A stretch of 64,000 nucleotides of DNA, taken from positions 1-64,000 of the IMG/VR virus record IMGVR_UViG_3300036770_002019, one strand, 5' to 3'. The DNA comes from an uncultured virus (IMG/VR IMGVR_UViG_3300036770_002019) (Duplodnaviria > Heunggongvirae > Uroviricota > Caudoviricetes > Crassvirales). Under the pieces are notes generated by a model. The model had not been told where the DNA came from. It saw only the letters and a program-made list of their open reading frames with translations, and did not search any database. Numbering within the stretch: position 1 is the stretch's first letter; the number at the start of each line of letters is the position of its first letter. The position numbers and the translations under genes are program-made. Below, piece after piece: positions 1 to 64,000 of this stretch.

Positions 1-68
1 TGATGTTCAAACTTATGGTTAACTAGACTAGATAACCAATCTAGTATTTTTGATTTTAGTTTATCCAT
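1..68 (-). CDS. Hypothetical protein, N-terminal part (runs off the window)
   Basis: ATG at 68 on the minus strand, frame open to the edge (MDKLKSKILDWLSSLVNHKFEH), A-rich leader. Confidence 0.5.
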   Translation of the reverse strand, partial: MDKLKSKILDWLSSLVNHKFEH

Positions 69-90
69 TTTTAGAAGGTTTATAGTTAAT

Positions 91-177
91 AAAAAAGGCA
101 GAGAGCTGTATTACTACAACGAGTTACGGTTGTGTTTTATGTTAAAATGACTAAAAGGTAACTCTACTCTCTGCTTT
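91..177 (-). terminator. Long hairpin ending in a U-tract (terminator or small structured RNA)
   Basis: GCAGAGAG 98-105 pairs with CTCTCTGC 167-174; inner GAGTTAC 121-127 pairs with GTAACTC 158-164; A6 at 91-96 gives a U-tract on the minus strand. Confidence 0.45.
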
Positions 178-255
178 GATTAAAAATTATAATAGAGTTA
201 TGCAACTAGCATCCACCATTGTCTATCCAATAAGGTGTTTTAACTATTTAAACTA

Positions 256-519
256 TTATAATTGCTCTACTTCAAATTTTTTCTTTTTAATCTCAAATTG
301 ACCTGATAAATCAGACAAATGTTGATTAAGTAGTTCACCAACACTACGAAGAGCTTTACACTCTTCTGGATTTTCGATTTTATTTAGAGCCTTCTGTAGC
401 TCCATTGACAAAATCACACAGTCTGCTTCAGACAACTCTAATTCAAGAGTTGTTGAAATACCTACTGATTTACGGTTAGAAGTTGAAAATTGCATAAAAA
501 ATGTATTTGGGTTAAACAA
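256..519 (-). CDS. Hypothetical protein (probable early gene)
   Basis: 87-aa ORF with plausible helical composition; start may be the ATG of MQFSTS. Confidence 0.6.
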   Translation of the reverse strand: MFNPNTFFMQFSTSNRKSVGISTTLELELSEADCVILSMELQKALNKIENPEECKALRSVGELLNQHLSDLSGQFEIKKKKFEVEQL

Positions 520-772
520 TAATTATTCCCTCTGCACTCAGTTGTAATAGTGGTGGGTTTGACACACTTACAGGTACCACGACTTGACCTATTACAACTG
601 CTCACCCTTGGGAAATGAGTTGTGGTGCATTATGTGTCATACATTAAGATGTGTCAGTAATCACGGAGTATGACAAAACCGTGAAAATGGGGTGATAACG
701 GTAAGTGTTCATAATCAATCACTTACGATCGAAATGATTACCGTAATCACCGAACTATAGGAGGAGTCTTTG

Positions 773-809
773 AAAAAAAAGAAAAAGAAGAAAGCCCCGA
801 AGGGCTTTC
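773..809 (-). terminator. Rho-independent terminator
   Basis: Minus strand GAAAGCCC-TTCG-GGGCTTTC followed by a long U-rich tract, directly after the stop at 812. Confidence 0.9.
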
Positions 810-811
810 GA

Positions 812-994
812 TTAGAGCTGTACCTTTAGACCGACCACAAACTGGTCGAACAAAGCTTCGTTCTCTGTGTACACAACTGTACCACTGTGGAACACACCTG
901 CCTCGTCGATGTAATCTGCTGTGAAGCCGATACGACATGCTACTCCGTGGCGATTGACTTGCTTGTCGTGGATTCTTACAATTTCTACTAGCAT
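812..994 (-). CDS. Small 60-aa hypothetical protein, first gene of the leftward unit
   Basis: ATG at 994 after AAATCAAACAGTT (MLVEIVRIHDKQ...GLKVQL); followed by a strong terminator. Confidence 0.7.
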   Translation of the reverse strand: MLVEIVRIHDKQVNRHGVACRIGFTADYIDEAGVFHSGTVVYTENEALFDQFVVGLKVQL

Positions 995-1102
995 AACTGT
1001 TTGATTTAGGGGGGACAATTTTATCCCGATAGTTAGGTGGGGTCTTTGAAGTAGTAGGACAACAAACTCGAAAACTCCTAACAAAAAAAATTTTTTATAT
1101 TT

Positions 1103-1133
1103 TTTGCAAACTACCAGAATAATAGTATATTTG
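1103..1133 (+). promoter_or_regulatory. Bacteroidota primary-sigma promoter
   Basis: TTTG (1103-1106), 19-nt spacer, TATATTTG (1126-1133); matches the -33/-7 consensus. Confidence 0.8.
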
Positions 1134-1164
1134 CATGTCTCACACCCGACTATTAAAGCAGTTT

Positions 1165-1201
1165 AAAATCCCTTAACCAAACGTGGTTGGGGATTTTTTT
1201 T
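1165..1201 (+). terminator. Rho-independent terminator
   Basis: AAAATCCCTTAACCA-AACG-TGGTTGGGGATTTT followed by further Ts. Confidence 0.75.
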
Positions 1202-1211
1202 GTCTAAACAT

Positions 1212-1242
1212 ATTGGCTAATAAATTCTTTTACATATATTTG
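1212..1242 (+). promoter_or_regulatory. Bacteroidota primary-sigma promoter
   Basis: aTTG (1212-1215), 19-nt spacer, TATATTTG (1235-1242). Confidence 0.7.
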
Positions 1243-1249
1243 CAGCACT

Positions 1250-1465
1250 GCCTTACTGAAAGATCACCCTCGATGGCGAAAGTAGATAGAGGGTCAGAAG
1301 TCGGGTTGTAGACTGCGTAGTTGAAATAACACTAAAACATAGCGGTTGAGATGTCCCCGATAGCAGTAAAAAAAGCATCAATATAAACTCAGGGTGGGAT
1401 CAGACTATAGGCTGAAAGAAATGTCCCCACGTAGGCTAAAAACGGCTGAGCGAAATTTGATGTTA
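1250..1465 (+). ncRNA. Candidate structured non-coding RNA or long 5' leader (family unknown)
   Basis: No ORF of 60 aa or more; lies just downstream of a promoter; many nested complementary segments; duplicated ATGTCCCC motif. Confidence 0.5.
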
Positions 1466-1511
1466 ATCAGAACTCAAGGGGGTTATTGTGTCTTGTAACA
1501 AGCAAAGAAGA

Positions 1512-3005
1512 ATGAGTTTATTTATTTTCAGTAAAGCTAAAATCACTTCTAAATCTGTAGACGTAGGAGAAACAGACATAGACTTATACGCCCCACTAAT
1601 ATCTAACCTCACAAACATTACAAGTACTCTAGGGGTAGTAACATTACACTTCAAAGATAGTGGTCCATACTCTAACTTTACTGGGGGAACATCAAACATT
1701 AGAGGATACGAGTACGCTCAAGTAAATCTAGAAGTTAATAACGGTAACGAGCAAGAAGTCATAAAAGACATAGCTCAAGCTCTCCTATCTAAAAAAACAA
1801 TTATCCTAGATTTTGTAACTAGGAACATATCCATAAACAACATCAAATCTATCCTATCCATAAAAAGATTTGATACCCCAACAATACTAACTACAGACCC
1901 ATCTTCAGGAGGAGGACTACCAGTAGGTGGGGACTTAGATCAAGTACTAACCAAACTATCTTCAACAGATGGGGATGTAGATTGGGTATACCCACACACA
2001 CTATTCATAACAGTTAGAAATACTTCTGGGGGAACACTACAAAAAGGAACCCCAGTTCACGCTACAGGAGTTACAGGTACAGTCCCTGACGTAATAGCTG
2101 CAGACGCATCTATCCCTTCAGCTATGCCTGCAACTTACGTTCTAAACGAATCAATAGCTGACAACGCTCAGGGAGTAGCAATAATAGTTGGGACAATTAC
2201 TGGGGTAGATACTTCAACATTCTCAGCTGGGGATGTTGTCTATGTAGCTTCAGGTGGGGGATTCACTAACGTAAAACCTACAGGGACAAACCTAATTCAA
2301 AACCTTGGGGTAGTAACACGATCAAACGTAACTACAGGCTCAGGGGTTGTTTACGGATCAGGAAGATCTAACGATGTCCCTAACCTCCCAACAGGGAAGT
2401 TCTTTATAGGATCAGCTACTAACACAATAGAATCAGCCTACACCCTCCCAACTGCAGATGGGGCAAGCAATCAAATACTAACAACAGATGGGGCAGGTGC
2501 TGTAACCTTTCAAAATCCTAACCCATTAGTTGTATATTCTGACGCTAACCAAATTGATCATACTGGGAGCACATCTAACACATTGATGACTTCTTTCTTA
2601 CTCCCAGGTAACTCACTAGACGTTGGGGATTTATTTTACTTAGTTTCAAGAACTAATCGCCCAACATCTCAGTCAACAAACGCTAACATCCGATATTACG
2701 TAAATACCTCAAACTCTTTATCTGGGGCTACCCTAATAGGTACTGGACCTCAAATGTCAAACACTGCTAGATATTCAGCTTTTGAAAGAACTTACGCCAT
2801 TCTTAATCAAACTACAGATACGAATGCATTCGGGTCAACATCTCTTATCTTAACAGATATAAGTACAACCACTATTGCATTCTCAACACTTGCTGTAGAC
2901 TGGAGTACTGATCAATACGTAATAATAGCTGGGCAGCTTGCTAACATTGCAGACACAATTTCAGTAATATACTTCTTTGCAGAAATAACTAAACAAAAAG
3001 TATAA
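1512..3005 (+). CDS. Virion fibre or decoration-like structural protein
   Basis: Thr/Gly/Ser-rich; GGGLPVGGDLDQVLTKLSSTDGDVDW and LPTADGASNQILTTDGAG fibre-type linkers; central cement-like beta domain; ATG at 1512 preferred over GTG at 1488. Confidence 0.65.
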   Translation: MSLFIFSKAKITSKSVDVGETDIDLYAPLISNLTNITSTLGVVTLHFKDSGPYSNFTGGTSNIRGYEYAQVNLEVNNGNEQEVIKDIAQALLSKKTIILDFVTRNISINNIKSILSIKRFDTPTILTTDPSSGGGLPVGGDLDQVLTKLSSTDGDVDWVYPHTLFITVRNTSGGTLQKGTPVHATGVTGTVPDVIAADASIPSAMPATYVLNESIADNAQGVAIIVGTITGVDTSTFSAGDVVYVASGGGFTNVKPTGTNLIQNLGVVTRSNVTTGSGVVYGSGRSNDVPNLPTGKFFIGSATNTIESAYTLPTADGASNQILTTDGAGAVTFQNPNPLVVYSDANQIDHTGSTSNTLMTSFLLPGNSLDVGDLFYLVSRTNRPTSQSTNANIRYYVNTSNSLSGATLIGTGPQMSNTARYSAFERTYAILNQTTDTNAFGSTSLILTDISTTTIAFSTLAVDWSTDQYVIIAGQLANIADTISVIYFFAEITKQKV

Positions 3006-3214
3006 TGACCATCCCTCAGCAACTAATCTACAGTAACAATCAAGTTACTTGGAATGACAGAACTAGAACGATAGATCAGATAGATGAATTCAATGACGAA
3101 TCTATTCACTTAACTCTTGAAGGAACTACATACTTTTTCTACGTTCAGTATACAACAGTTAACAACATCAAATACAACAACTCAACAGAATTAATAGCAG
3201 CCTTATCACAATGA
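3005..3214 (+). CDS. Hypothetical protein
   Basis: 69-aa ORF coupled to the upstream gene (TAATG overlap). Confidence 0.7.
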   Translation: MTIPQQLIYSNNQVTWNDRTRTIDQIDEFNDESIHLTLEGTTYFFYVQYTTVNNIKYNNSTELIAALSQ

Positions 3215-3339
3215 AAACAATATCAAACATAAAGCAAGACAGAAATGTTAGTAGACCTAACATTCACTCTAAAACAAAAACTAGTTCTAACAAAAACTCT
3301 AAGAACTACAGAAAACCATATAAAGGGCAAGGACGATGA
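3211..3339 (+). CDS. Small basic protein, 42 aa (not in the ORF track)
   Basis: MKTISNIKQDRNVSRPNIHSKTKTSSNKNSKNYRKPYKGQGR; ATGA overlaps with the genes on both sides. Confidence 0.7.
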   Translation: MKTISNIKQDRNVSRPNIHSKTKTSSNKNSKNYRKPYKGQGR

Positions 3340-3695
3340 ACCTAAAACATTTCAAACTCTCAGAATTCGACTCCCCAGACCTACCAGGTTCAGGGGAAAG
3401 AATGGATGAAGACTTTCTTAAACTACTAGACAAAGCTAGATCAATAGCTAACACCCCATTCAAAATTAACTCTGGGTATAGAACACCATCTCACAACAGT
3501 AAAGTTGGGGGAAAATCTAGTTCTTCTCACTTAAAAGGAATGGCTGCTGACATTCATTGCAATGATGATGCATCCAGATCTTTAATCGTACAAGCTCTAA
3601 TAGAAGTTGGGTTTACTAGAATCGGGATAGCTAAAACCTTTATTCACGTAGACAATGATAAAGCTAAAAATTCTAATCGTATTTGGGTTTATTAG
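3336..3695 (+). CDS. Peptidase M15 family (M15_3-type) zinc peptidase, probable endolysin
   Basis: SGYRT..HN..VGG...SSHLKGMAADI and FIHVD motifs. Confidence 0.9.
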   Translation: MNLKHFKLSEFDSPDLPGSGERMDEDFLKLLDKARSIANTPFKINSGYRTPSHNSKVGGKSSSSHLKGMAADIHCNDDASRSLIVQALIEVGFTRIGIAKTFIHVDNDKAKNSNRIWVY

Positions 3696-4440
3696 TTTAT
3701 CGTTATTCTCTCAATGTGAATACACACATATAACTTCTCTCCCATTCTCAGAAACATTCTGCCACGAGTATAATGACTGTAACTTTGTCGCAAATATTTA
3801 CACAATTAACGACAACGACTACGGCTGTTGGAGTTGTATTAACAACCCTCATTACTACGTAATAACCCCAGAGGTAGATATGTACGTAGTTCTAGATATT
3901 GTACCTAACCTATTCAGTCATTTTTCATCAAATACTGAACCACAAGTCCCAGGTTTTATACTGTTTAATGGCTGCCCAAATAACGGGGGAGAAACATTGT
4001 TTAGACCGTGGAGCTATTCAAACGGGGCTTGTTGGAATTGGGGTGTTTTAGACATTTACTGCGGATGGAGTCAATCAACAAATGCCCCTAATCTTAATCA
4101 AGGGTGTGTAACTTCTACCCCAAGTTATACAGGAATGGCTCATGAAGTAACTATGGGTTTTAATTTACTAGCTAACAACGAGTACTGGTTCTGCGTCTAC
4201 CCTCAAGGCGGTTGCCCACCGTTTACCTCAACATGTAACTGGGGATGCATAGACGTAAGCTTTTCAGGATTAACATTTCTTGAACTAAACAACTACCCCC
4301 CAAGTAACCCCCAAGTACCTACTCAAGATACTAGTACACAGCCTCGTTTTGTAAAGCTACATATACCGAACATAGGAATAATTATCAGAGACACTCAAAC
4401 TGGGAAAACCTACAACACACTAATGCAAGAAGTTAATTAG
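3655..4440 (+). CDS. Secreted Cys-rich protein with a signal peptide
   Basis: N-terminal MIKLKILIVFGFISLSLFSQC; many Cys and Trp residues; Pro/Thr linker before a short C-terminal tail. Confidence 0.7.
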   Translation: MIKLKILIVFGFISLSLFSQCEYTHITSLPFSETFCHEYNDCNFVANIYTINDNDYGCWSCINNPHYYVITPEVDMYVVLDIVPNLFSHFSSNTEPQVPGFILFNGCPNNGGETLFRPWSYSNGACWNWGVLDIYCGWSQSTNAPNLNQGCVTSTPSYTGMAHEVTMGFNLLANNEYWFCVYPQGGCPPFTSTCNWGCIDVSFSGLTFLELNNYPPSNPQVPTQDTSTQPRFVKLHIPNIGIIIRDTQTGKTYNTLMQEVN

Positions 4441-4606
4441 TATTCAAAGATATATTCGATATTAGGTATAATGCTCAATATACTTCTAAACAGGTATATT
4501 GCCCCTATAAATATTGAATTGCGCTCATTAATTTAAAAGTATAACCTTAAATGATAACATTACTTTTAAGGGTATATACCTTAATTCGCGAATCACGAAT
4601 TTTCTT

Positions 4607-4640
4607 TATATACTTGTCTCAAATATTTGTTAAATTTGCA
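4607..4640 (+). promoter_or_regulatory. Repeated 34-bp promoter/operator element, copy 1
   Basis: TATATACTTGTCTCAAATATTTGTTAAATTTGCA; contains a TAAATTTG -7 box and the CAAATATTTG palindrome. Confidence 0.6.
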
Positions 4641-4658
4641 ACAGAAATACAAATCACT

Positions 4659-4907
4659 ATGAAAGGACTTTTTACCCCAAAACAGTTGGCTTTGTTAGCT
4701 GTCATCTTCTTCAAAGAGGATGAAACATTTATGCCTGTATATGAACAAGTAGCTATCAATGCACGTAAGTTCATTGATCTTGGTGATCCGTGGACAGATG
4801 AATCACTACTTGTTTTCATCCAGAAATCTATGGAGAGCCAGTTAGAGGGAAAACTCAAAGACGTAGCTACACTTAAGTACTATCTATCTAAGATCGCTGT
4901 ACTTTAA
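4659..4907 (+). CDS. Hypothetical protein (82 aa)
   Basis: Start moved to ATG 4659 (MKGLFTPKQ), downstream of the promoter element; own terminator follows. Confidence 0.7.
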   Translation: MKGLFTPKQLALLAVIFFKEDETFMPVYEQVAINARKFIDLGDPWTDESLLVFIQKSMESQLEGKLKDVATLKYYLSKIAVL

Positions 4908-4925
4908 TCTACCAACAAACTAAAG

Positions 4926-4955
4926 AATCCTCAGCAGTAGCTGGGGATTTTTTTT
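4926..4955 (+). terminator. Rho-independent terminator
   Basis: AATCCTCAGC-AGTA-GCTGGGGATT followed by a T-run. Confidence 0.85.
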
Positions 4956-4968
4956 ACATAACAATCTC

Positions 4969-5002
4969 TATATACTTATCTCAAATATTTGCTAAATTTA
5001 CA
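4969..5002 (+). promoter_or_regulatory. Repeated 34-bp promoter/operator element, copy 2
   Basis: TATATACTTATCTCAAATATTTGCTAAATTTACA; 31/34 identical to 4607-4640. Confidence 0.55.
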
Positions 5003-5009
5003 GCAACCA

Positions 5010-5714
5010 ATGACTAATAAAAAAGTACTCATATTTATACCTGTGTGGGGTAGATTCCCAGAAACTAAACTCACATATCAAGGAGTGCATAGAATTCAAA
5101 AAATTCTAAAAGAAGAAAACATTGATTCTCAAGTACTTGTAGTATCCTCAGAAAAAGAACACACAGAATTAGCACTTGAGCATAAATTCTTAGTAACTGA
5201 GTGTGATAACTTCCCAATATCAGATAAACATAACTGTGGACTGGACTATGCCATGTCTTTACAGTGGGACTATCTCCTACAAATGGGGAGTAACAATCTA
5301 CTCTCAAACATATACATCAGATTCGTAGCTGCAGCAATACGAGAAAATTACAAAATGTTTGGGGGGAGATTATTCTACAACATACTCCCATGCAAAACTC
5401 AAATGACTCATTTTAAAACTAGAGCCCCATACAAACTATCAGGAGTTGGGAGAGGAATAAGAAGAGACATTATAGAAGACAGATTAAAAATAGGTCCAGT
5501 ATGGGATCAGAATCTAAACAAAGGATTAGATAAAAGTTCTAGAGAAAACTTAACTACTCCAGAAGATATAGTTGCAATTACAACAACCTCACCTCCCTCA
5601 ATCGTAGATATACGCACAAATGAAGATATTAACGATATGAGCTCTAATCCTAGACCAGTAGACAAAGAATTGTTTGTAAAATGGTTCCCAGAACTAAAAG
5701 ATTTGTTTACATAA
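5010..5714 (+). CDS. Glycosyltransferase family 2-like (GT-A fold) protein
   Basis: KVLIFIPVWGR, VLVVSSE, ISDKHNCGL, WDYLLQMGSNNLLS pattern; ATG at 5010. Confidence 0.6.
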   Translation: MTNKKVLIFIPVWGRFPETKLTYQGVHRIQKILKEENIDSQVLVVSSEKEHTELALEHKFLVTECDNFPISDKHNCGLDYAMSLQWDYLLQMGSNNLLSNIYIRFVAAAIRENYKMFGGRLFYNILPCKTQMTHFKTRAPYKLSGVGRGIRRDIIEDRLKIGPVWDQNLNKGLDKSSRENLTTPEDIVAITTTSPPSIVDIRTNEDINDMSSNPRPVDKELFVKWFPELKDLFT

Positions 5715-5734
5715 CAACCTTTTTTATATCTTTG
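5702..5734 (+). promoter_or_regulatory. Bacteroidota primary-sigma promoter
   Basis: TTTG (5702-5705), 21-nt spacer, TATCTTTG (5727-5734), upstream of groES. Confidence 0.7.
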
Positions 5735-5753
5735 TCCCAAATCATACATAAAT

Positions 5754-6038
5754 ATGGGACAAAATACAACAATCAATTTCAACCCAACAAGAGATTGGGT
5801 TGTTCTTCCGTTAATTAAGAAAAATCAAACTGAATCTGGTTTGTACTTAACTAACGATAAGCTCTTAAAAACCAACATCTTAAAAGTAGTAGCTGTAGGA
5901 CCTGACTGCAAAGTTAAAGTTGGGGATACAGTACTAATTCACCCAAACTCTGAAGGATTAATTATTGATCTTGAAGAAGGGCAATTTGTAATGGTTAATG
6001 AATTCATGATCTGCGGAACAATCACTACAACATCATGA
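5754..6038 (+). CDS. groES: Co-chaperonin GroES (Cpn10)-like protein
   Basis: PTRDWVVL, TESGLYL, VVAVGPD, VKVGDTVL motifs. Confidence 0.85.
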   Translation: MGQNTTINFNPTRDWVVLPLIKKNQTESGLYLTNDKLLKTNILKVVAVGPDCKVKVGDTVLIHPNSEGLIIDLEEGQFVMVNEFMICGTITTTS

Positions 6039-6277
6039 ACGGAACGGTTACTATATCCTTAGAAGACTTTAAAAAGCTTGAAGAAAGCTCTAAAGTTTCG
6101 CTAGATTTAAAAAACAAAACAATCTTAGCCGCTAAGGAACTTGAAGTATTCCTATCTTTTCTTTGTACCCGCGAATCTATAACACATTACATAGATGAGT
6201 TTAATAAACAAGCCAGCAAAAGTAAAATTATCCTAGATAATGGGAGAGCAAAAATCAAATTCAATGAAGAAGCTTAA
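6035..6277 (+). CDS. Hypothetical protein
   Basis: 80-aa ORF, ATGA coupling with groES. Confidence 0.75.
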   Translation: MNGTVTISLEDFKKLEESSKVSLDLKNKTILAAKELEVFLSFLCTRESITHYIDEFNKQASKSKIILDNGRAKIKFNEEA

Positions 6278-6578
6278 GATTAATGCAGATACTACACTCA
6301 AGTATCTTCAAGTATTTAACGGGATACTAGAATTAACCTTTAAAGAACTCGAAGTACTGTCATTACTCATTGATAACAGTGAGACTGTAGACCTTTGCTC
6401 CCCATTGAACAAAAAAATTGTAGCTGAGAAGCTGCACATTAAAGATCACAATACGTTAAACAACTACGTAAAGAGATTAAAAGACAAAGGGGCAATAGTT
6501 AAAACTAAAGATGGGTATGAGGTTAATAACTTACTCAAACCCGAAGCTAAAGTAATAATCGAAATCACAAAATTATGA
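6264..6578 (+). CDS. Winged helix-turn-helix DNA-binding protein
   Basis: LTFKELEVL...KKIVAEKLHIKDHNTLNNYVKRLKDKGAI; start probably MKKLKIN (track start 6240). Confidence 0.65.
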   Translation: MKKLKINADTTLKYLQVFNGILELTFKELEVLSLLIDNSETVDLCSPLNKKIVAEKLHIKDHNTLNNYVKRLKDKGAIVKTKDGYEVNNLLKPEAKVIIEITKL

Positions 6579-6856
6579 GCAACAAACCTTCATTCTTTCA
6601 GATGGTTAAAAACTTTGCTTCAGAACTAACTGAGCATATTAAAAATGGGGCAGCTATTGTAACAACTCCTCAATACGAAGGACGTCTACAAGAATGTGAT
6701 GCATGTCCACACCTACTACGAGAGGAAATGAGATGTGGATTGTGTGGATGCTACGTAGAGCACAAAGCTAAATGGGAGTCTGCATCTTGCCCAGATAACA
6801 GATGGGAAAAAACAAAAATAGGTGAGAACGGAAAAAAGCTGAACTTAAATGGATGA
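6575..6856 (+). CDS. Small Cys-rich zinc-binding protein (DUF6171-like)
   Basis: RLQECDACPHL...CGLCGCYVEHK...CPDNRW. Confidence 0.7.
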   Translation: MSNKPSFFQMVKNFASELTEHIKNGAAIVTTPQYEGRLQECDACPHLLREEMRCGLCGCYVEHKAKWESASCPDNRWEKTKIGENGKKLNLNG

Positions 6857-7076
6857 AAAAGTAATACTGCAAAAACTATCTATGAAACACGATCTACCTA
6901 TTAATAAAATAGAAGAGATTGTATTTTATCAGTTTAAATATGCTGCGGAAATAATAAGACAGGGGAAGTTTGAATCAATTCGTATCCCATATTTTGGGAA
7001 ATTTACTGCACACCCAACACGAATTAAATATCTTTTAGACTATCATGAAAGAACTGCTAACAATAACAGAGAGTAA
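6849..7076 (+). CDS. HU/IHF-like DNA-binding protein
   Basis: Two helices followed by SIRIPYFGKF; position just upstream of the terminase is typical of crAss-like phages. Confidence 0.65.
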   Translation: MDEKVILQKLSMKHDLPINKIEEIVFYQFKYAAEIIRQGKFESIRIPYFGKFTAHPTRIKYLLDYHERTANNNRE

Positions 7077-7542
7077 AGTTATACCATCTGCGTATGCACT
7101 CTCTATTAAAGAATTTCAAACCTTAAAACCAAGTGAATTAGCGTTTGTGTACTTCTTTACAGATCACACATCCCCATATGCTGCATATGAAGACTCAGAA
7201 AGATTAATTAAGCTTGAAGAAGAGCTAAATGTTAAACCTAATCCTAAAATTTTAGGGGCAATATCTAAATACAAAGAGCTTTCTGAAACATCTGCAGTCA
7301 AATTACTAAAAGCAGCTCGTGCATCTGTAACTAAACTAGAGAGATACTTTAAAAACGTAGACTTAGAACTAGTAGATGATAACGGAAAACCAATTTACCA
7401 CGCAAAAGACCTTATAACTAACCTAGCAAACATGGGTAAAGTAGTAGCAGGCCTTGATGAACTTGAAGAACTTGTGCAAAAACAGCAACAAAAGGACAAC
7501 CCTAACCGTGGTGGGGTAGTAACCAACAAATATTCGCAATGA
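7045..7542 (+). CDS. Conserved phage protein upstream of terL (possible terminase small subunit)
   Basis: 165-aa helical protein coupled to terL; function inferred from position only. Confidence 0.5.
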   Translation: MKELLTITESKVIPSAYALSIKEFQTLKPSELAFVYFFTDHTSPYAAYEDSERLIKLEEELNVKPNPKILGAISKYKELSETSAVKLLKAARASVTKLERYFKNVDLELVDDNGKPIYHAKDLITNLANMGKVVAGLDELEELVQKQQQKDNPNRGGVVTNKYSQ

Positions 7543-9506
7543 AGTTTAAGAATACTCATTTATTCTCACCTGCAGCTAAAACCTTTATAGAATATGGGTA
7601 CTATACTGATGCAATTCCTGGGACTAAAGAGTACTATGAGTTTTGGGATGAAGAAAGAAAACGATGCTTACTAGGATACGAAGTAAACGGGGTAAGAGTA
7701 ACTGGATATCACTATTTTTACTTAAACTACTGTCCAATTGACCGCGCTGTAGATGCATATCTCCCAGACGGGACTAAAATAGCGCAACGTGATAGAACAT
7801 TTGCAGCATTTTATGATGGGGATTACAAATACTACCATGTAGTAGATGAATGTAGAAAAACAAACAAACATCTCCCAGTGCTAAAAGCAAGACGTAAAGG
7901 ATATTCGTACAAATCTGCAGCAATGCTTGTACGTAACTACTTCCATTTAAAGAACTCTAAGAATTTCGTATTTGCTGAGCAAAAAGAGTACTTAATTGGG
8001 GATGGAATACTTTCTAAAGCTTGGGATTTCATTTCATTTGTAGATGATAACACAGCCTGGACACAACCACGCTTGATTGACAAAGAAATGCACAAACAAG
8101 CAGGGTATAAAAAACGAGTCAACGGAGCAGATGTAGCGCTTGGGATGAAGTCTCAAATAATAGGGGTAAGTCTTAAAGATAACCCTGACAAAGTACGTGG
8201 TAAAGCTGGGGAACTAATCTTTTTTGAAGAAGCAGGTTCATTTAACGGACTCTTAAAAGCTTGGGAGGTAGCAATGCCTACAATGCGTCAAGGTTCTAAA
8301 ACTCTTGGGACTATGATAGCCTTTGGTACAGGCGGGGAAGAAGGAGTTGGGTTCGAATCTCTTGAAGAACTCTTCTATCATCCTGATGCTTACGACTGTA
8401 TGGCATTTGATAACGAATGGGATGCAGGAGCGTCAGGAACTAAATGCGGATTCTTTGTCCCAATCTATGAAAACTTAGATGGATTTATAGATGAGGACGG
8501 TAATTCACTAGTTGAAGAAGCAATTAAATTTGAAGAAGAACAAAGAGAAAAAAAGAGAAACGCTAACGACCCAAAATCTTTAGATCAATACATTGCAGAA
8601 CACCCATTCTCCCCACAAGAAGCTACACTACAAGTAACTGCCAATCTTTTTGACGTAAACTCTTTAAAAGAACAATACAACAAAGTAATAGCACACAATC
8701 TACAGTCTGAAGGGACAGCAGGGATATTATATTACACAAAAGAAGAAAAGATTGCTTTCCGCCCAAGCAGAGAAGTTACCCCAATCTATAAATACCCACA
8801 TAGAAAAGGGGATGATGTTAACGGGGCAGTTGTACTATACGAAGAACCCTTTAGAAATACAGACGGGGATGTCCCACATAATCTGTATATTATCTGTCAT
8901 GACCCTTATGCACAATCTGGGAGCTCAGATAGTGTATCTCTTGGCGCTGCATACGTATTAAAACGCCCAAACAACTTATCTAAACCTGATGACATCATTG
9001 TAGCATCTTACATTGGACGACCTAACACTCAAGATGAGTACAATCGCAATCTCTTTATGCTTGCAGATTACTTCAATGCTAAGATAGGGTTTGAGAATGA
9101 CCGTGGGGAGTTAATAGCTTACGCTAAGAGATACAGAAAACTCCACAAACTGCAAGAAGAGTTTGAGATGCTAGATAAAAGAGAGCTTAGATCAACTAAC
9201 ACTAGAAGACAATACGGTATGCACATGACTGAGCAACGTAAACGTCAAGGGGAAATATACATTAGAGATTGGTTAATCTCCCCGCGAGGTGTAGATGAAG
9301 ATGGGAATGTGACTCTCAACATGCACAGACTCTATGATCCTGCGCTTATACAAGAACTTATTAAGTTTAACCACAAAGGAAACTTCGATAGAGTAATGGC
9401 ATTAATGATCGGGATGTATCACACACGAGAGTTATATAATAGAGAGGTGGTAGAAATTACACAAGACCGTTCTATGGATGATTGGTTCGATAAGAATTAT
9501 AGATAA
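7539..9506 (+). CDS. terL: Terminase large subunit
   Basis: Walker A-like LKARRKGYSY, Walker B LIFFEEAG, FGTGG, nuclease motifs ICHDPY and GNFDRV. Confidence 0.95.
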   Translation: MKFKNTHLFSPAAKTFIEYGYYTDAIPGTKEYYEFWDEERKRCLLGYEVNGVRVTGYHYFYLNYCPIDRAVDAYLPDGTKIAQRDRTFAAFYDGDYKYYHVVDECRKTNKHLPVLKARRKGYSYKSAAMLVRNYFHLKNSKNFVFAEQKEYLIGDGILSKAWDFISFVDDNTAWTQPRLIDKEMHKQAGYKKRVNGADVALGMKSQIIGVSLKDNPDKVRGKAGELIFFEEAGSFNGLLKAWEVAMPTMRQGSKTLGTMIAFGTGGEEGVGFESLEELFYHPDAYDCMAFDNEWDAGASGTKCGFFVPIYENLDGFIDEDGNSLVEEAIKFEEEQREKKRNANDPKSLDQYIAEHPFSPQEATLQVTANLFDVNSLKEQYNKVIAHNLQSEGTAGILYYTKEEKIAFRPSREVTPIYKYPHRKGDDVNGAVVLYEEPFRNTDGDVPHNLYIICHDPYAQSGSSDSVSLGAAYVLKRPNNLSKPDDIIVASYIGRPNTQDEYNRNLFMLADYFNAKIGFENDRGELIAYAKRYRKLHKLQEEFEMLDKRELRSTNTRRQYGMHMTEQRKRQGEIYIRDWLISPRGVDEDGNVTLNMHRLYDPALIQELIKFNHKGNFDRVMALMIGMYHTRELYNREVVEITQDRSMDDWFDKNYR

Positions 9507-9528
9507 TTTACAATAATTTTGTACGCAT

Positions 9529-11757
9529 ATGTACGGCTCACATAAAATTCCACAACAAAGACTCCCAATAACTCAGAAAACTGAAAAGTGGAGAGAAGAA
9601 TGCGTTGATGCATTTATTAACTTATCTAAGTTCGGGCTGTCTGAGCGTAGAAACTATCTTAAAACATTGTACGATTATTACAATGGGGAGATAGACGAGC
9701 AAGATTACAAATACGTACTTAAACCGTATGGGCGTACACGAGAAAACTTCCCATCTAAGCTACGTAACTACCCAATTATAAAACCAATCATTGACCTCTT
9801 AATCGGGGAGAAATCTAAACGACCGTTAAACTATACCGTAGCAGTTAAAAACGGGGATGCAGTATCGTTAAAAGAGCAAGCTAAAAAAGAAGTTCTTATA
9901 GCTACTATACAAAAAATGTTTGTACAACAATATGTTAAACAAACAGATCCAGATACTGGGGCACAATTAGAACAAGAAGCTCCTCAGATCCCACAACAAA
10001 TACTTGAACAGTTTGAAACTAGTTATGTAGATGATAGAGCTATTAAAGGACAGCACGCTATTAACTACATAATGCAGAATGAAGAGATATACGATAAGTT
10101 TCAAAAGCTTTTCTTTCACTTTTTAGTAGCTGGGGAGTGTTACACAGAGAAAGGAGTTAGAAGAGGCGAGCCTTTTTACGACGTAATAAACCCTTTAGAT
10201 ATTGATTACGACAAAGACCCTGATATTGACTTTGTAGAAGATGGTGATTGGGCGATAATTAGAAAATTCGCACACGCATCAACTATTATAGATCAGTTTG
10301 GGGAGTACTTAACTGATAAACAAGTATTAGATCTTGAAACACCACACCAAAATTCAGTAGATTCTTATCTCTTGTACAGAGCAGAAGCTTCAGGAGCAGA
10401 TGATAACATTTACAGAAACAGACTTATTGAATGTGTAACTGTATATTGGAAAAGCCGTAAACGTATTGGGTTTGTATCTTATGAAGATCCACTAACAGGA
10501 GCAATTGAAGAGTTTCAAGTAGATGAAGATTTTAAACTACCTGCAGAATTAAAACAATTTGGTGCAAAATTAGATTGGGAGTGGGTAAATGAAGTGTGGA
10601 GAGGTACTAAGATTGATAACACATTCTTTGTAAACATTAATCCTCTCCCAAACCAAAGACTATCTCTAGATAATCCATCAAGATGTAAACTCCCAATTAA
10701 TGGGCGTAAATACTCTGACATTAACTCTAATAACATCTCATTAGTTAGCCTAGGCATCCCCTACCAACTCAACTACAACATCTACAAGTACCGTCTTGAA
10801 CTGTCGATCGCTCGATCAAAGGATATCATCGCTCAATTCGATATCAACATGATCCCTAAGAAATGGGATATGGATAAGTTCATGTATTATGTTGAGGGTA
10901 CTGGGATCGCCTGGGTTGACTATAACAAAGAGGGAATACAACTTTCCCCACAGCATCAGTCTGTCCTTGATATGTCTATTAAAACCATACAACAATATAT
11001 AGTCTTACTAGACTCTATAATGATGGAGTGGGAGAAGATCTCTGGGGTAAATAGACAACGTCAGGGAGCAATCGGGCAGTATGAAGGCAAGGGAAGTTCA
11101 CAACAAGCTATAGTACAATCCTCTCACATTACTGAAGACCTATTTAGAAAGTTTTCAAACTTTGAACAAAGAGAGCTTCAAGGCTTACTTGACTATTCTA
11201 AAGAAGCTTGGGTTACTGGTAAGAAAGGAATGTATGTAATGCCTGACACAACTATGCAGTACATAGATATAGACTCTATGCAGCATATGGAGAGTGAATA
11301 CGGAGTATTTGTTTCTGACTCTGGGGCAGATGTAGAAAAACTTAATCAAGCTAAAGGATTAGCTCAAGCTATGATTCAGAATGGTACTCCTGCATCAGAC
11401 ATACTTGAAATGCTTGACACAGATAACATAGCTGGAATTAAACAGAAAATCAAAAAGGCTGAACAAGCAAGACAGCAACTTGAGCAAGCTCAGCAAGAAG
11501 CACAAATGCAAATGCAACAACAGCAAATGCAAATGCAGCAAATGCAGCTAGAAGCTGAAGCTATAGATAAAGAAAAAGATAGACAGCTTCAATTAGAATT
11601 AGCTTTAATTAATGCAGAATCTAGAGACTCTAGTGAAAAAGAAAATATACAACTGCAAGACATGCTTAAAAAGTATGAAATGAAAGAACGAGAACTTTCT
11701 ATAAAAGAACAAGAACTTGCAGCTAAAATGAACGAAGCTTCTCAAGGTAATGACTAA
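9529..11757 (+). CDS. Portal protein
   Basis: 742 aa directly after terL; NYPIIKPIIDLLIGE, WVNEVW, SGVNRQRQG; Q-rich C-terminal coiled coil. Confidence 0.9.
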   Translation: MYGSHKIPQQRLPITQKTEKWREECVDAFINLSKFGLSERRNYLKTLYDYYNGEIDEQDYKYVLKPYGRTRENFPSKLRNYPIIKPIIDLLIGEKSKRPLNYTVAVKNGDAVSLKEQAKKEVLIATIQKMFVQQYVKQTDPDTGAQLEQEAPQIPQQILEQFETSYVDDRAIKGQHAINYIMQNEEIYDKFQKLFFHFLVAGECYTEKGVRRGEPFYDVINPLDIDYDKDPDIDFVEDGDWAIIRKFAHASTIIDQFGEYLTDKQVLDLETPHQNSVDSYLLYRAEASGADDNIYRNRLIECVTVYWKSRKRIGFVSYEDPLTGAIEEFQVDEDFKLPAELKQFGAKLDWEWVNEVWRGTKIDNTFFVNINPLPNQRLSLDNPSRCKLPINGRKYSDINSNNISLVSLGIPYQLNYNIYKYRLELSIARSKDIIAQFDINMIPKKWDMDKFMYYVEGTGIAWVDYNKEGIQLSPQHQSVLDMSIKTIQQYIVLLDSIMMEWEKISGVNRQRQGAIGQYEGKGSSQQAIVQSSHITEDLFRKFSNFEQRELQGLLDYSKEAWVTGKKGMYVMPDTTMQYIDIDSMQHMESEYGVFVSDSGADVEKLNQAKGLAQAMIQNGTPASDILEMLDTDNIAGIKQKIKKAEQARQQLEQAQQEAQMQMQQQQMQMQQMQLEAEAIDKEKDRQLQLELALINAESRDSSEKENIQLQDMLKKYEMKERELSIKEQELAAKMNEASQGND

Positions 11758-14116
11758 CGCAGAAAGAAAAGAAATACTACAACAAACAAGACAAGCTCAA
11801 CAGCTTGGGTTTAAAGGGTCTGTTGTAGATGTACTCGCAAACCCTGCAATACTGCAAGAGTTTGTACAAAGTGTAGGAAATCAAAGAAATCAACAAAATC
11901 AAAACGTAGAAGTAGCTGCAACCCCACAGCAACAACAGCAAGGTCTGAGAGGACGTTCTCAAGCTGAACTTCCAGCTCAAATGGTTTTCCCTAACGTCTC
12001 TCCTAATACCCCATTCAACACTGTGGGGATGAAAGCCCCAATAAATATAGAAAAGTATAATGAGCAGGGACATCTGGTAAAATCATATGAGAACGTTCCC
12101 CCAGGCATTACTAATCTCCCAATGGGACCGCAGAGAGGGACAGTTATTGAAACTCCTGCTAATATGCAAAGTGGGGGTAGGAAAAAATACCAAAGCGGTA
12201 GCCCAACGGAATATTTTGAAAAACCACCACTAACCTCATCTGACTTTGATTATACTGCAGACAGATCTAGAGGTAATGCTAGATTCTTTTCAGATCCCAT
12301 TACAGGAGAACCATTTCCTTTAGTAAATCTTCCAGCAGCAGAAGTTGTTACACAAAGAACTCCTTATAATCAATTATCTAATCAATCTTTATTAGCAGGT
12401 GTTAGCCAGGCAAAACCTTGGTTTGAAGCTGGAAATAAGGAGATGGGATATAGAGTTTTACAAGAAAGAGAAAAAGATTTACAAAGAGCTAGTCTTATAA
12501 ATGAATTTACTGGTATTCCTGCAATGGGTAGAACAGCAGATAGGATTAAAAATGATCCTGCTGATTTGTTTAGTTTGGAAGGAGGACTAGATGCCTTATC
12601 TTTTATACCTAGTACAATTCTAGCTAATAAAGGTGTAAAAGCTTTAGGACAACAACTCAGCCCTTTAGTAAAAAATTCAGCACCTGCAGTTCGTGGTACT
12701 TTTGTAAATCCTCCTGCAAGCAGCAAAATTTCTAAAGGGGTTAGCGGCACTAGCAGTCTTATAGATGAGGTGCTAGGAGAGATTGTAAGAGGAAAAAGTA
12801 ATAGAAAAGCTATTGCAGAAGGCAACGAATGGCTGGAAAATTGGATTAAAAGCCCAGTCACCCAACAAAAAATTGAAAATTCTTTAAGTCCTAAATTAGA
12901 TATAATTGGGAAAGAAATAGATAAAGCTAACGCTAATAAAGATTTTCTTTATAGTGCAAGACTATTAGACGAGTTTGATAAAACTGCAGCAGGAATGTAT
13001 CAAGCTCAAACTTTTGTGCCTAACAGTAGAGAGTACCCGTTATTAAAACAGCTGGATCAAAATTTACAACAATACCTTACAAAAAATGCAAGAGAACCAA
13101 TTCATTCTGGAAATAGGGGGGTAAGCTACATGCATGGCTATGATCCTCAACTTAGAAGATCCATAGAGCAAGGTCAATACACGCCCAGTGATAGATACGG
13201 TAGCTGGATTTCTAGAAAATTAAATATACCTCAATCTAAAAGAGTAGGTACAACTATACACGAAGGCACACATGATTGGGTACCTGCAGGAACTTTTAGC
13301 CGATCTGGAATGAGAAATACTGCTCTAGATAATATGGATCCTGCCATTAAAAAAGATTTTTTAGAATGGGAAGATTTAAGAAAGAAAGGTAATAACCCAG
13401 AAACAGTTATGGGAGAGCAAAGAGCTTATCAAGCTTACTTAGCTGATCCTACTGAGCAGCATGCCAGAATTATGGAGTTAAGGAAACAACTTAATATTAC
13501 ACCAGACTATGAAATGGATTTAGAAGATGCAGAAAAAGTTTTAGACTGGGTTGCTGCGGGAGGAAGTAATATAGATTCAAGATTTTTAAATACAATAGAT
13601 AGAGATCCTAAAAAACTTGCTGAACTATTCAATAAATTTTGGATGGCTCCTGCAGTAGCTGTTGGAGCAGGAGCAGCTGCCGTAGCTGGATCAGAACCTA
13701 AACAAATAATTCCACCTAACTTTAGATATGGAGGTCCTATTTCTTATCAAAATGGAGGTTTACCTGGAGAAATGCTTTATAGATCTACATCAGCTGGAGC
13801 TCCTTTAGCTTACAACTCACCAACAGCTAATGGTTACTTATTACCAGATCCTAATAGACCTGAGTTAATGAACACAGGTGCAACTGAATATAAAATGGGG
13901 GTAGATAATGATTTAATCCCAACAGTTGTAAATGGAATGTATTTTAGTCCTGAAGATGCATACAATAGATATAAACTGACTGGTGAGAAGTTTAAACCTA
14001 CTGCAGATCCTTCAGCATACAGCAAATTCTACGATGAGATAAACAGGCTTGGGATAATGAAACAAAAAAGAAGTGGAGGCAAAAAACCAAAGTATAAAGC
14101 CCCTAAAATGTACTAA
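11750..14116 (+). CDS. Modular virion cargo protein with a zincin-like (HExxH) domain
   Basis: TTIHEGTH (His at 13259) and YLADPTEQHARIMELR; modules bounded by xxxGG motifs; located between portal and scaffold. Confidence 0.6.
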   Translation: MTNAERKEILQQTRQAQQLGFKGSVVDVLANPAILQEFVQSVGNQRNQQNQNVEVAATPQQQQQGLRGRSQAELPAQMVFPNVSPNTPFNTVGMKAPINIEKYNEQGHLVKSYENVPPGITNLPMGPQRGTVIETPANMQSGGRKKYQSGSPTEYFEKPPLTSSDFDYTADRSRGNARFFSDPITGEPFPLVNLPAAEVVTQRTPYNQLSNQSLLAGVSQAKPWFEAGNKEMGYRVLQEREKDLQRASLINEFTGIPAMGRTADRIKNDPADLFSLEGGLDALSFIPSTILANKGVKALGQQLSPLVKNSAPAVRGTFVNPPASSKISKGVSGTSSLIDEVLGEIVRGKSNRKAIAEGNEWLENWIKSPVTQQKIENSLSPKLDIIGKEIDKANANKDFLYSARLLDEFDKTAAGMYQAQTFVPNSREYPLLKQLDQNLQQYLTKNAREPIHSGNRGVSYMHGYDPQLRRSIEQGQYTPSDRYGSWISRKLNIPQSKRVGTTIHEGTHDWVPAGTFSRSGMRNTALDNMDPAIKKDFLEWEDLRKKGNNPETVMGEQRAYQAYLADPTEQHARIMELRKQLNITPDYEMDLEDAEKVLDWVAAGGSNIDSRFLNTIDRDPKKLAELFNKFWMAPAVAVGAGAAAVAGSEPKQIIPPNFRYGGPISYQNGGLPGEMLYRSTSAGAPLAYNSPTANGYLLPDPNRPELMNTGATEYKMGVDNDLIPTVVNGMYFSPEDAYNRYKLTGEKFKPTADPSAYSKFYDEINRLGIMKQKRSGGKKPKYKAPKMY

Positions 14117-14204
14117 GTGCTATATATTTAATAACTCTTGTAAAAAATATTTTTATAGTTAAGCTATAAAATACTTTAAATACTTTTGTAAAACAACAAA
14201 CACA

Positions 14205-15260
14205 ATGGAAAAATTAGATTTAAACTCACTTTCTCTAGACAACGTTCTAGGAGATGGATTAGATTCGATTCAAGAAGATGAACAACTTCTTGATAAAGAA
14301 GAAGAAACAGAAAAAGTCGAAACAGAAGAAGAAGATGATGATTCAGTAAAAACTGATGATAATTCAGATGACTCAGATGACTCAGATGATTCGGATGGTA
14401 GTGACTCTGACATAGATTCCGTAGCAGGTGAAATTGCTAAAACTCTTGGTTTTGAACTAGAAAACGAATACGCTGATACAGTCGAGGGACTGACAGAGTT
14501 TACTAGGGATCTTGGACAGCAAATTGCAGAAGAACAATTAAACAGATTGTTTGAGCAATTCCCAGATGTACAAAAGCATTTAGATTATGTACTTGCTGGG
14601 GGAGATTCTAAAAAGTTCTTTGAGGCATACAATCCTAACACTGATTATAACAACTTTAAAATCAGTGAGAAGGATGTAAATTCACAAAAAGCAGTGCTTG
14701 CCCAATACCTACAACTAAAAGGGCACGATAATCAGTTTATTCAAGAAATGCTTGAAGACTACGAAGACTCAGGTAAGTTGTACAATAAAGCAACACAAGC
14801 TCAATCAGCGTTAGCTAAGGCTCAAGAAGAGTATAGAATAACTTTAGTAGAGCAACAAAAGCAAGAGCAACAACGTATCCAAGAAGAAACTGATAAGTTT
14901 TGGGAGGGAGTTGCAGGAATTATAGAATCTGGAAATGAGTTTGCAGGAATTAGAATCCCAGACAAACAAAAATCTAAATTCTTTGACTATATCTCTGAAC
15001 CTGTAGGTAAAAACGGGGAAACCCAACGAGATATTGATTACGCTAATGCACAATTAGAAGTAAAACTAGCAATGGATTATTTGATGTACAACGGATTTAA
15101 ACTAGAGGACATCATCAATACAAAAGCTAAAACTGTAAGCGCTAAAAACTTGAAAGAACGTATTACTAAAAACGAAGAGAGAGTTAAGAGTGCTTCAAAA
15201 CAAAGTAGACAACAAAGAAATTTTGATCCAGACAATCTGGACATGACCGCGCTTTTTTAA
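14205..15260 (+). CDS. Acidic scaffold-like protein preceding the major capsid protein
   Basis: D/E-rich N-terminus, coiled coil, position immediately before the capsid gene. Confidence 0.7.
   Translation: MEKLDLNSLSLDNVLGDGLDSIQEDEQLLDKEEETEKVETEEEDDDSVKTDDNSDDSDDSDDSDGSDSDIDSVAGEIAKTLGFELENEYADTVEGLTEFTRDLGQQIAEEQLNRLFEQFPDVQKHLDYVLAGGDSKKFFEAYNPNTDYNNFKISEKDVNSQKAVLAQYLQLKGHDNQFIQEMLEDYEDSGKLYNKATQAQSALAKAQEEYRITLVEQQKQEQQRIQEETDKFWEGVAGIIESGNEFAGIRIPDKQKSKFFDYISEPVGKNGETQRDIDYANAQLEVKLAMDYLMYNGFKLEDIINTKAKTVSAKNLKERITKNEERVKSASKQSRQQRNFDPDNLDMTALF
14355..14410 (+). repeat. Short 9-nt coding tandem repeat (DDS)n
   Basis: TCAGATGACTCAGATGACTCAGATGATTCGGATG. Confidence 0.7.
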
Positions 15261-15294
15261 ACATAGGCAACTAACAATTAAATAATAGAATATC

Positions 15295-16716
15295 ATGGCT
15301 CTAATGCAGGTACTTAAAACCTATTACAACGACCAGCAAATGACCGACACAAACTCGTTGGTCAATGCTCTTATGGAGAAGCCCGAAGAGCTCTCCCCAA
15401 TTATCACTCACCTCGCAGGACGTGAAGAAAAGAAATTCCCTCTTTCTTTCTTGACTGAAGGAGTTGGTAACACTAAATCTATCGACCGCTTTGAGTATGA
15501 ATACCGTGTAAAAACTCACGAAGTAAACGTGCGCCCTGTAGTATCATCTTTGGGTACTGGTGCGGGTGGATCTATCTTTACAGTAGTATTCCCTGACAAG
15601 TGGTTTATTTTCCCTTACACGCTTGTATCTCAATCTGGGGTATTAGCACGTATCATGACTGAGCCTCAACCTACTGCAGGTGGTTATGAGTACAAACTTA
15701 AACTTGTATCTCCTGACCAATCTTCAATGCCAGCTGCTGATATTACTGCAGGCGCATTGTTTGGTATGTTGTACGCAAACGTAGGTGTAGATTTCTCTCG
15801 TGGAAATGCTTCTAACTGGGCAGCCCCAGGTCTTGTTCGTTCTAAAATTGGTACGATTCGTAAATCTTACCACTTTGCAGGTAACGCTAAAGACTATGTA
15901 GCTCAGTTCGAACTCCCAATGAAAGAAGGACGTACTACTAAACTTTGGATGGATTACGAAGAGTACCGTCACATGCTCAAGTTCAAAGAAGAGTGTGAAA
16001 TGTACTACTGGTATGGTGAGAAAACTTATGACAACAATGGTGTTAACCAAATGTTGGATGAGAATGGCCAACCTGTAATCTCTGGTCCAGGTCTCTTTGA
16101 GCAGATCATTAACAAAGACTCTTACTCAACTTTGACTCAAAACAAAATTGAGGATGTTATTGGTGATTTGTTCTACGGTATGACTGACGCTACTGATAAG
16201 CAAGTAACATTGTTTACAGGTATTGGTGGGGCTCGTGAATTTGATCGTGCACTTCGTAACTACTACAGCGGTTCAGGTAACGGATACCTACAAACTACTG
16301 AAGCTAAGTTTATCACTGGCAGCGGTCGCAGCCTTGGAATTACTGGTTACTTTACTTCTTATGACCACATTGATGGACATACTGTAAACGTAGTTAAAGT
16401 TCCATTGTTTGATCACGGTCCAGTAGCTCAAGCTTCTCAAAAGCACCCAGAATCTGGCCTCCCACTTGAATCATACAGAATGGTGTTTGTAGATCAATCA
16501 ACTTATGATGGTCAAAACAACCTTCAAATGATCAACAAAAAAGGTCGTGAAATGCTTCGTTGGTGTGTTGCAGGTTCAGTAGTTCCTAACGGATTTACTT
16601 CTACTGACACTCGCGCATCAGATATTGACGGTGCTTCAGTTCACATGCTTAAGACTGCAGGTATCTTGCTTCGCCGCTTTGATACCAGCTTGGATCTTCA
16701 GTGTGTTGCATCGTAA
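15295..16716 (+). CDS. Major capsid protein (crAss-like, HK97 fold)
   Basis: 473 aa; highly expressed codon usage (CGT, GGT, TTC, AAC); SGPGLFEQI and LFTGIGGAREFD; canonical position after portal and scaffold. Confidence 0.9.
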   Translation: MALMQVLKTYYNDQQMTDTNSLVNALMEKPEELSPIITHLAGREEKKFPLSFLTEGVGNTKSIDRFEYEYRVKTHEVNVRPVVSSLGTGAGGSIFTVVFPDKWFIFPYTLVSQSGVLARIMTEPQPTAGGYEYKLKLVSPDQSSMPAADITAGALFGMLYANVGVDFSRGNASNWAAPGLVRSKIGTIRKSYHFAGNAKDYVAQFELPMKEGRTTKLWMDYEEYRHMLKFKEECEMYYWYGEKTYDNNGVNQMLDENGQPVISGPGLFEQIINKDSYSTLTQNKIEDVIGDLFYGMTDATDKQVTLFTGIGGAREFDRALRNYYSGSGNGYLQTTEAKFITGSGRSLGITGYFTSYDHIDGHTVNVVKVPLFDHGPVAQASQKHPESGLPLESYRMVFVDQSTYDGQNNLQMINKKGREMLRWCVAGSVVPNGFTSTDTRASDIDGASVHMLKTAGILLRRFDTSLDLQCVAS

Positions 16717-16723
16717 TTTGTGT

Positions 16724-16769
16724 TTGGTTTGCAGAAAGGGGGGTGTAACAGCCCCTCTTTCAAAACCAA
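16724..16769 (+). terminator. Stem-loop after the capsid gene (terminator or mRNA stabiliser)
   Basis: GAAAGGGGGG-TGTAACAG-CCCCTCTTTC, extended by TTGGTTT/AAACCAA. Confidence 0.7.
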
Positions 16770-16811
16770 CTTTTAATATAAACCCTAGTTATTCTTAAAC
16801 TAAAAAGAACC

Positions 16812-17618
16812 ATGAAAAAAATCATTATCAGACGCAAAGAGGTTTTGAATCACCTCCCAAAAGAGATTCGAGCAGGAGCTAAAGTAACAATTGGCTCTAT
16901 TTATGTAGGACGTCAACCACTTAAAGGAGTTGAAGGGGAAGAAGCACAGAAATTGCTTAAAGACATTATTGATGTCCCAAGTAACCACCAAGACTGGCCT
17001 AAAAAAGAAAAAGACTTTTGGGCATCTATGAGAGTTAAAGTACCATTCGAAGGAAAAGAACTGGACATTAGTACCGACGAAGATGGGAATCCATTTAACA
17101 CTATGGATTACTTAACTTACAAATGGTGCCTTAAACACAGATTAGTGGCATCCACAAAGGAAGAGATGGAAGCTGATGGACGTAAAAGATTTTACATCTA
17201 CGACCCAGAAAAAGATCTTCTTAAAAAGAATGCAGAAGTTAAGGTTTCTAAAGAAGCAGATAAAGAATTTATCAAGCTTACAGGAAATACAGATAAAATG
17301 CGGATGTTACTCAGAGTATTATCTGTAGGATCTCGTCCTGAAAACTTAACTGACATGGAAGTAGAGAACATGCTTTACGAACTTAAAAACCAAAGTGCTG
17401 CAAAGTTCCTCAAGCATGCTATCGACCAAGATCTGGAAATTAGATCTGAAGTTTCAGAAATGATTGAATATGGAGTAATTCGCTTGATTGGGAATCAACA
17501 TATCTACATTGATGAAACTATCGGGGAAAATATCACAGATACAATTGTATACTTTAAGAATAAAAAGAACTCTGGCGCAGTAAACGCTATGAGGGCACAA
17601 CTTAAAGAATTGAAGTGA
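16812..17618 (+). CDS. Conserved crAss-like protein downstream of the capsid gene
   Basis: 268 aa; synteny with the crAss-like capsid module. Confidence 0.65.
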   Translation: MKKIIIRRKEVLNHLPKEIRAGAKVTIGSIYVGRQPLKGVEGEEAQKLLKDIIDVPSNHQDWPKKEKDFWASMRVKVPFEGKELDISTDEDGNPFNTMDYLTYKWCLKHRLVASTKEEMEADGRKRFYIYDPEKDLLKKNAEVKVSKEADKEFIKLTGNTDKMRMLLRVLSVGSRPENLTDMEVENMLYELKNQSAAKFLKHAIDQDLEIRSEVSEMIEYGVIRLIGNQHIYIDETIGENITDTIVYFKNKKNSGAVNAMRAQLKELK

Positions 17619-18730
17619 CCATAAATGAAATGCATATAGCTGTTAACCTGGGGGTGCAAAAGATTGCATCCTTCCAGGTTGACAACTTTTTACCTCAAGA
17701 GATTGACCATGAGTTAAACTCTGCTATGGATAGATTTATCAAACAACGATACTATCCATTAGGTAATAAGTACAGAAAAGGATTTGAGCAATCTCAAAAG
17801 CGAATTGATGACCTTAGAACTTTAGTGTCTACAAATGTTGCTAGCACCTTCTTGTTAGACAGTATTGAACTGTCAGACAATGTGTTAGATGATAACTACT
17901 TTGCAGATACTGCAGCACTCCCAAATGATTACTTATTTTTAGTAAATTTGAGGGCAGATTTGTTTGATGTATGTACTCCTACTACATTTAACATTGTAGC
18001 AGAAACATTCGCTTATCAAATAATAAACTTAACTCCCCCAATTACTGGGTATTATCTTACTAGAGTGCAGATACAATTATCAAGCAACAACCCAGTAACA
18101 GTAATTCAAAACAACAATGGGATTACTTACGATCAATTGCTTGATTCAAACAACTACACAAACAACTGTTGCACACCAGTACTATCTATAGAAACAAGTA
18201 CTCAAGGAAATACAGTAGAATTAACCCCAACTGTAGATGGGAATGAAATTTATTTAAAGATCGACACAGATCTATGGCAAGGTCCTTTAGTTACAACATT
18301 AACTTGGAGTAATGGATCTGAAACAGAGATTGTAACAATGGGAACCTACCAATCACACACAATAAGAAGAAGAGCGCTCCCAACAAACATAACACCTATT
18401 AGAAGAATTGTAGTATGTAGTTATTCTCAACTTGATGATATTTATACCTTACTCCAAGATCCTTTTAATACGACAAAAAGCACAGAGCCTAAATATACAT
18501 TAGATGAAAACTTTGTAAGAATATACACGACCAATGAATTTATAATTTCAAATGCGAGGATTACCTATATTAGGAGACCTCAAAGAATGAATAGAATTAT
18601 TGGGGTTGGTTGTGAACTTCCAGAGCATACACATCAAGAGATTGTAGAAATGGCTATAAAAAGCATACTAGAGGGAATACAAGACCCTAGGTATCAATCA
18701 CAGTCTATGGAAAACATGGAGAGTGAATAA
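17615..18730 (+). CDS. Head-tail connector or ring protein
   Basis: MTINEMH...FLPQEIDHELN, GFEQSQKRIDDLRTL, YIRRP, CELPEHTHQEIVEMA; GTG start. Confidence 0.7.
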   Translation: MTINEMHIAVNLGVQKIASFQVDNFLPQEIDHELNSAMDRFIKQRYYPLGNKYRKGFEQSQKRIDDLRTLVSTNVASTFLLDSIELSDNVLDDNYFADTAALPNDYLFLVNLRADLFDVCTPTTFNIVAETFAYQIINLTPPITGYYLTRVQIQLSSNNPVTVIQNNNGITYDQLLDSNNYTNNCCTPVLSIETSTQGNTVELTPTVDGNEIYLKIDTDLWQGPLVTTLTWSNGSETEIVTMGTYQSHTIRRRALPTNITPIRRIVVCSYSQLDDIYTLLQDPFNTTKSTEPKYTLDENFVRIYTTNEFIISNARITYIRRPQRMNRIIGVGCELPEHTHQEIVEMAIKSILEGIQDPRYQSQSMENMESE

Positions 18731-18767
18731 TTAATTTAATGTTTAATCCCAAAAAATAACAAAAACA

Positions 18768-19853
18768 ATGGGAACTAATTTATCACAAGTGTTTATCTCA
18801 AACACTGACGTTTTGGAGTCAGGTACGTCTTTTACAGGCATTGCTAGCACCCCAGAAATTGGAATCTGGAACCTTGCAGGTAACTCAGGTGCAGGCGCTT
18901 ATGTAAATACAGCTTTGTATCAAGCTACTGCTGACTTGACAGATTTGGATACTGGTGAAACACTGGCAGCTATTGCAAATCCGTTGTGGTTCTACAACAA
19001 TTTGCAATTTGTTCAAGGTACTGCAGGTAACCCAATTGCTACCCCAATGATTAATACACGAAACATTCGTCGTATTAAGTATGATCCATTTGTAGTATCT
19101 GCAGGTCATCAAACTGTTATTGATGTTGGTACTGCACTTAACAGCAAAAATGCAACCTTTAAATTTGTACTTAGAACAACTCCTGTAGATCAGTTGAGTT
19201 TTTATGATGCAGATGGTACTGGTTTGCCTGATTTGTCTGGGGGTGGGTATCAATTTCCTCTAGCGGCATTTAACACCACTAACCACAAAGTTATTAATGT
19301 TGAGTCATTGTTTGCGGCACGCCCAACCAACGATGAGGCAGGTGTTTACGATCACTTGGTTACGCTTATTGCAGCTAACCCTATATTGAATGCTTTGTTC
19401 AATGTTACGGATGGCACTACTACTTGTACTATTGCAGCACGTCACCCTGGTGTTATCTTCGATCTTATCATTAACAATGATACTGACGAAACTACCCTTG
19501 CATCTTCAGTTCAAACTGTAACTGGATTTGTACCAGGTACAGGTAATGCTTGGCAAGTTCTTGGTGAGGAAATTCGTTGCAGAAGCCGCTACGGTAACTT
19601 CAACCGCATGTACCTACCACAAAACATGCCTACTTACACCCAAGCTACATATCAGTACGACAAAATCACTATCGAGTACGAACACAACTGGCCAACTTCT
19701 ACAGGTATTGCACCTGCTGGAACTCTTAATCAAGTTGTATTGTACTTCACTGATACTGATGGTACTGCGCCTGTAGTTGGTGATTCAGGTACAGCTACTT
19801 ACGATAATGCCTTTGGCCTTACTATCGCAACTGCTGCTGAATTTATTTGGTAA
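18768..19853 (+). CDS. Abundant virion structural protein (auxiliary capsid-like)
   Basis: Highly expressed codon usage like the capsid gene; Thr/Ala/Gly-rich; followed by its own terminator. Confidence 0.65.
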   Translation: MGTNLSQVFISNTDVLESGTSFTGIASTPEIGIWNLAGNSGAGAYVNTALYQATADLTDLDTGETLAAIANPLWFYNNLQFVQGTAGNPIATPMINTRNIRRIKYDPFVVSAGHQTVIDVGTALNSKNATFKFVLRTTPVDQLSFYDADGTGLPDLSGGGYQFPLAAFNTTNHKVINVESLFAARPTNDEAGVYDHLVTLIAANPILNALFNVTDGTTTCTIAARHPGVIFDLIINNDTDETTLASSVQTVTGFVPGTGNAWQVLGEEIRCRSRYGNFNRMYLPQNMPTYTQATYQYDKITIEYEHNWPTSTGIAPAGTLNQVVLYFTDTDGTAPVVGDSGTATYDNAFGLTIATAAEFIW

Positions 19854-19859
19854 TAAAAT

Positions 19860-19898
19860 GGGAGGGTCTAAGAAACACTTAGCCCTCCCTTTATTTTT
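19860..19898 (+). terminator. Rho-independent terminator
   Basis: GGGAGGG-TCTAAG-AAACA-CTTAG-CCCTCCC followed by TTTATTTTT. Confidence 0.8.
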
Positions 19899-19903
19899 AA
19901 ATT

Positions 19904-20356
19904 ATGATAAACTCTAATTGTACTCAGATCTTATTTAATATACCAGTACCTGCAAATGCTGTAGGTAATGTTACAATTGAAGTAACTAATGGGGACGGAA
20001 CCGTTCAAAACTTTCCAGCTGTTGCGGTTGGGGGATTTGTAACTATTAACGTAAATATGGTTACAAGCGGAGTTGTATCATATGCAGTTCTTAGAGCAAA
20101 CAATGTAATTACAACTGGGACACTTGTATCTGGGTGTGAAATTGATTGCTGTTTAGCAAAACTCGTAGAGTCTGCTATTAATTGCACATGTAAATGTGAC
20201 AAATGTAAAGAAGAGCTCATGCGAGCTGAAAAAATTTATCTACTATTAGCTGCTGCTAAATTTGCAGCAGAGATAGAGAATAACTATGATGACGCTGTCG
20301 CCAAGTATAATAAAGCTAGAGAATTCTGCACAGAAGTTTGTGCTTGTGGATGTTAA
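19904..20356 (+). CDS. Cys-rich tail-associated structural protein
   Basis: CEIDCCL, CTCKCDKC, C-terminal CACGC; lies in the tail module. Confidence 0.6.
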   Translation: MINSNCTQILFNIPVPANAVGNVTIEVTNGDGTVQNFPAVAVGGFVTINVNMVTSGVVSYAVLRANNVITTGTLVSGCEIDCCLAKLVESAINCTCKCDKCKEELMRAEKIYLLLAAAKFAAEIENNYDDAVAKYNKAREFCTEVCACGC

Positions 20357-20359
20357 ACT

Positions 20360-23300
20360 ATGAGATTATTTTACGCACAGTCTGGGGATAATAAAGTTAC
20401 GGTAACAGCACCGTTTAATACGTTCACATCTAAATCATCTTTTGATGCTTTATATGGGGTAAAGCCTTACGCGTATACAGATGGTGATGGTAAAAGACAT
20501 GAGTTTAAGTCAACAGATTTTCAAAGTATAAACTACTATCCACAAAACAACGGACACTACTACATAGAGATTTTATTCTCAGCAAGCTTTACACCGAAGA
20601 ATGGGGCAATTCTTCATCTTAAAGCAATGTTTGAGTCCAAAGCTGAGCAAGTATTTACACTTCCATATGTAAAACAAAGCTCTGTAAAAGATGGGGAAGC
20701 CAGCGTTCAACAAGCTACAATAGCTATTACTAGAGAGGCTACTACTACAATAGCAAACACAGCATACAAAGTATATGTAAATTCTCAATTAGTTGAAACT
20801 AAGGCTATTCAGTCAAAAGCATTTAGTGGGGATATAAACTTATATCAAAACCCTGCGGATTCTGTTATTGAGTTTGTTGGGGTAACTAGTCAGTCAGAAC
20901 TAATCCCACAGTATCTTAACAACAACAAAGGTAAGTTCTTAACTAGTTCTGACTTCCTTGCAACTATTAATAACGAATCTTCTTACTTCTACGTATTTAC
21001 AGATAGACTATCTACAGAACCATTTGTAGTAGCTAATAAAGTAGGGTGTTTAGACGCAACAGCTAGCAATTACAATATTGCAGCTAAACCGCAGTTTAAT
21101 AACAACAGCTGTATATACGATTACAGAGAACCTAGAAATGTAGTAATTACAACTACTGTAGCATCTTCAAAGTTCCCAAATGTAACTATAACATATTCAG
21201 AAACTAACTTAGATAGTGCTAGTTATGACAATGCGGCTAACTTTACATCCTCTGTATCCATTAACGGGGCTACTGCAACTACGTTAACAACTACGGTCAA
21301 TGTAGAAGATGATGTTACAACATTATTTATTAAAGGTGAAAATGCCCCAGCATCAAGTAACTTAGATTCTTTAGTTGGGATTGATCTCCCATTTGCAAGA
21401 ATAACAGTTCTAGACAATGTTAATTCAGAAGATAGATCTTTCTTCTTCCCAACATTCAGAGCAACATCGAGTGGATGTGTAGATAACACAGCACTTAACT
21501 ATGAAGCAGGATCAACTCCTTGTACAAACTGCTGTTTATACTGCAACGATTTAGTTAATGGTCTGCAGTCAATATCATTTAACGGTCCTTTAGGATTTTC
21601 AAGTAGTAATGATGTTACCAATGATGATAATACAACTGTCTATGGAAGTATAGATATAGTATTTTCAGAACCAACTGAGTTTTTTAACAACCTCAGTAAC
21701 TTGCTAGTTAGCATGTCTAATACTTATTGGACAATTAATTACTACAATGTAAATCAAGTAGTTTTACCACAATCTCAGGGACTACAAGCAACTATATCTG
21801 GATCAGCACTTATAAATGACACAAACGATGCAGGAAGTGCTGCACAAATACAATTCGTAACCCCACCATCTAATAACTCTGGTTTATTCCCAGGAAATCA
21901 ATACTACGCAGAGTATGTATTTAATAATGGGAGTGGGTGCACATTTTATGCATATGCTTTATTTACAGTCCCATTTAATGGATGTCTAGACCCGTCAGCT
22001 ACTAATTACTCACCTTTACCAGGAAACACAGGGTTAGGAAATTGCACATACAGCTCAGATCAAACAGATTGTACACAATCAATTATAGCATCTATTACAC
22101 AACCTACTGTAATAACAAATGCATATGCTTTAGCTAGCTTAACAGTATTTGGGCAGGCTTCTGATGGAGTCAATGCAGATGTTTATGGAGAGTATACAAT
22201 ACTTTACAGTCTATACGAAATTAGTAGCGGGGCATTTATTGGTACTTACGTAGTAGATTCTGCAGTAGTTGTAGGACCTGGTAACCCATTTGTTACGTCA
22301 ATATCTTTACCCCCAAACACTTCAGCTACAATAACTATCACAGAACTTAATTCTAGTTGTAGTGAAGTTCTTCAAATATTCCATCCTGGGATAGTTCAAG
22401 TATTTGGGTGCACAGATCCTCTAGCCGTAAATTACAATTCGACTGCAACAGCAGAGAATGGTTCATGTGTATACTGTGACCAACTAGACTTAAGAGCTTT
22501 ATCTTTTACAAATGCTAGTGGTTCATGCTCATCGTCAAACTCAGATGGGACTATAACATTTGCAGTAACTAATGCCCCTGGGACATTCTATATTGTAATA
22601 GTACCGCTAATTGCCCCAGCTTACCAGCTCCCCCCTAACCAACTTATAGCTACTAACTTATCTGCAGGTATATATACTGCACAAGTAGTAGTTAATATGG
22701 GTCCAGGTATCAACTGTATTATAGACCTAAATGAATCAATAGGTATAGGAGTAACTACAAGTGGATGTGGCTGTACAAACCCATTAGCTGTAAACTTCAA
22801 TCCATTAGCAACTGAAGATGATGGAAGTTGTATAATTTTAGGGTGTACGGACGAATTAGCAATTAATTACTCCCCAAACGCTACTGTATCTGACGGATCT
22901 TGTATATACAACGTCAACCCAATAGAACCTGCGTGCATTCCAAACAGTGTAGATAACACTAATACTTACGATGTTACATTAAGTAACATACGTAGATGTC
23001 TTTCAAAAGAAGGAACTACACTTCTATTTAAAATACGTGGTGGGGTTAAGTGTGATACTACAGATCAAATAAAAATTACTTTAGTAACTTATTTACTTGG
23101 GAGATTAGGATTAGATTGTTTGTATAACTGTAACTACACATTCGACTACAATGGTCAAGAGATTGATTGCGAAAATCTTTGGACTCTTGGGGGACCTAGT
23201 GGTCCTGAGCTAGAATGGGATACTACTACAATCTATGCAGCTGGAGATATGATTAGATATACATCTAATGGAATTACTAGTTACTACACTACAATAGAGG

Positions 23301-23530
23301 CAGGGCAAGCTTTATTACCCCCACCAGCAGAGCCTTTAAAATGGATAAGATGTCAGGATTATTCATTACCTTCGGGAACAGAAACATATCTAAATACTTT
23401 CATTAACTTTGCAAGAAAGTTTTGTTTAGTTTGTTTTTCAGACCCACTACCTGTAGCTCAATCCATAAGTGTAGAAAACAATTTACTTGGGGGAATAACT
23501 TTAGAAAACGGGGATAACATACAATTATAA
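20360..23530 (+). CDS. Large tail or receptor-binding-like protein with GCTD..A.NY repeats
   Basis: Six GCx(D/N)xxAxN(Y/F) repeats at 21044, 21473, 21980, 22406, 22769 and 22841; beta-rich. Confidence 0.65.
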   Translation: MRLFYAQSGDNKVTVTAPFNTFTSKSSFDALYGVKPYAYTDGDGKRHEFKSTDFQSINYYPQNNGHYYIEILFSASFTPKNGAILHLKAMFESKAEQVFTLPYVKQSSVKDGEASVQQATIAITREATTTIANTAYKVYVNSQLVETKAIQSKAFSGDINLYQNPADSVIEFVGVTSQSELIPQYLNNNKGKFLTSSDFLATINNESSYFYVFTDRLSTEPFVVANKVGCLDATASNYNIAAKPQFNNNSCIYDYREPRNVVITTTVASSKFPNVTITYSETNLDSASYDNAANFTSSVSINGATATTLTTTVNVEDDVTTLFIKGENAPASSNLDSLVGIDLPFARITVLDNVNSEDRSFFFPTFRATSSGCVDNTALNYEAGSTPCTNCCLYCNDLVNGLQSISFNGPLGFSSSNDVTNDDNTTVYGSIDIVFSEPTEFFNNLSNLLVSMSNTYWTINYYNVNQVVLPQSQGLQATISGSALINDTNDAGSAAQIQFVTPPSNNSGLFPGNQYYAEYVFNNGSGCTFYAYALFTVPFNGCLDPSATNYSPLPGNTGLGNCTYSSDQTDCTQSIIASITQPTVITNAYALASLTVFGQASDGVNADVYGEYTILYSLYEISSGAFIGTYVVDSAVVVGPGNPFVTSISLPPNTSATITITELNSSCSEVLQIFHPGIVQVFGCTDPLAVNYNSTATAENGSCVYCDQLDLRALSFTNASGSCSSSNSDGTITFAVTNAPGTFYIVIVPLIAPAYQLPPNQLIATNLSAGIYTAQVVVNMGPGINCIIDLNESIGIGVTTSGCGCTNPLAVNFNPLATEDDGSCIILGCTDELAINYSPNATVSDGSCIYNVNPIEPACIPNSVDNTNTYDVTLSNIRRCLSKEGTTLLFKIRGGVKCDTTDQIKITLVTYLLGRLGLDCLYNCNYTFDYNGQEIDCENLWTLGGPSGPELEWDTTTIYAAGDMIRYTSNGITSYYTTIEAGQALLPPPAEPLKWIRCQDYSLPSGTETYLNTFINFARKFCLVCFSDPLPVAQSISVENNLLGGITLENGDNIQL

Positions 23531-24933
23531 TGGCTACAATAACTAACCTAGCAGCTCTAACAAAAACTAACGTAACCACTAATGATTACTTGTTAGTAGC
23601 TAACTCAGCTAAACAAACCAATACTAAGTTTCAGCTTTCTACTTTATTCCCAACAGTTCAAACAAAAGCTGGGGCTTCTGGAGCTGACTTGTTTGTAGAT
23701 ATTACAGATAAAAATGTAATCAATCTTAAAGGTATTGAGTCTGCAAATAATAAAATTACAGTTACTACAGCTGCTAACGATATTGTACTAACTCTCGCAG
23801 AAGCTAATATAGATCTAGCTAATTGTGACAATACTACCTCAACATTTCTATCTAGTGTCAATCTTACATCTAATGTAACAGGTACTCTCCCAGTAGCTAA
23901 TGGGGGTACAAACGCTACATCCTTTTTAGATAAAGCTGTTGTTATAACGCAAGCTTCTGGTACTGACACTCTTAGCTCTTTGGCTATGACTACTAACGGT
24001 CAATTGTTAATTGGGGGTACTAGCGGTCCACAAGTAGCTACGTTAACTGCAGGTACTAACATCACTATAACTAATGGGGATGGGGCTATTACTATCAATT
24101 CATCTTTAGCATCTGTATCCTCAGATCTAGATATGAATAACAACGACATAGATCTTGGAACAGGCTATATTAGTTCAGATGGTAATAGTAATGGTGTTAG
24201 AGTTACAGGAAATAATGCATACGTAGGTACTGCAGCATCTTATTTTAACTCTGCGGTACTTAATCTAAGTGGGGGAATAGATCTACTCACAAATACATCT
24301 CACACCATTAAAGTAGTAGCAGGAACAACTCCTGGAACACTAACTGTACAAGGACAAGATACTACTACTACAAATGGTAATGGGGGTAATTTAACTTTAT
24401 CTGCAGGAGATGCAGACGGCAGTGGTACAGGTGGACAACTAAATCTTTATGGAGGGGATACTGGATCTGGGACAGGGGGCAGTATTAAACTTATTACTTC
24501 AGTAGCAGGTACATATACTGACGCTATAACTATAGATGGGAGTTCTGACGTTACTGTAAATAACGGTAGTTTAATTATTGCTCAAGCTACTGAAGGATTA
24601 GTACATACTAACAAAGGAGCTGTAACACAGGCTACTAGCCACGCAACTGGGGTTACTGTAAATGCAACTTCAGGAATTATAACATTAGCAGGGGTAGCCC
24701 TGAATGCTGCTGCAGAAGCAGAGTTTACAGTAACAAATGGTGCTGTAACTACAGGATCTTTGATACTTCTAACAGTACAATGCCCAGCTGCAGCATCAGA
24801 GACAGATAATGCAACTTTAGTAGCTCAACTGAGTGGGGTAAGTAATGGAAGTTTTAACATCCGTCTTACTAACCCAGGAGCTGGAAATACATCAACCAAC
24901 GCACACAAAATAAACTTCTTAGTTATAAATTAA
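23530..24933 (+). CDS. Tail fibre or spike protein
   Basis: VTGTLPVANGGT, TLTAGTNITITNGDGAITI, GNGGNLTLSAG repeats; Thr/Gly/Asn-rich. Confidence 0.75.
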   Translation: MATITNLAALTKTNVTTNDYLLVANSAKQTNTKFQLSTLFPTVQTKAGASGADLFVDITDKNVINLKGIESANNKITVTTAANDIVLTLAEANIDLANCDNTTSTFLSSVNLTSNVTGTLPVANGGTNATSFLDKAVVITQASGTDTLSSLAMTTNGQLLIGGTSGPQVATLTAGTNITITNGDGAITINSSLASVSSDLDMNNNDIDLGTGYISSDGNSNGVRVTGNNAYVGTAASYFNSAVLNLSGGIDLLTNTSHTIKVVAGTTPGTLTVQGQDTTTTNGNGGNLTLSAGDADGSGTGGQLNLYGGDTGSGTGGSIKLITSVAGTYTDAITIDGSSDVTVNNGSLIIAQATEGLVHTNKGAVTQATSHATGVTVNATSGIITLAGVALNAAAEAEFTVTNGAVTTGSLILLTVQCPAAASETDNATLVAQLSGVSNGSFNIRLTNPGAGNTSTNAHKINFLVIN

Positions 24934-24943
24934 TCGCAAACAC

Positions 24944-25348
24944 ATGACACAAATTACAGGAACTAACAGAGAGTTTTTACAAATTTTAAAAGCTCTTGAA
25001 TCAGTAAAAACCTTAAAAGGTAAAACTTTTGCACTTCTAGTTGCTAAAAATATTAGCAGTATTACAGAACATCTTCAACCTATCGAAAAAGCTTCTATCC
25101 CTTCTAAAGACTTTCAAGAGCTTTCAGTAAAAGTTCACAAACTTATCGAAGAAGAAAAGTCAGAAGAAATAGAGAAAATTGAAAGTGAGCATGTTGAAAT
25201 AATTGAAGAACGTAAACATCAATTAGACAATGTTGAGAAGATGCTGAATATGGAAAGCAGTGTAGGAGTTAATTTAATAAGTGAAGAACATTTACCTAGT
25301 GATATCACAGCAGATCAAATTTATGGGCTGCTTAAAATCTTAAAATAA
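24944..25348 (+). CDS. Hypothetical protein (possible fibre chaperone)
   Basis: 134-aa helical ORF directly after the fibre gene. Confidence 0.6.
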   Translation: MTQITGTNREFLQILKALESVKTLKGKTFALLVAKNISSITEHLQPIEKASIPSKDFQELSVKVHKLIEEEKSEEIEKIESEHVEIIEERKHQLDNVEKMLNMESSVGVNLISEEHLPSDITADQIYGLLKILK

Positions 25349-25740
25349 TGGCTGCAATTAATTTCAAAGTAGAATTAAAATCATCTGGGCTATTATCCGC
25401 CCCACTATTATTATTTGCTGCAGATACAATTGTAGCTACAGGAGTAGTTGCTAAAGCAGCTAAGCTTATAACAGCTGTTAATGGGGCAGCAGTTACATTA
25501 TTCCCCAAAGCAGACTTTACAGATGCTGACGGTCAAGCCCTTGTCTTCATAAAAAATACAGGCAGTACTTACGATCTATTTGTAGAAGCTGGTACTGATG
25601 TAGAGTTTATTAAACTAAAACCTGGGCAATTTGCAGCCTTTCCGTGGTACACAGATAACAGTTCTGGGCAGGACCTTAAAGTCTATGCTAGTAATGCATC
25701 TGGTACTACTGTAGATGCCACATTAATTGAAATAACTTAA
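25348..25740 (+). CDS. Hypothetical structural protein
   Basis: 130 aa, beta-rich (VFIKNTG, IKLKPGQFAAFPW). Confidence 0.65.
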   Translation: MAAINFKVELKSSGLLSAPLLLFAADTIVATGVVAKAAKLITAVNGAAVTLFPKADFTDADGQALVFIKNTGSTYDLFVEAGTDVEFIKLKPGQFAAFPWYTDNSSGQDLKVYASNASGTTVDATLIEIT

Positions 25741-25743
25741 GTT

Positions 25744-26196
25744 ATGAGTGGAGTATTAGGAAGAATATTTGGGGGTTTAGCTTCTCAAGCTTCAACTATC
25801 ATTGATGAGGTAGTTACAACTCAAGAAGAAAAACTTGAGTTAAAAATGAAGCTTGAGCAACTAATCATGGATGCTGAACTTGCAGCAGACCAAGAAATAA
25901 CCAAACGCTGGGAAGTGGATATGGTTAATGGTAATTGGTTAAGTAAGAGCATTCGACCTCTGACACTAGCCTTCCTAGTAATAGCTACAGTGTTACTTGT
26001 ATTTATTGATGCAGGTGCTATAAACTTTGAAGTTAAAGAACACTGGGTTAACCTACTTGAACTAGTTTTGATTACAGTAATAGGAGCCTACTTTGGTGGG
26101 AGATCTTATGAAAAATCAAGAATTATTGTAAATGAAACTAGGTCTAGAAAAGAAGAAAGACATGAAAGAAGAAATAAAAGACTTTCTGAGGACTAA
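25744..26196 (+). CDS. Holin (3TM, GTA-holin-like family)
   Basis: IDEVVTTQEEKLE, RWEVDM, WLSKSIRPLTL, hydrophobic segments, GAYFGGRSYEK. Confidence 0.85.
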   Translation: MSGVLGRIFGGLASQASTIIDEVVTTQEEKLELKMKLEQLIMDAELAADQEITKRWEVDMVNGNWLSKSIRPLTLAFLVIATVLLVFIDAGAINFEVKEHWVNLLELVLITVIGAYFGGRSYEKSRIIVNETRSRKEERHERRNKRLSED

Positions 26197-27277
26197 CCCA
26201 GGGTATCTTAAAACAAGTATAGAAAGAATATCACACAGAGTAAACTGCAGTGATTTAAATCTATGCAGAGACGCTTTGAATGAAGTTAAGTTTGAACTTA
26301 AAAACAAGAACGTAAATGTAATAAGTGAGTTTAATAAACACTTGCAAGATAATGATATTCATCCTGACGATGTAATAAGTGTAAAGTATTGGCAAACAGC
26401 TTCTGGTAAACAAAGATTCTCAATCGTAACAAAGAATGAGCAGAATTCCGTACAAGACATTAAAGAGGAAATACAAAACTTTGCAAAACTTCACAGTACG
26501 AATGTACCAACAGTACTACGATCTTTTGATATTTCTAAACCGATAGCTTACGAAATATCTCTCCCAGACCTTCATTATGGGAAGATGCATTCTAAGACAC
26601 TCAATGAAATTGAATCTGAATTTTTACAAGTTATACACAACCTTGTAGACCAAGCTGTAAATTTAGACATTGAGAAGTTTATACTCCCAATTGGGAATGA
26701 TGGTATGAACTCTGAAGGAATGCGGCAGACAACTACTAAAGGTACTCCACAGCAAGACTCTGCAGGATGGAAAGAAACATTTAGAGGGTATTGGAACCTA
26801 ATAGTAAGAGCAATAGACTACTTAAAAGAAATTGCCCCAGTGGATGTAATAATTATATCTGGGAATCACGATTACGAAAGAATGTTCTATGTGGGGGATG
26901 TACTTGCAGGATGGTATAGAAATGATGAAAATGTTGTTATAGATAATTCAGAATCTTCTCGTAAATACATTGAGTATGGAGTAAATATGATTATGTTTAC
27001 ACATGGGGATAAAGAAAAGCCTAATGACATCCCATTAATAATGGCTACTGAACAACCAGAAATGTTTGCAAAGGCTTCTCACAGAGAAGCTCATTGTGGG
27101 CACTTTCACAAAGAAATGCTAAATGAGTACAGGGGAGTTAAAGTCAGATTTATACCTAGTATTTGCCCTAATGATGAGTGGCACAAACTCATGGGGTATG
27201 AGGCTAAACGAACAGGGCAAGCTTTTATTTGGTGCAAAAAAACTGGATTCTATGGATACTTCCAAACAAACCTCTGA
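26162..27277 (+). CDS. Calcineurin-like metallophosphoesterase
   Basis: PDLHYG, GND, GNHD, THGD and GHFH motifs; start probably MKEEIK at 26162 (track start 26132). Confidence 0.85.
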   Translation: MKEEIKDFLRTNPGYLKTSIERISHRVNCSDLNLCRDALNEVKFELKNKNVNVISEFNKHLQDNDIHPDDVISVKYWQTASGKQRFSIVTKNEQNSVQDIKEEIQNFAKLHSTNVPTVLRSFDISKPIAYEISLPDLHYGKMHSKTLNEIESEFLQVIHNLVDQAVNLDIEKFILPIGNDGMNSEGMRQTTTKGTPQQDSAGWKETFRGYWNLIVRAIDYLKEIAPVDVIIISGNHDYERMFYVGDVLAGWYRNDENVVIDNSESSRKYIEYGVNMIMFTHGDKEKPNDIPLIMATEQPEMFAKASHREAHCGHFHKEMLNEYRGVKVRFIPSICPNDEWHKLMGYEAKRTGQAFIWCKKTGFYGYFQTNL

Positions 27278-27536
27278 TGAGGATTTCTCTTACTATGAAG
27301 AGGATGAAATATTGGATGAAGCATATTACAATGCTTATCTAATAATTACCAATAGAATGACTTTAGATGAATTAATAACTTCTAAAGGGGAAATAACATT
27401 CATTCCATATGATCCTGGAGTACCAGAAACAATAGAACTGATTTTAGATGATATGATTGATTATTTTTCATCAACTGAAGAATACGAAATATGTGCAGAG
27501 TTAGTAAAAGTTAAAGAGAAATTAAATGACACTTGA
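27252..27536 (+). CDS. Acidic hypothetical protein with a C-terminal UVR-like motif
   Basis: Start moved to ATG 27252; DYFSSTEEYEICAELVK. Confidence 0.6.
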   Translation: MDTSKQTSDEDFSYYEEDEILDEAYYNAYLIITNRMTLDELITSKGEITFIPYDPGVPETIELILDDMIDYFSSTEEYEICAELVKVKEKLNDT

Positions 27537-28191
27537 TGAAATTGCATACAACCTTCTAAATCTAGTTCGCGGAGGTAGATCTAATCACGATGAAAACATC
27601 TCGCTTGATCAAATTAAATTTAATATCAAGCATTACAGAGCTGTATTCATTCGTAGAGATTTTGCACGCAATGGACTTATTACACGGCACTTAGAGCAAG
27701 ATCTTGGGTGCCTTAATCTTATTAGGGTAGACGCATCTAAGTGTTGTTCTTTACCTTCTACTTGCCCTGTATACAGAACAGAATTACCTCTCCCTAAAAC
27801 GGTTAGATTTAATTTCAAAGAAGCTATTACCTACACAGGTGATATTACAGGATTAGGGCGTATCCCAATGGTACAACCTTATGAAATAGCATATATTCCT
27901 TACGATAAGCACACAAGCAACAATCCTAAAACTTATATGATTGAAGACTACTTGTATGTCTATAATCCTAAAGGTATGGATGTTATAAATGTACGTGGGA
28001 TATTCGAAGATCCTGAAGAAGTGCAAAGATTTAAAACTTGTGATGGACCTTGCTATGATGAAAACTTCTCATTCCCCATGCCAATGGATATGGTTAGTTT
28101 AATAACTGCAGGACTACTAAATGGAGAACTAAAACTACTGGCAGGATCATTTACAGATGATGAGAATGACAGACAACAAGATAGAGAATAA
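27526..28191 (+). CDS. crAss-like tail ring or structural protein
   Basis: MTLDEIAYN...QIKF.I..YRA; INVRGIFEDP; FPMPMDMV. Confidence 0.65.
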   Translation: MTLDEIAYNLLNLVRGGRSNHDENISLDQIKFNIKHYRAVFIRRDFARNGLITRHLEQDLGCLNLIRVDASKCCSLPSTCPVYRTELPLPKTVRFNFKEAITYTGDITGLGRIPMVQPYEIAYIPYDKHTSNNPKTYMIEDYLYVYNPKGMDVINVRGIFEDPEEVQRFKTCDGPCYDENFSFPMPMDMVSLITAGLLNGELKLLAGSFTDDENDRQQDRE

Positions 28192-28481
28192 TGAATACAA
28201 ACGAAGAAAGATTGCTAAACGCAATCAAAAACCTTACAAGAAATTCTTTAGGTCAGTGTGGATCTATTATCATAGATGACACTGTAGAGCATGTAGGTCC
28301 ATATACAGCAATAACAGCTATTGGAACTGCTGCAGCAATCATTGATACCTCTGAGTGTGATTTAGGTCCTTTAGAAGATCAACCAGCAACAATTACTATA
28401 CCGCAAGGTGTAACAATATTTGGGGAGTTTAACTCTATCGAACTAGATTCAGGAGTTGTAATTGCGTACAAACAATGCTAA
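28191..28481 (+). CDS. Small structural protein
   Basis: TIPQGVTIFGEFNSIELDSGVVIAY, a beta-sandwich-type C-terminus. Confidence 0.65.
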   Translation: MNTNEERLLNAIKNLTRNSLGQCGSIIIDDTVEHVGPYTAITAIGTAAAIIDTSECDLGPLEDQPATITIPQGVTIFGEFNSIELDSGVVIAYKQC

Positions 28482-28969
28482 AATTAGGAACAAGTGTTCA
28501 GAGCGTAGTTAGTAGAGGGGGCATTACTAAAGTATGCCTTAATCCTAACTATACTTCAGATTTTAGTGCTGGGGTAGATGGTTGGACAGGAGATACAGGT
28601 ATTAGCGCTATTATAGGAAATAGAGATTCTATTGGAGGTTTGAATGACAACTTAGGTGTTAGATTTGCTGTAGGCATCCCTATTATCACTAAAACCCTAG
28701 CTGAAGAAGTTTCATCAGGATGTACATATACATACAGTCTTAGGGTATTCATACCAACTGGCAATAAAGATGTAACGTATATTAGTAGACTCCTAATAGG
28801 GGGAGAAGAAATACCAATTTCAGGTGAAGCCATTGCAACCAATACTTGGACTTTATTTACTGGAACTTTTACTGCATCACAAACATTAACTAGCTTCGGG
28901 ATAGAGTTTAATGCTGGTAGTGCAAGTTCTGAATTAGCTTACTTAAGAGAGATATCATTAACACTTTAA
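28475..28969 (+). CDS. Hypothetical protein, possible carbohydrate-binding-module-like fold
   Basis: YTSDFSAGVDGW...TYTYSLRVFIP...NTWTLFTGTFTA. Confidence 0.55.
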   Translation: MLKLGTSVQSVVSRGGITKVCLNPNYTSDFSAGVDGWTGDTGISAIIGNRDSIGGLNDNLGVRFAVGIPIITKTLAEEVSSGCTYTYSLRVFIPTGNKDVTYISRLLIGGEEIPISGEAIATNTWTLFTGTFTASQTLTSFGIEFNAGSASSELAYLREISLTL

Positions 28970-28973
28970 GATT

Positions 28974-29243
28974 ATGTCCTCACCAGCTTGGCAACGAAAA
29001 GAAGGCAAAAACCCTAAAGGAGGGTTAAATGCAAAAGGTAGAGCAAGTTATAAAGCTGCTAATCCTGGATCTAAATTAGGAGCTCCACAACCAAAAGGAG
29101 GAAAAAGACGTAATTCTTTTTGTTCTAGGATGTGCGGAATGAAAAGTAAATTGACTTCAAAGAAAACAGCAAGCGACCCAAATTCAAGAATAAATAAATC
29201 ATTAAGAATCTGGAACTGCGGTTCCTGCAGCAATTGGAAATAA
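28974..29243 (+). CDS. Small basic phage protein (DUF6321-like)
   Basis: SPAWQRKEGKNPKGGLNAKGRASY...RRNSFCSRM...DPNSRINKSLR.WNC. Confidence 0.7.
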   Translation: MSSPAWQRKEGKNPKGGLNAKGRASYKAANPGSKLGAPQPKGGKRRNSFCSRMCGMKSKLTSKKTASDPNSRINKSLRIWNCGSCSNWK

Positions 29244-29452
29244 TGGAGATACTAACCGTGTATGAAATCGTAATTATTGCCTCAGCTTTAGTGGGGACTT
29301 ATGTAAAAATGAATATTGAGATTAATAAGGTTAAATCTCGTATATTTGTTTTAGAACAAAATCACAGTGAAATAACAACAATGCTAAGAAAATTAGATAA
29401 AGATCTTACAGAGATTAAAATCTTATTAGCACGTAAACAATTAGACACATGA
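29234..29452 (+). CDS. Small membrane protein with a coiled coil (possible lysis accessory)
   Basis: N-terminal hydrophobic helix followed by heptad repeats; start may be ATG at 29243. Confidence 0.6.
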   Translation: MEIMEILTVYEIVIIASALVGTYVKMNIEINKVKSRIFVLEQNHSEITTMLRKLDKDLTEIKILLARKQLDT

Positions 29453-29748
29453 TGACACTAATTATAATCATTTCAATTATCTCAGTACTAGGTGCTGTAG
29501 TTATAATTTATTTAGCTAACCTTCATAACGGGGGCATTGTAGATAACAATAAAAACTTTATCTCAGACAATGTAGACGATAAAGCTAAAGAAATAAAAAA
29601 AGAAATTAATCGACGTGTAGAAAACGTTAAACTTGAAGTAGAAGATGTAACTACAGCTATAGGAAATGCTATAGATGGTTTAGATGACATCTCAAAAGCT
29701 GCAGCAGGGGCTAACAGAAAAGGACGTCCAAAACATAAGCAGAAATGA
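29449..29748 (+). CDS. Membrane-anchored hypothetical protein
   Basis: Strong N-terminal TM segment, coiled coil, basic tail RKGRPK. Confidence 0.65.
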   Translation: MMTLIIIISIISVLGAVVIIYLANLHNGGIVDNNKNFISDNVDDKAKEIKKEINRRVENVKLEVEDVTTAIGNAIDGLDDISKAAAGANRKGRPKHKQK

Positions 29749-30287
29749 AACAAATGCTTAAACGTAAAGACGGGTCTTATTCTCAAAGAGGGCTTTGGGA
29801 TAACATTCGCGCAAACAAAGGGTCAGGTAAAAAACCTACCAAAGACATGCTTAAACAAGAAAATAAAATTAAAGAAATGAACTCAAAACCTAAATCAAAA
29901 TCTCCCTCAAAGAAAATGGGTGGAGGATATAAAGCTCCACAATACCAAATGGGTGGGGATATGATTGAACCGTCTAAAGAAGTCAACTTTGATCGTCCTA
30001 TGGCTCAATCAGGCATGGCTAAATCTAAAAAAATGAAGCCAGATTACATTGATATTGACAAAGACGGAAACAAAACAGAGCCGATGAAAAATGCCGCTTC
30101 AAATAAAAAAATGAAAAGCGGAGGAGGCAAATCAATGAAGCCTGGAGGTGGTGGAAGATTTGAAAAACTAGTTGGAGAACTCAAAGGTAAAGGAAAATCT
30201 GAAGATTCAGCTAAAGCAATAGCAGCTTCAATTGGGAGGAAAAAATACGGTAAGTCAAGATTTCAAGAAATGGCTAAAAAAGGATAA
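29745..30287 (+). CDS. Lys/Met/Gly-rich basic protein (probable internal or DNA-condensing protein)
   Basis: GLWDNIR, DIDKDGNKTEPMK, AIAASIGRKKYG motifs; several xxMGG and xKSGG motifs. Confidence 0.6.
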   Translation: MKQMLKRKDGSYSQRGLWDNIRANKGSGKKPTKDMLKQENKIKEMNSKPKSKSPSKKMGGGYKAPQYQMGGDMIEPSKEVNFDRPMAQSGMAKSKKMKPDYIDIDKDGNKTEPMKNAASNKKMKSGGGKSMKPGGGGRFEKLVGELKGKGKSEDSAKAIAASIGRKKYGKSRFQEMAKKG

Positions 30288-30772
30288 TGCATACATTGAC
30301 AGACATATATAAACACTACAGAGCTAATACAGCATCACCCGTAGACAAAGCTACGTTTAAAAACATCTGTGAGGAGTTTAATATGTCTGTCATAGAAAAT
30401 TTGATATTAGAAGGGAAAAGCTTTAACATGAGAAATAACCTTTCTAATATCTCTGTTCGTCGTATAGAACGTAATCCTTCATGTCCTACAATAGATTGGT
30501 GGGAAAGTAATAAGTACAAACAAGAGCTTATCGAAGAAGGGGTAAAGATATTTGATCCAGAAACAGGGGAAGGAAAGAAATGGTTTATATACTATACAGA
30601 TCCTTGGTATTGTAAGTATCATTGGGAAAAACATAAGTGTAAAATCCCTAACAAAACTGTTTATAGATTTACCCCAACAAGAGGACTAAAAGGAAATAAA
30701 GAAAAACTAACAGCGCTACTAAAAGAAGACGAGCTTGCTTACTTAAAATTCAAAAAACATGGCAATATATAA
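30287..30772 (+). CDS. IHF-like protein of the crAss-like tail module
   Basis: FKNICEEFN..VIENLILEGKSFNM..NLSNISV; sits just before the tail tubular gene. Confidence 0.6.
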   Translation: MHTLTDIYKHYRANTASPVDKATFKNICEEFNMSVIENLILEGKSFNMRNNLSNISVRRIERNPSCPTIDWWESNKYKQELIEEGVKIFDPETGEGKKWFIYYTDPWYCKYHWEKHKCKIPNKTVYRFTPTRGLKGNKEKLTALLKEDELAYLKFKKHGNI

Positions 30773-31649
30773 AACTATATCTAGTAAGGTTATCTTGCGA
30801 AAGATCTTTCGAGATATTAAACCTAATCACGATAATTGGATTGATGATGCCATTGAATGGATTGGGGAAGCATTAGAGCACATTGGGAGTTCAACGCAGC
30901 TAGATACTAAAGTTTGTGTTCTCCCAATTTCTAATTACAAAGGGTTACTCCCAAATGATTTCTATTACTCGCAAATGGTTGGGGTAAACAATGCTGTAGC
31001 CCCATCTATTGAAACAGAACTCGATGAGTTATTGTCTCAAGTAAATGATATTCAAGCTCAGTTAGCAGCTAACCCTAACCAAGACTTGACTTATCAAATG
31101 AGAGAACTTAACTCTCGAATCGTAGTTCTTGAGAATATCTACATGTCAGATAGCTCTATGGTTACACCATTAGCTTACTGTACTACAGCATTCCCAAATG
31201 CAGAAGCTTGCCCAGAATGTGTAAATCAAACTACCACAGTCAAAGAATGTTACTTCATTGAAAATGATAGAATTAAAACTTCTTTTGCTTCTGGTAAAGT
31301 TTGTATAAGCTACAAAGCATTCCCAACAGATGAAGATTGTTACCCACTAGTACCAGACGATATTAGTTTCAAAGAAGCTATGTTTTGGTATGTATATAAG
31401 AAAATGCTTTTAGGTGGGGATACACCTGTAGAAAATGGGATAAACTATGTATTTGCCGAACAACAGTGGAAATACTACTGTACACAGGCAAGAAACGCAG
31501 CTAATTACCCAGACATTGATAGATACGAGTCATTTATGAATCAATGGGTTAGACTTATCCCAAACATTAACAGACACTCAGCTGGGTTTGAAAATCTCGG
31601 AACTAGAGAAACATTACATAGAGGATCAGCTAATACTTACGGATTGTGA
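30759..31649 (+). CDS. Tail tubular protein (P22 gp4-like, crAss-type)
   Basis: IEWIGEALEHIG, IKTSFASGKVCISY.AFPTDEDCYPLVPD, W..YCTQA; synteny. Confidence 0.75.
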   Translation: MAIYKTISSKVILRKIFRDIKPNHDNWIDDAIEWIGEALEHIGSSTQLDTKVCVLPISNYKGLLPNDFYYSQMVGVNNAVAPSIETELDELLSQVNDIQAQLAANPNQDLTYQMRELNSRIVVLENIYMSDSSMVTPLAYCTTAFPNAEACPECVNQTTTVKECYFIENDRIKTSFASGKVCISYKAFPTDEDCYPLVPDDISFKEAMFWYVYKKMLLGGDTPVENGINYVFAEQQWKYYCTQARNAANYPDIDRYESFMNQWVRLIPNINRHSAGFENLGTRETLHRGSANTYGL

Positions 31650-34600
31650 AGAAGTTTTTAAAAGGTATGCATAAAGACGCAGAGCGCGTTGATATGCCAG
31701 ACGGTACTTACAGAGATGCTCTTAACGCTAACCTCTATTATACAAAAGGAGCTATTGTAAATGAGCAAGGAACAGTACTTGTGGGTGAATATAATTCCCC
31801 AAACTTTCCTATACAAAATATTATAGGTCAGTGCGCATTAGAAGACGGTAGAATTATAGTATTTGCTATTGACACTAATCCTGACACTAATGGAACCAAT
31901 GTTATCTCTTTAGTAACCCCAAAACAAAACAAATACGAGGTATTATACAGAAACGATGATTTAAACTTTCAACCAAATTTTACAATAGAAGCTACAGCTA
32001 AAATAGACAGTAAAAACAAAATAAAAGTCTATTTTACAGATAACTATATTTCAAAACTTGTAGAGCCAGAGACAGGGATAGAGTACATAGATGAATATAA
32101 CCCACCAAGAGTGTTTGATATATCTAAACAGTTAGAGTATTTGCAGACTATTCCTACAGTTACTACTGCTGACCAAACTGTGCTGTACACAGCTGATGAA
32201 AATTTTACTGTAGATAAATTAGACATATTTATGAATGCTGGATTTATCCCAGAATTCACAACAGTAAATATAATAGAAGGAGGTGGGGTATTAAGTGGTA
32301 CGTATCACTTAGCACTGGCGTATGTAGATGAAGACAGAAATACTACTAATTTCTTAACAGCTTCAAATGCAGTACACATTGTAACAACTAATGAGAACGC
32401 TCTCCCAACAGAATCTATTACAGGGGATCCACAAGGCTCTCAAAGTAATAAATCTATTTCCTGGAACTTCACAATACCAGAAGATGCAAGAAACTACACT
32501 TTTATTCAACCTGTAGTTATTCAAAGATTTGGGGGAGGTCAGAACCAAGAAACAAGTGAATTTGCATATGCGCTTGATCTTGTCAGAATAGAGCAAGGAG
32601 AAGTACAATCTGTTACATATACTGGATTAGAAACTGTAGCACAAGCAAGTGTATCTGAAGTTATAATTGATTATGTAAGATATGAAACTGCTAAAACATT
32701 TGTGCAGTTGGATAACAGATTGTATGTATCAAATTTGCAATCTCGTGGAGATATAGGGTTTCAAAGATTTGCAAATTCTATTACTTTGCGAGCTATAACT
32801 GAAGAAATTAAACGTTTTGACCCTAGATATTTTGATGTGATAAACATAAACAAAGGGTACACAAACTTACTATCCCCATCTAATCAAGCATCTTTTAGAC
32901 AAAATGATACTATACTAGACATTTATAAACCTATACAAGGTAACGATCACCCCGATCTAGATGACGAACAAATAGATAAGTTTACAGGAAGAGTTCGAAA
33001 AGGTTACAAAGATGTTAAACTTTCATACAATAAAAAATCTTACAGACGTTCTGAAGTATACGCTTTTTACATTTCTTTTGTTCTAAAAGATGGTACTGAA
33101 ACATACGCATACCATATACCTGGAAGAAACGTATTAACAATCGGTGATACAGGATATCTTGAAAATGAATCAATTAGTGATCATACACCTACAGATTTTG
33201 AAAATAATGTAGGTTTCAATACTGCAGAGATACTAGAACTGTATGAAAATGCTAAACTTCACCAAGTAACTGACACACAAGTTATTCTAAGCGAGATAGC
33301 TGGAGTAGAAGTATCCACAAGCTACTGGGAAAATAATGAAGAATTATATCCAGCATCTGCAGACTTCACAGTTTGGGAAACTGACGAAGATGGGGAACCT
33401 ATACAAACTGGAGATTTAAGAGGAACTAAAGTTAGGCATCATAAAATGCCTTCAAACAAACACCCAAACTACTCTTTTATAACAGGGACGCAGTCCTGGG
33501 ATAATGATAACTCAAACGCAGTAAATCAATTTTCCCCAAACTTATTTGAAAATAACAATGAGAATCAAACTTTAGAACTTGCGGAAAACATAAGACTTCT
33601 TGGGGTACAGTTGGAAAATATACACATCCCCAAATTTATACTTAAGCAAGTTCAAGGATACAAAATATACTACGCTAAAAGAAACCAAAAAGATAAAACA
33701 ATATTAGGTCAAAGTATCCCAGTTCCTGGGGCATTACGAGCTAATACTGTTTTAAGTATGTACACACCCATAGCAAAATTTGGGCCGTACAACAGAGCTT
33801 GGTGGATGTACGGGGGAATCCCCCCGTCAGGACTCTATTATCCGCTAATAGATTCTAAATTTTTTAACGGGAGTTTTTACAAAGGCTTCTCTATTTTCAA
33901 GTTTCATGATTTTAACCTGCTTAAAAATAAGCACACATTAAGTGGGGCATCTCACGTGGATGTTCAAAGCATACTAACATTTAGATATTACGCAGGAGGA
34001 CCTGGGTCTAAAGATAGACCTGTACCAGACAACGATTCTCATACATTTTCTAATACAGAGTGGGGACCTAACGCGGAGATAGGAAATACCTCATTCCCTA
34101 ATGATCCAGATAATCAATACGTGTCTGGGATTAGAGCTTGGGCTACATCTGTGTTTATAGCTGCTGGATATCATGAACCACAAACAGTTACCTACAGCAC
34201 TCAATTCTTTTTGCAAAACAGTGTAGTAGCTAATAAACTCAACAACATACAGAGTATATACACAATACAACCTAAGAGTACAACATATTTACCTGGTTCT
34301 ACACATTTAGAAACTACAGACTCTGGAGCTTATCATGGAGCTAGATATTTATTAAATTTTGCAGGGGAATCTTCAATAGCAGTTGGATTAAGTTCAGGTC
34401 TCCCAATGCTAGTAGGATTTTTACTAAACGCAGAATCTCCTGACAGACCTGACGCATCTCAAGAATTTTGGTGGTACCCAAATAATGGATGGTTAAATCC
34501 TGAAAATGGGGAGGTTGGTAATTTTAACTGGGTTCTGAATCTAAATAAACCTTACCTAGATCCCCTAGAAACATTCTCAGTCGGTGGGCATCCCGCAGCT

Positions 34601-36694
34601 TACTTAATTAATCTATGTACAATTAAAGAAAATGTATATGATTCTTTTGACGAACAGCAACTGGTTTGGACAGGATATTATAAATCTTTAAGAAACGTAG
34701 ATATAAATACAGGAGAAGATCTTGTAGATTCTAATAACTACTACGAAGGAGCTCAGTCTGAAGAAGTGTTTGGGGGAGATACCTATATAACTAGATATGG
34801 ATTTAGAAGTACAGTTCTTTCGTACGGACATCATAACTGGATTGGGGGAGGTACACAAACAGATATCCCATTTAATTTATCTACTGGATTTACAGGAAGT
34901 ACTGAGATATGGGATAGTTCATTTGACGCAGATACGTTACTAGGTACTGACGAAGCTAACACAGATCTCGGCAGTAGTTATAGATGGGTAATAGGTAATA
35001 ACACCCCAATAGCTACTATATTTTATTTCTACTGCGAATCTGAAGATTTAATAGGGTATCGACATTCTGCAGATGCATTGGCAGGAGTACCTGAAAAAGA
35101 TGGCAGATTCTTTGATGGGTCTGTAGCCGCATCTGTATTGTTTAAAAGTCCAGTTAGTGATGGTACCAGCATGGATAACATGCTCTACATGAATAACTAT
35201 TCTTTAGGGCAAGATATAAAAGTAGCTATTCCTCTCCCTAAAACTTTTGATAATGTAACTGTATTTCCTACAAGAACAATTAGAAGCGAAGTAGACGAAG
35301 GCACATTAGACGACAAGTATAGAAAGTATAAAGCATTAGAATACAAAGATGTGCCTAAAAACAGAGGTAGTGTATGGGATATTTTTACCGTAGGTTCTGT
35401 ATTGTACATACATACAAAAAACTCTTTGTTTGTAACAAAAGGTAAAGAAAATCTTCAACTGGGGGATGCTTCACAAGCATTTATCGGTAGTGGGGATATA
35501 TTTAGCCAAGATCCTGATGAACTAGTTTCTACAACTGAAGGATATGGTGGTACAGATGCTCAATTTGCAAGTATCACTACTCGATACGGACACTTCTTTA
35601 TTAACAGAAATTATCGTAAGGTATTTCTATTTACTAATCAAATAGAAGAAATAAGTTCATATGGTATGGAGAAGTGGTTTATAGATAACCTACCATACAC
35701 AATAGAAAATTTTGGGGTAGATTTAAGTTTGTATCCTTCAATAAGTACGGATGCTCCTACAAACTATTTTGGATTTACAGCTGGGTATGATCCTAAATTT
35801 AAAAGAATCCTATTAACTAAAACAGAGTTAAAACCTACACCTTTGTTTATAAGTTTGTTTAACAACAACTTAATACAAGTAGTAGAAGGAATTATGCAGT
35901 TCCCTACAAACTATCAAGGCAGTGTTATATTTGGGGAGTTAACTTTTGAAAATACTAACTTCTTTACACGAGGAGGTTGGACATTATCCTATTACCCAGA
36001 ATACAAATTTTGGGGAAGCAGGCATAGTTATATCCCACGTATATATTCTTATACGACTTCTGAATACTATAGTTTAGTAAACTTTTCAGAATCAGAAGAA
36101 GGACAAGTTTGGGAACATAGTGATTTGAATAACCCTGGAAACTTTTACAATACGCTTTATAATTTTGAATTTGAATACATAGATAATAGCTCACCTGGAG
36201 CATCTAAAGTATTCTCAAGTATATATTATTGGACCGAAATTCAATCCTCTAACAATGTAAATACTATTCAATCTATAAAGTATACCTCACCAGGATTTAC
36301 TAGTTTTTATGTGTATAATACACAACAAATATCTGGGGAACCTACAACAATTAACTACTTAAACAATATACGTCTTGTAGATAAGTTTTGGTATATAAAT
36401 AGTTTTAGAGATTTATCTTTAACTGCTAGCTTAACTACGACTGATTTAGTAACTAACACACCTAACGTACAAGAAGTGTTTGTTCAAGGTGTTACTGCCC
36501 CTATTCAAGACACAACAATGTTTGTTGAAGAAGGAGTAGTAAATTTAGACTACATTGACTCATCTAAAGATTGGTTTGAACAAAGAAGATTTGTAGATCA
36601 GTATCTAGGTGTAAGATTGATATGCAACAATTTAACAGGAAATTTGGTACATTTGTATGCAGCTGGGACTAAATTTCGCAACTCATTCAGATAA
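31646..36694 (+). CDS. Tail stabilisation or muzzle protein (P22 gp10-like)
   Basis: F.KGMHKD......GTYRDALN start; VYFTDN, FGGDTYI, WTLSYYP..KFW.S.HSY.P; 1682 aa. Confidence 0.8.
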   Translation: MKKFLKGMHKDAERVDMPDGTYRDALNANLYYTKGAIVNEQGTVLVGEYNSPNFPIQNIIGQCALEDGRIIVFAIDTNPDTNGTNVISLVTPKQNKYEVLYRNDDLNFQPNFTIEATAKIDSKNKIKVYFTDNYISKLVEPETGIEYIDEYNPPRVFDISKQLEYLQTIPTVTTADQTVLYTADENFTVDKLDIFMNAGFIPEFTTVNIIEGGGVLSGTYHLALAYVDEDRNTTNFLTASNAVHIVTTNENALPTESITGDPQGSQSNKSISWNFTIPEDARNYTFIQPVVIQRFGGGQNQETSEFAYALDLVRIEQGEVQSVTYTGLETVAQASVSEVIIDYVRYETAKTFVQLDNRLYVSNLQSRGDIGFQRFANSITLRAITEEIKRFDPRYFDVININKGYTNLLSPSNQASFRQNDTILDIYKPIQGNDHPDLDDEQIDKFTGRVRKGYKDVKLSYNKKSYRRSEVYAFYISFVLKDGTETYAYHIPGRNVLTIGDTGYLENESISDHTPTDFENNVGFNTAEILELYENAKLHQVTDTQVILSEIAGVEVSTSYWENNEELYPASADFTVWETDEDGEPIQTGDLRGTKVRHHKMPSNKHPNYSFITGTQSWDNDNSNAVNQFSPNLFENNNENQTLELAENIRLLGVQLENIHIPKFILKQVQGYKIYYAKRNQKDKTILGQSIPVPGALRANTVLSMYTPIAKFGPYNRAWWMYGGIPPSGLYYPLIDSKFFNGSFYKGFSIFKFHDFNLLKNKHTLSGASHVDVQSILTFRYYAGGPGSKDRPVPDNDSHTFSNTEWGPNAEIGNTSFPNDPDNQYVSGIRAWATSVFIAAGYHEPQTVTYSTQFFLQNSVVANKLNNIQSIYTIQPKSTTYLPGSTHLETTDSGAYHGARYLLNFAGESSIAVGLSSGLPMLVGFLLNAESPDRPDASQEFWWYPNNGWLNPENGEVGNFNWVLNLNKPYLDPLETFSVGGHPAAYLINLCTIKENVYDSFDEQQLVWTGYYKSLRNVDINTGEDLVDSNNYYEGAQSEEVFGGDTYITRYGFRSTVLSYGHHNWIGGGTQTDIPFNLSTGFTGSTEIWDSSFDADTLLGTDEANTDLGSSYRWVIGNNTPIATIFYFYCESEDLIGYRHSADALAGVPEKDGRFFDGSVAASVLFKSPVSDGTSMDNMLYMNNYSLGQDIKVAIPLPKTFDNVTVFPTRTIRSEVDEGTLDDKYRKYKALEYKDVPKNRGSVWDIFTVGSVLYIHTKNSLFVTKGKENLQLGDASQAFIGSGDIFSQDPDELVSTTEGYGGTDAQFASITTRYGHFFINRNYRKVFLFTNQIEEISSYGMEKWFIDNLPYTIENFGVDLSLYPSISTDAPTNYFGFTAGYDPKFKRILLTKTELKPTPLFISLFNNNLIQVVEGIMQFPTNYQGSVIFGELTFENTNFFTRGGWTLSYYPEYKFWGSRHSYIPRIYSYTTSEYYSLVNFSESEEGQVWEHSDLNNPGNFYNTLYNFEFEYIDNSSPGASKVFSSIYYWTEIQSSNNVNTIQSIKYTSPGFTSFYVYNTQQISGEPTTINYLNNIRLVDKFWYINSFRDLSLTASLTTTDLVTNTPNVQEVFVQGVTAPIQDTTMFVEEGVVNLDYIDSSKDWFEQRRFVDQYLGVRLICNNLTGNLVHLYAAGTKFRNSFR

Positions 36695-39576
36695 TGAAAT
36701 CTTCAACTAAAAAATACTTTAACTCTGATAAGAAGTTTAACAAGCGAATTAAAAAGCAGGCTAGCGCTTTACCTTTAAGTGCTACAACTACTACTTTACA
36801 GACCGATGCTGATCAGCAAGGAACTTTGGGATTGTTGCAGCAAACTCAATTAGAGCAAGAACGTGCTCTACAACAAGAAGCTACCGCAGAGTATCAACAA
36901 CAGCTTGAAGCAGAACAGCAAAGAACACAGCAAGCAGTGTCTGCGATCCCTCAAGCTTTAACAACAGCTAAAGAAGTTAGTAGCACAGCAAAAGATGCAA
37001 TAGCAGCTTTAGGGCAAAAAGGTGCAAAAGTTGCAGGTAAAGGATTCGCTAAAACGTCTACAGCTGTAGCTCCTGTTGCATTAGCAGCTACTTTAGCAGG
37101 GGAGGGTATTAAATATTTCTCAGCTGATGACGATGATACAAAATATAATGCAGGTGAAATCGGTGGAGGACTTCTTTCAGGTGCAGGACAAGGAGCTTCT
37201 TACGGAGCCTTAGCTGGAAGCATTATACCTGGATTTGGGAATGTTGCAGGTGCGGCAATAGGAGCAACAATAGGCGCTGGTGTAAGCGGAGCTAAAATGC
37301 TTATAGATAGAAAGAACGCTAGAGAGGGGCAAGAGTTAGAAGATAGAATTAAGAGCAGACGTGATACAGAATTTGCACAAAGAAATACAGATTTATTTAA
37401 CCAAGCATTTGGGGCTCAAGGAAGAGATCTAGGTTACAATGTAGGATCAAGTGTTTCTAACTCTTACTTACCTGGGTTTCAAAGAGCAGAAACTGGGGGT
37501 AAAAAAGTCCCTGGGGGAGTTATTAAACCTCTCCCATTTGGGGCAGTTGAATTTAGAGGTAATAAACATGGGGAGTCAGGTAAAGGCTCTGATAGTGGTA
37601 TTATCTTAGAAGAGGGGGGTAAAATGTCTCCTGGTGTAGAGGTAGAGGATAAGGAAACTATGGATAAGGTCAAATTCGCTAACGGTAGAGAAGATGACTA
37701 CATATTTTCTTCTTACTTAAAACTTGGAGGGAAATCATTTGCACAAAGACATAAAGAAATTCTTCAATCTGGGGGAGATCAGGAGCAGATACAAAACTTA
37801 GCTAAAATGCAAGAAGAAAAAGCTAAGGAAGTTGAACGTACTCCTGTAGGACCAACTGATCAATACGGTCCAAGAGGTCAAGAATATATTGCTAAGTATG
37901 GGGGAGTTAGAAAAAAATATCAAGCTGGTATGGGACCAATTGCTGGAAGGCAGTCTAATTATAACTCATCTATGGTTAGACCTATAGAAGAAGTGGCAGC
38001 ATACCACAAAGCCATGGGAAAAGATTCTTTTTGGTACAAGTTTAAACCATATGATATAAAAGATTTTTTTAAAGATGAGGTAGTAGAATTCCCAAAAACA
38101 TTTCAACAACTAGACTCTGCTAAATACAGTGTTCCTTTAAATATTCCACAACCTACTCCACAACCTAAACAATATGGTGGTAGGATGAAAGCTCAGACAT
38201 CATTACCACCAGAGCAACAAGCACGTGTCGAAGAAAGTAAAAATCTACTGGATGCAATTGACGCCGGGGCTATTCAAGCTGGAGATTATGCAGGTGCCCA
38301 AGTTGCAGCTCAAAGTGCAGCTGCTAATGCCGCAGCCGCAGATACTCCTGTACAAACGCTAGAAATGCAGCCTACGACCTTATTTCCATATTTAGACCTT
38401 TTAAATAATCCTAATTTTAGGCTAATGATGGAAAATGCGGAACGAAGAAGTCAAAGGCCAGCTACCCAAACTTCTGCAGCTGAATCAAATGAAGCTACTA
38501 CTGATACAACTGAATTTAATGGTCAAGGATTAACCCCAGACAATACACCTAATTTACCAGCAGGAATGGCTTGGTTTGACAATGGGGATGGTACATGGTC
38601 TATAATTCCAAGTGTAGCAGTAGGGGAAGCAGAGGTAGTAACAAAGAGAAAGCGTACACCACTATTTCCAAATATGCCGTATGAGGAAGAAACAGGTATG
38701 CAAACAAAAGAGAACAAAGATGAATCTACTTTAGACTTTAAAAAAGAACAAAAGTTAAACATCCCACCCCCAAGAGTAAGAGATGTTCCTCCTTTAGCTT
38801 ATTTAGGAACTGCAGCTCAATTGCTTGGGCCATTAATGGCTTTAAGAACTTCTTACCCCGAACCTCAAAAAATAAGTGCAGGAGTTCAAGGTTTAACTAA
38901 ATTGGGGAGAGTAAATTTCAACGCAGAAAGAGCAACAAATATAAATAGCTCTACAGCGGCTAACAGATTTATTCAAAACACTAGTGCGGGACCTGCAGCA
39001 ATTGCAGCTACTATTGCAAGTAATAATGCAGCTCGTGAAGGATCTATGCAACTGGCATCTCAAGAAGCTAGAACAAATATGCAATTAGCTAATGCAGAAG
39101 AGCAATTAAATGCTAATATTGTAGCACAAAATATGGCTAGAGATTTGCAAGCTCAAGGATTGAATACTGAAGCTCAAAATATGCTTGATCAACTTGAGTA
39201 TCAAAATCGAATAAATGCTTTTGATACTATGGGGGCTATAGGAGCTCAGTTTGCATCTGATGTAATGCAATATAAAGCTACGGAAAGAGAAGCACGCGCT
39301 AATCAAATTGCTGGGGAATATACTCGTGAAGGATACGTTACTGCAATGCAGAATCGCCCTAAATATAGACGAATGCTTAAAGAAGCGGGTATTGATCCTA
39401 ATGATACTCGCACAGTGCAAAGAATTGCTGCAGAAATGTACAATCCAAATATGACTCTCGACGAACAAGAAGAAATGTTTAGACAATATGTTATTGAGCT
39501 AAATAAAACTAAAGAGAAAGAAGACAAAAGATTTGGGGGTTATATAAAGAAATACGGTAAAGTCTCTAAAAAATAA
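36694..39576 (+). CDS. Virion cargo or ejection protein
   Basis: Gly/Ala-rich glycine-zipper segment (GAGQGASYGALAGSIIPGFGNVAGAAIG); G.KH..GI..EVE..ET motif; Q/A-rich; no Cys seen. Confidence 0.65.
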   Translation: MKSSTKKYFNSDKKFNKRIKKQASALPLSATTTTLQTDADQQGTLGLLQQTQLEQERALQQEATAEYQQQLEAEQQRTQQAVSAIPQALTTAKEVSSTAKDAIAALGQKGAKVAGKGFAKTSTAVAPVALAATLAGEGIKYFSADDDDTKYNAGEIGGGLLSGAGQGASYGALAGSIIPGFGNVAGAAIGATIGAGVSGAKMLIDRKNAREGQELEDRIKSRRDTEFAQRNTDLFNQAFGAQGRDLGYNVGSSVSNSYLPGFQRAETGGKKVPGGVIKPLPFGAVEFRGNKHGESGKGSDSGIILEEGGKMSPGVEVEDKETMDKVKFANGREDDYIFSSYLKLGGKSFAQRHKEILQSGGDQEQIQNLAKMQEEKAKEVERTPVGPTDQYGPRGQEYIAKYGGVRKKYQAGMGPIAGRQSNYNSSMVRPIEEVAAYHKAMGKDSFWYKFKPYDIKDFFKDEVVEFPKTFQQLDSAKYSVPLNIPQPTPQPKQYGGRMKAQTSLPPEQQARVEESKNLLDAIDAGAIQAGDYAGAQVAAQSAAANAAAADTPVQTLEMQPTTLFPYLDLLNNPNFRLMMENAERRSQRPATQTSAAESNEATTDTTEFNGQGLTPDNTPNLPAGMAWFDNGDGTWSIIPSVAVGEAEVVTKRKRTPLFPNMPYEEETGMQTKENKDESTLDFKKEQKLNIPPPRVRDVPPLAYLGTAAQLLGPLMALRTSYPEPQKISAGVQGLTKLGRVNFNAERATNINSSTAANRFIQNTSAGPAAIAATIASNNAAREGSMQLASQEARTNMQLANAEEQLNANIVAQNMARDLQAQGLNTEAQNMLDQLEYQNRINAFDTMGAIGAQFASDVMQYKATEREARANQIAGEYTREGYVTAMQNRPKYRRMLKEAGIDPNDTRTVQRIAAEMYNPNMTLDEQEEMFRQYVIELNKTKEKEDKRFGGYIKKYGKVSKK

Positions 39577-39580
39577 TACT

Positions 39581-41653
39581 ATGAGATTAGATTCTATAAG
39601 GTTTAATGCCCCAAGAAGTATGTACGTAGATCCAAGATCCGTACAAGTTAGTAATACTTTAAGAGAAAGGTATGCCTCTAACTTTCAGTCAGTTGACCAA
39701 CTAGAAGCACAACTTGCAGCTTTAAATGTAGCAGATTTTGAAGGAGATCAAAAACTTAAAAAACAGTTATTAGAATCCACTAGATCTAGACTTGAAGCTT
39801 TAGCTGAAAGAGGGGATTATGAAAATCTATCTTTACCTGTGGCGCAAACAGCTCAACAGTTTAGAAAGCAATACACCCCATTAGAACAGAACTTTAATAA
39901 ATACCAAGAGTATGTAGCAGAAGTGAATCGCCGATATAAAGAAGGGGAGATAGATGCAGAAACATATGCAGAAGCTATCCCTGCAGCTAAACATAGCTAT
40001 ACAGGATTACAAGTAGATGAATCTGGGAATATTGATCCTAAAAGCTACTTCTCTGGGATGCAACTTGTAAAAGATGTAGAGATTTTCCCATTAGTTGAAG
40101 AATCTATTAAAGGAATAGTTGCAGAGGAGTTTGGACAGCAAGCTCAATATCTAGGGCAAGGTCCTGATGGTCAATTTAAAGTGTCTACTTCTGATGGAAT
40201 AAGGTTTGTATCTGCTGAAAGAGTACAAGCTATTTATCAAGAAGTATTAGCTAGACCTGATGTACAAGCAGCATTGGCTCAAAAAGCTAAATTAAGAACT
40301 TATAATTTAGACGGTACGCAGATACAAAACACTATCAATACTGACATTCAAACATATCAAGAAGAATTAGCTAAAGCTCAAACTTTGTTAACTACAGGAG
40401 GACTAAATGCTCAAGAAACAACACAGGTACAAAAAACTATGGATCAAATCCAAGGAGAAATAACCAGGTTAAGTACTCTTGGGGAGAGTCGACAAAGAGA
40501 GTATATTCAAGATAGGGAAATTGAAGGAATACTAAGACCGATTACTTCTGCAGTACTTGCTAAGAATGTTTGGCAGCAGAGACCTGCTTCTGAGAATTAT
40601 ACTAGACAGGATTGGGATGAAATGTATAAAATGTACCGTGATGATAGTTTACAAAGATCAAGAGCGGCAGCTGCAGATAAAACCGTTCCAGTAGCTATAG
40701 ATGCTGCAGGAAATGTTGTAATACAACAAGAAGCAGATCCTAATAGTGTTATTGCAAGTATGGATGCAAGTTTAAAAGCTACTAAAGAGTATGAAAGAAT
40801 TGCTAAAGAAGAAAATTTAAGTCCCGAAGCATTAAAAAGTAACGAAGAGGCTAGAATTGCTCAGTACATAAATTACGATCTTGCACAAGAGAGGCTTTTA
40901 GGGGCAGCTCTGGAGGCAGGAGTAGTAGTAGAATTAGCTGCCAATGGCAGACCTAAAAATACATCATGGTGGACAAATCTATCTCCAAAGGAACTATCTA
41001 AAATAGAAAATGTATTTGAAGATGATGAAAGTCCTTACTACTGGCAAAAACCTGTAAATCTATCTATGCAAGTATCTGATAACGAAACTTTTGCCAAATT
41101 CAAAACAGAAGTTATTAGGGCTTTTGAAGGCGCCCCACAATTAGCTGCTCAAATTTTAAATAAAAACGGAGAGTTTGAAACAGGTAAACTTGGAGATCTT
41201 GAAGGTAAAAAGATATCAAATATTGGTATATCTAGAGCCCCCTACCAAGGTATGTCAAGTACTAACCAAATTCAAATTACTTACGAAGATGGGACAGTAG
41301 CTATGGTAGATGCAAGTAAAGTTACATCTCCAGTGTTAGACGAAATACAATCTTCCCCAGTGTTTAAAATGAACTCGGTAACTCAAGCAGTAAGTCTTAA
41401 CCCAAGATTTAATAGTACAACCCCATATGTACTTGCTACTCAATTTAAACTAACTAATGATGCAGGAGTTGAACAGAAAAAGCACGTACAGATTCTTATC
41501 TATCCTGCAGATAGAATAACGGATCAGACATACAAATTAGAGGATACTAGATATCAAGTAGTTATTGATGAGAAACCATCTCCTAAAATGACTCCTGCAG
41601 AATTAGCTACTGAGCTGGAAACTACTGGTCTTGGAACAATCATACTACCATGA
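39581..41653 (+). CDS. Virion cargo or ejection protein
   Basis: 690-aa helical protein with no Cys seen, between the tail genes and the giant proteins. Confidence 0.6.
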   Translation: MRLDSIRFNAPRSMYVDPRSVQVSNTLRERYASNFQSVDQLEAQLAALNVADFEGDQKLKKQLLESTRSRLEALAERGDYENLSLPVAQTAQQFRKQYTPLEQNFNKYQEYVAEVNRRYKEGEIDAETYAEAIPAAKHSYTGLQVDESGNIDPKSYFSGMQLVKDVEIFPLVEESIKGIVAEEFGQQAQYLGQGPDGQFKVSTSDGIRFVSAERVQAIYQEVLARPDVQAALAQKAKLRTYNLDGTQIQNTINTDIQTYQEELAKAQTLLTTGGLNAQETTQVQKTMDQIQGEITRLSTLGESRQREYIQDREIEGILRPITSAVLAKNVWQQRPASENYTRQDWDEMYKMYRDDSLQRSRAAAADKTVPVAIDAAGNVVIQQEADPNSVIASMDASLKATKEYERIAKEENLSPEALKSNEEARIAQYINYDLAQERLLGAALEAGVVVELAANGRPKNTSWWTNLSPKELSKIENVFEDDESPYYWQKPVNLSMQVSDNETFAKFKTEVIRAFEGAPQLAAQILNKNGEFETGKLGDLEGKKISNIGISRAPYQGMSSTNQIQITYEDGTVAMVDASKVTSPVLDEIQSSPVFKMNSVTQAVSLNPRFNSTTPYVLATQFKLTNDAGVEQKKHVQILIYPADRITDQTYKLEDTRYQVVIDEKPSPKMTPAELATELETTGLGTIILP

Positions 41654-44600
41654 GTGAACTACAAACAGAAAATATAAGCTCTTTTACTGGTTTACCAATA
41701 ACTCCTAAAGAAAAGAAACCAGAGGTGAGCGCTTTAACAGGTCTACCAATAACTAATCGTGCGGTTAGAACTGGGGTATTAGGTAATGTTCTTGGGCAAG
41801 CTGCCTCTGGTAATGTTAACTTGTTAGATCAGATGTCTTACAAAGACTATGAGTCTTACAAAAGTTATGGAGTAGCTGTATTGCCTGGTGTAGACTGGGA
41901 TGAGCAAAGAGCTCAAAATCAATGGCGGTTAGAGAAATGGGCTTATGGAGCTACTAAAGCAGGAGTAACTTTTGGCACTTCGCTTTTAGAAAACACGGTA
42001 GGTCTAGTTGTAGGATTAGGATCAATAGCTACTGGTGGAAGTTTTTACGACAACCCATTTGGTAGAGGATTGGATAGTGTAAATGAATACTTTGCAGAAG
42101 CACTCCCAAACTATTATACAAGAGAAGAACAAAACGCTTCTGCTTTAGGTGGGATGATGTATGCAAACTTTTGGGCTGATAAAGTATTAAATGGTGTAGG
42201 ATATGTAGCAGGAAGTATTGCTACTGATGCAGCATTAGCATACCTTACAGGAGGAACAAGTTTAGTTGGGACTGCTGCCAGATACTCACTAAAGTTTGGG
42301 GGAGTTCTATCTAAAGCACAAAAAGCTCAGGCTATATCCAACGTATACAAATTAACTAACTCAGCTCGACAAGGGGCAAAAATAGCAGATGTTTTAACTG
42401 ATGGGGCAAATGCTACAAGTAAACTTAAAAAACTGCGTGGAGCTAGGACAGCTTATGGCAGAGCTGAATCTGGGCTAATATCTGCTATTGGTGAATCTAA
42501 CATTGAAGCAAGACAAGCTAAAAATGAAACTCTGCAAGGACTTAAAGAGCAATATGCGCTGCAGAATGGAATATCAGAAGATGAAATTCCTGCAGAAATA
42601 CTAGCAGGTATGGAAGCTTCTGCTACTGCAGCAGGAAATGTTGTATTTGGTATTAACCTCCCAGTAGTGGGGTTAACCAATATGGTTACTATTGGGAGAA
42701 TGTTAGGCCCAGGCTATAAACGATCTCTTCAAAAAGCTGCTCAAGAACGAGCTAAAAAATCTATTTACAATATTGGTGTTGGGAGAGAAGCTGATGAATT
42801 TGTAGATCTTGGATTGCAAGGTAATGCTGTTAAAAGAGCATTTGTAAAAGGTTCTAGAAAATTCGGAGAGAATTTTACTTCTGCATTATCAGAAGCTGGG
42901 CAAGAAGCTACTCAATTCTTTGCTTCTACGTACGCACAAGATTACTATAAAAACAAGTATTTCGGGAGAGCTGAGGGTATTGATGGAATGATTGACTCCG
43001 CTGTTTATGGGCTAGAGCAAACTTTTGGGACTAAAGAGGGTCTTGAGTCTGCTCTTATTGGGGCAATAGTTGGGGGTGGAACTGTTGGGGTACGTAATCT
43101 TAACAGAATTAGAAAAGGTGAAGAGTCCCTATCCCAAATCAAAACTAAAAATACACAAACAGTATTAGACATAGTTAACAGTACTAATGGTGTAGTAGAT
43201 GCTGTAGAAAGAGCTAAAAGCGCAGATACTTCTAACAAGCTTGCTCAAGCTATGGATAAACTCATAGCCGTAGCATCTGATCCGACAGTAGACAAAGCAA
43301 CTAGAGATAGGGCTCAAAAACAATTTAAAGATTTACAGTATCAACTTGTAGCTAATGAAGCATTTACTCTTCTTGAATTTGGGAGAGAAGATATTCTTAT
43401 GCAGCAATTAGATGATGCTAAAGATTTAGATGATGCTGAGTTTAAAAAAGCTTTTGGGTATGATGTTAACCAACCTCTTCCTGAAGGAGGGAAAGCTGCA
43501 ATTGTAGATAAAATTAAAGATAGGATAAAGGAGCATAAAAAGGTAAAAGGGCAGATAGAGGAACTTGCCCCAAGACTCGAAAGAACTACAGGACTCCCAA
43601 GAACTTTGATGTCTAAAGAACAACAGCAGCAGGAAGATGAACTTATAGAAGCTAACAATTTCTACAGAAAAGCTCTATACAGCAGAGCCTCTGCAATATC
43701 AGGTTACAATACCAGAGCTGCCTCTATGGGGGTAGAAATGCAAAGAATAGCCTCTGAAACAGGGGTATCTTTGAATAGGGGAGCTATGGAAGATTTTGAA
43801 TTCGATCAACTAGAGATTGAATTCGAAGACAATGATGAAGTAAAAGTTCAGGATGGGGGTAAAGTAAAAGGCAAACTTGTAGAGGAACTTCAAAAAGTTT
43901 ATGCAGACCTACAAAAGAAAAACCCACTAGCAGCTAAAGAGTTTGCAACTCTTGCACAAGATTACTTGCATATAGTAGCTGAAAGACAAGCAGCAGTTAA
44001 TTCTTTTGAAGCCTTGACTGATAAGAATGGATTAGAAAAAAGTGAGTACTTACGAAAGCGTCAAGAAGCAATGGAGGCTGAGGCTGCTAAAAAACAAGCA
44101 GAGGCAGAAGCCAAAGTTATTATAGACACAGCTGAAACTGCAAAAGATTTAGAAAAAGTACCTGATAATGCTACAAAGGAGCAGAAGGAATTAGCCAAAG
44201 CTAAAGCCAAAAGACTGCAAAGAGAGGCAGTTAAACGTGCTAAAAAGTACGAAAATAAAACTCTAGATGAACTTAGAGAAATAGATACTGAAGCATTAGC
44301 ACAACTTCCTGATGGGGAAATTGAGTTAGCCGCTCTTGAACTAGCTATTAACAGAGCTAAGAAAAAAGAACAAAGTCAACCAGCAATTGATCAAACTGAA
44401 CCTGAAGCAGTTGAAGAAGCCTTCATCCCTGAAAATGTAGGAGAAGTTCAAATAGTATCAGCTAACAGTAGAGAGTTTGTAATAGCTGGGAAAGTATTCT
44501 ACAATTATGCAGCTGACCCTATATCTGCTATTAACAGAAACGAAGATGGGGTTATAATATCAGTAACTCTTTTAGATGAGAGTTTAAACCCACGTACATT

Positions 44601-47600
44601 TAGGAATGAAGCTACAGTAGATTCTTTAGCTTATGCTATACTTGCAGCACAATACAACACTCCTTCTGACCCAGAGATAACTGAAACAATAGAAGAAGAT
44701 GTTGTTGTACGTACAGAAGCTGTTGCAGAATCAGTAGAAAAACTAGAGCGAAAAGCAAAACTTCCTCAAAATAAAGTTGAGAATTCTCCTGTAGAAGCTA
44801 TTAAAGCTCAACTGTTTGAACTGCATAGGGACTTAGAGGAGATAGTGGAAACTTTAGAAGAAAGACACGCTATACTCAGAGAGCAAAAAGTAAATAAAAA
44901 GAATAGAAGCAGAGACCCTCAGATACAAGAACTTACAAAATTAAAAGCTACTGTAGAAAAGCTTATAGCAGAAAGAAAGCAAGAACTAGAGAAGTTTAAA
45001 CAAGAAGAAGTAAACCTTGAAGATGCAGAGAACAGACTTAATAAACTACGTACTGAGATAAATAAACTCTCCGAAGAAATTGCGGAGCTTGAAGCATTAG
45101 AATCAAGATTAGAAGAAGGGGGAGTTCAAGAACAAGCTCTTGCTAATGTTAAACAGGCTCGCAGAAAAAAACAAGCAACTAAGAATAGACTTAGTCGTGA
45201 ATTAAATAGTATTCAAAATGAAAAAGTTGACTCTACAAGAGATGCAAGACAGGCTGCCGAAAGACTTGCAGGACCAATTAAAGGGCAAGCCAATGAAGGA
45301 GAAGGTGCAAATACTACTCCAGGACCTGGAACAGAGGGGAGAATTGTAGCCTCTAGAACAGATAGAACTGAACAAGCTGCAGAAGAAGTTGAACAAGCAG
45401 AGAGAAACGCTTCTGGGGAGCTTAGAGATCAAGGAGCAGGTCAAGCTCGTGGAGTGAAAGCTGATCAAGTTACTATAACCCCAACCCCTGCAGCTCCATC
45501 AACTCCTGTTTCTACAGATGCTAAAGCTGATATAGAAAGAAGAAAACAAGAATTAGGATTACAAAAAGTATTAAATATTTATCCTCCCGACCAATCTGGA
45601 GGTTATAGAATAAAAATAAAAGGAGATAAATATGAAGTTCTTGTTCAATTTACAGGCAAAAAGTGGGATATTTTTCCTAAACAAAAAAACGGAGATTTTC
45701 AAGCAACAGACCCTGAAACAGGTGATGCTTTATTAATTAATAAAGAACAAAGTAGAAAATTAGTAGAGAAATATTTACCTAAAAAGCTTGTTGATTTAAT
45801 AGAATCAGCTGATTCTATTAAAGGGGTTGATAATCAAATAAAATTTGAACAAGGTGAAATTAAAGAATATGTAGATTTATTTAGAAAAGAATGGTTACAA
45901 GAAAGAATACCTATAGAAAAAGAATTATTAGAATTTTATCAATCTGATAAATTTGACAGAGAAAAAGAAGCTAAAGAAAGAATAATAAAAGCACAACAAG
46001 AAGTAATTGCTAAATACGATGCAGAACTAGCTGCTTTAAAACAACAATCTACTGCAGGTACATTTACACCTACTACTCCGTATGGAACTCCTAAAGGACC
46101 AGAGTTAACTACCGCTTCTACTCAATCTTCTGAGGCAATTCCAGTACAGCAATTACGCCCACAATCAGGATTAGATATTGCTGTACTCCCAAGTAACTTT
46201 GATACCTCTCCTGCATCTCCTGGAAGTGTATATGTAAACCCTGACGGCTCTCTCCCAATGAGTTCTCCTGCATCTCAAACTATAAATGGGGAAGCAGTTA
46301 TAATTGAGGATGGGGCGCTGTACAATTTTGATGATGACTTTGTTGGGAAAACTGTAACATTTGAAGTTAGAGAAGATACTGATTGGGCTAAAGAACAATC
46401 TGATCTTAGCTGGAAAAATGCCCCAATATATGTAGTTCTTGATGGACAAAGAATTGCTCTTTTACAGTCTTATAATGAAGCTAAGAATACAGGTACTGCA
46501 AGAGAGGCTATTTACAGAATGTACAAAGAGGGGAAAACTCCACAAGCAGTTACTACTGGTAGAGGAGCTTTCAGCTTTTTAAATGCTATTAACCCTGATA
46601 CAGGTAAACCTGAGTTTGTAAATCCTTTAGAAGAATTTGAATCTCCTGCTTTTGCAGTTATTAGTAGCGAGGCAAAACAAGTTAGATATATAATCGGTCC
46701 AGGATCTAATCTCCCACAATCAGAGTTAGATAAAATGCAACAAGACTTGGATGAGCAAGCTTCTAAACTAGATAAAGATAAATTTACAGAAGGGCAGGTA
46801 GTTATGGTTGTACGTACCCCAAATGGTAAGTATACAACCTATCCTGTATCTACTAAGAATTTAACTGAAGAGAGTACAAAACTTGCTCTCAAGTTAATGA
46901 GTGAAAACAAAATAGTTGAACTGTTAGACTTAGTTGGGGTTAATGCCGACCCATATAACTGGGCAAGTAGAGCTCAAGGGAAACCATCCTTTTTACATTA
47001 TGTAGAGGCTGGTGACTTTTTTGTATTCCACAGCGATTCTGCAAATCAATTAGTGTCTATTAACTCTACAGAGTTAAGTAAAGCTATGCGTGGGGAGAAA
47101 TTCTCTTTTGGGTATGTTCTTGGACCTACAACTGAGGACAATGATAGATTCGATAAAGATGAAAAAAGAAAAGACCACTCGGCTATTGGTAAGTTTATAG
47201 TTTCAGATCTAACAGCTTTACTTAAAAGAAAGAAGTACCAAGTATCAAAAGAATCTGTAAACGATAAAAATGCTCGTATAGTAAATCCAGAAACTGGGGA
47301 AGCTCAAAACTATCAAGAGTATATTTTTGGGGGAGGTCTTGCACAAGTAGATACTAGAAATAATAAAGGGTCTGTATTCCACGGACTTCAAATTAAATTT
47401 GGGGCAATAGAGTCAGACAGTAAAACAAAAGGAGCTACAACTGCAGCTGCAACTTCTGTACACTCTAAACCTGCAACTACGTCTACTACTGAAGTAGTTA
47501 GATCTGAGGGTAAAAAAGCAGGTAGAGTTAGAAAAACAGAAAAAGTGGTAACTTTGAGTGAGTTAGGAGCTCAACCATCTGATGAAATAAAAGCACAGTT

Positions 47601-47760
47601 AATGGCTGAAATGCAAGGAGTTACCCCACAAAACTTAGCAGATCTTGTAGGTAAATCCGCACCAGTTGCTCCTACAGCTGGGGGAATTAAAGTACTTTCT
47701 AAAAATGATTTGAACTCTCTGATAGATTTTGGAGATGAACTTAACAATATCTGTAAATAA
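41650..47760 (+). CDS. Giant ejected protein 1 (RNAP-associated cargo)
   Basis: 2036 aa; N-terminal hydrophobic Gly-rich helices (SEAGQEATQ, ALIGAIVGGG); long coiled coils; directly precedes the virion RNAP. Confidence 0.75.
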   Translation: MSELQTENISSFTGLPITPKEKKPEVSALTGLPITNRAVRTGVLGNVLGQAASGNVNLLDQMSYKDYESYKSYGVAVLPGVDWDEQRAQNQWRLEKWAYGATKAGVTFGTSLLENTVGLVVGLGSIATGGSFYDNPFGRGLDSVNEYFAEALPNYYTREEQNASALGGMMYANFWADKVLNGVGYVAGSIATDAALAYLTGGTSLVGTAARYSLKFGGVLSKAQKAQAISNVYKLTNSARQGAKIADVLTDGANATSKLKKLRGARTAYGRAESGLISAIGESNIEARQAKNETLQGLKEQYALQNGISEDEIPAEILAGMEASATAAGNVVFGINLPVVGLTNMVTIGRMLGPGYKRSLQKAAQERAKKSIYNIGVGREADEFVDLGLQGNAVKRAFVKGSRKFGENFTSALSEAGQEATQFFASTYAQDYYKNKYFGRAEGIDGMIDSAVYGLEQTFGTKEGLESALIGAIVGGGTVGVRNLNRIRKGEESLSQIKTKNTQTVLDIVNSTNGVVDAVERAKSADTSNKLAQAMDKLIAVASDPTVDKATRDRAQKQFKDLQYQLVANEAFTLLEFGREDILMQQLDDAKDLDDAEFKKAFGYDVNQPLPEGGKAAIVDKIKDRIKEHKKVKGQIEELAPRLERTTGLPRTLMSKEQQQQEDELIEANNFYRKALYSRASAISGYNTRAASMGVEMQRIASETGVSLNRGAMEDFEFDQLEIEFEDNDEVKVQDGGKVKGKLVEELQKVYADLQKKNPLAAKEFATLAQDYLHIVAERQAAVNSFEALTDKNGLEKSEYLRKRQEAMEAEAAKKQAEAEAKVIIDTAETAKDLEKVPDNATKEQKELAKAKAKRLQREAVKRAKKYENKTLDELREIDTEALAQLPDGEIELAALELAINRAKKKEQSQPAIDQTEPEAVEEAFIPENVGEVQIVSANSREFVIAGKVFYNYAADPISAINRNEDGVIISVTLLDESLNPRTFRNEATVDSLAYAILAAQYNTPSDPEITETIEEDVVVRTEAVAESVEKLERKAKLPQNKVENSPVEAIKAQLFELHRDLEEIVETLEERHAILREQKVNKKNRSRDPQIQELTKLKATVEKLIAERKQELEKFKQEEVNLEDAENRLNKLRTEINKLSEEIAELEALESRLEEGGVQEQALANVKQARRKKQATKNRLSRELNSIQNEKVDSTRDARQAAERLAGPIKGQANEGEGANTTPGPGTEGRIVASRTDRTEQAAEEVEQAERNASGELRDQGAGQARGVKADQVTITPTPAAPSTPVSTDAKADIERRKQELGLQKVLNIYPPDQSGGYRIKIKGDKYEVLVQFTGKKWDIFPKQKNGDFQATDPETGDALLINKEQSRKLVEKYLPKKLVDLIESADSIKGVDNQIKFEQGEIKEYVDLFRKEWLQERIPIEKELLEFYQSDKFDREKEAKERIIKAQQEVIAKYDAELAALKQQSTAGTFTPTTPYGTPKGPELTTASTQSSEAIPVQQLRPQSGLDIAVLPSNFDTSPASPGSVYVNPDGSLPMSSPASQTINGEAVIIEDGALYNFDDDFVGKTVTFEVREDTDWAKEQSDLSWKNAPIYVVLDGQRIALLQSYNEAKNTGTAREAIYRMYKEGKTPQAVTTGRGAFSFLNAINPDTGKPEFVNPLEEFESPAFAVISSEAKQVRYIIGPGSNLPQSELDKMQQDLDEQASKLDKDKFTEGQVVMVVRTPNGKYTTYPVSTKNLTEESTKLALKLMSENKIVELLDLVGVNADPYNWASRAQGKPSFLHYVEAGDFFVFHSDSANQLVSINSTELSKAMRGEKFSFGYVLGPTTEDNDRFDKDEKRKDHSAIGKFIVSDLTALLKRKKYQVSKESVNDKNARIVNPETGEAQNYQEYIFGGGLAQVDTRNNKGSVFHGLQIKFGAIESDSKTKGATTAAATSVHSKPATTSTTEVVRSEGKKAGRVRKTEKVVTLSELGAQPSDEIKAQLMAEMQGVTPQNLADLVGKSAPVAPTAGGIKVLSKNDLNSLIDFGDELNNICK

Positions 47761-47766
47761 AAACTG

Positions 47767-50700
47767 ATGGCAACTTGTCCTAATAGAAATTTAAAAGCTT
47801 GGAAAGATTTAGAAGCTGTTCAAGGAGAATCAATTGCATTAGCGATATGGGATAGATTTGATGGTCGTCCCCCAGAATTCTTTTACTCTACCCCACTTAA
47901 AGAGGGGACAGTAATAACAAAAGGATTTGATGTTCAGACTAGATTTACTGAGGAGCAGAATAATGCTATTCTTGATAGTATTATCTACATGCTCATGGAG
48001 CAAAAAAAGCAAGAAGGCTTTAAGATAGAAGAGCAAATTGGAAATAAATCCACCAAAGGCTCTATCCCTAATTTCTTTCTGCAGCAAGCTTATGAGAATG
48101 AAAATGGAACAGCTGTTAGTTTAGAAGTAGCAGAATCTATTTGGGGGAAAGAGCAAGCATACGAAACGGCTGTAAGAGAAAATCTCCCAGAAGAAACTCA
48201 AAATGCATTGTATGATGAGTGGGTAAATGCTATGGAAGAATCAGATGTTTATGAATCTGAACACCCAGCACGTGAAGCCTTTCTTGATATTTATGAGTTT
48301 TGGAATGGGGGTATTATTACCACAGGTAAAACAGAGAATGAAGTAAAATCTGACATAGCTTTAGGTAATATAGATATTGTTGGGTGGAGAGAACTCCTAT
48401 CTAATAGAATTAAAGAGTTTGGGTATTCTATCTCAAACGTCGAACAAGAGGTAGAATTTGCATCAGACGAGGACATACTAGAAAGAATCTACAGTAAAGC
48501 TAGTATGGAAGAAGACCCTTCAAAAAAATTATCTGGGAGGATGAAAGAGCTATTAGCTACTATCCCTAACAGACAATTAAATTTCCTAGGGTTAGCTAGT
48601 TATTTACCTGCAGATCAGATATATAAAGAACTTGCTACAACATTTGCAGGGTTGCAGAACTTCCCTGAAATGCTTGCTCAAGTAGAGACATTAGCATTAC
48701 ATAAACCTCAGTACGAAGCGGTGTCTGAGTTTATGAAAGGATTGAATAAAAAAGATGCTGCAGCTTTCAGTAGAATCTTTGCACAATCTGCAAATGAGTT
48801 TTTGTTGATTAGAGTAGAAGCTAAAACTCCTGCAGGAGATGTAGTTAGAATATTTAACCCAAACGAAAACAGGATTGAGAGATCTATAGCTACTACTTGG
48901 AAGAACGGAGCTGTAGAATCTAACATAGCTAAACCAAAAGCTATCTACAAAGTAACAGAGGAAGGCCTAGAAATAGATCAAAATAAAGCTAAAGCTATTG
49001 CAGAAAATTGGTTATTGGTTAGAAGAGGTATTGCAGGTGTAGATTCGGTATCATCTACTCAGGGGGAGATATCTAAACCTGTACAAGCTCTAACTGATAT
49101 GCTGTGGAATATGGGGATATACTTAGGTGACCCAGAGATTAAACAAGAAACAGCCAATAACCTACAACAAGTTGTAAATACAGGAATATTTGTAGTAGAG
49201 AAAGGTAGAAGACAAAAACTTACAGGTAGAGCTGCTTATAACTACATTGCAAACAAAGAGGGTAAAAGCTTAGCAAGACTTGTATCTCAATTTGTAGTAC
49301 TTAGCCCTGATGGAACTAAAGTTGAAAAAACTTTACGAACAGTTTCCACTACAATGTATGAGTCTCAAGGCTCAACAGTAAGACACTTAGCATCGTTTGC
49401 CCCATTGTTTTTTGAAATGCGTGGGGATAGTTTTGTTAATGGGAAAGGTAAACAAATCTACCCAATTAATTTACGCCATCATTTAGGTCAAGTATTTGAA
49501 ACTCTTGGGAGTTCTACAGAGGATAAAACTAAGATGATGGATATGTATAGAGAGGATAAATTCTTTGCTCCTGTAGAAGGGAAAAATGAATTTGACTCTA
49601 TACTTTTTAGACTTCTACAATCCCCAGAATTTACTAATGAGTTTAGAGCATTTGATTTAGATGCCCTCAAAGATGTTACTATTCCTGATGGTACTGTAGA
49701 TTACGAAAACTTCTCAAATACAGACTCTCTACGCACAAGATTAATTGCATACATCAACTCAGGTAATAGATCTACAGGATTAATTGCTATCCCTATTCAA
49801 TCTGATAGAAAGAAGTTTACTTTCTTCCCATTTGTACGTACAAAAAATTTAGCTGGTACACGAAAAGGTACTTTTGGGATAACAGGGATGACTAAAAACG
49901 ACATCATACTTGGACTTATAGTGCAAGATATGATGCGTATTGCTCATGGTAGAGGAATTCTTAGCAATCAAGTAACTGAAGACGGACTCCCAAACCCACC
50001 AAAAGACCTTCCTGAAACGTATAAAAAGAATTTAAGTTCCCCAAAATCTATGCAATTTGATGGGACTTTAGTTGGGTCAGAAGGTAACATCCCTATTGTA
50101 ACAGATGCTAGGCTTGAATCTAAAACTGGGGAATACTTCATTAGTGATTACATAGAAGAGTTTCTAACTGATCCAGAAGAGCTTAGAGACATTGAACCAG
50201 AAGTATTTAACGAAATACAGACTAAGATCAATGTAATGGTTGAGAGAGCTAACGAATACTTTCTCAACCAAGCTAAGATTTTAGATACTAAAATAAAAGA
50301 ACAAGGGATAACTCTCCCAACAGAGGCACGAGAGTTTGGGGATAGAATGTCATTACTTGAAAATTATGTATTTGATGAGTTCTTAGGTAGAAACGAGATA
50401 TCTAAAATACTTAGAGGTAGTAGAGCTCACGTAAAAGATATTCAAACCTTTTACAAAAGAGTTGGGCATGCTACTACTCCTGGGATGGAGGTAGCTTTAG
50501 CATCAGATTTAGCTATAAATGGATTGCAGGAAGTAGATGGGATAAGCAACTATGGGATGCCTGATACTTTTATAGAAGCTACTTTTAATGATATTAAGCT
50601 TAACTTGGATGAAGAGATGCGTACACGCGCGATAGAAAGAGCTGAAGCAATTCGAGACGGACTTATTGAAGCTGGGTATGATGCTGATTTTGCACAGTCA

Positions 50701-53700
50701 ATGGCAGAAGAATACATGCCTAATGAAGTAGAGGGTACAGACGCACAGGGGTTGATTTCAATAGATTTCTATAGAGATCTAATGCAAGGTAAAGGAGAGT
50801 GGACAATCAACGAAGAGAAAGCTTACGATGCATACAAACAAGCACCCGAAGGAAGTAAGCAATTTGTATATCAAACAGGCTTTACCCCACAAGGATTTAA
50901 ACCAGGAGATGCAGTACCTTTTTATCCGCAAAAACCTTACTATGAGTACAATGAACTTGTAGGTGGGGTTGTTACGACTGACTCACATAAAAACTCTTAT
51001 CACTTACTATTAGAAGGGGAAACAAAAAGTAACCCTGTAAAAGACAATCTAAGACGGAGAATGGAGGCTGTTGGAGAGTATGCAGGCTTGCAACGTATTG
51101 GGGTAGCTAACTTTGTAACAGCAAAGAAGATTAAGATCAACAAGGTTAATACTTTGACTGATAAAGTTGGTGGGCTATCTAATGTAGGAACTAATACAGT
51201 TAACAGTAGAGGACTAAGATTCCCTCAAGAGATCCCAAAAAAGAAAGCTTCTACTACAATGTTTAACCGTCAGGTTAGAAAGAATACAATATCGAACATT
51301 GATCCTAATCACACGTACACATTAAATGCGGGGTTAGATACTGAAATAAAAATATCAGGCCAAGAAATGCTTGATATGTATCACGCCGCTATAGAACGTA
51401 AAATAGAACTAGAATTTAAGCAAGTAGAGAAAGAGCTTGGGGTAGATAAAATACAGAAAGCTTTAGCTAAACAAGATGTTGAAGAGTATAATGCAGCTTT
51501 AACTTCATTTCTACGTAAGCTTAGAGATAAGATTAAAGACAATAACATTGAAAGGGATCTCCCAACTAACTATGATGCTGGGTTAAGAATTGAGTTAGAT
51601 GAAGCTGGGAGACCTCAATACCAAATTCCACTAGACTTCCCTATATACTTTGAAAAGTATGAAAGAGTACTCCTTGGGATGGCTGTTAATGCTGCATTTA
51701 AACAGAAAGTTCCAGGAATGGAGGCTGTGCAAGTTGCAGAAATTGGGGGATATGCTGAATCTGGGGAGTTAAACTTTTACGAAATCCAAAAAGATAAATC
51801 AGGTACCCCAAGAGTAGTTCACATGGAGGTAATGATTCGTGAGGATATAGCTCGTAAATTTGGGTTAGAGCCTGGACAAGACTTAGACTCACTCCCAGAA
51901 GAACTAAGACGTATTATAGGGTATCGTATCCCCAACCAAGGAAAATCTTCTACAGTAATAATGAAGATTAAACGAATCCTACCAGCTAATTATGCAAAAG
52001 CTGTTATAGTTCCTGCTCAATTAACTAAACTCACAGGATCTGACTTCGATATTGATAAGATGTTCTTGATGTTCCCAGAAGTTAGACAAACAGATGCTGG
52101 ACCAGTTAAAGTTCGTCCTCCTTATGAGGGGATATTAGGAAAAGCTGTCCAGCCTGTAGCGGAATCAATTAATATTTATGCAGGAGATAATCAAAATGCA
52201 GATTTAAGTAATTTCGCAATTCGTCCTTTTGTTGTGCAGGGCGTGGAATACAAATCTGTAGAACAATATTTCCAATCTAAAAAGTTTGAAATTGCCGAAG
52301 TTCTTGAATTTGACACACAAGAAGCTGCTGATAAAGTCTTTGCAATAGCTGATAAGATTATGGAGACATCTTCTGGAGCGCAGTTAAAAAGACTAGGAAA
52401 CACAAGAATACCAGGCGTAACTTTTAACGAAGAAAGTTGGAATGTATATGGAGAAGAAGCCATGTATGTGGGTATTTATGAAAGTTTTAATCAGAACCCA
52501 GAAGCAAGAAAACGTTTATTACAAACAGGCAATGCAGAACTAACCCACAAACAAGATAAATCTAAGTGGGGGAAAAAGTTCCCTGAAATACTAACTAGAG
52601 TTAGGGAAGAACTTAAAAAAGAATATCCGCAAGATGTACCTATAAAACCAACCCAACCTTCACAACAAGATTTAAGCACTCCTACTGCTATCAAACCAGG
52701 AGTAGAAAAATTATTTGATTCTAATCCTGAATTAGCTAATCAAGTATATGAAGCTTTGGGGTTTGATAATTTTACTAATCAGGAAAAAGAAACCTTAATA
52801 GCACAATTAAGAAATCCATTATTTGATTTAGTAAGAGGTACTGAATTGTATAATAAATATAAAGGAGAAACTATACCTTACGGCTATTCAGAAAATTCTT
52901 GGAAATTACTTATTTCTGGAATAACTGAATCTAAACTAGATTTAAATAAAATTTTATTAGGTTATAAACAAAGACTTTTAGAAGAAGAAAACACACCTAT
53001 TAGAGAAACAGGTATTGACGAAAAAACAGGATTACCAAAAGGATTTAATCCTTCTACTGGTGCATTTGAAGGAGGATTTGGAGAAATTTCAGAAAAAGAA
53101 AATGCAATAAAAACTTCTAAAAATAAAATAAATGTTTTAAATAAATTTATACAACAAAAACAACAAGCTCTACAACTATACTCTCAATACTTAGATACAG
53201 GTAAACAAGATATAGAAGGATTTAAAGATTTTGCTAAATCTCCACTACAACAAGATATAAGCATAGATAAAATAACAGATATATCTATCCTAAACAATAT
53301 CATTTTAGATGTAGTAGAAGCTGTTCAAGCTAATCTACTCCACGTAAATGAATCTATGGCTCCATTAGATGAATCTACTCTACCTAGATTAGTTGCAGAT
53401 ATTGAAGCTAAATTCCCAGAATTACAAGCCCCACTAGAGTTTGCTAGTGTAGACATTGAGACAGAAATGGGGATACGAAATACTATAGGTAGAGCTATGC
53501 GTGGATTGTGGGCTAACTTTATAGCTGGTCATGCTGTAGCTGCTTTTGGGGATATTGTAGTAAATGCTAACTACGAATTAAATTTAGATGGGAAAGCATA
53601 CCCAAAACTTATAGGAGTTGCAGGGCAAGAAGTTGCAGAGTTCGACAGAGGAGTTCCTATTAACATGATAGGTTCTAGATACTTATCTGCCGCAGTAGAT

Positions 53701-55401
53701 GCTGCTAAAAAACCTTATCAGTATACACTTAATGATAGAACTTTTACTTACCCTATAGAAGCTTATTGGATGGCCTTCTCTGGGGATACAAAAGCGCTGC
53801 ATGATTTCTTGAATGTCCCAATCATAAGACAGTTTACTGATTTGTTTTATACAAAGTATGGAGCCAAACCTATACTAATGGAGAATGCACTATTAGATGT
53901 TATCCCTAAAATGTATAAAGACAGCTTGAAAGAAGATAGGTTACGTCCAGCTACCTCAATGACAAGAGAAGAACTTGCAAACCCACAAGATCTTCCTCCT
54001 GCTAGACAGTACGAGCTGCTATTAAACATGTTAAAGTTTAGAGAGGCTGGTAGATCTATGACTCAAATGTTTAAGGTTATTGCCCCAGATTCTATGGATG
54101 GTATGAACAGCATAGATTCTATTAAATCATACAGAAGTAGACAGAATCAGTTTAACCCTAACATTACAAGCCCAGAAAATCAAATCTTCATAAACCCAAA
54201 TGCTCCTTTAGAGCCTGTAGTAGATCAATTTATAGGACAAGTAAGTGTATATGGAATGCAGAGAGGGTTTTCTAATCTCTTTTTGGATATTGCAGATATG
54301 GCTGCTAAGATATTCCCCATGACTGTATCCCCAGCTATGGATAATCTGGACATGAGAATAATGGATTTAACTGGGAATACACAATTAAATCCTGAAGCGC
54401 ATAGAGATATTAGAAGAGCAGCTATGCTAAGTGTATTTGCTCAAGAAGAATCCCCATTAAGAGAATTCTTCAGTGATACGCACCTAAAACTAAACTATCT
54501 AAACAAGGATAGTAACTTGGTTACAAAGCTCAGGGACTTGAAAGTAAAGTATCCTAAACTTGCAGAAAACTTGTTTATTAGAAAGTTTGTGGAGAACAAT
54601 GATAATGACCTCCCAGAAACTAAAGTGTTCTTGTTAGATTTCGATACATCTTATCAAATGACTAGGTTTGAAAAAGATGCAGTAACTTTAGCAGCATACA
54701 GATTACTTAAACGACCAGAAGAAGTTGTTGGGAAAGATGCTTCGATAGAAGATAGACAATCTATAATAAACTTAGCTGAAGATCTGTTGATGAACACATT
54801 AATAGTTCATGGGTTTAAACAAACGACTGGTTCATACCAAGATCTTATACCTGTAACATTCTTTACAGATAATAGGTTTGCACGTTACAACAATCCTGGG
54901 GAAAGACTTGGATCCCCAGTTAAATACTTTAGACAGCAGATGACTTCTATGTATACCATAGATACTTTTGATAACTTTGCAGTAGATTTTATACGCCAAA
55001 GCTTTCAAACGTCTCCTGGTGGATACACATTAGTCCAAGGTATACGAAAGAAAGCAACACCTAATGAAATCGTTTTAAGTGATAAAGACAAGATTAGAAT
55101 GTACAGAAATGGGTACCCAATTCCTTTTATTACAGTGACAAACTCTACAACTAACGAAACATTCTTGTACGCATCTGGTCATATTTTAACTTCAGGAACT
55201 GTAGAAGGAAAGTATGTAAAAGTTAATCCTTTAGGGGTAGACAGTAAATTAATAGAAGCAACAAACCCTGATAAGTCTGTAATCAATGAACAAGGATTAC
55301 CACTATCATCTATTGTTATGACTTCTACAACTACAGGAATTTCAACTAATGCAGGCTCAATAGCCTCTACAGAGAACCAACAATCTATAATCTGCAAATA
55401 A
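47767..55401 (+). CDS. Virion-packaged DNA-dependent RNA polymerase (crAss-like double-psi beta-barrel type) with inserted domains
   Basis: TDAQG, GYRIPNQG, catalytic GSDFDIDK (Asp at 52042), AAVDAAK; 2544 aa. Confidence 0.92.
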   Translation: MATCPNRNLKAWKDLEAVQGESIALAIWDRFDGRPPEFFYSTPLKEGTVITKGFDVQTRFTEEQNNAILDSIIYMLMEQKKQEGFKIEEQIGNKSTKGSIPNFFLQQAYENENGTAVSLEVAESIWGKEQAYETAVRENLPEETQNALYDEWVNAMEESDVYESEHPAREAFLDIYEFWNGGIITTGKTENEVKSDIALGNIDIVGWRELLSNRIKEFGYSISNVEQEVEFASDEDILERIYSKASMEEDPSKKLSGRMKELLATIPNRQLNFLGLASYLPADQIYKELATTFAGLQNFPEMLAQVETLALHKPQYEAVSEFMKGLNKKDAAAFSRIFAQSANEFLLIRVEAKTPAGDVVRIFNPNENRIERSIATTWKNGAVESNIAKPKAIYKVTEEGLEIDQNKAKAIAENWLLVRRGIAGVDSVSSTQGEISKPVQALTDMLWNMGIYLGDPEIKQETANNLQQVVNTGIFVVEKGRRQKLTGRAAYNYIANKEGKSLARLVSQFVVLSPDGTKVEKTLRTVSTTMYESQGSTVRHLASFAPLFFEMRGDSFVNGKGKQIYPINLRHHLGQVFETLGSSTEDKTKMMDMYREDKFFAPVEGKNEFDSILFRLLQSPEFTNEFRAFDLDALKDVTIPDGTVDYENFSNTDSLRTRLIAYINSGNRSTGLIAIPIQSDRKKFTFFPFVRTKNLAGTRKGTFGITGMTKNDIILGLIVQDMMRIAHGRGILSNQVTEDGLPNPPKDLPETYKKNLSSPKSMQFDGTLVGSEGNIPIVTDARLESKTGEYFISDYIEEFLTDPEELRDIEPEVFNEIQTKINVMVERANEYFLNQAKILDTKIKEQGITLPTEAREFGDRMSLLENYVFDEFLGRNEISKILRGSRAHVKDIQTFYKRVGHATTPGMEVALASDLAINGLQEVDGISNYGMPDTFIEATFNDIKLNLDEEMRTRAIERAEAIRDGLIEAGYDADFAQSMAEEYMPNEVEGTDAQGLISIDFYRDLMQGKGEWTINEEKAYDAYKQAPEGSKQFVYQTGFTPQGFKPGDAVPFYPQKPYYEYNELVGGVVTTDSHKNSYHLLLEGETKSNPVKDNLRRRMEAVGEYAGLQRIGVANFVTAKKIKINKVNTLTDKVGGLSNVGTNTVNSRGLRFPQEIPKKKASTTMFNRQVRKNTISNIDPNHTYTLNAGLDTEIKISGQEMLDMYHAAIERKIELEFKQVEKELGVDKIQKALAKQDVEEYNAALTSFLRKLRDKIKDNNIERDLPTNYDAGLRIELDEAGRPQYQIPLDFPIYFEKYERVLLGMAVNAAFKQKVPGMEAVQVAEIGGYAESGELNFYEIQKDKSGTPRVVHMEVMIREDIARKFGLEPGQDLDSLPEELRRIIGYRIPNQGKSSTVIMKIKRILPANYAKAVIVPAQLTKLTGSDFDIDKMFLMFPEVRQTDAGPVKVRPPYEGILGKAVQPVAESINIYAGDNQNADLSNFAIRPFVVQGVEYKSVEQYFQSKKFEIAEVLEFDTQEAADKVFAIADKIMETSSGAQLKRLGNTRIPGVTFNEESWNVYGEEAMYVGIYESFNQNPEARKRLLQTGNAELTHKQDKSKWGKKFPEILTRVREELKKEYPQDVPIKPTQPSQQDLSTPTAIKPGVEKLFDSNPELANQVYEALGFDNFTNQEKETLIAQLRNPLFDLVRGTELYNKYKGETIPYGYSENSWKLLISGITESKLDLNKILLGYKQRLLEEENTPIRETGIDEKTGLPKGFNPSTGAFEGGFGEISEKENAIKTSKNKINVLNKFIQQKQQALQLYSQYLDTGKQDIEGFKDFAKSPLQQDISIDKITDISILNNIILDVVEAVQANLLHVNESMAPLDESTLPRLVADIEAKFPELQAPLEFASVDIETEMGIRNTIGRAMRGLWANFIAGHAVAAFGDIVVNANYELNLDGKAYPKLIGVAGQEVAEFDRGVPINMIGSRYLSAAVDAAKKPYQYTLNDRTFTYPIEAYWMAFSGDTKALHDFLNVPIIRQFTDLFYTKYGAKPILMENALLDVIPKMYKDSLKEDRLRPATSMTREELANPQDLPPARQYELLLNMLKFREAGRSMTQMFKVIAPDSMDGMNSIDSIKSYRSRQNQFNPNITSPENQIFINPNAPLEPVVDQFIGQVSVYGMQRGFSNLFLDIADMAAKIFPMTVSPAMDNLDMRIMDLTGNTQLNPEAHRDIRRAAMLSVFAQEESPLREFFSDTHLKLNYLNKDSNLVTKLRDLKVKYPKLAENLFIRKFVENNDNDLPETKVFLLDFDTSYQMTRFEKDAVTLAAYRLLKRPEEVVGKDASIEDRQSIINLAEDLLMNTLIVHGFKQTTGSYQDLIPVTFFTDNRFARYNNPGERLGSPVKYFRQQMTSMYTIDTFDNFAVDFIRQSFQTSPGGYTLVQGIRKKATPNEIVLSDKDKIRMYRNGYPIPFITVTNSTTNETFLYASGHILTSGTVEGKYVKVNPLGVDSKLIEATNPDKSVINEQGLPLSSIVMTSTTTGISTNAGSIASTENQQSIICK
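52168..52620 (+). other. NADAR (YbiA-like) domain inserted in-frame in the virion RNAP
   Basis: LSNFAIRPF...YKSVEQYFQSKK...LKRLG...W...M...SFNQNP..RKRLLQTG.AELTH...W...L..VREEL. Confidence 0.8.
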
Positions 55402-58400
55402 TGAGCTGCGAATATAAAATAAACGGGAAAACAGACCCAACCCATACAGAGTTATTCAACTATGTTGCGAATAACAGAGAGAGATCTGCAGACGAAGTAT
55501 ACAGAATACTGAGAGAAGCAGGCATAGCAATTAAAAAAAATGATGCTGGAGGGAATCCTCGTATGTACTTAGTTATGGGTACAGATAGCTCTGTTAGCTA
55601 CAAACGAGCTCAAGACATAAATTTAGGAGCTAGATTATTTTTTGGAGTGCCTCAAAACGAAAGACTTTTAGAGTACACTAATCTAGGTACTAGAAGTAAC
55701 AAATTTACTGGGGTAAATACTCTGTTTGGGTTGAGGATTAATGAGTCCGTTTTAAAAAATATGGAGTCACCTCAACAGCAGTATGAAAATATTGCAGAGA
55801 TACTTGAAGAGGAGGCTAGAAGAGTTATCTTAGACACTCCATCCCCATTTAGGGATGATTATTTATTATCGGAGGCTGCTCTTCAAGCTAATAATTCTGA
55901 AAGATCTAAGTTTTCTAAGATGGCTCAAAATAGTGTAGATAACACTGTTAAGCAAATTACAAAACTAAAACAGGCATTTAAGAATGCTGGTATTGATGTA
56001 GAGGTAAGATTAGATGGGGATATCGAAGAAAAGGGGGTTTTACTTCCAGTAAGTGAAGACAACCCAAATCCAGTAATACTTCTTAACCCAAACGAAATTA
56101 CAGAAGATACTGTATACCATGAGTTTGCTCACTTGTTCATAGATTTATTGGGGTATAATCACCCACTTGTACAACAAGCTATGGAAGAGCTTAGAGGTAG
56201 TGAACTTTACCAAGAAGTATTAGAGTACTACCCCGAGCTGGAAGGAGATACTGAAAGATTAGATAAAGAAGTACTTGCAACAGCAATAGGATTAGAAGGG
56301 GCACGAATGGAGAAGAAGGCCCCTAACAAATTACAATCCATTATAAATAGAATATTCAGAGCTATAGGAAAGTTACTTGGGGTATCTCAAAACGCAGTTT
56401 CTCAGTTAGCTGTAAATATGATTGTGAATGAAATAGATGTTACTCAATTTAGAGGGGCACTATCTTCATATGCTCAAATGAGTAAAGCTGAACGCAATGT
56501 AAAAAACATTGTAGAAACTCTTAGGGAGAAAACAGAAACAGCTATTCTACAATTAGAGTCTCTCCCATTTAAAAACGAAGCCGCTATTAACGAACTCAAA
56601 CTCCAGCAATCTAAACTAGAGACGGTTACAGAAGTAGAGGGTTTGATTGACTTTGTTAACTACACAACTAGATTAGCTGCTAGAGCTGAAACAACTTTTG
56701 AAAACATCTTAACTGAGTATTCTCCTAATCCTGCACTAATTACTGGGGAAAAAAGATTACAAATGCTGCAACAATTGCATCAAGTACATCAATGGTTGCA
56801 GGCATTTCACAATAACACTAGCAAAAATGGGTCTACACTTACAGCTATCAAGTTAGAGCTACGTAAAAAAACAGATGCTGTAGAAGCTTCTGGTGGGAAT
56901 ATAGCAGAGCTAACAGCTTTTAAAACCAGACTGGCAGATGCTATTGATGTATTAGATGAGTTAGACGAAAAGTATGCTAAAGTGGGTATCCCAATTCTAG
57001 CAGATCTTCTATTAGAATATAACAAACCGCAGATCGACGATAAAATTAATGCAGCAATAGAAAAAGTCCGCACTACTGGTAGAGAATTTGGGTTGGAGAG
57101 AAAGACCCCTGAATTTAGAGAACTGCAAAGACAGCTTAAAGCAGGAGAAATAACTAAACAAGAGTTTGATGCTGCAAAGATTGAATTGAATATAAAACAT
57201 CTACAAGCCCGTAAAATTGGGAGAGAAGCTATTATTCAAGAGCTTACTGAGAGTCAAAAGAATAAAAGCTGGTTATCATATATGATGGATCCAGTTATAT
57301 ACTCATCTCAACCAGCTATACAGTTATTTGCAGGACACGTTAAAGCAGCACTATACAGAGCTGCAGATAAGTTTAGAGAAACTAAATATGAACTCAGAGA
57401 CATCTACAGAGAGTATGCAGAGTCAAGACCTGGGACGGAATTTGACGATGCAGCTTTCAACGAACCTGTTCTTGAAACTTACACATATGAAGTTATAGAT
57501 TGGGAGGAAACTAAGAAGACTGGGGAACATGTAACTAAGAGAATGAATCTTTTAAGTTTTGTTCAACCTTATGATGTTGGGAAGTATTACCAGGCAGAAA
57601 CAGATGCAATTACATCTTTAGCTAAAAAATATAATCGACCTACAGACCCAGACGAATTAAAAGCTTGGACTAAATCTAAAAAAGCAACTCAATATTATGC
57701 TGAGCTTTCGCAATGGTATGCAGAAAACTCTGTAATGGCAGAAGATGCTCAAGAGAGATATGATACTTTAATAAGTAAAAGAAAAGCTCTCCAAGTAGAA
57801 TTAGAACAAGCTTTACAGGTAGGGAATTCTAATAAAGTTGGGTTGTTAGAAGCAGAGATAGCTTCTTTATCTACTCAAATTGGGGCAGCATATGACTTTA
57901 GAGCTAAACAATTTAAAGGTTCATTCGCTCGACCAAATGATAAGTACAGATCTGAAAAGTACGAAAAGCTTGTAAAAGATAAATCGTCTGTAGAATATAG
58001 ATACTATCAAGCGTTATTAAATGAGTACAAGAAATCTCAAAAGAAATTAGGACGTACAAACCAAGTTAGAAATAGTTGGAATGACTTTTCTTACATACTC
58101 CCAACAGTTAGAAAATCTACCCTTAATAAAACAATAGAGGGGGCAAGTTCTATAGATGTATCTCAAGTTGTATCTGCAGGTAAAGATATGATTAAAGATA
58201 CGTATGAAATCCTGGAAACAGATACTGACTACGGGGTACTTGTAGGATTAAATGGGGAAAGATTACAAACTGTACCTGTATTCTTTACAAACCCTGTAGA
58301 TGAAAAAGATGTAAGTAGGGATGCTCTTGGGAGCATACTTAAGTTTACACATATGTCCAACATGTTTGAAGAAAAATCTAAGATACTTGGGTCTGTAGAA

Positions 58401-59966
58401 ATGATGAGAAGTGTTATTGAACAGCGAGGAACTTTAGAGCAAGATGAATCAGGTAACCCAGCGTTTAATAAAGTTACAGCCAGACTTAAAAATATGGCCA
58501 AGCGTGCTGTAACACAAGACCCTAAAAAAGACCCAGATAATCAATTTAGACATTTAAGTGAATTCATAGACTCTGTATTCTATGGGGAAAAAGATCTTAA
58601 AAATCAATTAAATGCATCAATAAGATTATTTGGGAAAGAGATAGACATATCTGGGAATAAACTTTCTCAAACAGCAACAACTCTAACTGCAGCTACGTCA
58701 TTGATTGGGAACAAGCTGCAAGCAGTTAACCAGATAATAATGGATAATGAACGTTTGATTGAAGAAGGGATTGCAGGAGAGTACTTTGGGAAATTAGATT
58801 TAGCTTGGGCAAAAGGAGAGTACTATAAAAATCTACTGACTTTAAAGACAGTAAAAGATGCAGGTAGTTTTGCTAAGGATAATAAAATGCTTCAAGCTGC
58901 AGAGCTATTAGATGCATTATCTGATTTAATAGACAGCAATGGGGATAGAGTTACAGGAGCTCGTCTTAAAAAGTATCTGTCCTTTGATACAGGATTCTTT
59001 ATGCAGAACATGGCAGAACATGAAACTGCTTTAACACGAATGCTTGCTGTAGCTAGAGGATACAAAGGAAAGCTAAAAGATGCTGCAGGTAATGTAATAT
59101 TGAACGAAAAGAACGAACCTGCAGATTTATACGACCTGCTTGTAAAAGATAAAAAAGGAATGTTAACTCTGGACCCAAGAGTAGCTAATATTACTTTGTA
59201 CGATGTAAGGAGTACATTAGCAGGATTACAAAAGAAATCCAATCAGCTTAAAGGATCAGTAGATAGGTCTATGGCTGAAAGAAGAGCTGCAGGAAAGATG
59301 GTTACTTTGTTTAGAAGATTCTTAGCCCCAGGTTTTAGAAGACATTGGGGTCATGGAGGGTTAGCTAACGTAGCTTTCTTACATGTAGATACAGAAACAG
59401 GAATGCTGTCTGAAGGAGCGTATTGGACTACATTCAAATACATTCGAGATCAAGTACAAAGTATAGCTACAAAACAACCAGCTAATGTTTGGAATTTATT
59501 AACTGCAGATGAAAAAGCTAACGTACGTAGAACTGCTGCACAATCTACATTCTTTTTAAGTTCTATGATTTTAAGTGGATTGTTAATGGGGGCAGCAGCA
59601 GATGAGGACGATGAGGAAAAAGCTGCTCAATACATTTTCTGGGCGTACCAAGCTAGAAGACTGCAGACTGAACTTGGGGCATTCTTATCCCCAAAAGAAG
59701 TGTACAACATTACTAAATCCCCATCAGCTGCTTCTAGGCCTATAATGAATATATATGATCTAATGACACATATTGTTTTCAAAGAGATACCGTATGCTTT
59801 AGGTGCAGATGGATTAGAAAAAGATATTTTCTACCAACGCAAAAGCGGGGAATTTGAAAAAGGGGATAGAAAAGTAATTAAGAAGATCAGATCTGTTATC
59901 CCAGTATGGAGCGGGTTAAACAAAAACGCTGAAGAGGCTATTAAGTGGTTTGATCTTAATGGGTAA
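55401..59966 (+). CDS. Giant ejected protein 3 with a zincin-like metallopeptidase motif
   Basis: VILLNP...DTVYHEFAHLF (His at 56118)...KEVLATAIG; C-terminal hydrophobic helix; 1521 aa. Confidence 0.75.
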   Translation: MSCEYKINGKTDPTHTELFNYVANNRERSADEVYRILREAGIAIKKNDAGGNPRMYLVMGTDSSVSYKRAQDINLGARLFFGVPQNERLLEYTNLGTRSNKFTGVNTLFGLRINESVLKNMESPQQQYENIAEILEEEARRVILDTPSPFRDDYLLSEAALQANNSERSKFSKMAQNSVDNTVKQITKLKQAFKNAGIDVEVRLDGDIEEKGVLLPVSEDNPNPVILLNPNEITEDTVYHEFAHLFIDLLGYNHPLVQQAMEELRGSELYQEVLEYYPELEGDTERLDKEVLATAIGLEGARMEKKAPNKLQSIINRIFRAIGKLLGVSQNAVSQLAVNMIVNEIDVTQFRGALSSYAQMSKAERNVKNIVETLREKTETAILQLESLPFKNEAAINELKLQQSKLETVTEVEGLIDFVNYTTRLAARAETTFENILTEYSPNPALITGEKRLQMLQQLHQVHQWLQAFHNNTSKNGSTLTAIKLELRKKTDAVEASGGNIAELTAFKTRLADAIDVLDELDEKYAKVGIPILADLLLEYNKPQIDDKINAAIEKVRTTGREFGLERKTPEFRELQRQLKAGEITKQEFDAAKIELNIKHLQARKIGREAIIQELTESQKNKSWLSYMMDPVIYSSQPAIQLFAGHVKAALYRAADKFRETKYELRDIYREYAESRPGTEFDDAAFNEPVLETYTYEVIDWEETKKTGEHVTKRMNLLSFVQPYDVGKYYQAETDAITSLAKKYNRPTDPDELKAWTKSKKATQYYAELSQWYAENSVMAEDAQERYDTLISKRKALQVELEQALQVGNSNKVGLLEAEIASLSTQIGAAYDFRAKQFKGSFARPNDKYRSEKYEKLVKDKSSVEYRYYQALLNEYKKSQKKLGRTNQVRNSWNDFSYILPTVRKSTLNKTIEGASSIDVSQVVSAGKDMIKDTYEILETDTDYGVLVGLNGERLQTVPVFFTNPVDEKDVSRDALGSILKFTHMSNMFEEKSKILGSVEMMRSVIEQRGTLEQDESGNPAFNKVTARLKNMAKRAVTQDPKKDPDNQFRHLSEFIDSVFYGEKDLKNQLNASIRLFGKEIDISGNKLSQTATTLTAATSLIGNKLQAVNQIIMDNERLIEEGIAGEYFGKLDLAWAKGEYYKNLLTLKTVKDAGSFAKDNKMLQAAELLDALSDLIDSNGDRVTGARLKKYLSFDTGFFMQNMAEHETALTRMLAVARGYKGKLKDAAGNVILNEKNEPADLYDLLVKDKKGMLTLDPRVANITLYDVRSTLAGLQKKSNQLKGSVDRSMAERRAAGKMVTLFRRFLAPGFRRHWGHGGLANVAFLHVDTETGMLSEGAYWTTFKYIRDQVQSIATKQPANVWNLLTADEKANVRRTAAQSTFFLSSMILSGLLMGAAADEDDEEKAAQYIFWAYQARRLQTELGAFLSPKEVYNITKSPSAASRPIMNIYDLMTHIVFKEIPYALGADGLEKDIFYQRKSGEFEKGDRKVIKKIRSVIPVWSGLNKNAEEAIKWFDLNG

Positions 59967-59968
59967 TT

Positions 59969-60005
59969 AAAAAAAAGAGAGGGGCTAACCTCTCTTTTCT
60001 TTTTT
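59969..60005. terminator. Bidirectional terminator at the convergent junction
   Basis: A-run, then GAGAGG-GGCTAA-CCTCTC, then T-rich tract; overlaps the stop codon of the minus-strand gene. Confidence 0.8.
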
Positions 60006-60320
60006 AATTGCTACTACTAGCAGGGTTAGATACCCAAGAAGATCCATAACTGAGTCTTCAGTATTATCATCTACCCCCACATTTCTAATGCGTGATAGTT
60101 TATCATCTATTCTAACTGCAATCGAATCCGATGCTTTTAGTTTAGAGAATATCCTAATCGGGGATAGAGCTGAATCTCCATAAGCTGTATTCTTAGTTTT
60201 AAGAAGTTCTTTAACTTCATCTAAAACTTTGATTGCTTCTATTATAGTTGGGTGTTCTATCTTCTGTACATTTGGTCTAAATTCTGAAGGCTCTGAAGAG
60301 CTCCAAACTGTGTCAGTCAT
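59985..60320 (-). CDS. Nucleotide modification-associated domain 1 (Nmad1/DUF1599-like) protein
   Basis: KNTAYGDSA...IAVRIDDKLSRI...EDSVMDLLGY. Confidence 0.75.
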   Translation of the reverse strand: MTDTVWSSSEPSEFRPNVQKIEHPTIIEAIKVLDEVKELLKTKNTAYGDSALSPIRIFSKLKASDSIAVRIDDKLSRIRNVGVDDNTEDSVMDLLGYLTLLVVAIKKEKRG

Positions 60321-61017
60321 TGTATAATTGTATTTGTTCGCTATCTGTTAATTGTGTAGGTAAAGTAAACCAATTTATTTTAGACTCAAGCATTTCATCA
60401 ATTTTAACGAAGTGCCCATTCCCAAAAAACCCAGCTCTCCCAAAATTATACATTTCTGCAGCTGGGTGAGCTGATATCAGTACCTTATCTTCAGGGATGT
60501 ACTTTTTATACTTCTCAGCATGTTTACCCCAAAGGACAAAAATAGTGTTAGGTTTATGTTTTACAATATGCTTGATTACATTAGTTGTAAAAAATGTCCA
60601 TAAATGAGAATGACTCCCAGGAGTATCTTTTACAACACTTAAAGCTGTATTAAAAAGAAGTACCCCTTGTTTACCCCAATGTGTCAAAGAGTAATCAAAT
60701 TCATCTGGGGTGTAGTTATATTGAGCGTTTAACTCTCTTGTGATAACTTTAAGACTAGGGGGTATTGGGGTAGATTTAACCCCAAATGATACCCCAATAG
60801 CTTGTCCATTATGATAAGGATCTTGCCCAAGTATAACTACTTTAACTTCTGACAGTTGGCATAATTCAAAAGCTTTGAATGTATCTGCCCCATCAGGGTA
60901 TACCTTAGAAGTTAATTTATCTTTTTTTATTGTATCTTGAAGAGTTTGAAACTCTTTTGAAGAAAATAGGGGGGACATTACATCCCCCCAATCTCCTAAC
61001 TTATCTTTCCAAGTCAT
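60313..61017 (-). CDS. ung: Uracil-DNA glycosylase (family 1)
   Basis: VKVVILGQDPYH, IPPSL, QGVLLFNTALSV, FVLWGKHA, SAHPAA. Confidence 0.95.
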   Translation of the reverse strand: MTWKDKLGDWGDVMSPLFSSKEFQTLQDTIKKDKLTSKVYPDGADTFKAFELCQLSEVKVVILGQDPYHNGQAIGVSFGVKSTPIPPSLKVITRELNAQYNYTPDEFDYSLTHWGKQGVLLFNTALSVVKDTPGSHSHLWTFFTTNVIKHIVKHKPNTIFVLWGKHAEKYKKYIPEDKVLISAHPAAEMYNFGRAGFFGNGHFVKIDEMLESKINWFTLPTQLTDSEQIQLYND

Positions 61018-61766
61018 GGTAAATAATATTCAGGGTTAAATACTTCATCTTCTATAGTAATTCTACTATGTAGTTCACTGTTATGATCAAGTTCGATATC
61101 TAGTTTAGCTTCAAGTTCCTTTCTTAATGATTCGGTTTGAAACAATACCTTCCCAGTATACCCATCTATATCAAATCCATGAAATTCAAGTATCTTCAAC
61201 TTCCATATATCATCAATCTGCGAATACCTCCCTTTAATAAAATGCTCATACGATTTGATAGCTGAATCTGGGATATTGAATACAAACAGTACATGATAGG
61301 GGTCAGGGTCAATTTTATGCCTAAAAGATATGAAAGAGCACAGCGCTTCTTCGAACTTTAGAAACAACTGCTCCCCTGAAAATCTGTACAGTAAGGCAAT
61401 AGTCCTCCCAGCATCCTCTATAGCACTCCCAATAAAACAGTTTATAAATAAACTATCCCACATGAATAAATTTCTATTCCCACCCAAGAAAGGGAATATA
61501 AATATACTAGAGTTGGTGGTTTTAGCTGTTAATAAATCATACCCAACCAACTTACCATTTACAATAGCTGGGTAAATATGATTAAACTTAAATGGGTACT
61601 TTAATTTTGGGGTTAAAACATCACCAACTTGTAACACCAAATCATCATTATGTAACTTAATAATATTTCCTTCTGTATCTGTGTCCCTGTTTAAATTCAG
61701 TACCCCACCAGAAAGTCTTACAATTCTGGCGTTTTTTACAGTAAAAGAAAATTTAGAAGTTACCAT
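61014..61766 (-). CDS. Hypothetical protein
   Basis: 250-aa ORF overlapping both neighbours in the operon. Confidence 0.75.
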   Translation of the reverse strand: MVTSKFSFTVKNARIVRLSGGVLNLNRDTDTEGNIIKLHNDDLVLQVGDVLTPKLKYPFKFNHIYPAIVNGKLVGYDLLTAKTTNSSIFIFPFLGGNRNLFMWDSLFINCFIGSAIEDAGRTIALLYRFSGEQLFLKFEEALCSFISFRHKIDPDPYHVLFVFNIPDSAIKSYEHFIKGRYSQIDDIWKLKILEFHGFDIDGYTGKVLFQTESLRKELEAKLDIELDHNSELHSRITIEDEVFNPEYYLP

Positions 61767-62545
61767 TCATCATCAGATTGAGTGTTGTTTGAAATTGTTT
61801 CTATGTTATGTACTACAAGTTCAGGAATAATATTACTCCCAAACTCCCTAATAACATCCTGTGGTGTTTTTAAGAGGTACACTAATCTAAAAGTCTGATT
61901 GAATTTAAAGATTCCTTCAGTCATACCAAACTGCTCCACATACTTTTTAATAGTAAATGCTTCAAAATCCTTTGTTCTGTCCTTTAACCAATTTTCTGCT
62001 GTCTTCTCCCCTACTCCTCTTAATCCTGGTATGTTATCAGTAGAGTCCCCCATCAACACTTGTTTCCAAAGAAACCACAATGCTACGCCAGGGGAAGTAT
62101 GTACAAATTCTGTTGTACGATAGTTGTAATGCATGCCAACACATTGATACAATACATCTTTATCTGGGGAACAAATGATAGTTTTACGTTCCGTATTATA
62201 TGCATAATACGCAACTAAATCATCTGCCTCAAGTTCTGAAATGTATGTAAATCTCCAACGCTGTATTAAATATTCCACTAAAGCTGGGAATATAATAGGC
62301 CTTGAAGATCTGGAATCTTTACGTTTGGCTTTATACAAAGGGTCAACATTATATCTAAAACATTGACCTTTAGTAAGAAAACCTGCAAAAGAAGAGGTGT
62401 TGCAACTGTTCAACATATGATAAATACGTTGATCAAGTCCAGCAACAGCCTCCTCTAATGTAGGTTTATCCATCTCGTAGTACAACAGAGAATCCCCATC
62501 AATCAAACAAATATCATTACCTTTTGGGATTCTCTCTATACTCAT
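61760..62545 (-). CDS. 5'-3' exonuclease / flap nuclease (T7 gp6 or Pol I N-terminal family)
   Basis: LIDGDSL, YKAKR, LEADD, SPDKD, MGDSTDNIPGLRGVGEKTA. Confidence 0.92.
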   Translation of the reverse strand: MSIERIPKGNDICLIDGDSLLYYEMDKPTLEEAVAGLDQRIYHMLNSCNTSSFAGFLTKGQCFRYNVDPLYKAKRKDSRSSRPIIFPALVEYLIQRWRFTYISELEADDLVAYYAYNTERKTIICSPDKDVLYQCVGMHYNYRTTEFVHTSPGVALWFLWKQVLMGDSTDNIPGLRGVGEKTAENWLKDRTKDFEAFTIKKYVEQFGMTEGIFKFNQTFRLVYLLKTPQDVIREFGSNIIPELVVHNIETISNNTQSDDEW

Positions 62546-63714
62546 TATAAGTTCATAAGATTGTTAACGTCACTTTGGATCTCTGTAATTGCATTAGAAT
62601 ATTCTTTTGCAATAGCAGCTCTCATCTCTTCCCACTCACTGTCAGTCTTAGCTGCATAAGTAGATGAATGATAGATAGATCCATTAATCCCAGTCAAACT
62701 AGAATGTACGAAATACTGCAAGCAACGAACAGCTCCTGTAGAATCATCAGGTATTGCCCCAACATGCATAGGATCTACAAACACATTGTGAATCTCACCT
62801 GAGTAATTGTTGATGTACACCAATCCCCCAAAATGAAGACCTTTAACACAAGATGCACGATCGTTAGTGTTTACTTTATCCCAAGAATCTAAGCGATGTA
62901 CACATCCCACTTTAATGAAATGCCCAGGCTTAGAATATCCATTAGGGCCCTCACAATAGAATGCATCTCCACCTTGACCTTGAACTGCAGGTTCAAACAA
63001 ACGATCTTCTACAAACTCTGGGAGACCTTCAGATTCAATCTCCCCAGTATCTGCGTTGAATGTACGCTTATATCTATCTACAATCTCCCCAGTCGCAGTA
63101 TCAAACTTGTGTAGAATCTCCCTAGATACTTTGTACCCATTCAATAACCCCTCTTTAGTGATTTTGATTTGATACATAGTAGCTCTTTCCTCAGCAACTT
63201 CTTCACTGAGTCCATGCTTCTCCATAAACTCTTTCTTAAGTTTAGGGTGAACATACTTCATGTTAATGAAATTGAACATTCTCTCAGAGAACTCTTCACC
63301 TCTCCCATCTTTGAGCTTTGTGCGAAGAACAGGGTTACGTAACCAACGAGTCCATAATTTAATAAGAGGTTCAAAATCTACCCCCATATCCATAGACTCG
63401 TAGATACGATCTACAAGAGCTTTAGGTATAGGAACATTTGTGATACTTGTACCGCTTTTCAAGAAAAACTCTTTTGTTACAGGATTAACATAAATGAATT
63501 CACACTTATCTTGAACAAGTTTAGAGTAATCATGAATTAGTAAAGTAGAGAACTCTTCTAAAGCAAGATTGTACTCCTGGATAGTTGTTGCAGTATTTGC
63601 TTTGTCAGCTACTTTCAACATTGACTGATACAAATCTCTATCGTATGATACAGAAAACGATTCGTTTCCATACGATCCGCTGATGTGATCATTAATAACA
63701 TTTACACTAATCAT
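62545..63714 (-). CDS. rIIB: rIIB-like protein
   Basis: ITKEGLLNGYK, C..GLHFGGL.Y, VFVDPMHVGAIPDD..GAVRC..Y pattern. Confidence 0.7.
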   Translation of the reverse strand: MISVNVINDHISGSYGNESFSVSYDRDLYQSMLKVADKANTATTIQEYNLALEEFSTLLIHDYSKLVQDKCEFIYVNPVTKEFFLKSGTSITNVPIPKALVDRIYESMDMGVDFEPLIKLWTRWLRNPVLRTKLKDGRGEEFSERMFNFINMKYVHPKLKKEFMEKHGLSEEVAEERATMYQIKITKEGLLNGYKVSREILHKFDTATGEIVDRYKRTFNADTGEIESEGLPEFVEDRLFEPAVQGQGGDAFYCEGPNGYSKPGHFIKVGCVHRLDSWDKVNTNDRASCVKGLHFGGLVYINNYSGEIHNVFVDPMHVGAIPDDSTGAVRCLQYFVHSSLTGINGSIYHSSTYAAKTDSEWEEMRAAIAKEYSNAITEIQSDVNNLMNL

Positions 63715-63735
63715 AAATTTTTAATTTTAAAGTGT

Positions 63736-63999
63736 TTATACTTGTGGTAAATTAATTTCAATATCAAGCTTACCACGAGACTTGATGTAATGTTCTATTT
63801 CTTTCTTGAAATCTTCATCTTTATAGTACGGAAATCTCAAATTATCTAGTATGTGATGTATCCCTTCTATAAACTCATCCTTTGTTCTAGCAAGTTTAAC
63901 TATCTCAGAATCAAATGCTTCAACTGCTTTTATATCTGTAAAAATAAACAATTCCCTTGACTTATTCGCTACAAGTGTATCATCATAATTAACAGACTC
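63736..63999 (-). CDS. C-terminal part of an upstream gene, probably rIIA-like (truncated by the window)
   Basis: Frame is open to the window edge (ESVNYDDTLVANKSRELFIF...); rIIA identity is inferred only from adjacency to rIIB. Confidence 0.5.
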   Translation of the reverse strand, partial: ESVNYDDTLVANKSRELFIFTDIKAVEAFDSEIVKLARTKDEFIEGIHHILDNLRFPYYKDEDFKKEIEHYIKSRGKLDIEINLPQV

Positions 64000-64000
64000 A

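Follow-up and report, generated by a model that had tools for sequence, protein, structure and literature searches.

A small group of environmental crAss-like phages carries an RNA of about 240 bases with a conserved two-part fold. In the stretch of 64,000 nucleotides analyzed here (the window), which belongs to a virus record of 86.7 kb, this RNA occupies positions 1250-1490, and it almost certainly represents a genuine structured RNA family. By its gene content the source is a distant crAss-like phage; its capsid protein shares 30% identity, and its terminase 42%, with counterparts in gut crAss-like phages. PHROG and Pfam matches identify a peptidase/endolysin, GroES, large terminase, portal, major head protein and six giant virion proteins in a plus-strand block running from 1512 to 59966, and DNA polymerase A, a DnaB-like helicase, other helicases, UDG and exonucleases in a minus-strand block. 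One giant protein of 2544 aa (47767-55401), flanked by five others of 690-2036 aa, contains the sequence SDFDIDK at residue 1426, which fits the DFDxD motif of crAss-like virion RNA polymerases; the phi14:2 preprint places catalysis by the virion polymerase at a DFDID motif (10.1101/2020.03.07.982082). The RNA sits in the sole divergent intergenic region, 995-1511, and is present in the window's genome as a single copy.

The initial annotation had proposed a promoter-driven RNA of two domains with an internal repeat. All of the helix arms it listed were found upon re-reading the sequence, and the minimum free energy fold of 1250-1465 on the plus strand (-50.9 kcal/mol) contains these helices and reproduces both domains (Table 1). 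The expectation that this fold would outperform shuffled controls failed for the single sequence, which has a z-score of -1.02, with 34 of 200 dinucleotide shuffles folding as well; the minus-strand fold of the same interval has a z-score of +0.29. Because its stability is no better than that of shuffles, the structure claim is not carried by the single sequence.

Table 1. Coordinates of the RNA, its helices and neighboring elements in the window
Feature	Position	Strand	Remark
Conserved upstream block	1005-1100		A/T tract AAAAAAAATTTTTT and leftward -7-box-like site
-7 promoter box TATATTTG	1235-1242	+	TAnnTTTG type, 10 nt before P1
Domain 1	1253-1369	+	Multi-branch fold closed by P1
P1	TTACTG 1253-1258 / CAGTAA 1364-1369	+	Domain 1 closing helix
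P2	ACCCTC 1266-1271 / GAGGGT 1289-1294	+	Domain 1
Junction J2/3	CAGAAGT 1295-1301	+	Domain 1
P3 base	CGGG 1302-1305 / CCCG 1356-1359	+	Initially listed as TCGGG 1301-1305 / CCCGA 1356-1360
P3 inner helix	GACTGC 1311-1316 / GCGGTT 1342-1347	+	Initially listed as ACTGC 1312-1316 / GCGGT 1342-1346
P3b hairpin	TAGT 1318-1321 / ACTA 1331-1334	+	Domain 1
Domain 2	1375-1463	+	Long irregular hairpin closed by P4
P4	GCATCAA 1375-1381 / TTGATGT 1457-1463	+	Domain 2 closing helix
P5	CTCAG 1388-1392 / CTGAG 1446-1450	+	Domain 2
P6	GTGGG 1394-1398 / CCCAC 1426-1430	+	Domain 2
P6a	GAC 1403-1405 / GTC 1423-1425	+	Domain 2
Conserved 3' tail TAATCAGAAC..CAAGGGGGTTATTGTGTC	1464-1490	+	G-run AAGGGGG at 1476-1482
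First rightward gene, tail-fibre-like protein	1512-3005	+	ATG 1512 aligns with the start in homologs
Intrinsic terminator	4928-4955	+	-12.6 kcal/mol, eight T; 3.4 kb downstream of the RNA

Across the homologs, however, this ordinary fold stability is outweighed by covariation in the aligned sequences. The structure is kept in 15 further distinct homologs through compensatory double changes. Alignment A2 comprises 15 sequences with a structure of 53 pairs. Pairing is possible in 95.3% of its cells, and double changes occur in 26 of the pairs, as compared to an average of 13 such pairs in shuffled alignments, none of which reached 26 in 500 attempts, and only 4-9 when pairing partners were slid by 1-3 columns. 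An independent RNAalifold prediction recovered 55 pairs, 26 with compensatory changes. Both domains contribute, with double changes in 18 of 33 pairs of domain 1 (16 sequences, including the divergent member L131) and in 14 of 21 pairs of domain 2, where 97% of cells pair in alignment A5, fitted to covariance model R1, a model of domain 2 alone. Since the frequent G-U pairs (UG in 15/15 sequences at columns 90-169, for example, and GU in 14 at columns 201-297) would be C-A mismatches on the other strand, the structure is assigned to the plus strand. No reading frame is open across all homologs, and the small ORFs at 1183-1311, 1394-1498 and 1253-1381 (minus strand) were rejected as genes on the grounds that no frame is kept open.

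The same features bear on whether the element might act as single-stranded DNA, for example as an origin of replication, a site for packaging or a hairpin used as promoter by the virion polymerase. The sole divergent intergenic region, which lies near the cumulative GC skew minimum, would be a suitable place for such an element, and denatured DNA is reported to serve as a template for the virion polymerase of phi14:2 in vitro (10.1101/2020.03.07.982082). The long-range helices (P1 spans 110 nt), the one-strand G-U (G-T) pairs and the orientation fixed after a promoter box nevertheless fit an RNA better, and a DNA-level role is regarded as extremely unlikely.

Whole helices are exchanged between members of the family. 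P1 reads GTGGC/GCCAC, GTAAC/GTTAC or GTTAT/ATAAC in homologs, and P4 reads GCGTTGA/TCAACGT or GCCTGTA/TACAGGT. L131, the most divergent member, has P1, P2 (ATCTTG/CAAGAT), P4, P5 and P6 swapped wholesale and keeps J2/3 and the P3 loops. P6a, which forms part of the motif shared by the two domains, covaries as well, from GAC/GTC to GGC/GCC in L090 and L112, AGA/TCT in L115 and ACT/AGT in L131. Within domain 1, an alternative GAC/GTC pairing competes with the inner P3 helix; as L131 swaps GACTGC/GCGGTT for GGCTAT/ATGGCT and all other members fit both arrangements, the GACTGC/GCGGTT pairing is favored. Most homologs have an additional hairpin, P1a, that is absent from the window. In L090 (1530-1580) and at the equivalent place in L112, an extra hairpin of 51 nt is inserted at the P3b tip, and both have another hairpin that follows domain 2 and precedes the G-run. 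Many functional RNAs have arms that vary in length in this way. Around 100 positions in the loops and junctions are invariant in the homolog alignment, and a self-complementary CTATAG lies in the domain 2 loop of most members.

The two domains were also said to share the motif GGG..AGACT...GARATGTCCCC, and this motif is conserved in both across the homologs. The internal repeat is thus real and conserved, and consists of one helix module (GGG, bulge, GAC ... GARATGTC, CCC) present in each domain; it is a single module as opposed to a whole-domain duplication, and the domain 2 covariance model does not detect domain 1. The 64-kb window contains ATGTCCCC at 1351 and 1421 and a minus-strand copy at 60971, an occurrence that is unremarkable by itself because 10 of 100 shuffles reach three copies. 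A second internal repeat was seen in domain 2, where TAGGCT at 1407-1412 (hairpin loop) and 1432-1437 (long junction) is unpaired and near-invariant in homologs; its AGGCT core falls in both the 17-nt loop and the 15-nt junction of this domain. The suggestion of a tandem aptamer does not hold in the sense of homologous aptamers, since only the one helix module is shared and model R1 misses domain 1 in 16 members. The RNA does resemble tandem riboswitches, of which the glycine riboswitch is an example, in having two adjacent 5'-leader domains with a shared motif and highly conserved junctions. It differs from them in that its domains are not homologous as wholes, in that no clear expression platform was found after it, and in having no consistent downstream gene function.

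Homologs were collected by several routes. A protein-guided scan with the downstream gene led to one contig whose upstream region is ~80-85% identical to 1263-1484, pattern scans on conserved stretches found real homologs on six IMG/VR contigs, and 15 of 18 pattern matches in the metagenome collection were real. Following removal of duplicates, 16 distinct sequences including the window remain. Matches lacking an HMM match were set aside as chance; these were L092, L101, L103, L117 and L132, some 79 of 84 matches to a 15-mer, and all eight pattern matches in the prokaryote genome collection, which lay on unrelated contigs with no HMM or model match. A blastn search of 1000-1600 against 50,697 catalogued phage records gave no match. 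As compared to L093, the window is 79% identical in the RNA, 68% in the DNA of the adjacent gene and 48% upstream. Close relatives in four other metagenome runs keep 1164-1490, with 1097-1165 and 1491-1597 replaced or diverged; no RNA run is among the sequencing runs that contain the stretch. In run X5, loose ends at window positions 1321 and 1359 mark a divergent core variant with AATCGGGTTGTAAACT replacing AAGTCGGGTTGTAGACT. The RNA family is wider than the search patterns reached.

In all 14 homologs with flanks that were examined, the upstream genes run leftward and the downstream genes run rightward, and the placement of the RNA at the head of the structural gene block is upheld. The first downstream gene is of five kinds depending on the lineage: a tail-fibre-like gene, an Amidase_2 lysin, and three unrelated proteins without assigned function. 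Because the RNA keeps a fixed 5' place ahead of five different first genes, it goes with the transcription unit and not with any one gene. In the window, the whole first-gene protein has no Pfam or PHROG match, and tblastn aligned its residues ~150-310 with annotated tail-fibre-like proteins; GTG 1488 is an in-frame alternative start. In L094, a 14-codon ORF downstream of the leader RNA at ~1700-1745, MLNSEISFIFAINL, retains the first codons of the tail-fibre-like gene (xxFIFxx), with the gene itself gone. It looks like a deletion remnant in which the start beside the G-run is in frame with the ORF.

Upstream of the RNA, the initial annotation had described a consensus promoter. TAnnTTTG is the consensus of the Bacteroidota -7 box, and we take TATATTTG to be a box of this type. 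The description holds for this box only: a sigma-70 scan scored just 9/12 at 1213-1240, which does not exceed shuffled sequence. Equivalent boxes in homologs are TAGCTTTG, TATACTTG, TACCTTTG, TACTCTTG, TAACTTTG, TATATTAG and TATATTTA, and in all members a T-rich tract and a TAnnTTTG-like box precede P1 by 4-10 nt. From its sequence context, the RNA would thus stand at the very beginning of a transcription unit. In all members the first base of P1 coincides with the expected start site or lies a few nt from it, as would suit a structure that does nothing except shield the late mRNA from 5'-end-dependent decay. A simple hairpin would suffice for that task, however, and the two elaborate domains with their ~100 invariant loop and junction positions exceed the need; stabilization alone is very unlikely to be the function.

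The window lineage has a further arrangement in front of the RNA, where two copies of TATATTTGCA (1126-1135 and 1235-1244) bound a 109-bp unit. This unit contains a terminator, with a strong hairpin at 1171-1200, and starts with GTCTCACACCCGACT (1137-1151), which is complementary at 12 of 15 positions to the conserved P3 strand at 1299-1313. The upstream copy, with its -7 box at 1126, has the better context, a full TTTG-19-TAnnTTTG promoter (TTTG 19 nt upstream), as compared to the poor upstream element of the proximal 1235 box. The 109-bp unit is absent from most homologs, and close relatives in other runs keep 1166-1245. It may be a small RNA unit of ~60 nt, or else a terminator-promoter cassette whose insertion separated the leader from the ancestral promoter.

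No intrinsic terminator was found between the RNA and the first gene. The terminator at 4928-4955, which rests on a custom script and was not listed at this site by a standard terminator scan, ends in TGGGGATTTTTTTT, the same 14 letters as in the 1171-1200 terminator. A AAATATTTG box follows ~40 nt past it and makes 4928-5000 a second terminator-promoter cassette. In L002, the first 4 kb contain no comparably clear terminator. Within the block, intergenic regions contain additional -7-box-like sites at 5727, 9514, 14181 and 26063. The proposal that the RNA serves a ~58-kb block is therefore only partly retained: the RNA heads the rightward block, but the terminator and the internal -7-box-like sites intervene. 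The RNA may thus head just a 3.7-kb unit unless there is read-through of this strong terminator.

On the other side of the intergenic region, the conserved upstream block is alignable in 12 of the 14 members aligned (the window and 11 homologs) and differs in L090 and L112. Within it are a GGGG...CCC hairpin, GGTGGGGTCTTTGAA, and, on the reverse strand, a TAnnTTTG-like box with AGTGCG after it. The block probably represents a leftward promoter with a short leader, and GTCCCC-like motifs would be present in the leftward transcript too. A structured leftward leader was considered and rejected, as RNAalifold predicted nothing for the minus strand and, for the plus strand, no more than a weak GGGG/CCCC hairpin.

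Searches against known RNAs support the earlier view that this RNA is unclassified. At gathering thresholds, Rfam 15 has no match in the whole window, and searching 1000-1600 at E up to 10 gives nothing inside 1250-1465; the weak matches to RT-14 (from 1455) and snoR9 are at or beyond the 3' edge of that interval. The statement that it is not a tRNA is borne out by ARAGORN, which finds no tRNA or tmRNA genes in the window. Two other suggestions find no support: a packaging RNA of the phi29 type, expected in a phage without a classical terminase-portal recognition system, is disfavored by the ordinary large terminase and portal found here and by the lack of a pRNA match in Rfam, and a ribozyme appears unlikely from the lack of an Rfam match to known catalytic cores. 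Resemblances to a K-turn, tetraloop-receptor, hammerhead core or T-loop were judged by eye and dropped, since the conserved positions disagree with the consensus of each. A literature search found no published description of this RNA. A related published collection is the DNAVirus_N set of viral structured-RNA candidates, obtained by covariation from IMG/VR intergenic regions and including many 5' leaders (PMC10690425); since its entries span 29-151 nt, at most part of the RNA could be included. Six motif strings are absent from six of its supplement files, and three more files lie outside that search, so that a partial overlap is possible. We regard the RNA as a new family within an established category, the leader RNAs of phages.

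Size and ornateness might instead suggest a stable non-coding RNA that is processed out of the 5' portion of the late transcript and acts in trans or as an RNA-only assembly. GOLLD and ROOL are large, ornate, phage-borne non-coding RNAs that stand free near tRNA genes. The RNA described here is likewise phage-borne, exceeds 200 nt and has a complex conserved fold with many invariant unpaired bases; its 5'-terminal P1 would protect the end, and the CTATAG loop could make loop-loop contacts. It is, however, much smaller than GOLLD and ROOL and fixed at a transcript 5' end, Rfam returned no match to GOLLD, ROOL, OLE, raiA or 6S, and no terminator of its own or recognizable processing site was found. 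A precedent of sorts comes from the marine crAss-like phage phi14:2, for which the accessible sections of the preprint report abundant long non-coding transcripts at the g004-g006 junctions (10.1101/2020.03.07.982082). As described there, these are early transcripts of the rightward, replication-side unit and are longer than the leader RNA, and neither nhmmer nor the domain 2 model found a homolog in the last 15.4 kb and first 8 kb of phi14:2. A free-standing RNA of this sort is quite unlikely.

Conservation extends beyond P4 into the 3' tail, among close relatives as far as 1490. In all 11 representatives examined, 4-5 consecutive G lie 10-44 nt after P4. One reading of this arrangement is a riboswitch-like or factor-sensing leader, in which the domains would recognize either a small molecule or a protein of phage or host origin, and binding would alter access to the G-run tail and the start of the first cistron, so tuning translation or mRNA stability of the late unit. 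The 5'-terminal position of the element and its near-invariant junction and loop nucleotides, as in aptamers, are consistent with such a leader, as is the presence of the G-run in all lineages at variable distance with a GTG, ATG or TTG following 3-5 nt later in six of them. In L090, moreover, the tail carries GGGGACAT, the exact complement of ATGTCCCC. Against it, no terminator, sequestering helix or other clear expression platform was found after the RNA, and the G-run tail was rejected as a switch strand: its complementarity to the body does not exceed that of shuffled tails (z from +0.27 to -2.07 in 11 sequences, +0.27 in the window), with best targets that differ between lineages. As the phage genes are generally without Shine-Dalgarno motifs (7 of 86 have one), it is doubtful that the G-run serves in ribosome binding. 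In L093 and L115 the start-like codon that follows it is not in the frame of the main ATG, and in L100 this codon opens just four codons. The five unrelated first genes share no single pathway or metabolic theme. Both the ligand-binding leader and the gating of its tail are considered unlikely.

We tentatively favor, at rather less than even probability, an action in cis on the host RNA polymerase or on late-operon expression. Here, 1250-1490 would form the 5' end of the rightward transcript for lysis, capsid and virion proteins, and the leader RNA would work in cis on the very host RNA polymerase molecule transcribing it, either unaided or together with an early protein of the phage. The leader would set elongation and termination behavior, as processive antitermination RNAs do, or would otherwise gate expression of the late unit; transcription past the 4928-4955 terminator and late-gene timing could follow. 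The phi14:2 preprint assigns middle and late genes to the host polymerase and sigma-A-type promoters (10.1101/2020.03.07.982082). By analogy, the host enzyme would transcribe such genes in this phage too. The cis-acting mechanism is ranked first because a host-type promoter alone gives no delay and because a terminator lies downstream. Read-through of that terminator is not required, given the internal -7-box-like sites. A point against a cis mechanism is that, in the window lineage, the 109-bp unit with its own terminator separates the better promoter from the RNA. No antiterminator-like or NusG-like protein was recognized among the 49 proteins scanned with Pfam.

A known system of this type is put of bacteriophage HK022, a processive antitermination RNA with putL/putR made of two simple stem-loops of ~70 nt. 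Like put, the crAss-like RNA is promoter-proximal, has two structured units, leads a long phage operon and is indifferent to the gene that follows, its position 4-10 nt behind a -7 box at the head of the rightward block being constant in all members. It differs in that no likeness of sequence or fold is seen and no Rfam match was obtained (the presence of a put model in Rfam is unconfirmed), in being about three times longer with a multi-branch domain 1, and in its host, which for put belongs to the Enterobacteria and here to the Bacteroidota.

Large RNAs that have a complex fold proven by covariation and belong to no family are uncommon, and earlier ones led to riboswitch, ribozyme and polymerase-binding classes. 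It is possible, if doubtful, that this RNA is the founding member of a new class of operon leaders through which aquatic Bacteroidota crAss-like phages control the host RNA polymerase on late genes. Such a leader could, with no greater confidence in the combined reading, be either a polymerase-modifying RNA, put-like with an unrelated fold, or a sensor of an infection-stage signal. The immediate reach is limited, as the family has few members, all of them from uncultured environmental phages. In the available text on phi14:2, host-type promoters are reported and no timing device is described (10.1101/2020.03.07.982082). If true, the proposed role would provide the first lead on the timing of late transcription from ordinary host-type promoters in crAss-like phages, and the conserved leader RNA would be a concrete, testable candidate for the switch from the virion polymerase, which acts early, to the host polymerase, which acts late.

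Follow-up and report, generated by a model that had tools for sequence, protein, structure and literature searches.

Facing terminal cysteines suggest a head-to-tail link between the giant RNA polymerase cargo proteins of crAss-like phages

Introduction

It is an open question by what means podophages load internal proteins in megadalton amounts, set their order and deliver them; in the crAss-like phages, which are more abundant in the human gut than any other phages, an injected polymerase starts infection. The genome of an uncultured member of the Crassvirales (IMG/VR record IMGVR_UViG_3300036770_002019, of which the 64,000 nucleotides at positions 1 to 64,000 were analysed, hereafter the window) poses the question in a specific form, as three adjacent giant open reading frames, termed here P1, P2 and P3, contain cysteine solely at the termini that adjoin one another. 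An earlier note on this DNA had proposed that disulfides or metal bridges between these termini link the three proteins in a chain. Here we consider what the three proteins are, how widely facing cysteines occur in related phages and which kind of joint would best account for them.

Results

A computed count over the three ORFs gives four cysteines in 6,101 residues, with codons starting at 47752, 47776, 55393 and 55407, and the termini read ...NNICK for P1, MATCPN... and ...SIICK for P2 and MSCEY... for P3 (Table 1). This agrees exactly with the earlier note, which had reported, from reading by eye, four cysteines all at adjoining termini, an ICK-stop ending shared by both upstream (donor) proteins and no cysteine at the outer ends of the chain (the P1 N-terminus and the P3 C-terminus); the overlooked internal cysteine that it had named as a possible source of error was found in none of the three proteins. 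The chance that four randomly placed cysteines in 6101 residues all fall at most four residues from the four inner termini is 4.7e-11, a post hoc figure, notwithstanding which the pattern is borne out by the relatives described below. P1 and P2 share a reading frame and are separated by TAA AAA CTG, one base (in TAATG) belongs to both P2 and P3, both junctions contain ATCTGYAAATAA, and the two donor cysteine codons differ.

Table 1. Positions of the cargo genes and their parts in the window.
Feature	Position	Strand	Details
Two cargo-like proteins, 960 aa and 690 aa	36694..41653	+	Cys-free; outside the chain
P1, RNAP-associated cargo protein, 2036 aa	41650..47760	+	ORF list; sole Cys is residue 2035 (TGT, 47752-47754, one residue before the end)
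P1 donor tail	47701..47757	+	Predicted C-terminal helix, residues ~2018-2035, after a disordered linker
P2, virion RNA polymerase (RNAP), 2544 aa	47767..55401	+	ORF list; Cys solely at residues 4 and 2543
P2 acceptor N-terminal domain	47767..47901	+	M-A-T-C-P-N, then two short helices; Cys4 codon 47776-47778
RNAP catalytic DFDID motif	52042..52056	+	P2 residues 1426-1430
NADAR domain inserted in the RNAP	52192..52575	+	Residues 1476-1603; Pfam PF08719, E 6e-14
P2 donor Cys2543 codon (TGC)	55393..55395	+	One residue before the end, ...IICK
P3, RNAP-associated protein, 1521 aa	55401..59966	+	ORF list; sole Cys is residue 3 (codon 55407-55409)

Judged by sequence, the three ORFs are the RNA polymerase cargo block of a crAss-like phage. 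Ahead of the block lie crAss-type genes for terminase, portal, major capsid and muzzle-like proteins; PHROG matches identify the terminase, portal and major head protein, as well as a virion structural protein (31667-36694). An endolysin-like segment lies within the 960-aa cargo-like ORF upstream of P1. P2 is about 24% identical to the RNAPs of crAss001 (tblastn E 5e-24) and phi14:2 (E 5e-14), its residues 1100-1440 match the structure of phi14:2 gp66 (PDB 6VR4, chain 6vr4_A, E 9.9e-16), and the DFDID motif and its context DFDIDKMF are present in the window and in 79 of the 79 relatives listed. The NADAR insert, which also matches YbiA (2b3w) and is without counterpart at the same place in the fused relatives L001, L004 and L006, is no part of the cysteine link. 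P1, the counterpart of phi14:2 gp67 and crAss001 gp47, matches PHROG phrog_32390 over residues 77-512 and is colinear with the N-terminal part of giant proteins in which the block is fused (L001, L004, L006, L015). P3, the counterpart of phi14:2 gp65 and crAss001 gp49, aligns with the C-terminal part of the fused giants at 31-33% identity over some 1400 aa and carries a HEFAH motif, a possible zincin-like protease motif, at residues 240-244 (56118-56132); it matched no Pfam or PHROG family. The three giant proteins are most likely packed in the particle and injected; the phage of the window is uncultured, and presence of the block in virions and its ejection are known, from proteomics, only for crAss001 and phi14:2.

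Tabulation of cysteines in relatives, a check that the earlier note had proposed, gave a consistent picture. Among 71 unique junctions between giant ORFs, taken from 78 IMG/VR loci, phi14:2 and the window, donor and acceptor cysteines co-occur at 70, with the upstream cysteine 1-7 residues from the C-terminus (most commonly at distance 2, and as Cys-Lys in 28 of the 71) and that of the next protein at position 2-7. With 164 further complete ORFs from these loci as controls, a joint occurrence of about 0.9% would be expected; in the controls, cysteine makes up 1.22% of residues and occurs at positions 2-8 in 27 and within the last eight residues in nine, whereas its frequency away from the ends of the 171 unique giant ORFs is 0.058%. 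Each tail at the 71 junctions has one cysteine and no CxxC, the stubs beyond the cysteine are 0-6 residues long, and the acceptor cysteine is preceded by 1-6 residues and is never residue 1. The true outer ends of the block are without cysteine, and in cysteine-poor lineages the number of cysteines in the block is twice the number of junctions. Terminal pairs are also found in TAG-recoded phages, in phi14:2 and in the crAssphage-genus record LMMB, and the facing-cysteine rule is general in the Crassvirales. The sole misfit is the first junction of locus L042, in which the donor cysteine lies 32 residues from the end, and crAss002 gp33 conforms only if translation starts at Met33 instead of the annotated start. 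Outside the block, an 861-aa protein of LMMB and crAss002 gp30, both of which are crAss cargo-like, have an unpaired C-terminal cysteine, so a terminal cysteine is not always paired.

At the level of sequence, the presence of a cysteine pair tracks whether neighbouring genes are split or fused. All eight fully fused loci, which encode the block as one giant ORF of 4,025-5,346 aa, are devoid of cysteine, and fusions of P1 with P2 have exactly one, at the C-terminus (L007, L010, L017, L020, L037, L039, L046, L048, L049, L052). L009 is split at the first junction only and has cysteines there only; L007 and L010 are split at the second junction only and have cysteines there only. These half-fused forms fix which cysteine pairs with which. 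Linking of P1 to P3 and cyclisation of the RNAP, each considered as a rule, are ruled out by the same three loci. On the RNAP tree the split or fused state changes at least six times among the 50 rows for the first site and at least three times among the 53 rows for the second, and donor and acceptor cysteines are gained or lost together at each site. Five independent split/fused pairs at the first site and three at the second all point in the same direction; the corresponding sign tests (p 0.06 and 0.25) are each non-significant and are partly circular, because a terminal cysteine requires a terminus.

The pairing is evidently also independent of gene order. In crAss001, gp47 (sole cysteine at -3) is encoded on one strand and gp50 (Cys5 and Cys-9) and gp49 (Cys5) on the other, and an opposite-strand donor with the pairs kept was also found in DAC15, L014, L027 and L032. 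Since the pairs persist when the donor gene is on the other strand, they are not a signal of the DNA junction.

Structure prediction covered both sides of the first junction. A model of the last 120 aa of P1 has a helix at 102-119 (block pLDDT 82 and 74) with the cysteine at its end, and in a model of the P2 head (block pLDDT 84-95 for residues 1-40) Cys4 lies in an ordered stretch ahead of the first helix of a confidently predicted two-helix domain; a PDB fold search with the acceptor domain gave no match. The cysteine is the sole invariant column in a 25-row alignment of P1 tails that includes five code-15 rows (A1), and the 20-row alignment that was folded (A3) has no invariant columns. Among 25 relatives aligned at the P2 head, C4 is invariant and N6 and L15 are nearly so. 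Modelling of the terminal peptides as complexes, as the earlier note had suggested, covered the first junction: the P1 tail and the RNAP head, co-folded from 20-row alignments, scored 0.53, against 0.00 for the best control, which is graded as weak support, the partner's own fold being uncertain (partner pLDDT at least 43, contact agreement at least 34%). The mark applied to such co-folds passes 58 of 80 solved complexes and lets through 2 of 110 mismatches, and passing scores of 0.60 or below came from seven of the 80 solved complexes and from both passing mismatches.

Discussion

We put at roughly two in three the probability that the facing pairs, P1 Cys2035 with RNAP Cys4 and RNAP Cys2543 with P3 Cys3, are head-to-tail disulfides that rebuild a polyprotein. 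A short C-terminal helix of each upstream protein would dock on the next protein's small helical domain at the N-terminus and join the two thiols, so that each facing pair would form an inter-chain disulfide in the assembled particle. The three chains would then amount, after translation, to what close relatives encode as a single giant polyprotein, namely one covalent thread of some 6,100 residues. Purging of all other cysteines, as in other ejected phage proteins, would preclude wrong disulfides. As each cysteine is at most seven residues from a chain end, the joint would have no more than tiny stubs at its sides and might be threaded, unfolded, through a narrow channel, and reduction in the host cytoplasm would then separate the chains. 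A chain in which terminal cysteines join P1 to P2 and P2 to P3 is strongly supported by the comparisons made here; the disulfide itself in crAss-like particles, stoichiometric packaging, ordered single-file ejection and reductive separation in the cytoplasm are inferred. The linkage proposed in the earlier note is supported by covariation, by rearranged genomes, by the invariance of the cysteines in the 25-row tail alignments and by the geometry of a solved joint in cyanopodophage A4; a disulfide is favoured over a metal bridge only indirectly.

That joint comes from the cryo-EM structure of the A4 pre-ejectosome (PNAS 2025), in which the C-terminal helix of gp27 is inserted into gp26 and a disulfide connects gp27 Cys1715 to gp26 Cys5 in the mature particle (PMC12002296). 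In the A-4L record (Anabaena phage A-4L) gp27 (1717 aa) has its sole cysteine three from the end and gp26 (1114 aa) its sole cysteine at position 5, so that A4 resembles the crAss block in having adjacent genes for ejected internal proteins with single facing terminal cysteines. It differs in having one link, two proteins and no RNA polymerase, as against two links and three proteins (one crAss-like relative, L020, apparently has three linked junctions), and the available text of PMC12002296 describes neither fused forms nor a rule across relatives. Comparison of A4 gp26-gp29 with the crAss block gave a best blastp E of 0.11 and nothing by phmmer at E<1, and the precedent is therefore an analogy of mechanism, not of family.

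Closer to the window, phi14:2 gp67-gp66-gp65 and crAss001 gp47, gp50 and gp49 share its DFDID RNAP, its neighbourhood after the structural genes and its terminal cysteines; the low RNAP identity and the NADAR insert set the window apart from them. The fused giants of 4,600-5,350 aa (L001, L004, L006, L008, L015) are comparable to viral polyproteins and contain the three parts in the order found here. They are held together by peptide bonds and lack cysteine, whereas the chain of the window would close after translation and open by reduction. For such fused forms, cleavage of the polyprotein has been proposed, rather than re-joining of split forms (Drobysheva et al., preprint 10.1101/2020.03.07.982082). 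N4-like phages (N4 gp50, DEV gp71-gp73) also combine a giant virion RNAP and partners with near-total suppression of cysteine, which has been attributed to the oxidising periplasm that the proteins cross; in those phages no cysteine is kept and the available text reports no terminal pairs, whereas the facing termini of the window keep theirs (PMC11445570). The earlier note knew of no description of such a link. For crAss-like phages this stands, as our literature search found no account of terminal-cysteine links or of a split/fused rule, and the searched text of the preprint and of Bayfield et al. (2023; PMC10172136) does not mention cysteines of the cargo proteins; in wider scope it does not, since the A4 disulfide (PMC12002296) and the suppression of cysteine in N4-like phages (PMC11445570) are in print.

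Alternatively, the tails may dock non-covalently or share a metal ion (Zn, Fe or Cu), with the cysteines as ligands or packing residues, which we regard as unlikely. Such docking would suit the conservation of the donor helix and acceptor domain around the cysteine, a co-fold that beats its controls with no bond built into it, and the reducing cytoplasm, and metal bridges were allowed for in the earlier note. However, a metal ion is poorly held at a structural site by just two thiolates, the donor and acceptor alignments contain no conserved His or Asp partner beside the cysteine, and the solved A4 joint is a disulfide (PMC12002296); the single cysteine per tail and the lack of CxxC favour a disulfide over a metal site. 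It is quite improbable that the cysteines act solely after ejection, through periplasmic oxidation that locks a trans-envelope assembly or as a redox switch for the polymerase, with no chain in the particle. The oxidising periplasm that ejected proteins traverse, invoked for the N4-like phages (PMC11445570), and the unexplained activation of phi14:2 gp66, which crystallised in a self-inhibited state, are in keeping with such a role, but it leaves the cysteine-free fused forms unaccounted for, and the A4 bond is visible in the mature particle before ejection (PMC12002296).

Disulfide-linked dimers of crAss001 gp57 (PMC10172136) and the unpaired C-terminal cysteines of other crAss cargo-like proteins might suggest that the terminal cysteines form homodimers or links to portal or capsid instead of to the neighbouring cargo protein. 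This is very unlikely given the joint gain and loss of donor and acceptor cysteines at each site, the cysteine-free outer termini and the two cysteines per junction in cysteine-poor lineages. Cysteine chemistry resembles the first steps of protein splicing, and fused and split forms interchange in evolution, as might be expected if the proteins were joined by another covalent route, such as thioester-mediated ligation to a true polyprotein. We consider this highly improbable, as the acceptor cysteine is not residue 1, a Pfam search of the three proteins at E up to 0.01 returned only NADAR, Phage_30_3 and a sub-threshold GvpG, with no intein or Hint domain, and crAss001 virion proteins are reported at their individual predicted masses (PMC10172136). 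Split inteins and trans-splicing likewise find no support, the Pfam search having returned no Hint halves and the stubs beyond the cysteine being 0-6 residues long. A chance origin, or one as a side effect of a nucleotide signal at the junction (translational coupling or read-through), to which the motif shared by both window junctions and the common frame of P1 and P2 across a single TAA might point, is in our view already refuted by the genomes with donor and acceptor genes on opposite strands, and is further opposed by intergenic gaps that range from -8 to 541 nt with 17 of 71 in frame (about a third expected), by the unlike donor codons and by the very low random expectation.

A disulfide chain has to accommodate the fact that phages assemble in a reducing cytoplasm and that the habitat of gut phages is anaerobic, which leaves the oxidation step unexplained. 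Tail and capsid proteins in crAss001 virions do bear disulfides (PMC10172136), and the disulfides of purified virions may have formed after lysis. A bolder version, that a portable pair of a C-terminal helix tipped with cysteine and an N-terminal mini-domain headed by one makes a redox-cleavable polyprotein which evolution can freely cut and fuse, that it is loaded and ejected in single file as a covalent thread of more than 6,000 residues and that reduction both frees and activates the RNAP, is tentative and rather doubtful.

The order of extrusion in crassviruses is probably set by packing and mutual interactions (Bayfield et al., PMC10172136). Mass spectra of reduced and non-reduced crAss001 virions have been acquired (PMC10172136), in which the idea of a chain may already be testable. 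If true, a reducible covalent tether from head to tail would show concretely how the cargo could be loaded 1:1:1, leave in order and release the polymerase at the right time, and would explain how the same three parts can be encoded as one, two, three or four genes across lineages.

The giant genes of the window and their cysteines

The window carries a crAss-like structural module comprising a terminase, portal and major head protein (PHROGs matches) together with a muzzle-like virion protein, followed by two Cys-free cargo-like ORFs and then by the three giant ORFs P1, P2 and P3. On sequence grounds P2 is the virion RNA polymerase (RNAP): the RNAPs of phages crAss001 and phi14:2 are ~24% identical to it over residues 860-1440, the catalytic DFDID motif is located at residue 1426 and PDB 6VR4 matches with an E-value of 9.9e-16. 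With the RNAP gene as query, megablast gave no match in the phage collection.

Features of the window (empty cells, no entry)
Feature	Position (nt)	Strand	Length	Remark
Structural-module ORF	19904-20356		150 aa	
Structural-module ORF	20360-23530		1056 aa	
Cargo-like protein	36694-39576		960 aa	Cys-free
P1	41650-47760	+	2036 aa	
Single-frame P1/P2 separation	47758-47766			TAA AAA CTG before ATG
P2	47767-55401	+	2544 aa	virion RNA polymerase
N-terminal mini-domain of P2	47767-47901			M..CPN....(E)WK.L
NADAR domain of P2	52192-52575			residues 1476-1603
P3	55401-59966	+	1521 aa	HEFAH motif

Directly after the catalytic motif, P2 contains a NADAR domain (Pfam PF08719, E 6e-14), a segment that also matched YbiA (2b3w). 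The fused relatives L001, L004 and L006 lack this domain at the insertion place, and it may serve as an injected counter to ADP-ribosylating defences. Residues 95-199 of the 960-aa protein resemble an endolysin (phrog_10341, E 1.7e-07), which would fit an ejected protein that cuts the cell wall. Two ORFs of the structural module are unusually Cys-rich, with 31 Cys in the 1056-aa and 12 in the 150-aa product, the opposite of the cargo block; a PHROGs search with the larger ORF gave no match.

The earlier note, from reading by eye, had claimed that the giants contain four Cys, all at adjoining termini, and our computed count agrees to the codon. Among the 6,101 residues of P1-P3, Cys is found only at residue 2035 of P1, residues 4 and 2543 of P2 and residue 3 of P3, and the outer ends (P1 N-terminus, P3 C-terminus) are Cys-free. 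The random expectation for four Cys all falling at inner termini is 4.7e-11. We refer to the Cys near the C-terminus of an upstream protein as the donor and to that near the N-terminus of the next protein as the acceptor.

Terminal cysteines are paired across relatives

A scan of IMG/VR with P2 provided 78 loci, in all of which the best segment is <30% identical, apart from a few short segments. ORFs of >=900 aa were called under table 11; 20 TAG-recoded loci, which otherwise have no long ORF, were read with table 15. Excluded were ORFs upstream of the block (935 aa in L007 and L011, 909 aa in L020, and the 1675- and 960-aa ORFs of the window), a frameshift artefact in L038 and ORF pairs >700 nt apart. 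In L047, ATG-only calling missed the downstream gene, which begins with TTG; its start was set by hand. Junctions made unique by their 15-residue tails numbered 71, some of which are close relatives of one another.

Tabulation across Crassvirales extends the pairing that had been noticed in the window, since donor and acceptor co-occur in 70/71 unique junctions. The donor lies 1-7 residues from the upstream C-terminus in 70/71 (13, 31, 13, 7, 2, 3 and 1 cases at distances 1 to 7, respectively) and the acceptor at position 2-7 in 71/71 (1, 26, 26, 13, 4 and 1 cases at positions 2 to 7). The sole donor miss, L042, has its Cys 32 residues from the end. Among 164 control ORFs from the same loci, Cys occurs at positions 2-8 in 27 and in the last 8 residues in nine, and Cys content is 1.22% in these controls versus 0.058% inside the giants. 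Outer ends are mostly Cys-free, both for unique, complete first-protein N-termini (33/38) and for unique last-protein C-termini (41/42). The five Cys-bearing first N-termini comprise L014, L027 and L032, where the donor gene is on the other strand; L024, which has the acceptor Cys on a contig that ends 473 nt upstream, leaving the donor out of view; and L025, whose Cys8 probably stems from a start placed too early, in an overlap with the ORF before it. The single Cys-bearing last C-terminus, L056, is that of an RNAP ORF, and there the locus stops within the following gene. The pairing of terminal Cys is a real and strongly conserved feature, not an artefact.

The same arrangement is present in named phages. 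In phi14:2, gp67 has Cys at its last residue, gp66 at 3 and -2, and gp65 at 3, with none elsewhere. LMMB, of the crAssphage genus Carjivirus, has a 1957-aa protein with the C-terminus ...SCM, followed by one with the N-terminus MSC. In crAss002, gp33 (L085 11903-12000) has Cys at residue 35 from the annotated start; the internal Met33-Ser-Cys is the usual acceptor head and fits the pattern if the protein starts at Met33, so that, judging from this motif, the true start may lie 32 codons downstream of the deposited one. Upstream of the RNAP block, two cargo-like proteins carry a terminal Cys and are followed by proteins without an N-terminal one: an 861-aa protein of LMMB (L083 889-3474; Cys at -2) and gp30 of crAss002 (L085 1208-2881; Cys at -8). 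These unpaired residues may represent homodimer links or chance.

Gene order, gene fusion and the direction of pairing

A signal in the junction DNA was suggested by ATCTGYAAATAA, common to both window junctions, and by the shared frame of P1 and P2, but was rejected because the pairs are kept with genes on opposite strands and in-frame gaps are not enriched (17/71). In crAss001, gp47 (2341 aa, sole Cys at -3) is encoded on one strand and gp50 (Cys5, Cys-9 and an internal Cys) and gp49 (sole Cys, Cys5) on the other, and the donor gene is likewise on the opposite strand in DAC15, L014, L027 and L032. Intergenic gaps at the 71 junctions range from -8 to 541 nt. In the window, read-through of the one stop between P1 and P2 would rebuild a fused P1-P2 protein.

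Eight loci (L001-L006, L008, L015) encode one single giant of 4,025-5,346 aa that is colinear with P1-P2-P3 and contains zero Cys. Where only P1 and P2 are fused (L007, L010, L017, L020, L037, L039, L046, L048, L049, L052), the fusion has exactly one Cys, which is C-terminal, and the protein that follows has one N-terminal Cys; L009 is the mirror case, split at the first site (P1/P2) only, and L020 has a fourth protein with Cys at both its ends. The half-fused arrangements establish that the C-terminus of a donor goes with the N-terminus of the protein after it; they speak against a cyclised RNAP and against a link between P1 and P3. The clade of the window has all four states: fused (L001, L004, L006, L008), split at the first site only (L009), at the second (P2/P3) only (L007) and at both (the window).

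A maximum-likelihood phylogeny was computed from the RNAP core, with 54 rows and 636 columns; its branches have SH-aLRT values as their only support, and some are long. Along this tree, the split/fused state changes at least six times at the first site and at least three times at the second. All independent pairs are concordant (5 + 3), with each sign test alone not significant and the comparison of split/fused state with the terminal-Cys trait partly circular, since only a chain that ends at the site can carry a terminal Cys there. The acceptor 'CPN' domain had no internal match in fused giants by regex, and an HMM from 29 N-termini gave none at domain E <0.01 and none at all in fully fused proteins, which leaves the residue that takes the place of Cys in fused forms unmapped. 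BLAST between fused and split forms did not align the junction regions. Two apparent exceptions proved to be frameshifts: the L040 RNAP ORF, which ends ...SCYEQ without a P3, represents the fused L015 type with a frameshift and was dropped from the counts, and the Cys-less 928/960 split of L038 lies inside one gene. These frameshifts (L040 6900-8500; L038 8450-8800), which mimic gene splits, may have arisen in assembly or may be genuine disruptions.

Sequence and predicted structure of the junction ends

In 25-row alignments of 'CPN'-type junctions (last 120 residues for donors, first 160 for acceptors), Cys is the sole invariant column on both sides, at mean column identities of 14% and 21%, respectively. 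In 20-row alignments, C4, N6 and P36 are invariant in the acceptor and no column is invariant in the donor. Donors tend towards acidic-hydrophobic-x-x-hydrophobic-x-x-Cys followed by 0-6 residues, and acceptors often read M-x(1-4)-C-P-N, then two helices. Charge complementarity of the tails is unsupported (mean net charge +0.03 over the last 12 residues, +0.80 over the first 12).

AlphaFold2 predicts for P1 a disordered linker leading into a helix over the last 18 residues (pLDDT 63.5 on average, 82 and 74 in the last blocks) and for P2 a confident small helical domain directly after Cys4 (blocks 84-95); a fold search of the PDB with this acceptor model gave no match at E up to 0.001. Modelling of the terminal peptides as a complex, which the earlier note had proposed, weakly supports docking of the P1 tail on the P2 head: the co-fold from the 20-row alignments scored 0.53 versus 0.00 for the best control, with partner pLDDT of at least 43 and contact agreement between runs of at least 34%. 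The mark applied was met by 58/80 solved complexes and 2/110 mismatched pairs, and the range <=0.60 holds only 7 of the 80 solved complexes and both mismatches that passed. In the window the 'CPN' mini-domain stands at the N-terminus of the RNAP, and in many other clades (L012 13927-, L039 14914-, L062 12889- and others) at that of the protein that follows the RNAP; this shift between proteins suggests a portable acceptor module.

Discussion

The best-supported explanation of the pairing is an inter-chain disulfide at each junction, to which we assign a probability of roughly two in three. Such a bond would make the products of split genes one connected thread again. The sequence comparison establishes the pattern and how it behaves in evolution, and the bond is inferred from these. 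Against this reading, the thiols would have to be oxidised after assembly in surroundings that are reducing and often anaerobic, the donor Cys of L042 lies far from the end, and the two cargo-like proteins of LMMB and crAss002 have unpaired terminal Cys. The fuller scenario, in which the disulfide chain would be ejected in single file and released by reduction, is a tentative one that we consider less likely than not.

The earlier note knew of no such chain. For the kind of link this does not hold, as it has been solved once, in Anabaena phage A-4L (A4), where cryo-EM shows a disulfide between gp27 Cys1715 and gp26 Cys5 (PMC12002296); each is the single Cys of its protein (1717 and 1114 aa, respectively) and the genes are adjacent. 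We found no sequence similarity between the A4 proteins and the crAss block. T7 shows Cys suppression, with a single Cys, at position 2, in gp14 (gene 14, L086 1229-1819) and no Cys in gp15 or in gp16 up to residue 1135, but without head-to-tail pairs of the crAss kind. Cys suppression is also published for N4-like ejection proteins, the periplasm being proposed as the reason (PMC11445570).

For crAss-like phages the claim of novelty appears to stand, in that full-text literature searches (main texts) found no description of terminal Cys in cargo proteins. Bayfield et al. (PMC10172136) list gp45, gp46, gp47, gp49 and gp50 as crAss001 cargo and report that crAss001 tail and capsid proteins contain disulfides, and the word 'cysteine' is absent from the main text; the searched text of the phi14:2 preprint does not mention Cys and proposes that fused polyproteins are cleaved. 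A kind of link known from one solved case, A4, appears undescribed for crAss-like phages, and the proposed crAss cargo chain is directly testable in cultured phages.

Follow-up and report, generated by a model that had tools for sequence, protein, structure and literature searches.

The RNA polymerase of an uncultured crAss-like phage with an 86.7-kb genome almost certainly carries a genuine NADAR cassette, placed shortly after the active-site motif of a giant enzyme of the virion type. The analysis concerned a window of 64,000 nucleotides, the whole stretch of phage DNA to which the positions below refer. We regard as about evenly balanced the larger proposal, that the polymerase would bring a catalytically competent NADAR into the host by injection, where it would erase base-linked ADP-ribose set by a host defence.

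The carrier gene is the middle member of three giant genes on the same strand, with terminase, portal and major head protein genes upstream of it, also on that strand. Its parts are:

47767-55401, plus strand: RNA polymerase gene, 2544 aa, homologue of phi14:2 gp66 (open-reading-frame list, translation)
52042-52059, plus strand: catalytic motif DFDIDK, aa 1426-1431, aligned with DFDID of 6vr4
53254-55401, plus strand: polymerase sequence after the insert, aa 1830-2544, including the part aligned to the gp66 trigger-loop region (orthologue and 6vr4 alignments)

Its sequence identifies ORF 47767-55401 as a crAss-type virion RNA polymerase: it matches 6vr4_A (gp66) at E 9.9e-16, aa 1100-1440 aligning to chain residues 1058-1389 and aa 1965-2062 to 1613-1711; the DFD[IV]D motif is present in the gp66-homologous core (DFDID at 1426-1430); and tblastn with the polymerase finds the annotated RNAPs of crAss001 and phi14:2. 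In gp66 the DFDID motif is reported to be catalytic and the trigger loop to span residues 1598-1636, and the enzyme is described as packaged in the virion, translocated together with the DNA and able to transcribe single-stranded DNA in vitro (10.1101/2020.03.07.982082). From this homology, and from the gene's place in the structural gene block, we infer that the window's polymerase is likewise packaged and injected.

An initial annotation had placed a NADAR-like domain at 52168-52620 (aa 1468-1618 of the plus-strand reading frame), about 35 residues after DFDIDK, and had made the assignment depend on a NADAR profile match and on the catalytic residues. Closer analysis confirmed the domain, whose first conserved NADAR block begins 37 residues after the motif, and found both the match and the residues. 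The features concerned are:

52192-52575, plus strand: NADAR core as delimited by Pfam PF08719, aa 1476-1603 (profile match; fold Z 16.4 to 8bau)
52261-52263, plus strand: codon of Glu1499, equivalent to T4 AdfN E36, P. nicotianae E43 and E. coli C7 E88
52282-52284, plus strand: codon of Lys1506, equivalent to T4 K43, P. nicotianae K50 and E. coli C7 K95
52546-52548, plus strand: codon of His1594, at the position of P. nicotianae Glu125 (8bau E125), a His shared with T4 gp30.3
52621-52698, plus strand: Pro/Gln-rich linker, aa 1619-1644 (translation, orthologue alignment)

PF08719 scored above its cut-off of 35.1 bits in the whole protein (E 6e-14, 53 bits, profile positions 9-131 of 163), in the domain alone (59.8 bits) and in a search of the genome (58.2 bits), and PHROG 1017 matched the domain at E 2.6e-18. 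The phage family Phage_30_3 (PF08010; cut-off 36) gave 36.5 bits with the domain alone and 29.4 bits with the whole protein, a borderline result. By phmmer, the best PDB sequence match was YbiA (2b3w, E 3.6e-7), with 8bau at E 0.025. The structure prediction that the initial annotation had called for recovered the NADAR fold: an AlphaFold2 model of the domain (pLDDT 91.8, pTM 0.87) aligned by VIA-align to the ADP-ribose-bound NADAR 8bau_A with Z 16.4 (rmsd 2.4 over 145 aa), followed by 2b3w (Z 14.8) and 8bat (Z 9.2), the next, unrelated chain falling to Z 4.3; Foldseek was consistent with this fold. The NADAR domain is complete, and the resemblance lies far beyond chance.

Its active site also appears to be intact. 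Lys1506 follows Glu1499 by seven residues, the spacing of the NADAR Glu/Lys pair, both members of which are reported to be catalytic and were mutated in T4 AdfN and the E. coli C7 NADAR; the His variant at the third position is described as a feature of phage NADARs (PMC11543638; PMC11825919). Among 117 fused NADARs from giant proteins, with a median identity of 42% to the window's domain, the Glu was kept in 117/117, the Lys in 117/117 and the His in 116/117, the other being a gap. From these kept residues the domain is inferred to be catalytically competent. The Pro/Gln linker claimed to follow it is also there, with 6 Pro and 4 Gln within the 26 residues of aa 1619-1644.

Comparison with relatives shows that the NADAR was gained as a true in-frame insert. 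It forms part of 371 aa of foreign cassettes that begin 27 residues after DFDIDK and precede the bridge-helix/trigger-loop part of the polymerase, at a site equivalent to gp66 residue ~1390-1395 by linear extrapolation from the 6vr4 alignment. The insert is made up as follows:

52147-52672, plus strand: NADAR cassette of 526 nt coding for aa 1461-1636, the domain plus most of the Pro/Gln linker (X7 contig, orthologues)
52673-53246, plus strand: AT-rich second cassette ("module 2") with conserved junction peptides (composition, contigs, P0111 match)
52662-52678, plus strand: 17-nt direct repeat of family D2, copy 1, bracketing module 2
53247-53263, plus strand: 17-nt direct repeat of family D2, copy 2, where the X5 empty-site contig resumes
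53199-53203, plus strand: abutting junction peptides forming an empty slot, in which relatives carry an ART-PolyVal-like module (P0015 comparison)

In the orthologue comparison proposed by the initial annotation, none of three orthologues had a NADAR insert: P0117 (84% identical) replaces aa 1459-1829 by ~11 aa, P0086 (66% identical) has no insert at the site and P0015 has different modules there. Beyond the insert, aa 1830-2544 are 84-85% identical to residues 1470-2184 of P0117 and 1718-2451 of P0015, and in the orthologue alignment the NADAR core begins 9 aa past the junction with RNAP sequence. Metagenome contigs from other studies, with flanks 95-99% identical, skip either 52142-53246 or 52147-52672, in frame. 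In a contig from run X5 the site is empty, 52141 being joined to 53247; in an X7 contig a single extra letter separates 52146 from 52673, so that 525 nt net (175 codons) are missing. Runs X5-X20 contain only small shares of the sequence, no RNA data set is listed among the runs that contain it, and in runs X4-X7 the NADAR interior (52288-52653) had no cover. Among IMG/VR and JGI metagenome contigs, from which records near the window were possibly left out, no close relative was found at the DNA level, matches reaching at most ~30% protein identity.

The existence of such orthologues and contigs without the insert shows the NADAR to be a later acquisition, as the initial annotation had proposed on the ground of its glycine codons. 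That count was right (1 of 9 GGG, 3 GGC) and is weak as evidence of acquisition: GGA/GGC/GGG/GGT number 4/3/1/1 in the NADAR and 118/16/140/90 in a comparison set made up of the rest of the RNAP and the two neighbouring giant genes, with Fisher p of 0.16 for GGG and 0.008 for GGC. With GC 0.349 and GC3 0.225, the segment ranks, among windows of 151 codons along its own gene, at the 21st percentile for GC, the 25th for GC3 and the 36th for codon log-likelihood. Codon usage was consequently set aside as unconvincing proof of foreign origin for the NADAR; it is convincing only for module 2 (aa 1637-1829; GC 0.275, GC3 0.073).

Module 2 has no Pfam, NCBIfam or PHROG match (best Atlas score 0.82, under the usable level); aa 1632-1811 share 85% identity with residues 477-656 of another giant protein, P0111. 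The D2 copies that bracket it are 94% identical and spaced by 585 nt (195 codons). Many contigs contain the junctions 52693-52770 and 53151-53240 with other sequence in between. P0015 carries, between the two peptides that abut here, a module alignable with the ART-PolyVal region of P0007, and a contig from run X4 has a loose end behind 53198 that runs into the start of an ART-PolyVal-like module. As a universal feature, the junction peptides were ruled out, their strict pattern occurring in only 4-5 of 120 giant proteins and in 1 locus. These arrangements led us to a proposal that we advance only tentatively, as a possibility well short of probable: the loop after the motif of crAss-type injected RNAPs may be a plug-in slot whose junctions are nucleotide-conserved across diverged phages, where recombination would swap NADAR, ART-PolyVal-like and unknown modules as a rapidly re-assortable counter-defence payload on the enzyme that enters the cell first, the NADAR acting co-transcriptionally to free the single-stranded template or the emerging RNA of ADP-ribosylated bases.

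Fusions of NADAR to polymerase are common among uncultured crAss-like phages, as judged from the proteins that resemble the window's. Giant proteins matching at E<=1e-3 numbered 315, and among the 120 of these that were listed, 110 combined NADAR, RNAP core and motif; none of the 110 fusions had its NADAR at the window's position. A second lineage, whose RNAP is only 28.5% identical, has a NADAR 28 aa after DFDID; in most fused relatives the domain lies at least 700 aa after, or ~1680 aa before, the catalytic motif. Since other crAss-like RNAPs thus carry NADAR N- or C-terminally, far from the active site, the recurrent theme appears to be delivery with the polymerase and not closeness to DNA opening, and the placement here beside the active site may reflect no more than a permissive loop. 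Relatives of the RNAP protein add helicase, kinase (Kinase-PolyVal), ART and AlkB-type domains, and two of the 120 listed (P0018 and P0065) have an AlkB-type PF13532 beside the NADAR by precomputed Pfam label. We found no description of a NADAR-RNAP fusion in the literature; such proteins may be listed in the accession tables that accompany PMC11825919 and crAss-like genome surveys.

We propose that a permissive loop after DFDIDK houses a modular array of in-frame cassettes, of which the NADAR is a single unit, and that, with the polymerase packaged and injected alongside the DNA, the NADAR would be in the cell ahead of any phage gene expression. There it would hydrolyse the N-glycosidic bond that links ADP-ribose to a nucleobase, by published NADAR chemistry guanine and possibly cytosine. 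Its target would be phage DNA in single-stranded form, nascent RNA or both, after modification by an ADP-ribosyltransferase toxin of the host's defences, DarT1 being one candidate among possible toxins. The template would stay readable and the first transcripts usable. In published tests, all NADAR subtypes assayed removed guanine-linked ADP-ribose on DNA (PMC11125620), NADARs including that of T4 removed it on RNA (PMC11833690) and some NADARs removed cytidine-linked ADP-ribose (PMC12945103). The AlkB-type domain beside the NADAR in P0018 and P0065 is consistent with repair of nucleic-acid bases. Several points discussed above and below weigh against this account: the distance between NADAR and motif in most fused relatives, the domain's lack of a PF22397 match and of an N-terminal extension, the failure of T4 AdfN to neutralise DarT1 by itself, and the small-molecule substrates favoured by Iyer et al. 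2022. The giant protein might also be processed proteolytically, in which case the "tethering" of NADAR to polymerase would fail.

A narrower reading, that the domain is a DarG1-like antidote removing guanine-linked ADP-ribose from phage single-stranded DNA as the polymerase opens it after DarT1 attack, strikes us as unlikely. Its chemistry, mentioned in the initial annotation, has published support: NADARs including DarG1 are reported to strip ADP-ribose from guanine (PMC11543638; PMC11825919), phage NADARs to restore plaquing against DarTG1 (PMC11825919), and DarT to modify single-stranded DNA, the form of template that gp66 accepts in vitro. Phage AdfN offers a published precedent (PMC11543638; PMC11825919); the His variant is common to AdfN and the window's domain, which, taken alone, scores marginally above the gp30.3 (AdfN) family cut-off. 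In the reported experiments T4 AdfN alone did not neutralise DarT1 in uninfected cells (PMC11825919; PMC11125620). Against an antidote to DarT1, the window's domain gave no match to PF22397 (NADAR-DarT1) even at E<=10, although that model does detect real pairs (the neighbour of a DarT hit scores 307 bits in G705 and 243 bits in G706), and none to the PADLOC DarG models. It lacks the N-terminal extension of DarT1-associated NADARs, proposed to form a groove binding single-stranded DNA (PMC11543638), its model aligning to 8bat residues 48-202 only, and has His at the third catalytic site where they have Asp. By these features the domain is not of the DarT1-associated type, and a specific anti-DarT1 role is only putative.

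The likely hosts point the same way, in so far as Bacteroidota, which is only the presumed host phylum, represents them; a host search with the RNAP against genome contigs gave only distant matches in MAG bins of unrelated taxa. Of 401 Bacteroidota genomes sampled, 34 had DarT; these counts rest on PF14487 and may not catch all DarT1, two confirmed DarT1 loci scoring only ~E 1e-18. A neighbour of 341-369 aa stood beside DarT in 25 of 27 Bacteroidota loci inspected, and Pfam Macro matched it in 7 of 7 tested, so that Bacteroidota DarT seems almost always to have a Macro partner, the thymidine-specific DarTG2 arrangement; NADARs did not reverse thymidine-linked ADP-ribose in the published tests (PMC11125620; PMC11825919). 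PF22397 exceeded its cut-off in 1 of the 401 genomes, and one sub-threshold remnant, containing stops, lay beside a DarT hit. A DarT1-type pair does exist in the phylum, in G121, where PF22397 adjoins a DarT hit. An earlier count of DarT-NADAR adjacency by PF08719 (0/34 Bacteroidota, 0/22 Pseudomonadota) was rejected, as DarT1-associated NADARs belong to PF22397, with which the test was repeated. The phage genome itself gave no match to DarT (PF14487), as did the control genomes (0/14 matching), and no Macro was found in it.

It is improbable, in our view, that the NADAR instead breaks down small molecules derived from ADP-ribose (immune signals, for instance, or toxic products of NAD+ degradation) as mere cargo on an injected protein. 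Iyer et al. 2022 propose mostly small ADP-ribose derivatives as substrates of phage Macro, NADAR and Nudix domains and describe such domains as often virion-packaged (PMC9503650); the absence of the putative DNA-binding extension would suit such substrates, and the varying position of NADAR within RNAP polyproteins fits a cargo for which closeness to DNA or RNA would not be needed. Against this, every NADAR assayed in the studies consulted was active on base-linked ADP-ribose in DNA or RNA (PMC11125620; PMC11833690), no study that we found reports a NADAR acting on cyclic ADPR signals, and the AlkB-type domains of some relatives point to nucleic-acid repair.

A further alternative, which we hold to be quite doubtful, makes the NADAR the self-immunity partner of a phage ART-PolyVal writer from the same cassette array: the writer would attack host nucleic acid while the NADAR shielded that of the phage, and the writer would have been lost here. 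The two do occur together: P0007 has NADAR at 3275-3409, a module 2-like block at 3589-3802 and ART-PolyVal at 3812-3935, and precomputed labels put PF18760 with NADAR and no helicase in 5 of the 120 giant proteins listed (P0007, P0020, P0021, P0053, P0059) and with a helicase in two more (P0088, P0103); the ART-like module of P0015, moreover, occupies the slot that is empty here at 53199/53203. Yet Pfam found no ART-PolyVal in the genome (control genomes 0/14 matching too), tblastn with three ART modules matched only flanks in it, most NADAR-bearing RNAPs listed have no ART label, and the catalytic residues here are intact with no partner. Least of all do we expect the domain to cleave riboflavin-pathway intermediates as a YbiA-type N-glycosidase, or to be a neutral passenger that plays no part in infection: YbiA is the best PDB sequence match and TIGR02464 matches at E 4.3e-15, but with 56.3 bits, under the equivalog cut-off of 73.7, His stands where YbiA-type enzymes have Glu, a virion polymerase would be an odd home for a housekeeping metabolic enzyme, and the active site is kept across the 117 fused copies.

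If the preferred reading, an injected eraser of base-linked ADP-ribose, is right, its interest lies in timing and in place. That phage NADARs counter DNA-ADP-ribosylating defence is a recent finding, and those proteins are free-standing and made after infection starts, whereas an eraser built into a genome-accompanying polymerase would act before any phage gene expression. Relatives that differ by the exact presence or absence of the cassette and its neighbours constitute a natural experiment, the same polymerase occurring empty, NADAR-bearing or with an ART-like module, and the site is a concrete place for studying how large virion proteins gain and swap counter-defence domains. The fusion also suggests that the aquatic hosts of these phages have base-ADP-ribosylating defences.

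Among known polymerases, phi14:2 gp66 (6VR4) and the crAss001-type RNAPs share the DFDID core, giant size, structural-gene neighbourhood and giant-gene trio; in gp66, crAss001, P0117 and P0086 no insert follows the motif, whereas the window's polymerase has its foreign cassettes there. In cr126_1 (MT774391, Kolpuevirus hominis), the RNAP homologue QOR59539.1 (2402 aa, DFDID at 1509) does bear a NADAR, 43% identical to the window's; unlike here, it is N-terminal (aa 50-210), ~1300 aa ahead of the motif, and the record reads "DUF1768 domain-containing protein", leaving the polymerase unnamed. Polyvalent proteins of phages and conjugative elements were reportedly described by Iyer et al. in 2017. 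Such proteins are large, virion-delivered mixes of effector domains, and ART-PolyVal and Kinase-PolyVal occur in relatives of the window's polymerase; the text of the 2022 survey by Iyer et al. calls viral NADARs "typically standalone" and mentions crAss 0 times (PMC9503650). The carrier here differs in being an essential early RNAP, with the effector inside its catalytic half and not on an accessory protein; the window's protein comprises one recognisable effector (NADAR), module 2 with no known family, and the polymerase. DarG1 (PF22397; G. lovleyi 8bat) shares the NADAR core (Z 9.2, rmsd 3.7 over 139 aa) with its Glu and Lys, but differs from the window's domain in its PF22397 membership, N-terminal extension and Asp in place of His; no DarT gene was found next to the domain here or elsewhere in the phage genome, and the domain is not half of a toxin-antitoxin pair. 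T4 gp30.3/AdfN (PF08010, anti-DarTG1) belongs to the same fold family, is of similar size (~150 aa) and is also phage-encoded; although it is only 24% identical to the window's domain, its E36/K43 align with E1499/K1506, and in both the third residue, usually acidic, is a His. AdfN, however, is a free-standing early protein, whereas the NADAR described here is an in-frame insert in an RNA polymerase predicted to be injected.

The window makes up the first 64 kb of a virus record that is 86,682 bp long and rated complete by CheckV. Within the window (GC ~0.36), the + strand encodes proteins that PHROG profiles assign as large terminase, portal and major head protein; downstream of them lie three giant ORFs (2036, 2544 and 1521 aa). 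The product of the middle one, P0001, matches the virion RNA polymerase gp66 of Cellulophaga phage phi14:2 (6vr4_A; E 9.9e-16) in an alignment that spans the DFDID catalytic motif and resumes at aa 1965–2062 (chain 1613–1711), and a tblastn search with aa 864–1442 recovers the annotated RNA polymerases (RNAPs) of crAss001, crAss001 relatives and phi14:2 at 23–25% identity. The window phage is a divergent crAss-like phage, and aquatic metagenomes, marine and other, supplied most of its family-level relatives, judged by contig names and run labels. As described in a preprint on gp66 (10.1101/2020.03.07.982082), that polymerase is packaged in the virion, enters with the DNA and transcribes early genes; we infer that P0001 would likewise be packaged and enter with the DNA. 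Its principal features are:

47767–55401, + strand: gene for P0001, a virion-type RNA polymerase matching 6vr4_A, the middle one of the three giant ORFs
aa 1426–1431 of P0001, + strand: catalytic motif DFDIDK

The initial annotation placed an apparently complete NADAR-like domain at 52168–52620 (aa 1468–1618), trailed by a Pro/Gln linker; profile, predicted fold and PDB comparisons confirm the domain, and the linker is there, with 6 Pro and 4 Gln in 26 residues. The Pfam NADAR profile matches aa 1476–1603 of P0001 at 53 bits (cut-off 35.1) and the excised domain alone at 59.8 bits, PHROG 1017 matches it at E 2.6e-18, and its only meaningful PDB sequence matches are YbiA (2b3w) and a Phytophthora NADAR (8bau). 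AlphaFold2, run on an alignment of the domain with 11 short homologues, returned a model (pLDDT 91.8, pTM 0.87) with a NADAR fold: in a structure search independent of Foldseek it matched 8bau with Z 16.4 (rmsd 2.4 over 145 residues), YbiA with Z 14.8 and the DarT1-associated Geobacter NADAR 8bat with Z 9.2, the next chain scoring 4.3, and Foldseek agreed with the assignment. The catalytic residues, whose absence would have spoken against an enzyme, are present: alignments with 8bau, YbiA and T4 gp30.3 pair Glu1499 and Lys1506 with P. nicotianae E43/K50 and T4 gp30.3 E36/K43, residues mutated in published work (PMC11543638, PMC11825919). The counterpart of P. nicotianae Glu125 is His1594 in the window, and T4 gp30.3 likewise has a His there, which is described as a phage NADAR trait (PMC11543638, PMC11825919). 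Across 117 NADAR domains from giant proteins and the window, Glu and Lys are each conserved in all 117, and His in 116 with a gap in the remaining one, at a median identity to the window's domain of 42%; the pattern fits active enzymes.

The closest free-standing homologue, Trichomonas vaginalis G3 TVAG_227690 (P0122; 159 aa), is 52–54% identical to the window domain. Nine of the 11 short homologues (P0123–P0131; not P0122 or P0132) end in Cys plus zero to three terminal residues (K, N, T, IK, NK, VPF), much as the giant proteins of the window end in Cys-Lys; a terminal signal common to both could be one explanation, and another that these homologues are fragments of giant genes. A 3678-aa protein (P0136) has 45 separate stretches matching the first third of the domain, an arrangement suggestive of one NADAR fragment repeated many times in tandem.

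Comparison with orthologues, as the initial annotation proposed, establishes that the NADAR segment is a true insert, and mobile. A search with aa 1400–1700 gave 315 giant-protein matches at E≤1e-3, the best 120 of which were examined by BLASTP with P0001 and by site alignment. One, the 2184-aa P0117, is 84–85% identical to P0001 over aa 1–1458 and aa 1830–2544, with ~11 residues replacing aa 1459–1829; P0086 (66–67% identical) has no insert, and P0015 (84% identical) carries a different 259-aa insert at the identical point. By linear extrapolation from the 6vr4_A alignment, the insertion point would correspond to gp66 residues ~1390–1395. At the DNA level, contigs from four metagenome runs (X4–X7) were aligned to window 51800–53600. 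In a 924-nt contig from run X5, which belongs to another study, 16 other letters replace everything between 52141 and 53247 (net −363 codons), and the flanks differ from the window at 17/342 and 3/337 positions. In a 315-nt contig from run X7, a single letter separates 52146 from 52673 (net −175 codons), so that this contig lacks exactly the NADAR cassette and continues directly into the cassette that follows it, module 2. The unusual Gly-codon counts first read as a sign of later acquisition were reproduced, but they are weak evidence for it: in GC, GC3 and overall codon fit the NADAR segment does not stand out within the P0001 gene.

Module 2 itself (window 52673–53246) is strikingly AT-rich (GC 0.275, GC3 0.073) and compositionally foreign. 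No family match for it was found, yet aa 1632–1811 recur as an 85% identical block inside P0111, an unrelated giant protein with a PD-(D/E)XK domain. The module lies in frame between two copies of a 17-nt direct repeat (52662, 53247), and its junctions (52693–52770 and 53151–53240) are covered in runs X4–X7 by many contigs at high summed depth with other sequence between them, an X4 contig having 405 other letters to the window's 390. The junction sequences are conserved at 85% or more at the nucleotide level, and their cover by many different contigs, in freshwater and other metagenomes, looks as if they were shared recombination sites. At window 53199/53203, the peptides that flank an ADP-ribosyltransferase (ART) module in relatives abut directly, exactly where the 84%-identical orthologue P0015 carries an ART-PolyVal-like module (residues ~1625–1720). 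The P0015 insert aligns with the region of another giant relative, P0007, that holds Pfam ART-PolyVal, and in P0007 a NADAR, a module 2-like block and ART-PolyVal stand consecutively. An X4 contig, too, runs behind 53198 into the start of an ART-like module. The insertion site after the motif can thus be empty or contain either NADAR with module 2 or another module with an ART-like domain. In one phage the 53199/53203 position is taken by an ADP-ribose writer; in another it adjoins an eraser.

How common is such a fusion? Among the best 120 of the 315 giant proteins, 116 have the NADAR profile, 114 the RNAP core, and 110 combine the two with the motif. Of these 110, 44 have their NADAR on the N-terminal side of the motif, mostly ~1680 aa upstream, and 66 have it over 700 aa beyond the motif, often at the extreme C-terminus; in none does it follow within 150 aa. 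When the domain itself served as query in an exhaustive search free of profiles, 1151 cluster representatives matched at E≤1e-3, and of the best 150 of these, 88 exceed 1000 aa, 54 of the 88 with a DFDIDK-like motif and none of the 150 with NADAR just after it. The sole deposited crAss-like genome found with a fusion, cr126_1 (NADAR aa 50–210, DFDID aa 1509), annotates the protein only as 'DUF1768 domain-containing protein'. The 158 loci gathered from IMG/VR and metagenomes, cut at the flanks so that distant domains are missed, yielded core and motif in 142 ORFs and NADAR in 6. Two of the six (L016 and L115, 99.7% identical and thus one phage) have a NADAR starting 28 aa after DFDID, at ORF residues ~1374–1549 in L016, with more polymerase sequence afterwards; their polymerase is only 28.5% identical to the window's. 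Among the relatives in this locus set with a detectable downstream block, 68 of 69 have no insert at the window site. On these surveys, fusion of NADAR to crAss-type polymerases is recurrent; placement directly after the motif is rare, but it has originated or been retained in no fewer than two distant lineages.

A separate architecture is seen in P0077 and ~40 similar crAss-type polyproteins of ~3800–4150 aa, in which a PIF1/AAA_30 helicase, Kinase-PolyVal and NADAR precede the RNAP core; the source name of one is only 'ATP dependent DNA helicase [Crassvirales sp.]'.

Published work reports that all NADAR subtypes assayed remove ADP-ribose from guanine in DNA (PMC11125620), that NADARs including that of T4 remove it from guanine in RNA (PMC11833690), that some act on cytidine-ADPr (PMC12945103), that none assayed removes thymidine-ADPr (PMC11125620, PMC11825919), and that phage NADARs restore plaquing against DarTG1 (PMC11825919). 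This chemistry and the packaging of gp66 make a pre-made eraser the best-supported reading: the NADAR would enter the cell on the injected polymerase and would erase base-linked ADP-ribose from phage DNA, early RNA or both. Small-molecule ADPr derivatives, argued for as NADAR targets in PMC9503650, seem to us an unlikely alternative. More doubtful still is self-immunity against a phage ART since lost; tblastn of the whole phage genome with three ART modules returned flanks only. A YbiA-type metabolic role is highly improbable, the TIGR02464 score falling under its cut-off.

The more specific proposal of a DarG1-type domain directed against DarT1 is unlikely. PF22397 (NADAR-DarT1) gives no match to the window domain even at E≤10, the N-terminal extension of the DarT1-associated type (compared with 8bat) is lacking, no DarT adjoins the NADAR in the 86.7-kb phage genome, and PADLOC reports only its candidate-system NADAR model, PDC-M42C. 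In 401 Bacteroidota genomes, a proxy drawn from the presumed host phylum, DarT occurs in 34; 25 of the 27 loci inspected have a neighbour of 341–369 aa next to it, and all seven such neighbours tested carry Pfam Macro, the DarTG2 arrangement. PF22397 exceeds its cut-off in one of the 401, adjoining a DarT match, and a single sub-threshold remnant lies beside a DarT match with stops. The models are able to detect DarTG1: in a Pseudomonadota sample with DarT in 22 of 401 genomes, two low-scoring DarT loci have PF22397 neighbours at 307 and 243 bits. DarT1 is thus a possible target, but a rare one in the presumed host phylum. At one Bacteroidota locus (L435; G214:C1:1269600-1275200) the gene after a DarT-family gene encodes 524 aa with an ADP-ribosylglycohydrolase domain (ARH/DraG-type, PF03747) in place of Macro or NADAR; its product might represent a third type of partner for DarT.

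Our literature search, supplementary tables lying outside it, found nothing linking NADAR, DUF1768 or YbiA to crAss-like polymerases, the one co-mention examined being an unrelated gene table. Already in print are phage NADARs as counter-defence (PMC11825919), the idea of NADAR and ART domains as virion-packaged (PMC9503650), and polyvalent proteins; to these the window and its relatives add a natural series, with and without the insert, at one defined slot of an essential injected enzyme.

Follow-up and report, generated by a model that had tools for sequence, protein, structure and literature searches.

We found that a 181-residue segment in the RNA polymerase (RNAP) gene of a crAss-like phage is probably (at roughly 70%) a polyvalent-type module gained by horizontal transfer, whose short peptides J1, J2 and J3 would act as in-frame recombination connectors. 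The segment lies at 52690-53232 (+ strand) of the window, that is, the whole 64,000-nucleotide stretch of DNA that was analysed, and corresponds to residues 1642-1822 of a 2544-aa open reading frame (ORF). According to the proposed explanation, the module would sit in a permissive loop ~30 residues past the DFDID motif of the crAss-like virion RNAP, and J1, J2 and J3 would form a standard interface across the giant virion and cargo proteins of crAss-like phages. The compact form would consist of a prefix (the first half of J1, IGTPEQ and the second half of J2) and a suffix (J3) around a body domain such as ART-PolyVal or a P-loop kinase. The extended form would carry, within the prefix, a second payload; the window cassette would then be a prefix holding the core, with the body slot empty. 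The connectors would encode short helical linkers in near-identical DNA across many phages, so that homologous recombination could exchange, add or delete payloads with the frame kept. The payload presumably travels with the RNAP on delivery and would act at an early stage of infection.

Host Gene and Insertion Site

The host gene encodes a crAss-like virion RNAP (47767-55401, + strand), assigned by tblastn, whose relatives P0244 and P0245 were 84-86% identical. Its residues 864-1442 resembled the crAss001 RNAP (E = 5e-24) and phi14:2 g066 (E = 5e-14) in tblastn searches, and the DFDID catalytic motif was located inside the giant ORF at residues 1426-1430 (52042-52056, +). This motif and its catalytic role were described for phi14:2 gp66 in the available text of a preprint (bioRxiv 10.1101/2020.03.07.982082). 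By that text, gp66 and the window ORF have in common DFDID and a giant single-chain RNAP with two barrels, and gp66 is packaged in the virion; by extrapolation from gp66, we infer that the window RNAP is likewise packaged and ejected. Unlike gp66, the window RNAP has ~371 additional residues shortly past DFDID, and the available text of the preprint never uses the word "insertion".

The window-specific insertion (residues 1459-1829; 52141-53253, +) replaces 11 residues of P0245, which is continuous across the site. Its first insert is a NADAR domain (52192-52575, +; Pfam PF08719) at residues 1476-1603 (E = 6e-14, 53 bits against a gathering cut-off of 35.1), whose GC3 of 24% matches the host gene. 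An earlier note, made from the sequence alone, had placed a segment of ~180 aa with characteristic peptides at both ends after the NADAR domain, followed by a return of RNAP-like sequence. Both statements were borne out: the 181-residue segment begins with IKPGVEKLFDSNPELANQVYEALGF and ends with QQKQQALQLYSQYLDTGKQDIEGFKDF in translation, and residues 1830-2544 align to P0245 1470-2184 at 84-85% identity. Of 95 RNAP relatives that could be aligned to the left and right of the site, 93 were without the insert (≤32 residues there), so the segment is not a constant part of the RNAP, a possibility raised in the same note. P0244 (84% identical RNAP) also carried a cassette in this loop, with a middle unlike that of the window between J1 and J2 and an ART-PolyVal body between J2 and J3. 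The RNAP loop ~30 residues past the catalytic motif accommodates 260-370 inserted residues. Searches of GenBank phages with the segment (tblastn) and with the gene (megablast) returned no matches.

Layout and Composition of the Cassette

The cassette opens with J1, its N flank (IKPGVEKLFDSNPELANQVYEALGF; 52690-52764, +), which is followed by a payload core of 129 aa (52765-53151, +). Core-only homologues and an AF2 model (pLDDT 87.3) point to an autonomous, mostly helical domain family. The C flank is a composite of two pieces, J2 (QQKQQALQLYSQYLDT; 53152-53199, +), which prolongs the last helix of the core in the model, and J3 (GKQDIEGFKDF; 53200-53232, +), which elsewhere is a suffix after ART-PolyVal or kinase bodies and here follows an empty slot. 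The J1 profile (E = 3.8e-19) and the C-flank profile (E = 4.7e-18) each matched once in the six-frame translated window, with J1 before and J2/J3 after the payload. A 17-nt direct repeat stands on either side of the cassette, outside J1 and J3; its left copy (52662-52678, +) encodes QQDLS in frame and the right copy (53247-53263, +) encodes QQDIS and overlaps the point where the RNAP resumes. The copies are identical at 16 of 17 positions, a score that one of 3000 codon shuffles attained, but none of 3000 base shuffles and none of the 219 other window pairs in the ORF. The position of this repeat hints that this particular insertion arose through microhomology or illegitimate joining and not through the connectors.

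The segment is AT-rich, as the earlier note had stated: its GC content was 26.3%, and its GC3 was 13/181 (7%) compared with 609/2363 (26%) elsewhere in the ORF (Fisher P = 8e-10). The claim that none of 14 glycine codons was GGG was right in substance, but its count needed correction: the core has 12 glycine codons and no GGG, while the whole segment has 16, of which one, in the N flank, is GGG. In the rest of the RNAP ORF, 54 of 145 glycine codons were GGG (P = 0.009). CpG was only mildly reduced, with observed/expected ratios of 0.21 against 0.31-0.41. The corresponding cassette of the IMG/VR contig L040 had a GC3 of 7.6%, equal to the composition of the window segment, within an ORF at 7-12% and a phage of 27% GC, and the median GC of connector-bearing IMG/VR loci (n = 83) was 28%. 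Judged from its sequence, the 181-residue segment is foreign, horizontally acquired and a recent import.

Recurrence and Grammar of the Connectors

The earlier note had stated that the flanks recur in giant phage proteins around unrelated middles, and our searches confirmed this. At least 279 giant proteins matched the flanks (J1 and C flank) at E ≤ 0.01, and 283 representative clusters (50% identity) did so at E ≤ 1e-3; these protein sets were fetched by flank similarity and are a biased sample. Of the 121 proteins analysed, 107 had a single N flank and, after it, a single C flank. The middles between the flanks varied from 20 to 884 aa, and the 128 middles in these 121 proteins fell into 51 unrelated sequence clusters by blastp. 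The possibility that flanks and core always travel together was therefore contradicted, both by these differently clustered middles and by cores without flanks.

Compact modules with the order prefix, body and suffix were also seen. Among 194 occurrences of J2, 95 continued with an ART-like start and 61 went straight into J3, and J3 came after bodies ending in HILGS in 77 of 103. The domains in connector-bearing relatives included ART-PolyVal, Zeta_toxin/AAA_33 kinases, PDDEXK_1 and NADAR, and ParB in precomputed annotations only. The flanks are the two ends of the ART-PolyVal/kinase module in polyvalent proteins, its N-terminal prefix and its C-terminal suffix, with the prefix split by the payload. 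In the diverged homologues P0126, P0138, P0139 and P0148 the flanks were altered yet recognisable. A scan of bacterial genomes for J1 gave matches in 5 MAG contigs only.

Conservation at the DNA Level and Breakpoints

The flanks were conserved at synonymous sites, as had been anticipated for recombination handles. The pairwise same-codon rate was 0.85 in J1 (0.56 expected, 19 contexts) and 0.81 in J2 (0.58 expected, 8 contexts), computed over pairs that are not independent and from DNA sets that needed 8-14 exact residues and so favoured recent copies. Rare codons were fixed in the connectors, including CTA (14/19, background 0.12), GGG (13/19, 0.10) and ACC (6/6, 0.06), and common codons were equally fixed (GCT 19/19, TCT 18/18, TTA 19/19). 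Nucleotide identity was 0.72-0.96 within J1 and 0.31-0.41 outside it (56 contexts). The same-codon identity of J1 was 0.83 in 2029 pairs without detectable homology of their middles; in 20 pairs whose middles were less than 50% identical it was 0.79, compared with 0.66 in the middles, which themselves had some same-codon excess (0.66 vs. 0.58).

The breakpoints fell at the connectors. Between the window and L040, nucleotide identity was 33% before J1 and 91% from precisely its first codon onwards, and it dropped again where J2 ends, from 87% to 47%. Where 12 non-duplicate pairs of loci had a middle in common, the upstream sequence was unrelated in 11 and intermediate in 1; in one context the upstream sequence was common and the sequence past J1 was not. 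Synonymous-site conservation, breakpoints at the flanks and the different payload of P0244 all favour the suggestion of the earlier note that the flanks would act as recombination handles. Recombination at the connectors would be both the mechanism and a selected property, a reading that rests on comparisons between phages. The most conserved stretch of J1 includes a perfect 10-bp palindrome, ATTAGCTAAT; under the more tentative reading of a selected standard interface given below, a dedicated factor may for that reason recognise the connectors.

The Payload Core

In distant crAss-like phages the core, at 85-88% identity, occupied three different positions in cargo proteins. P0003 and P0004 matched the window ORF essentially over the segment alone (84-85% identity), the further match of P0003 being a weak one to RNAP (29% over 51 aa, E = 8e-4). 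P0003, a distant RNAP, carries the cassette near residue 2331, and P0004 is orthologous to the protein downstream of the RNAP. Members of the core family without flanks were P0125, P0128, P0218, P0150 and 148-160-aa ORFs from metagenomes, so that the core also exists as free-standing genes of ~150 aa. The sole match of the core in IMG/VR was the L040 contig. A metagenome scan with P0128 as query gave no matches, and a second scan with alignment A3 gave 7 loci. For the core, no known family was found in Pfam, PHROGs, NCBIfam or a PDB sequence-profile search, and a search of the ESM Atlas returned only unnamed viral clusters with low recognition. The C-terminal half of a fused homologue of 268 aa looked ParB-like by eye; it had no Pfam match and the likeness was dropped.

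A Foldseek search of the AF2 model (pLDDT 87) against PDB and BFVD gave no matches at E ≤ 1e-3, and the best wide Z from VIA-align, 6.0, was within the noise range for helical models. The model predicted two helices in J1 (block pLDDT 73-83) and a terminal core helix that J2 extends (133-168). A complex prediction of J1 (residues 1-30) with J2-J3 (residues 146-181) scored 0.02, which carries no weight for or against their packing together. For the compact prefix-ART-suffix module, AF2 gave an unusable model with a pLDDT of 42.6, from an alignment of 5 sequences. At the nucleotide level, Rfam gave only a sub-threshold chance match on 52000-53900.

Alternative Explanations

The connectors might be conserved for a role in the protein, whether as a clamp or other structural adaptor, as a helical spacer that withstands unfolding when the protein is ejected, as a site for a protease or as a signal for packaging, with their DNA identity a by-product of recent spread and strong codon bias. 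We regard this as possible but on balance doubtful. The persistence of altered flanks in P0126, P0138, P0139 and P0148 implies a constraint at the protein level as well, which could be the primary cause of conservation. The predicted helices of J1 and J2 and the closing of several kinds of bodies by J3 fit such a role, and compact helical-bundle matches with weak scores (Z 5.0-5.1) span model residues ~4 to ~170, suggesting indirectly that the J1 helices may lie beside the terminal helix. However, the same-codon excess extends to rare codons, J1 identity is independent of the divergence of its neighbours, and the breakpoints are located at the connectors. A protein-level role and a recombination role are not mutually exclusive. 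The rare codons (CTA, GGG, ACC, TAC), fixed as they are at domain boundaries, could instead be read as translational pauses for the domain-by-domain folding of giant proteins; this seems improbable, since common codons are just as fixed and the breakpoints are left unexplained.

The 16/17 in-frame repeat around the cassette would also suit a self-mobile element, intein-like or homing/transposon-like, in which it would be a target-site duplication. We consider this quite improbable, as no endonuclease, Hint or transposase domain was found in the 181 aa with Pfam, PHROG and NCBIfam, no second ORF of ≥100 aa exists on either strand, and the payload domain is small and helical. That the segment is an ordinary lineage-specific RNAP domain whose ends merely look conserved has a negligible chance: its in-frame position agrees with this and nothing else does, while the 93 relatives without the segment, its foreign composition, the cores without flanks and the flanks around other clusters of middles refute it. 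For the module joined through recombination connectors, a stronger version can be put forward only tentatively: J1, J2 and J3 may be a selected DNA-level standard interface that lets any payload enter any ejected protein in frame, even beside the RNAP active site, kept uniform by frequent recombination between phages and marking dozens of uncharacterised, early-acting and possibly anti-defence domains.

Comparison with Known Systems

Polyvalent proteins are giant multidomain proteins delivered with DNA, as would be the case here, and their described repertoire of ART-PolyVal, Zeta/AAA_33, PDDEXK and NADAR also occurs in connector-bearing proteins (Iyer et al. 2017, PMC5512222, available text). 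The window ORF itself combines the several unrelated domains typical of them (RNAP, NADAR and cassette). The available text of that paper notes mosaicism, raises cassette-like recombinational variability for one kinase system and draws an analogy to toxin cassettes. Stereotyped connector peptides, their nucleotide conservation and nested slots were not found described there, and "linker" and "crAss" each occur 0 times in its main text. Searches of the available literature found no paper describing the J1/J2/J3 motifs. In many proteins J2 runs directly into the start of ART-PolyVal (PF18760; IFPDSKVKDIVYHGT), and J3 comes after the end of this domain (EQIHILGS). In contrast, the window has the J2 and J3 shell only and the body is absent; Pfam gave no PF18760 match at E ≤ 0.01 in P0001/P0002 (the window protein).

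The connectors also resemble the conserved demarcation motifs of polymorphic-toxin cassette systems, VENN of CdiA and those of Rhs, in that a constant motif marks the start of a variable payload and would supply homology for cassette replacement. Unlike in those systems of secreted toxins, the motifs here flank internal payloads on both sides, form nested slots, lack an immunity gene and occur in phage cargo. The His-boxes of T-even tail fibres are short conserved coding motifs that serve as in-frame crossover points between phages. They exchange receptor-binding segments within one protein family, whereas the connectors would exchange unrelated enzymatic and binding domains between different host proteins.

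Few proteins of very abundant viruses are as poorly understood as the giant cargo proteins of crAss-like phages, and a connector grammar, if defined, would explain how these proteins diversify. In laboratory phage-host systems, proteins delivered by phages could be engineered with the connectors as natural fusion points compatible with ejection. The connectors also give exact domain boundaries for payload mining, with 51 clusters already obtained from a mere 121 proteins.

Segment and Host Gene

The segment at 52690-53232 (+) encodes 181 residues, corresponding to residues 1642-1822 of the 2544-aa ORF 47767-55401, and both peptides quoted in the earlier note are present at the start and finish of this translation. 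In tblastn searches, ORF residues 864-1442 aligned with the RNAPs of crAss001, many PhiCrAssBcn phages, and Cellulophaga phage phi14:2, and residues 1426-1430 read DFDID, given as the catalytic motif of gp66 in passages of a preprint (bioRxiv 10.1101/2020.03.07.982082). The ORF is thus predicted to be a crAss-like virion RNAP. A NADAR domain does precede the segment (residues 1476-1603), and the insert runs NADAR, linker, N flank J1 (52690-52764), core (129 aa), and the two pieces of the C flank, J2 (53152-53199) and J3 (53200-53232). NADAR, linker, and J1 (linker and NADAR, 52192-52689) also occur at different positions in other giant RNAP-containing proteins (P0121 at 2360-2546; P0058 and P0030 are arranged similarly), and in cr126_1 the NADAR is located at the RNAP N-terminus.

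The segment is compositionally foreign. Its GC content is 26.3%, GC3 is 13/181 versus 609/2363 in the remaining ORF (p 8e-10), and GGG encodes none of the 12 Gly residues of the core versus 54/145 elsewhere in the ORF; the AT-richness and absence of GGG noted earlier therefore hold, while the count of 14 Gly codons does not. The NADAR is host-like in composition (GC3 24%). In the IMG/VR locus L040, the same cassette agrees in composition with its host gene, and connector-bearing loci have a median GC of 28% versus 36.6% for the window's genome, a difference that points to a low-GC phage as the source.

Cysteine occurs only twice in the RNAP, at residues 4 and 2543 (47776-47778 and 55393-55395); the upstream 2036-aa protein (41650-47760) has one, residue 2035, and the downstream 1521-aa protein (55401-59966) one, residue 3. 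The opening 28-48 residues of the RNAP (MATCPN..., 47767-47910) align at 42-61% identity with otherwise unrelated giant proteins (P0025, P0033, P0039, P0045, P0071, P0087, P0100, and P0108), and P0004, a protein encoded in L040, begins with the similar MTCPN. Such a start may be an N-terminal leader that cargo proteins have in common.

Polymorphism of the Insertion Site

The segment is an insert rather than a constant part of the RNAP. Of 118 RNAP relatives retrieved, 95 aligned at length both before and after the site; 93 of these 95 carry at most 32 residues there, and the other two carry inserts of 259 and 94 residues. One relative, P0245, with 84-85% identity to either side, runs uninterrupted across the site (...RPPYEALLGIPTTQIESTTPETSIDKITD...). 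In another, P0244 (84% identical), the same loop is occupied by J1, a distinct middle of ~126 aa similar to that of P0010, J2, an ART-PolyVal-type body (IFPDSKVKDIVYHGT...EQIHILGS), and J3, after which RNAP sequence returns.

Just outside J1 and J3, the cassette is bracketed by a 17-nt in-frame direct repeat with 16/17 positions identical, the left copy at 52662-52678 encoding QQDLS and the right copy at 53247-53263, which overlaps the restart of RNAP homology, encoding QQDIS. Chance is an unlikely source, because such a repeat was equalled in only 1/3000 codon shuffles, 0/3000 base shuffles, and 0/219 equally spaced window pairs of the ORF. It may be a duplication from the entry of a 585-bp unit into an RNAP already carrying NADAR; if so, a new site may first be entered via microhomology, with the connectors (J1, J2, and J3) used for later exchanges.

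Recurrence of the Flanks and Connector Grammar

The earlier note proposed that the flank peptides recur around unrelated middles, and this was borne out. A region search among proteins 1399-4452 aa long yielded 279 matches at E<=0.01, and phmmer, applied without restriction to 1.84 billion representatives, yielded 283 at E<=1e-3. Flank HMMs run on 121 giant proteins among the matches listed found 134 N flanks and 134 C flanks; 107 proteins had a single N flank and, after it, a single C flank, a pairing frequency biased upward by selection on flank similarity. In tandem cassettes the C-to-N gap was 4-16 aa in 10/14. The middles ranged from 20 to 884 aa, and the 128 of at least 30 aa fell into 51 blastp clusters (E<1e-3), including 29 singletons. 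AAA_33/Zeta kinase and ART-PolyVal were among the recognisable middles; the cluster of the window's core had only P0003 and P0004 as other members.

J2 (ITPQQKQQAxQLYSQYLDT) is followed directly by J3 (GKQDIEGFKxF) in 61/194 cases and by an ART-like start in 95/194, with J3 80-246 residues further on in 48 of the latter; the remaining 38 lead to other sequence, about half of it J3 variants by eye and some of it P-loop kinases. J3 was also ascertained independently in IMG/VR, where, in 103 unique contexts among the matches listed, it follows ...HILGS-type endings in 77, other bodies in 22 (several being J2 variants by eye), and J2 directly in 4. Compact modules join the first half of J1 to the second half of J2 (ELFESNPELAN-IGTPEQ-YSQYLDT) and continue with a body (ART, Zeta-type kinase, or other) and then J3. 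In these arrangements, J1/J2 thus serves as the prefix of a standard module, and J3 as its suffix. The extended form holds a second payload within the prefix, and the window's segment is an extended form with a vacant body slot.

Conservation and Breakpoints at the DNA Level

Connector loci were fetched with degenerate patterns tolerating any synonymous codon, giving two sets for J1 (23 and 46 loci) and 14 loci for J2. We found that the connector codons were almost invariant, rare ones included. The same-codon probability was 0.85 for J1 (19 unique contexts) versus 0.56 expected from local codon usage, with CTA in 14/19 (background 0.12) and GGG in 13/19 (background 0.10), and 0.81 for J2 (8 contexts) versus 0.58 expected, with ACC in 6/6 (background 0.06). 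Mean pairwise nucleotide identity, taken across 56 unique contexts, was 0.31-0.35 as far as the J1 boundary, 0.72-0.96 within J1, and 0.41, then 0.33-0.35, past it. Same-codon identity in J1 was 0.83 in 2029 pairs whose middles lack detected homology, and in 20 pairs with middles less than 50% identical it was 0.79 for J1 (expected 0.56) and 0.66 for the middles (expected 0.58), in locus pairs that are non-independent and under an exact-peptide requirement that favours young copies. The most conserved J1 DNA (identity 0.96) includes a perfect 10-bp palindrome, ATTAGCTAAT (52726-52735, ELAN codons), which taken alone could be a chance occurrence.

The start of the middle was common to 18/1953 locus pairs, 6 of them duplicates; in the other 12, the upstream DNA was unrelated in 11 and intermediate in 1. 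Conversely, locus L049 has its upstream sequence in common with L006, L010, and L019, and divergence begins within J1.

The Core in Other Phages

The match of P0003 (2923 aa) and P0004 (2389 aa) to the window's ORF is essentially confined to the segment (84-85% identity); the sole further match, in P0003, is weak and lies in the RNAP catalytic region (29% over 51 aa). Over its C-terminal 900 aa, P0004 shares 25% identity with the protein encoded downstream of the RNAP in the window, and the ORF upstream of P0004 in L040 carries the RNAP catalytic region. One cassette thus occupies three different cargo-protein positions in distantly related crAss-like phages. DNA identity between the window and L040 is ~33% right up to J1, jumps to 91% with its first codon, remains at 76-98% across the core, and drops to 47% directly after ...YSQYLD, where L040 enters an ART-like start and the window J3.

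Had flanks and core always travelled together, they could be a single domain. A core-only search gave flank-less homologues (P0125, P0128, P0218, and the N-terminus of P0150), as well as diverged cores with diverged flanks (P0126, P0138, P0139, and P0148). Metagenome contigs encode free-standing cores of 148-160 aa (L212, L215, and L216) and a 268-aa fusion containing a core homologue (L213 and L214), the neighbours being small phage-like genes. The core is an autonomous domain. Its AlphaFold2 model is confident and mostly helical (pLDDT 87.3, pTM 0.79), and a FNPSTG loop is conserved; Pfam, PHROGs, NCBIfam, and PDB sequence-profile searches found no family, and Foldseek against PDB and BFVD no fold match at E<=1e-3.

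Interpretation and Carriers

The comparative evidence supports the main idea of the earlier note, that stereotyped flanks would enable payload swapping in ejected proteins, and a protein-level role of the connectors as well is likely. The closest known framework is that of polyvalent proteins, for which mosaicism, and cassette-like recombination for one system, are described in sections of Iyer et al. (2017; PMC5512222); conserved connectors are seen here, whereas no description of them was found in those sections, nor of the J1, J2, and J3 motifs in literature searches.

Four of five sampled connector-bearing virus records (110-155 kb) contain the crAss-type RNAP catalytic region, in ORFs of 3801-4276 aa. 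When bacterial and archaeal genomes were scanned, J1 turned up in just five MAG contigs (L087-L091), labelled Patescibacteria, Bacteroidia, Micavibrio, Neisseriaceae, and Gammaproteobacteria; these contigs probably come from phages and were binned with bacteria. Free-standing core homologues begin with a stereotyped helix, ..IKTTIREFLNEN.., which reappears at the internal junction within the 268-aa fusion (L213:1144-1947 and L214:2617-3420); L212 has the same first domain as this fusion, ending shortly past that junction. The helix may represent a distinct connector system in another group of phages.
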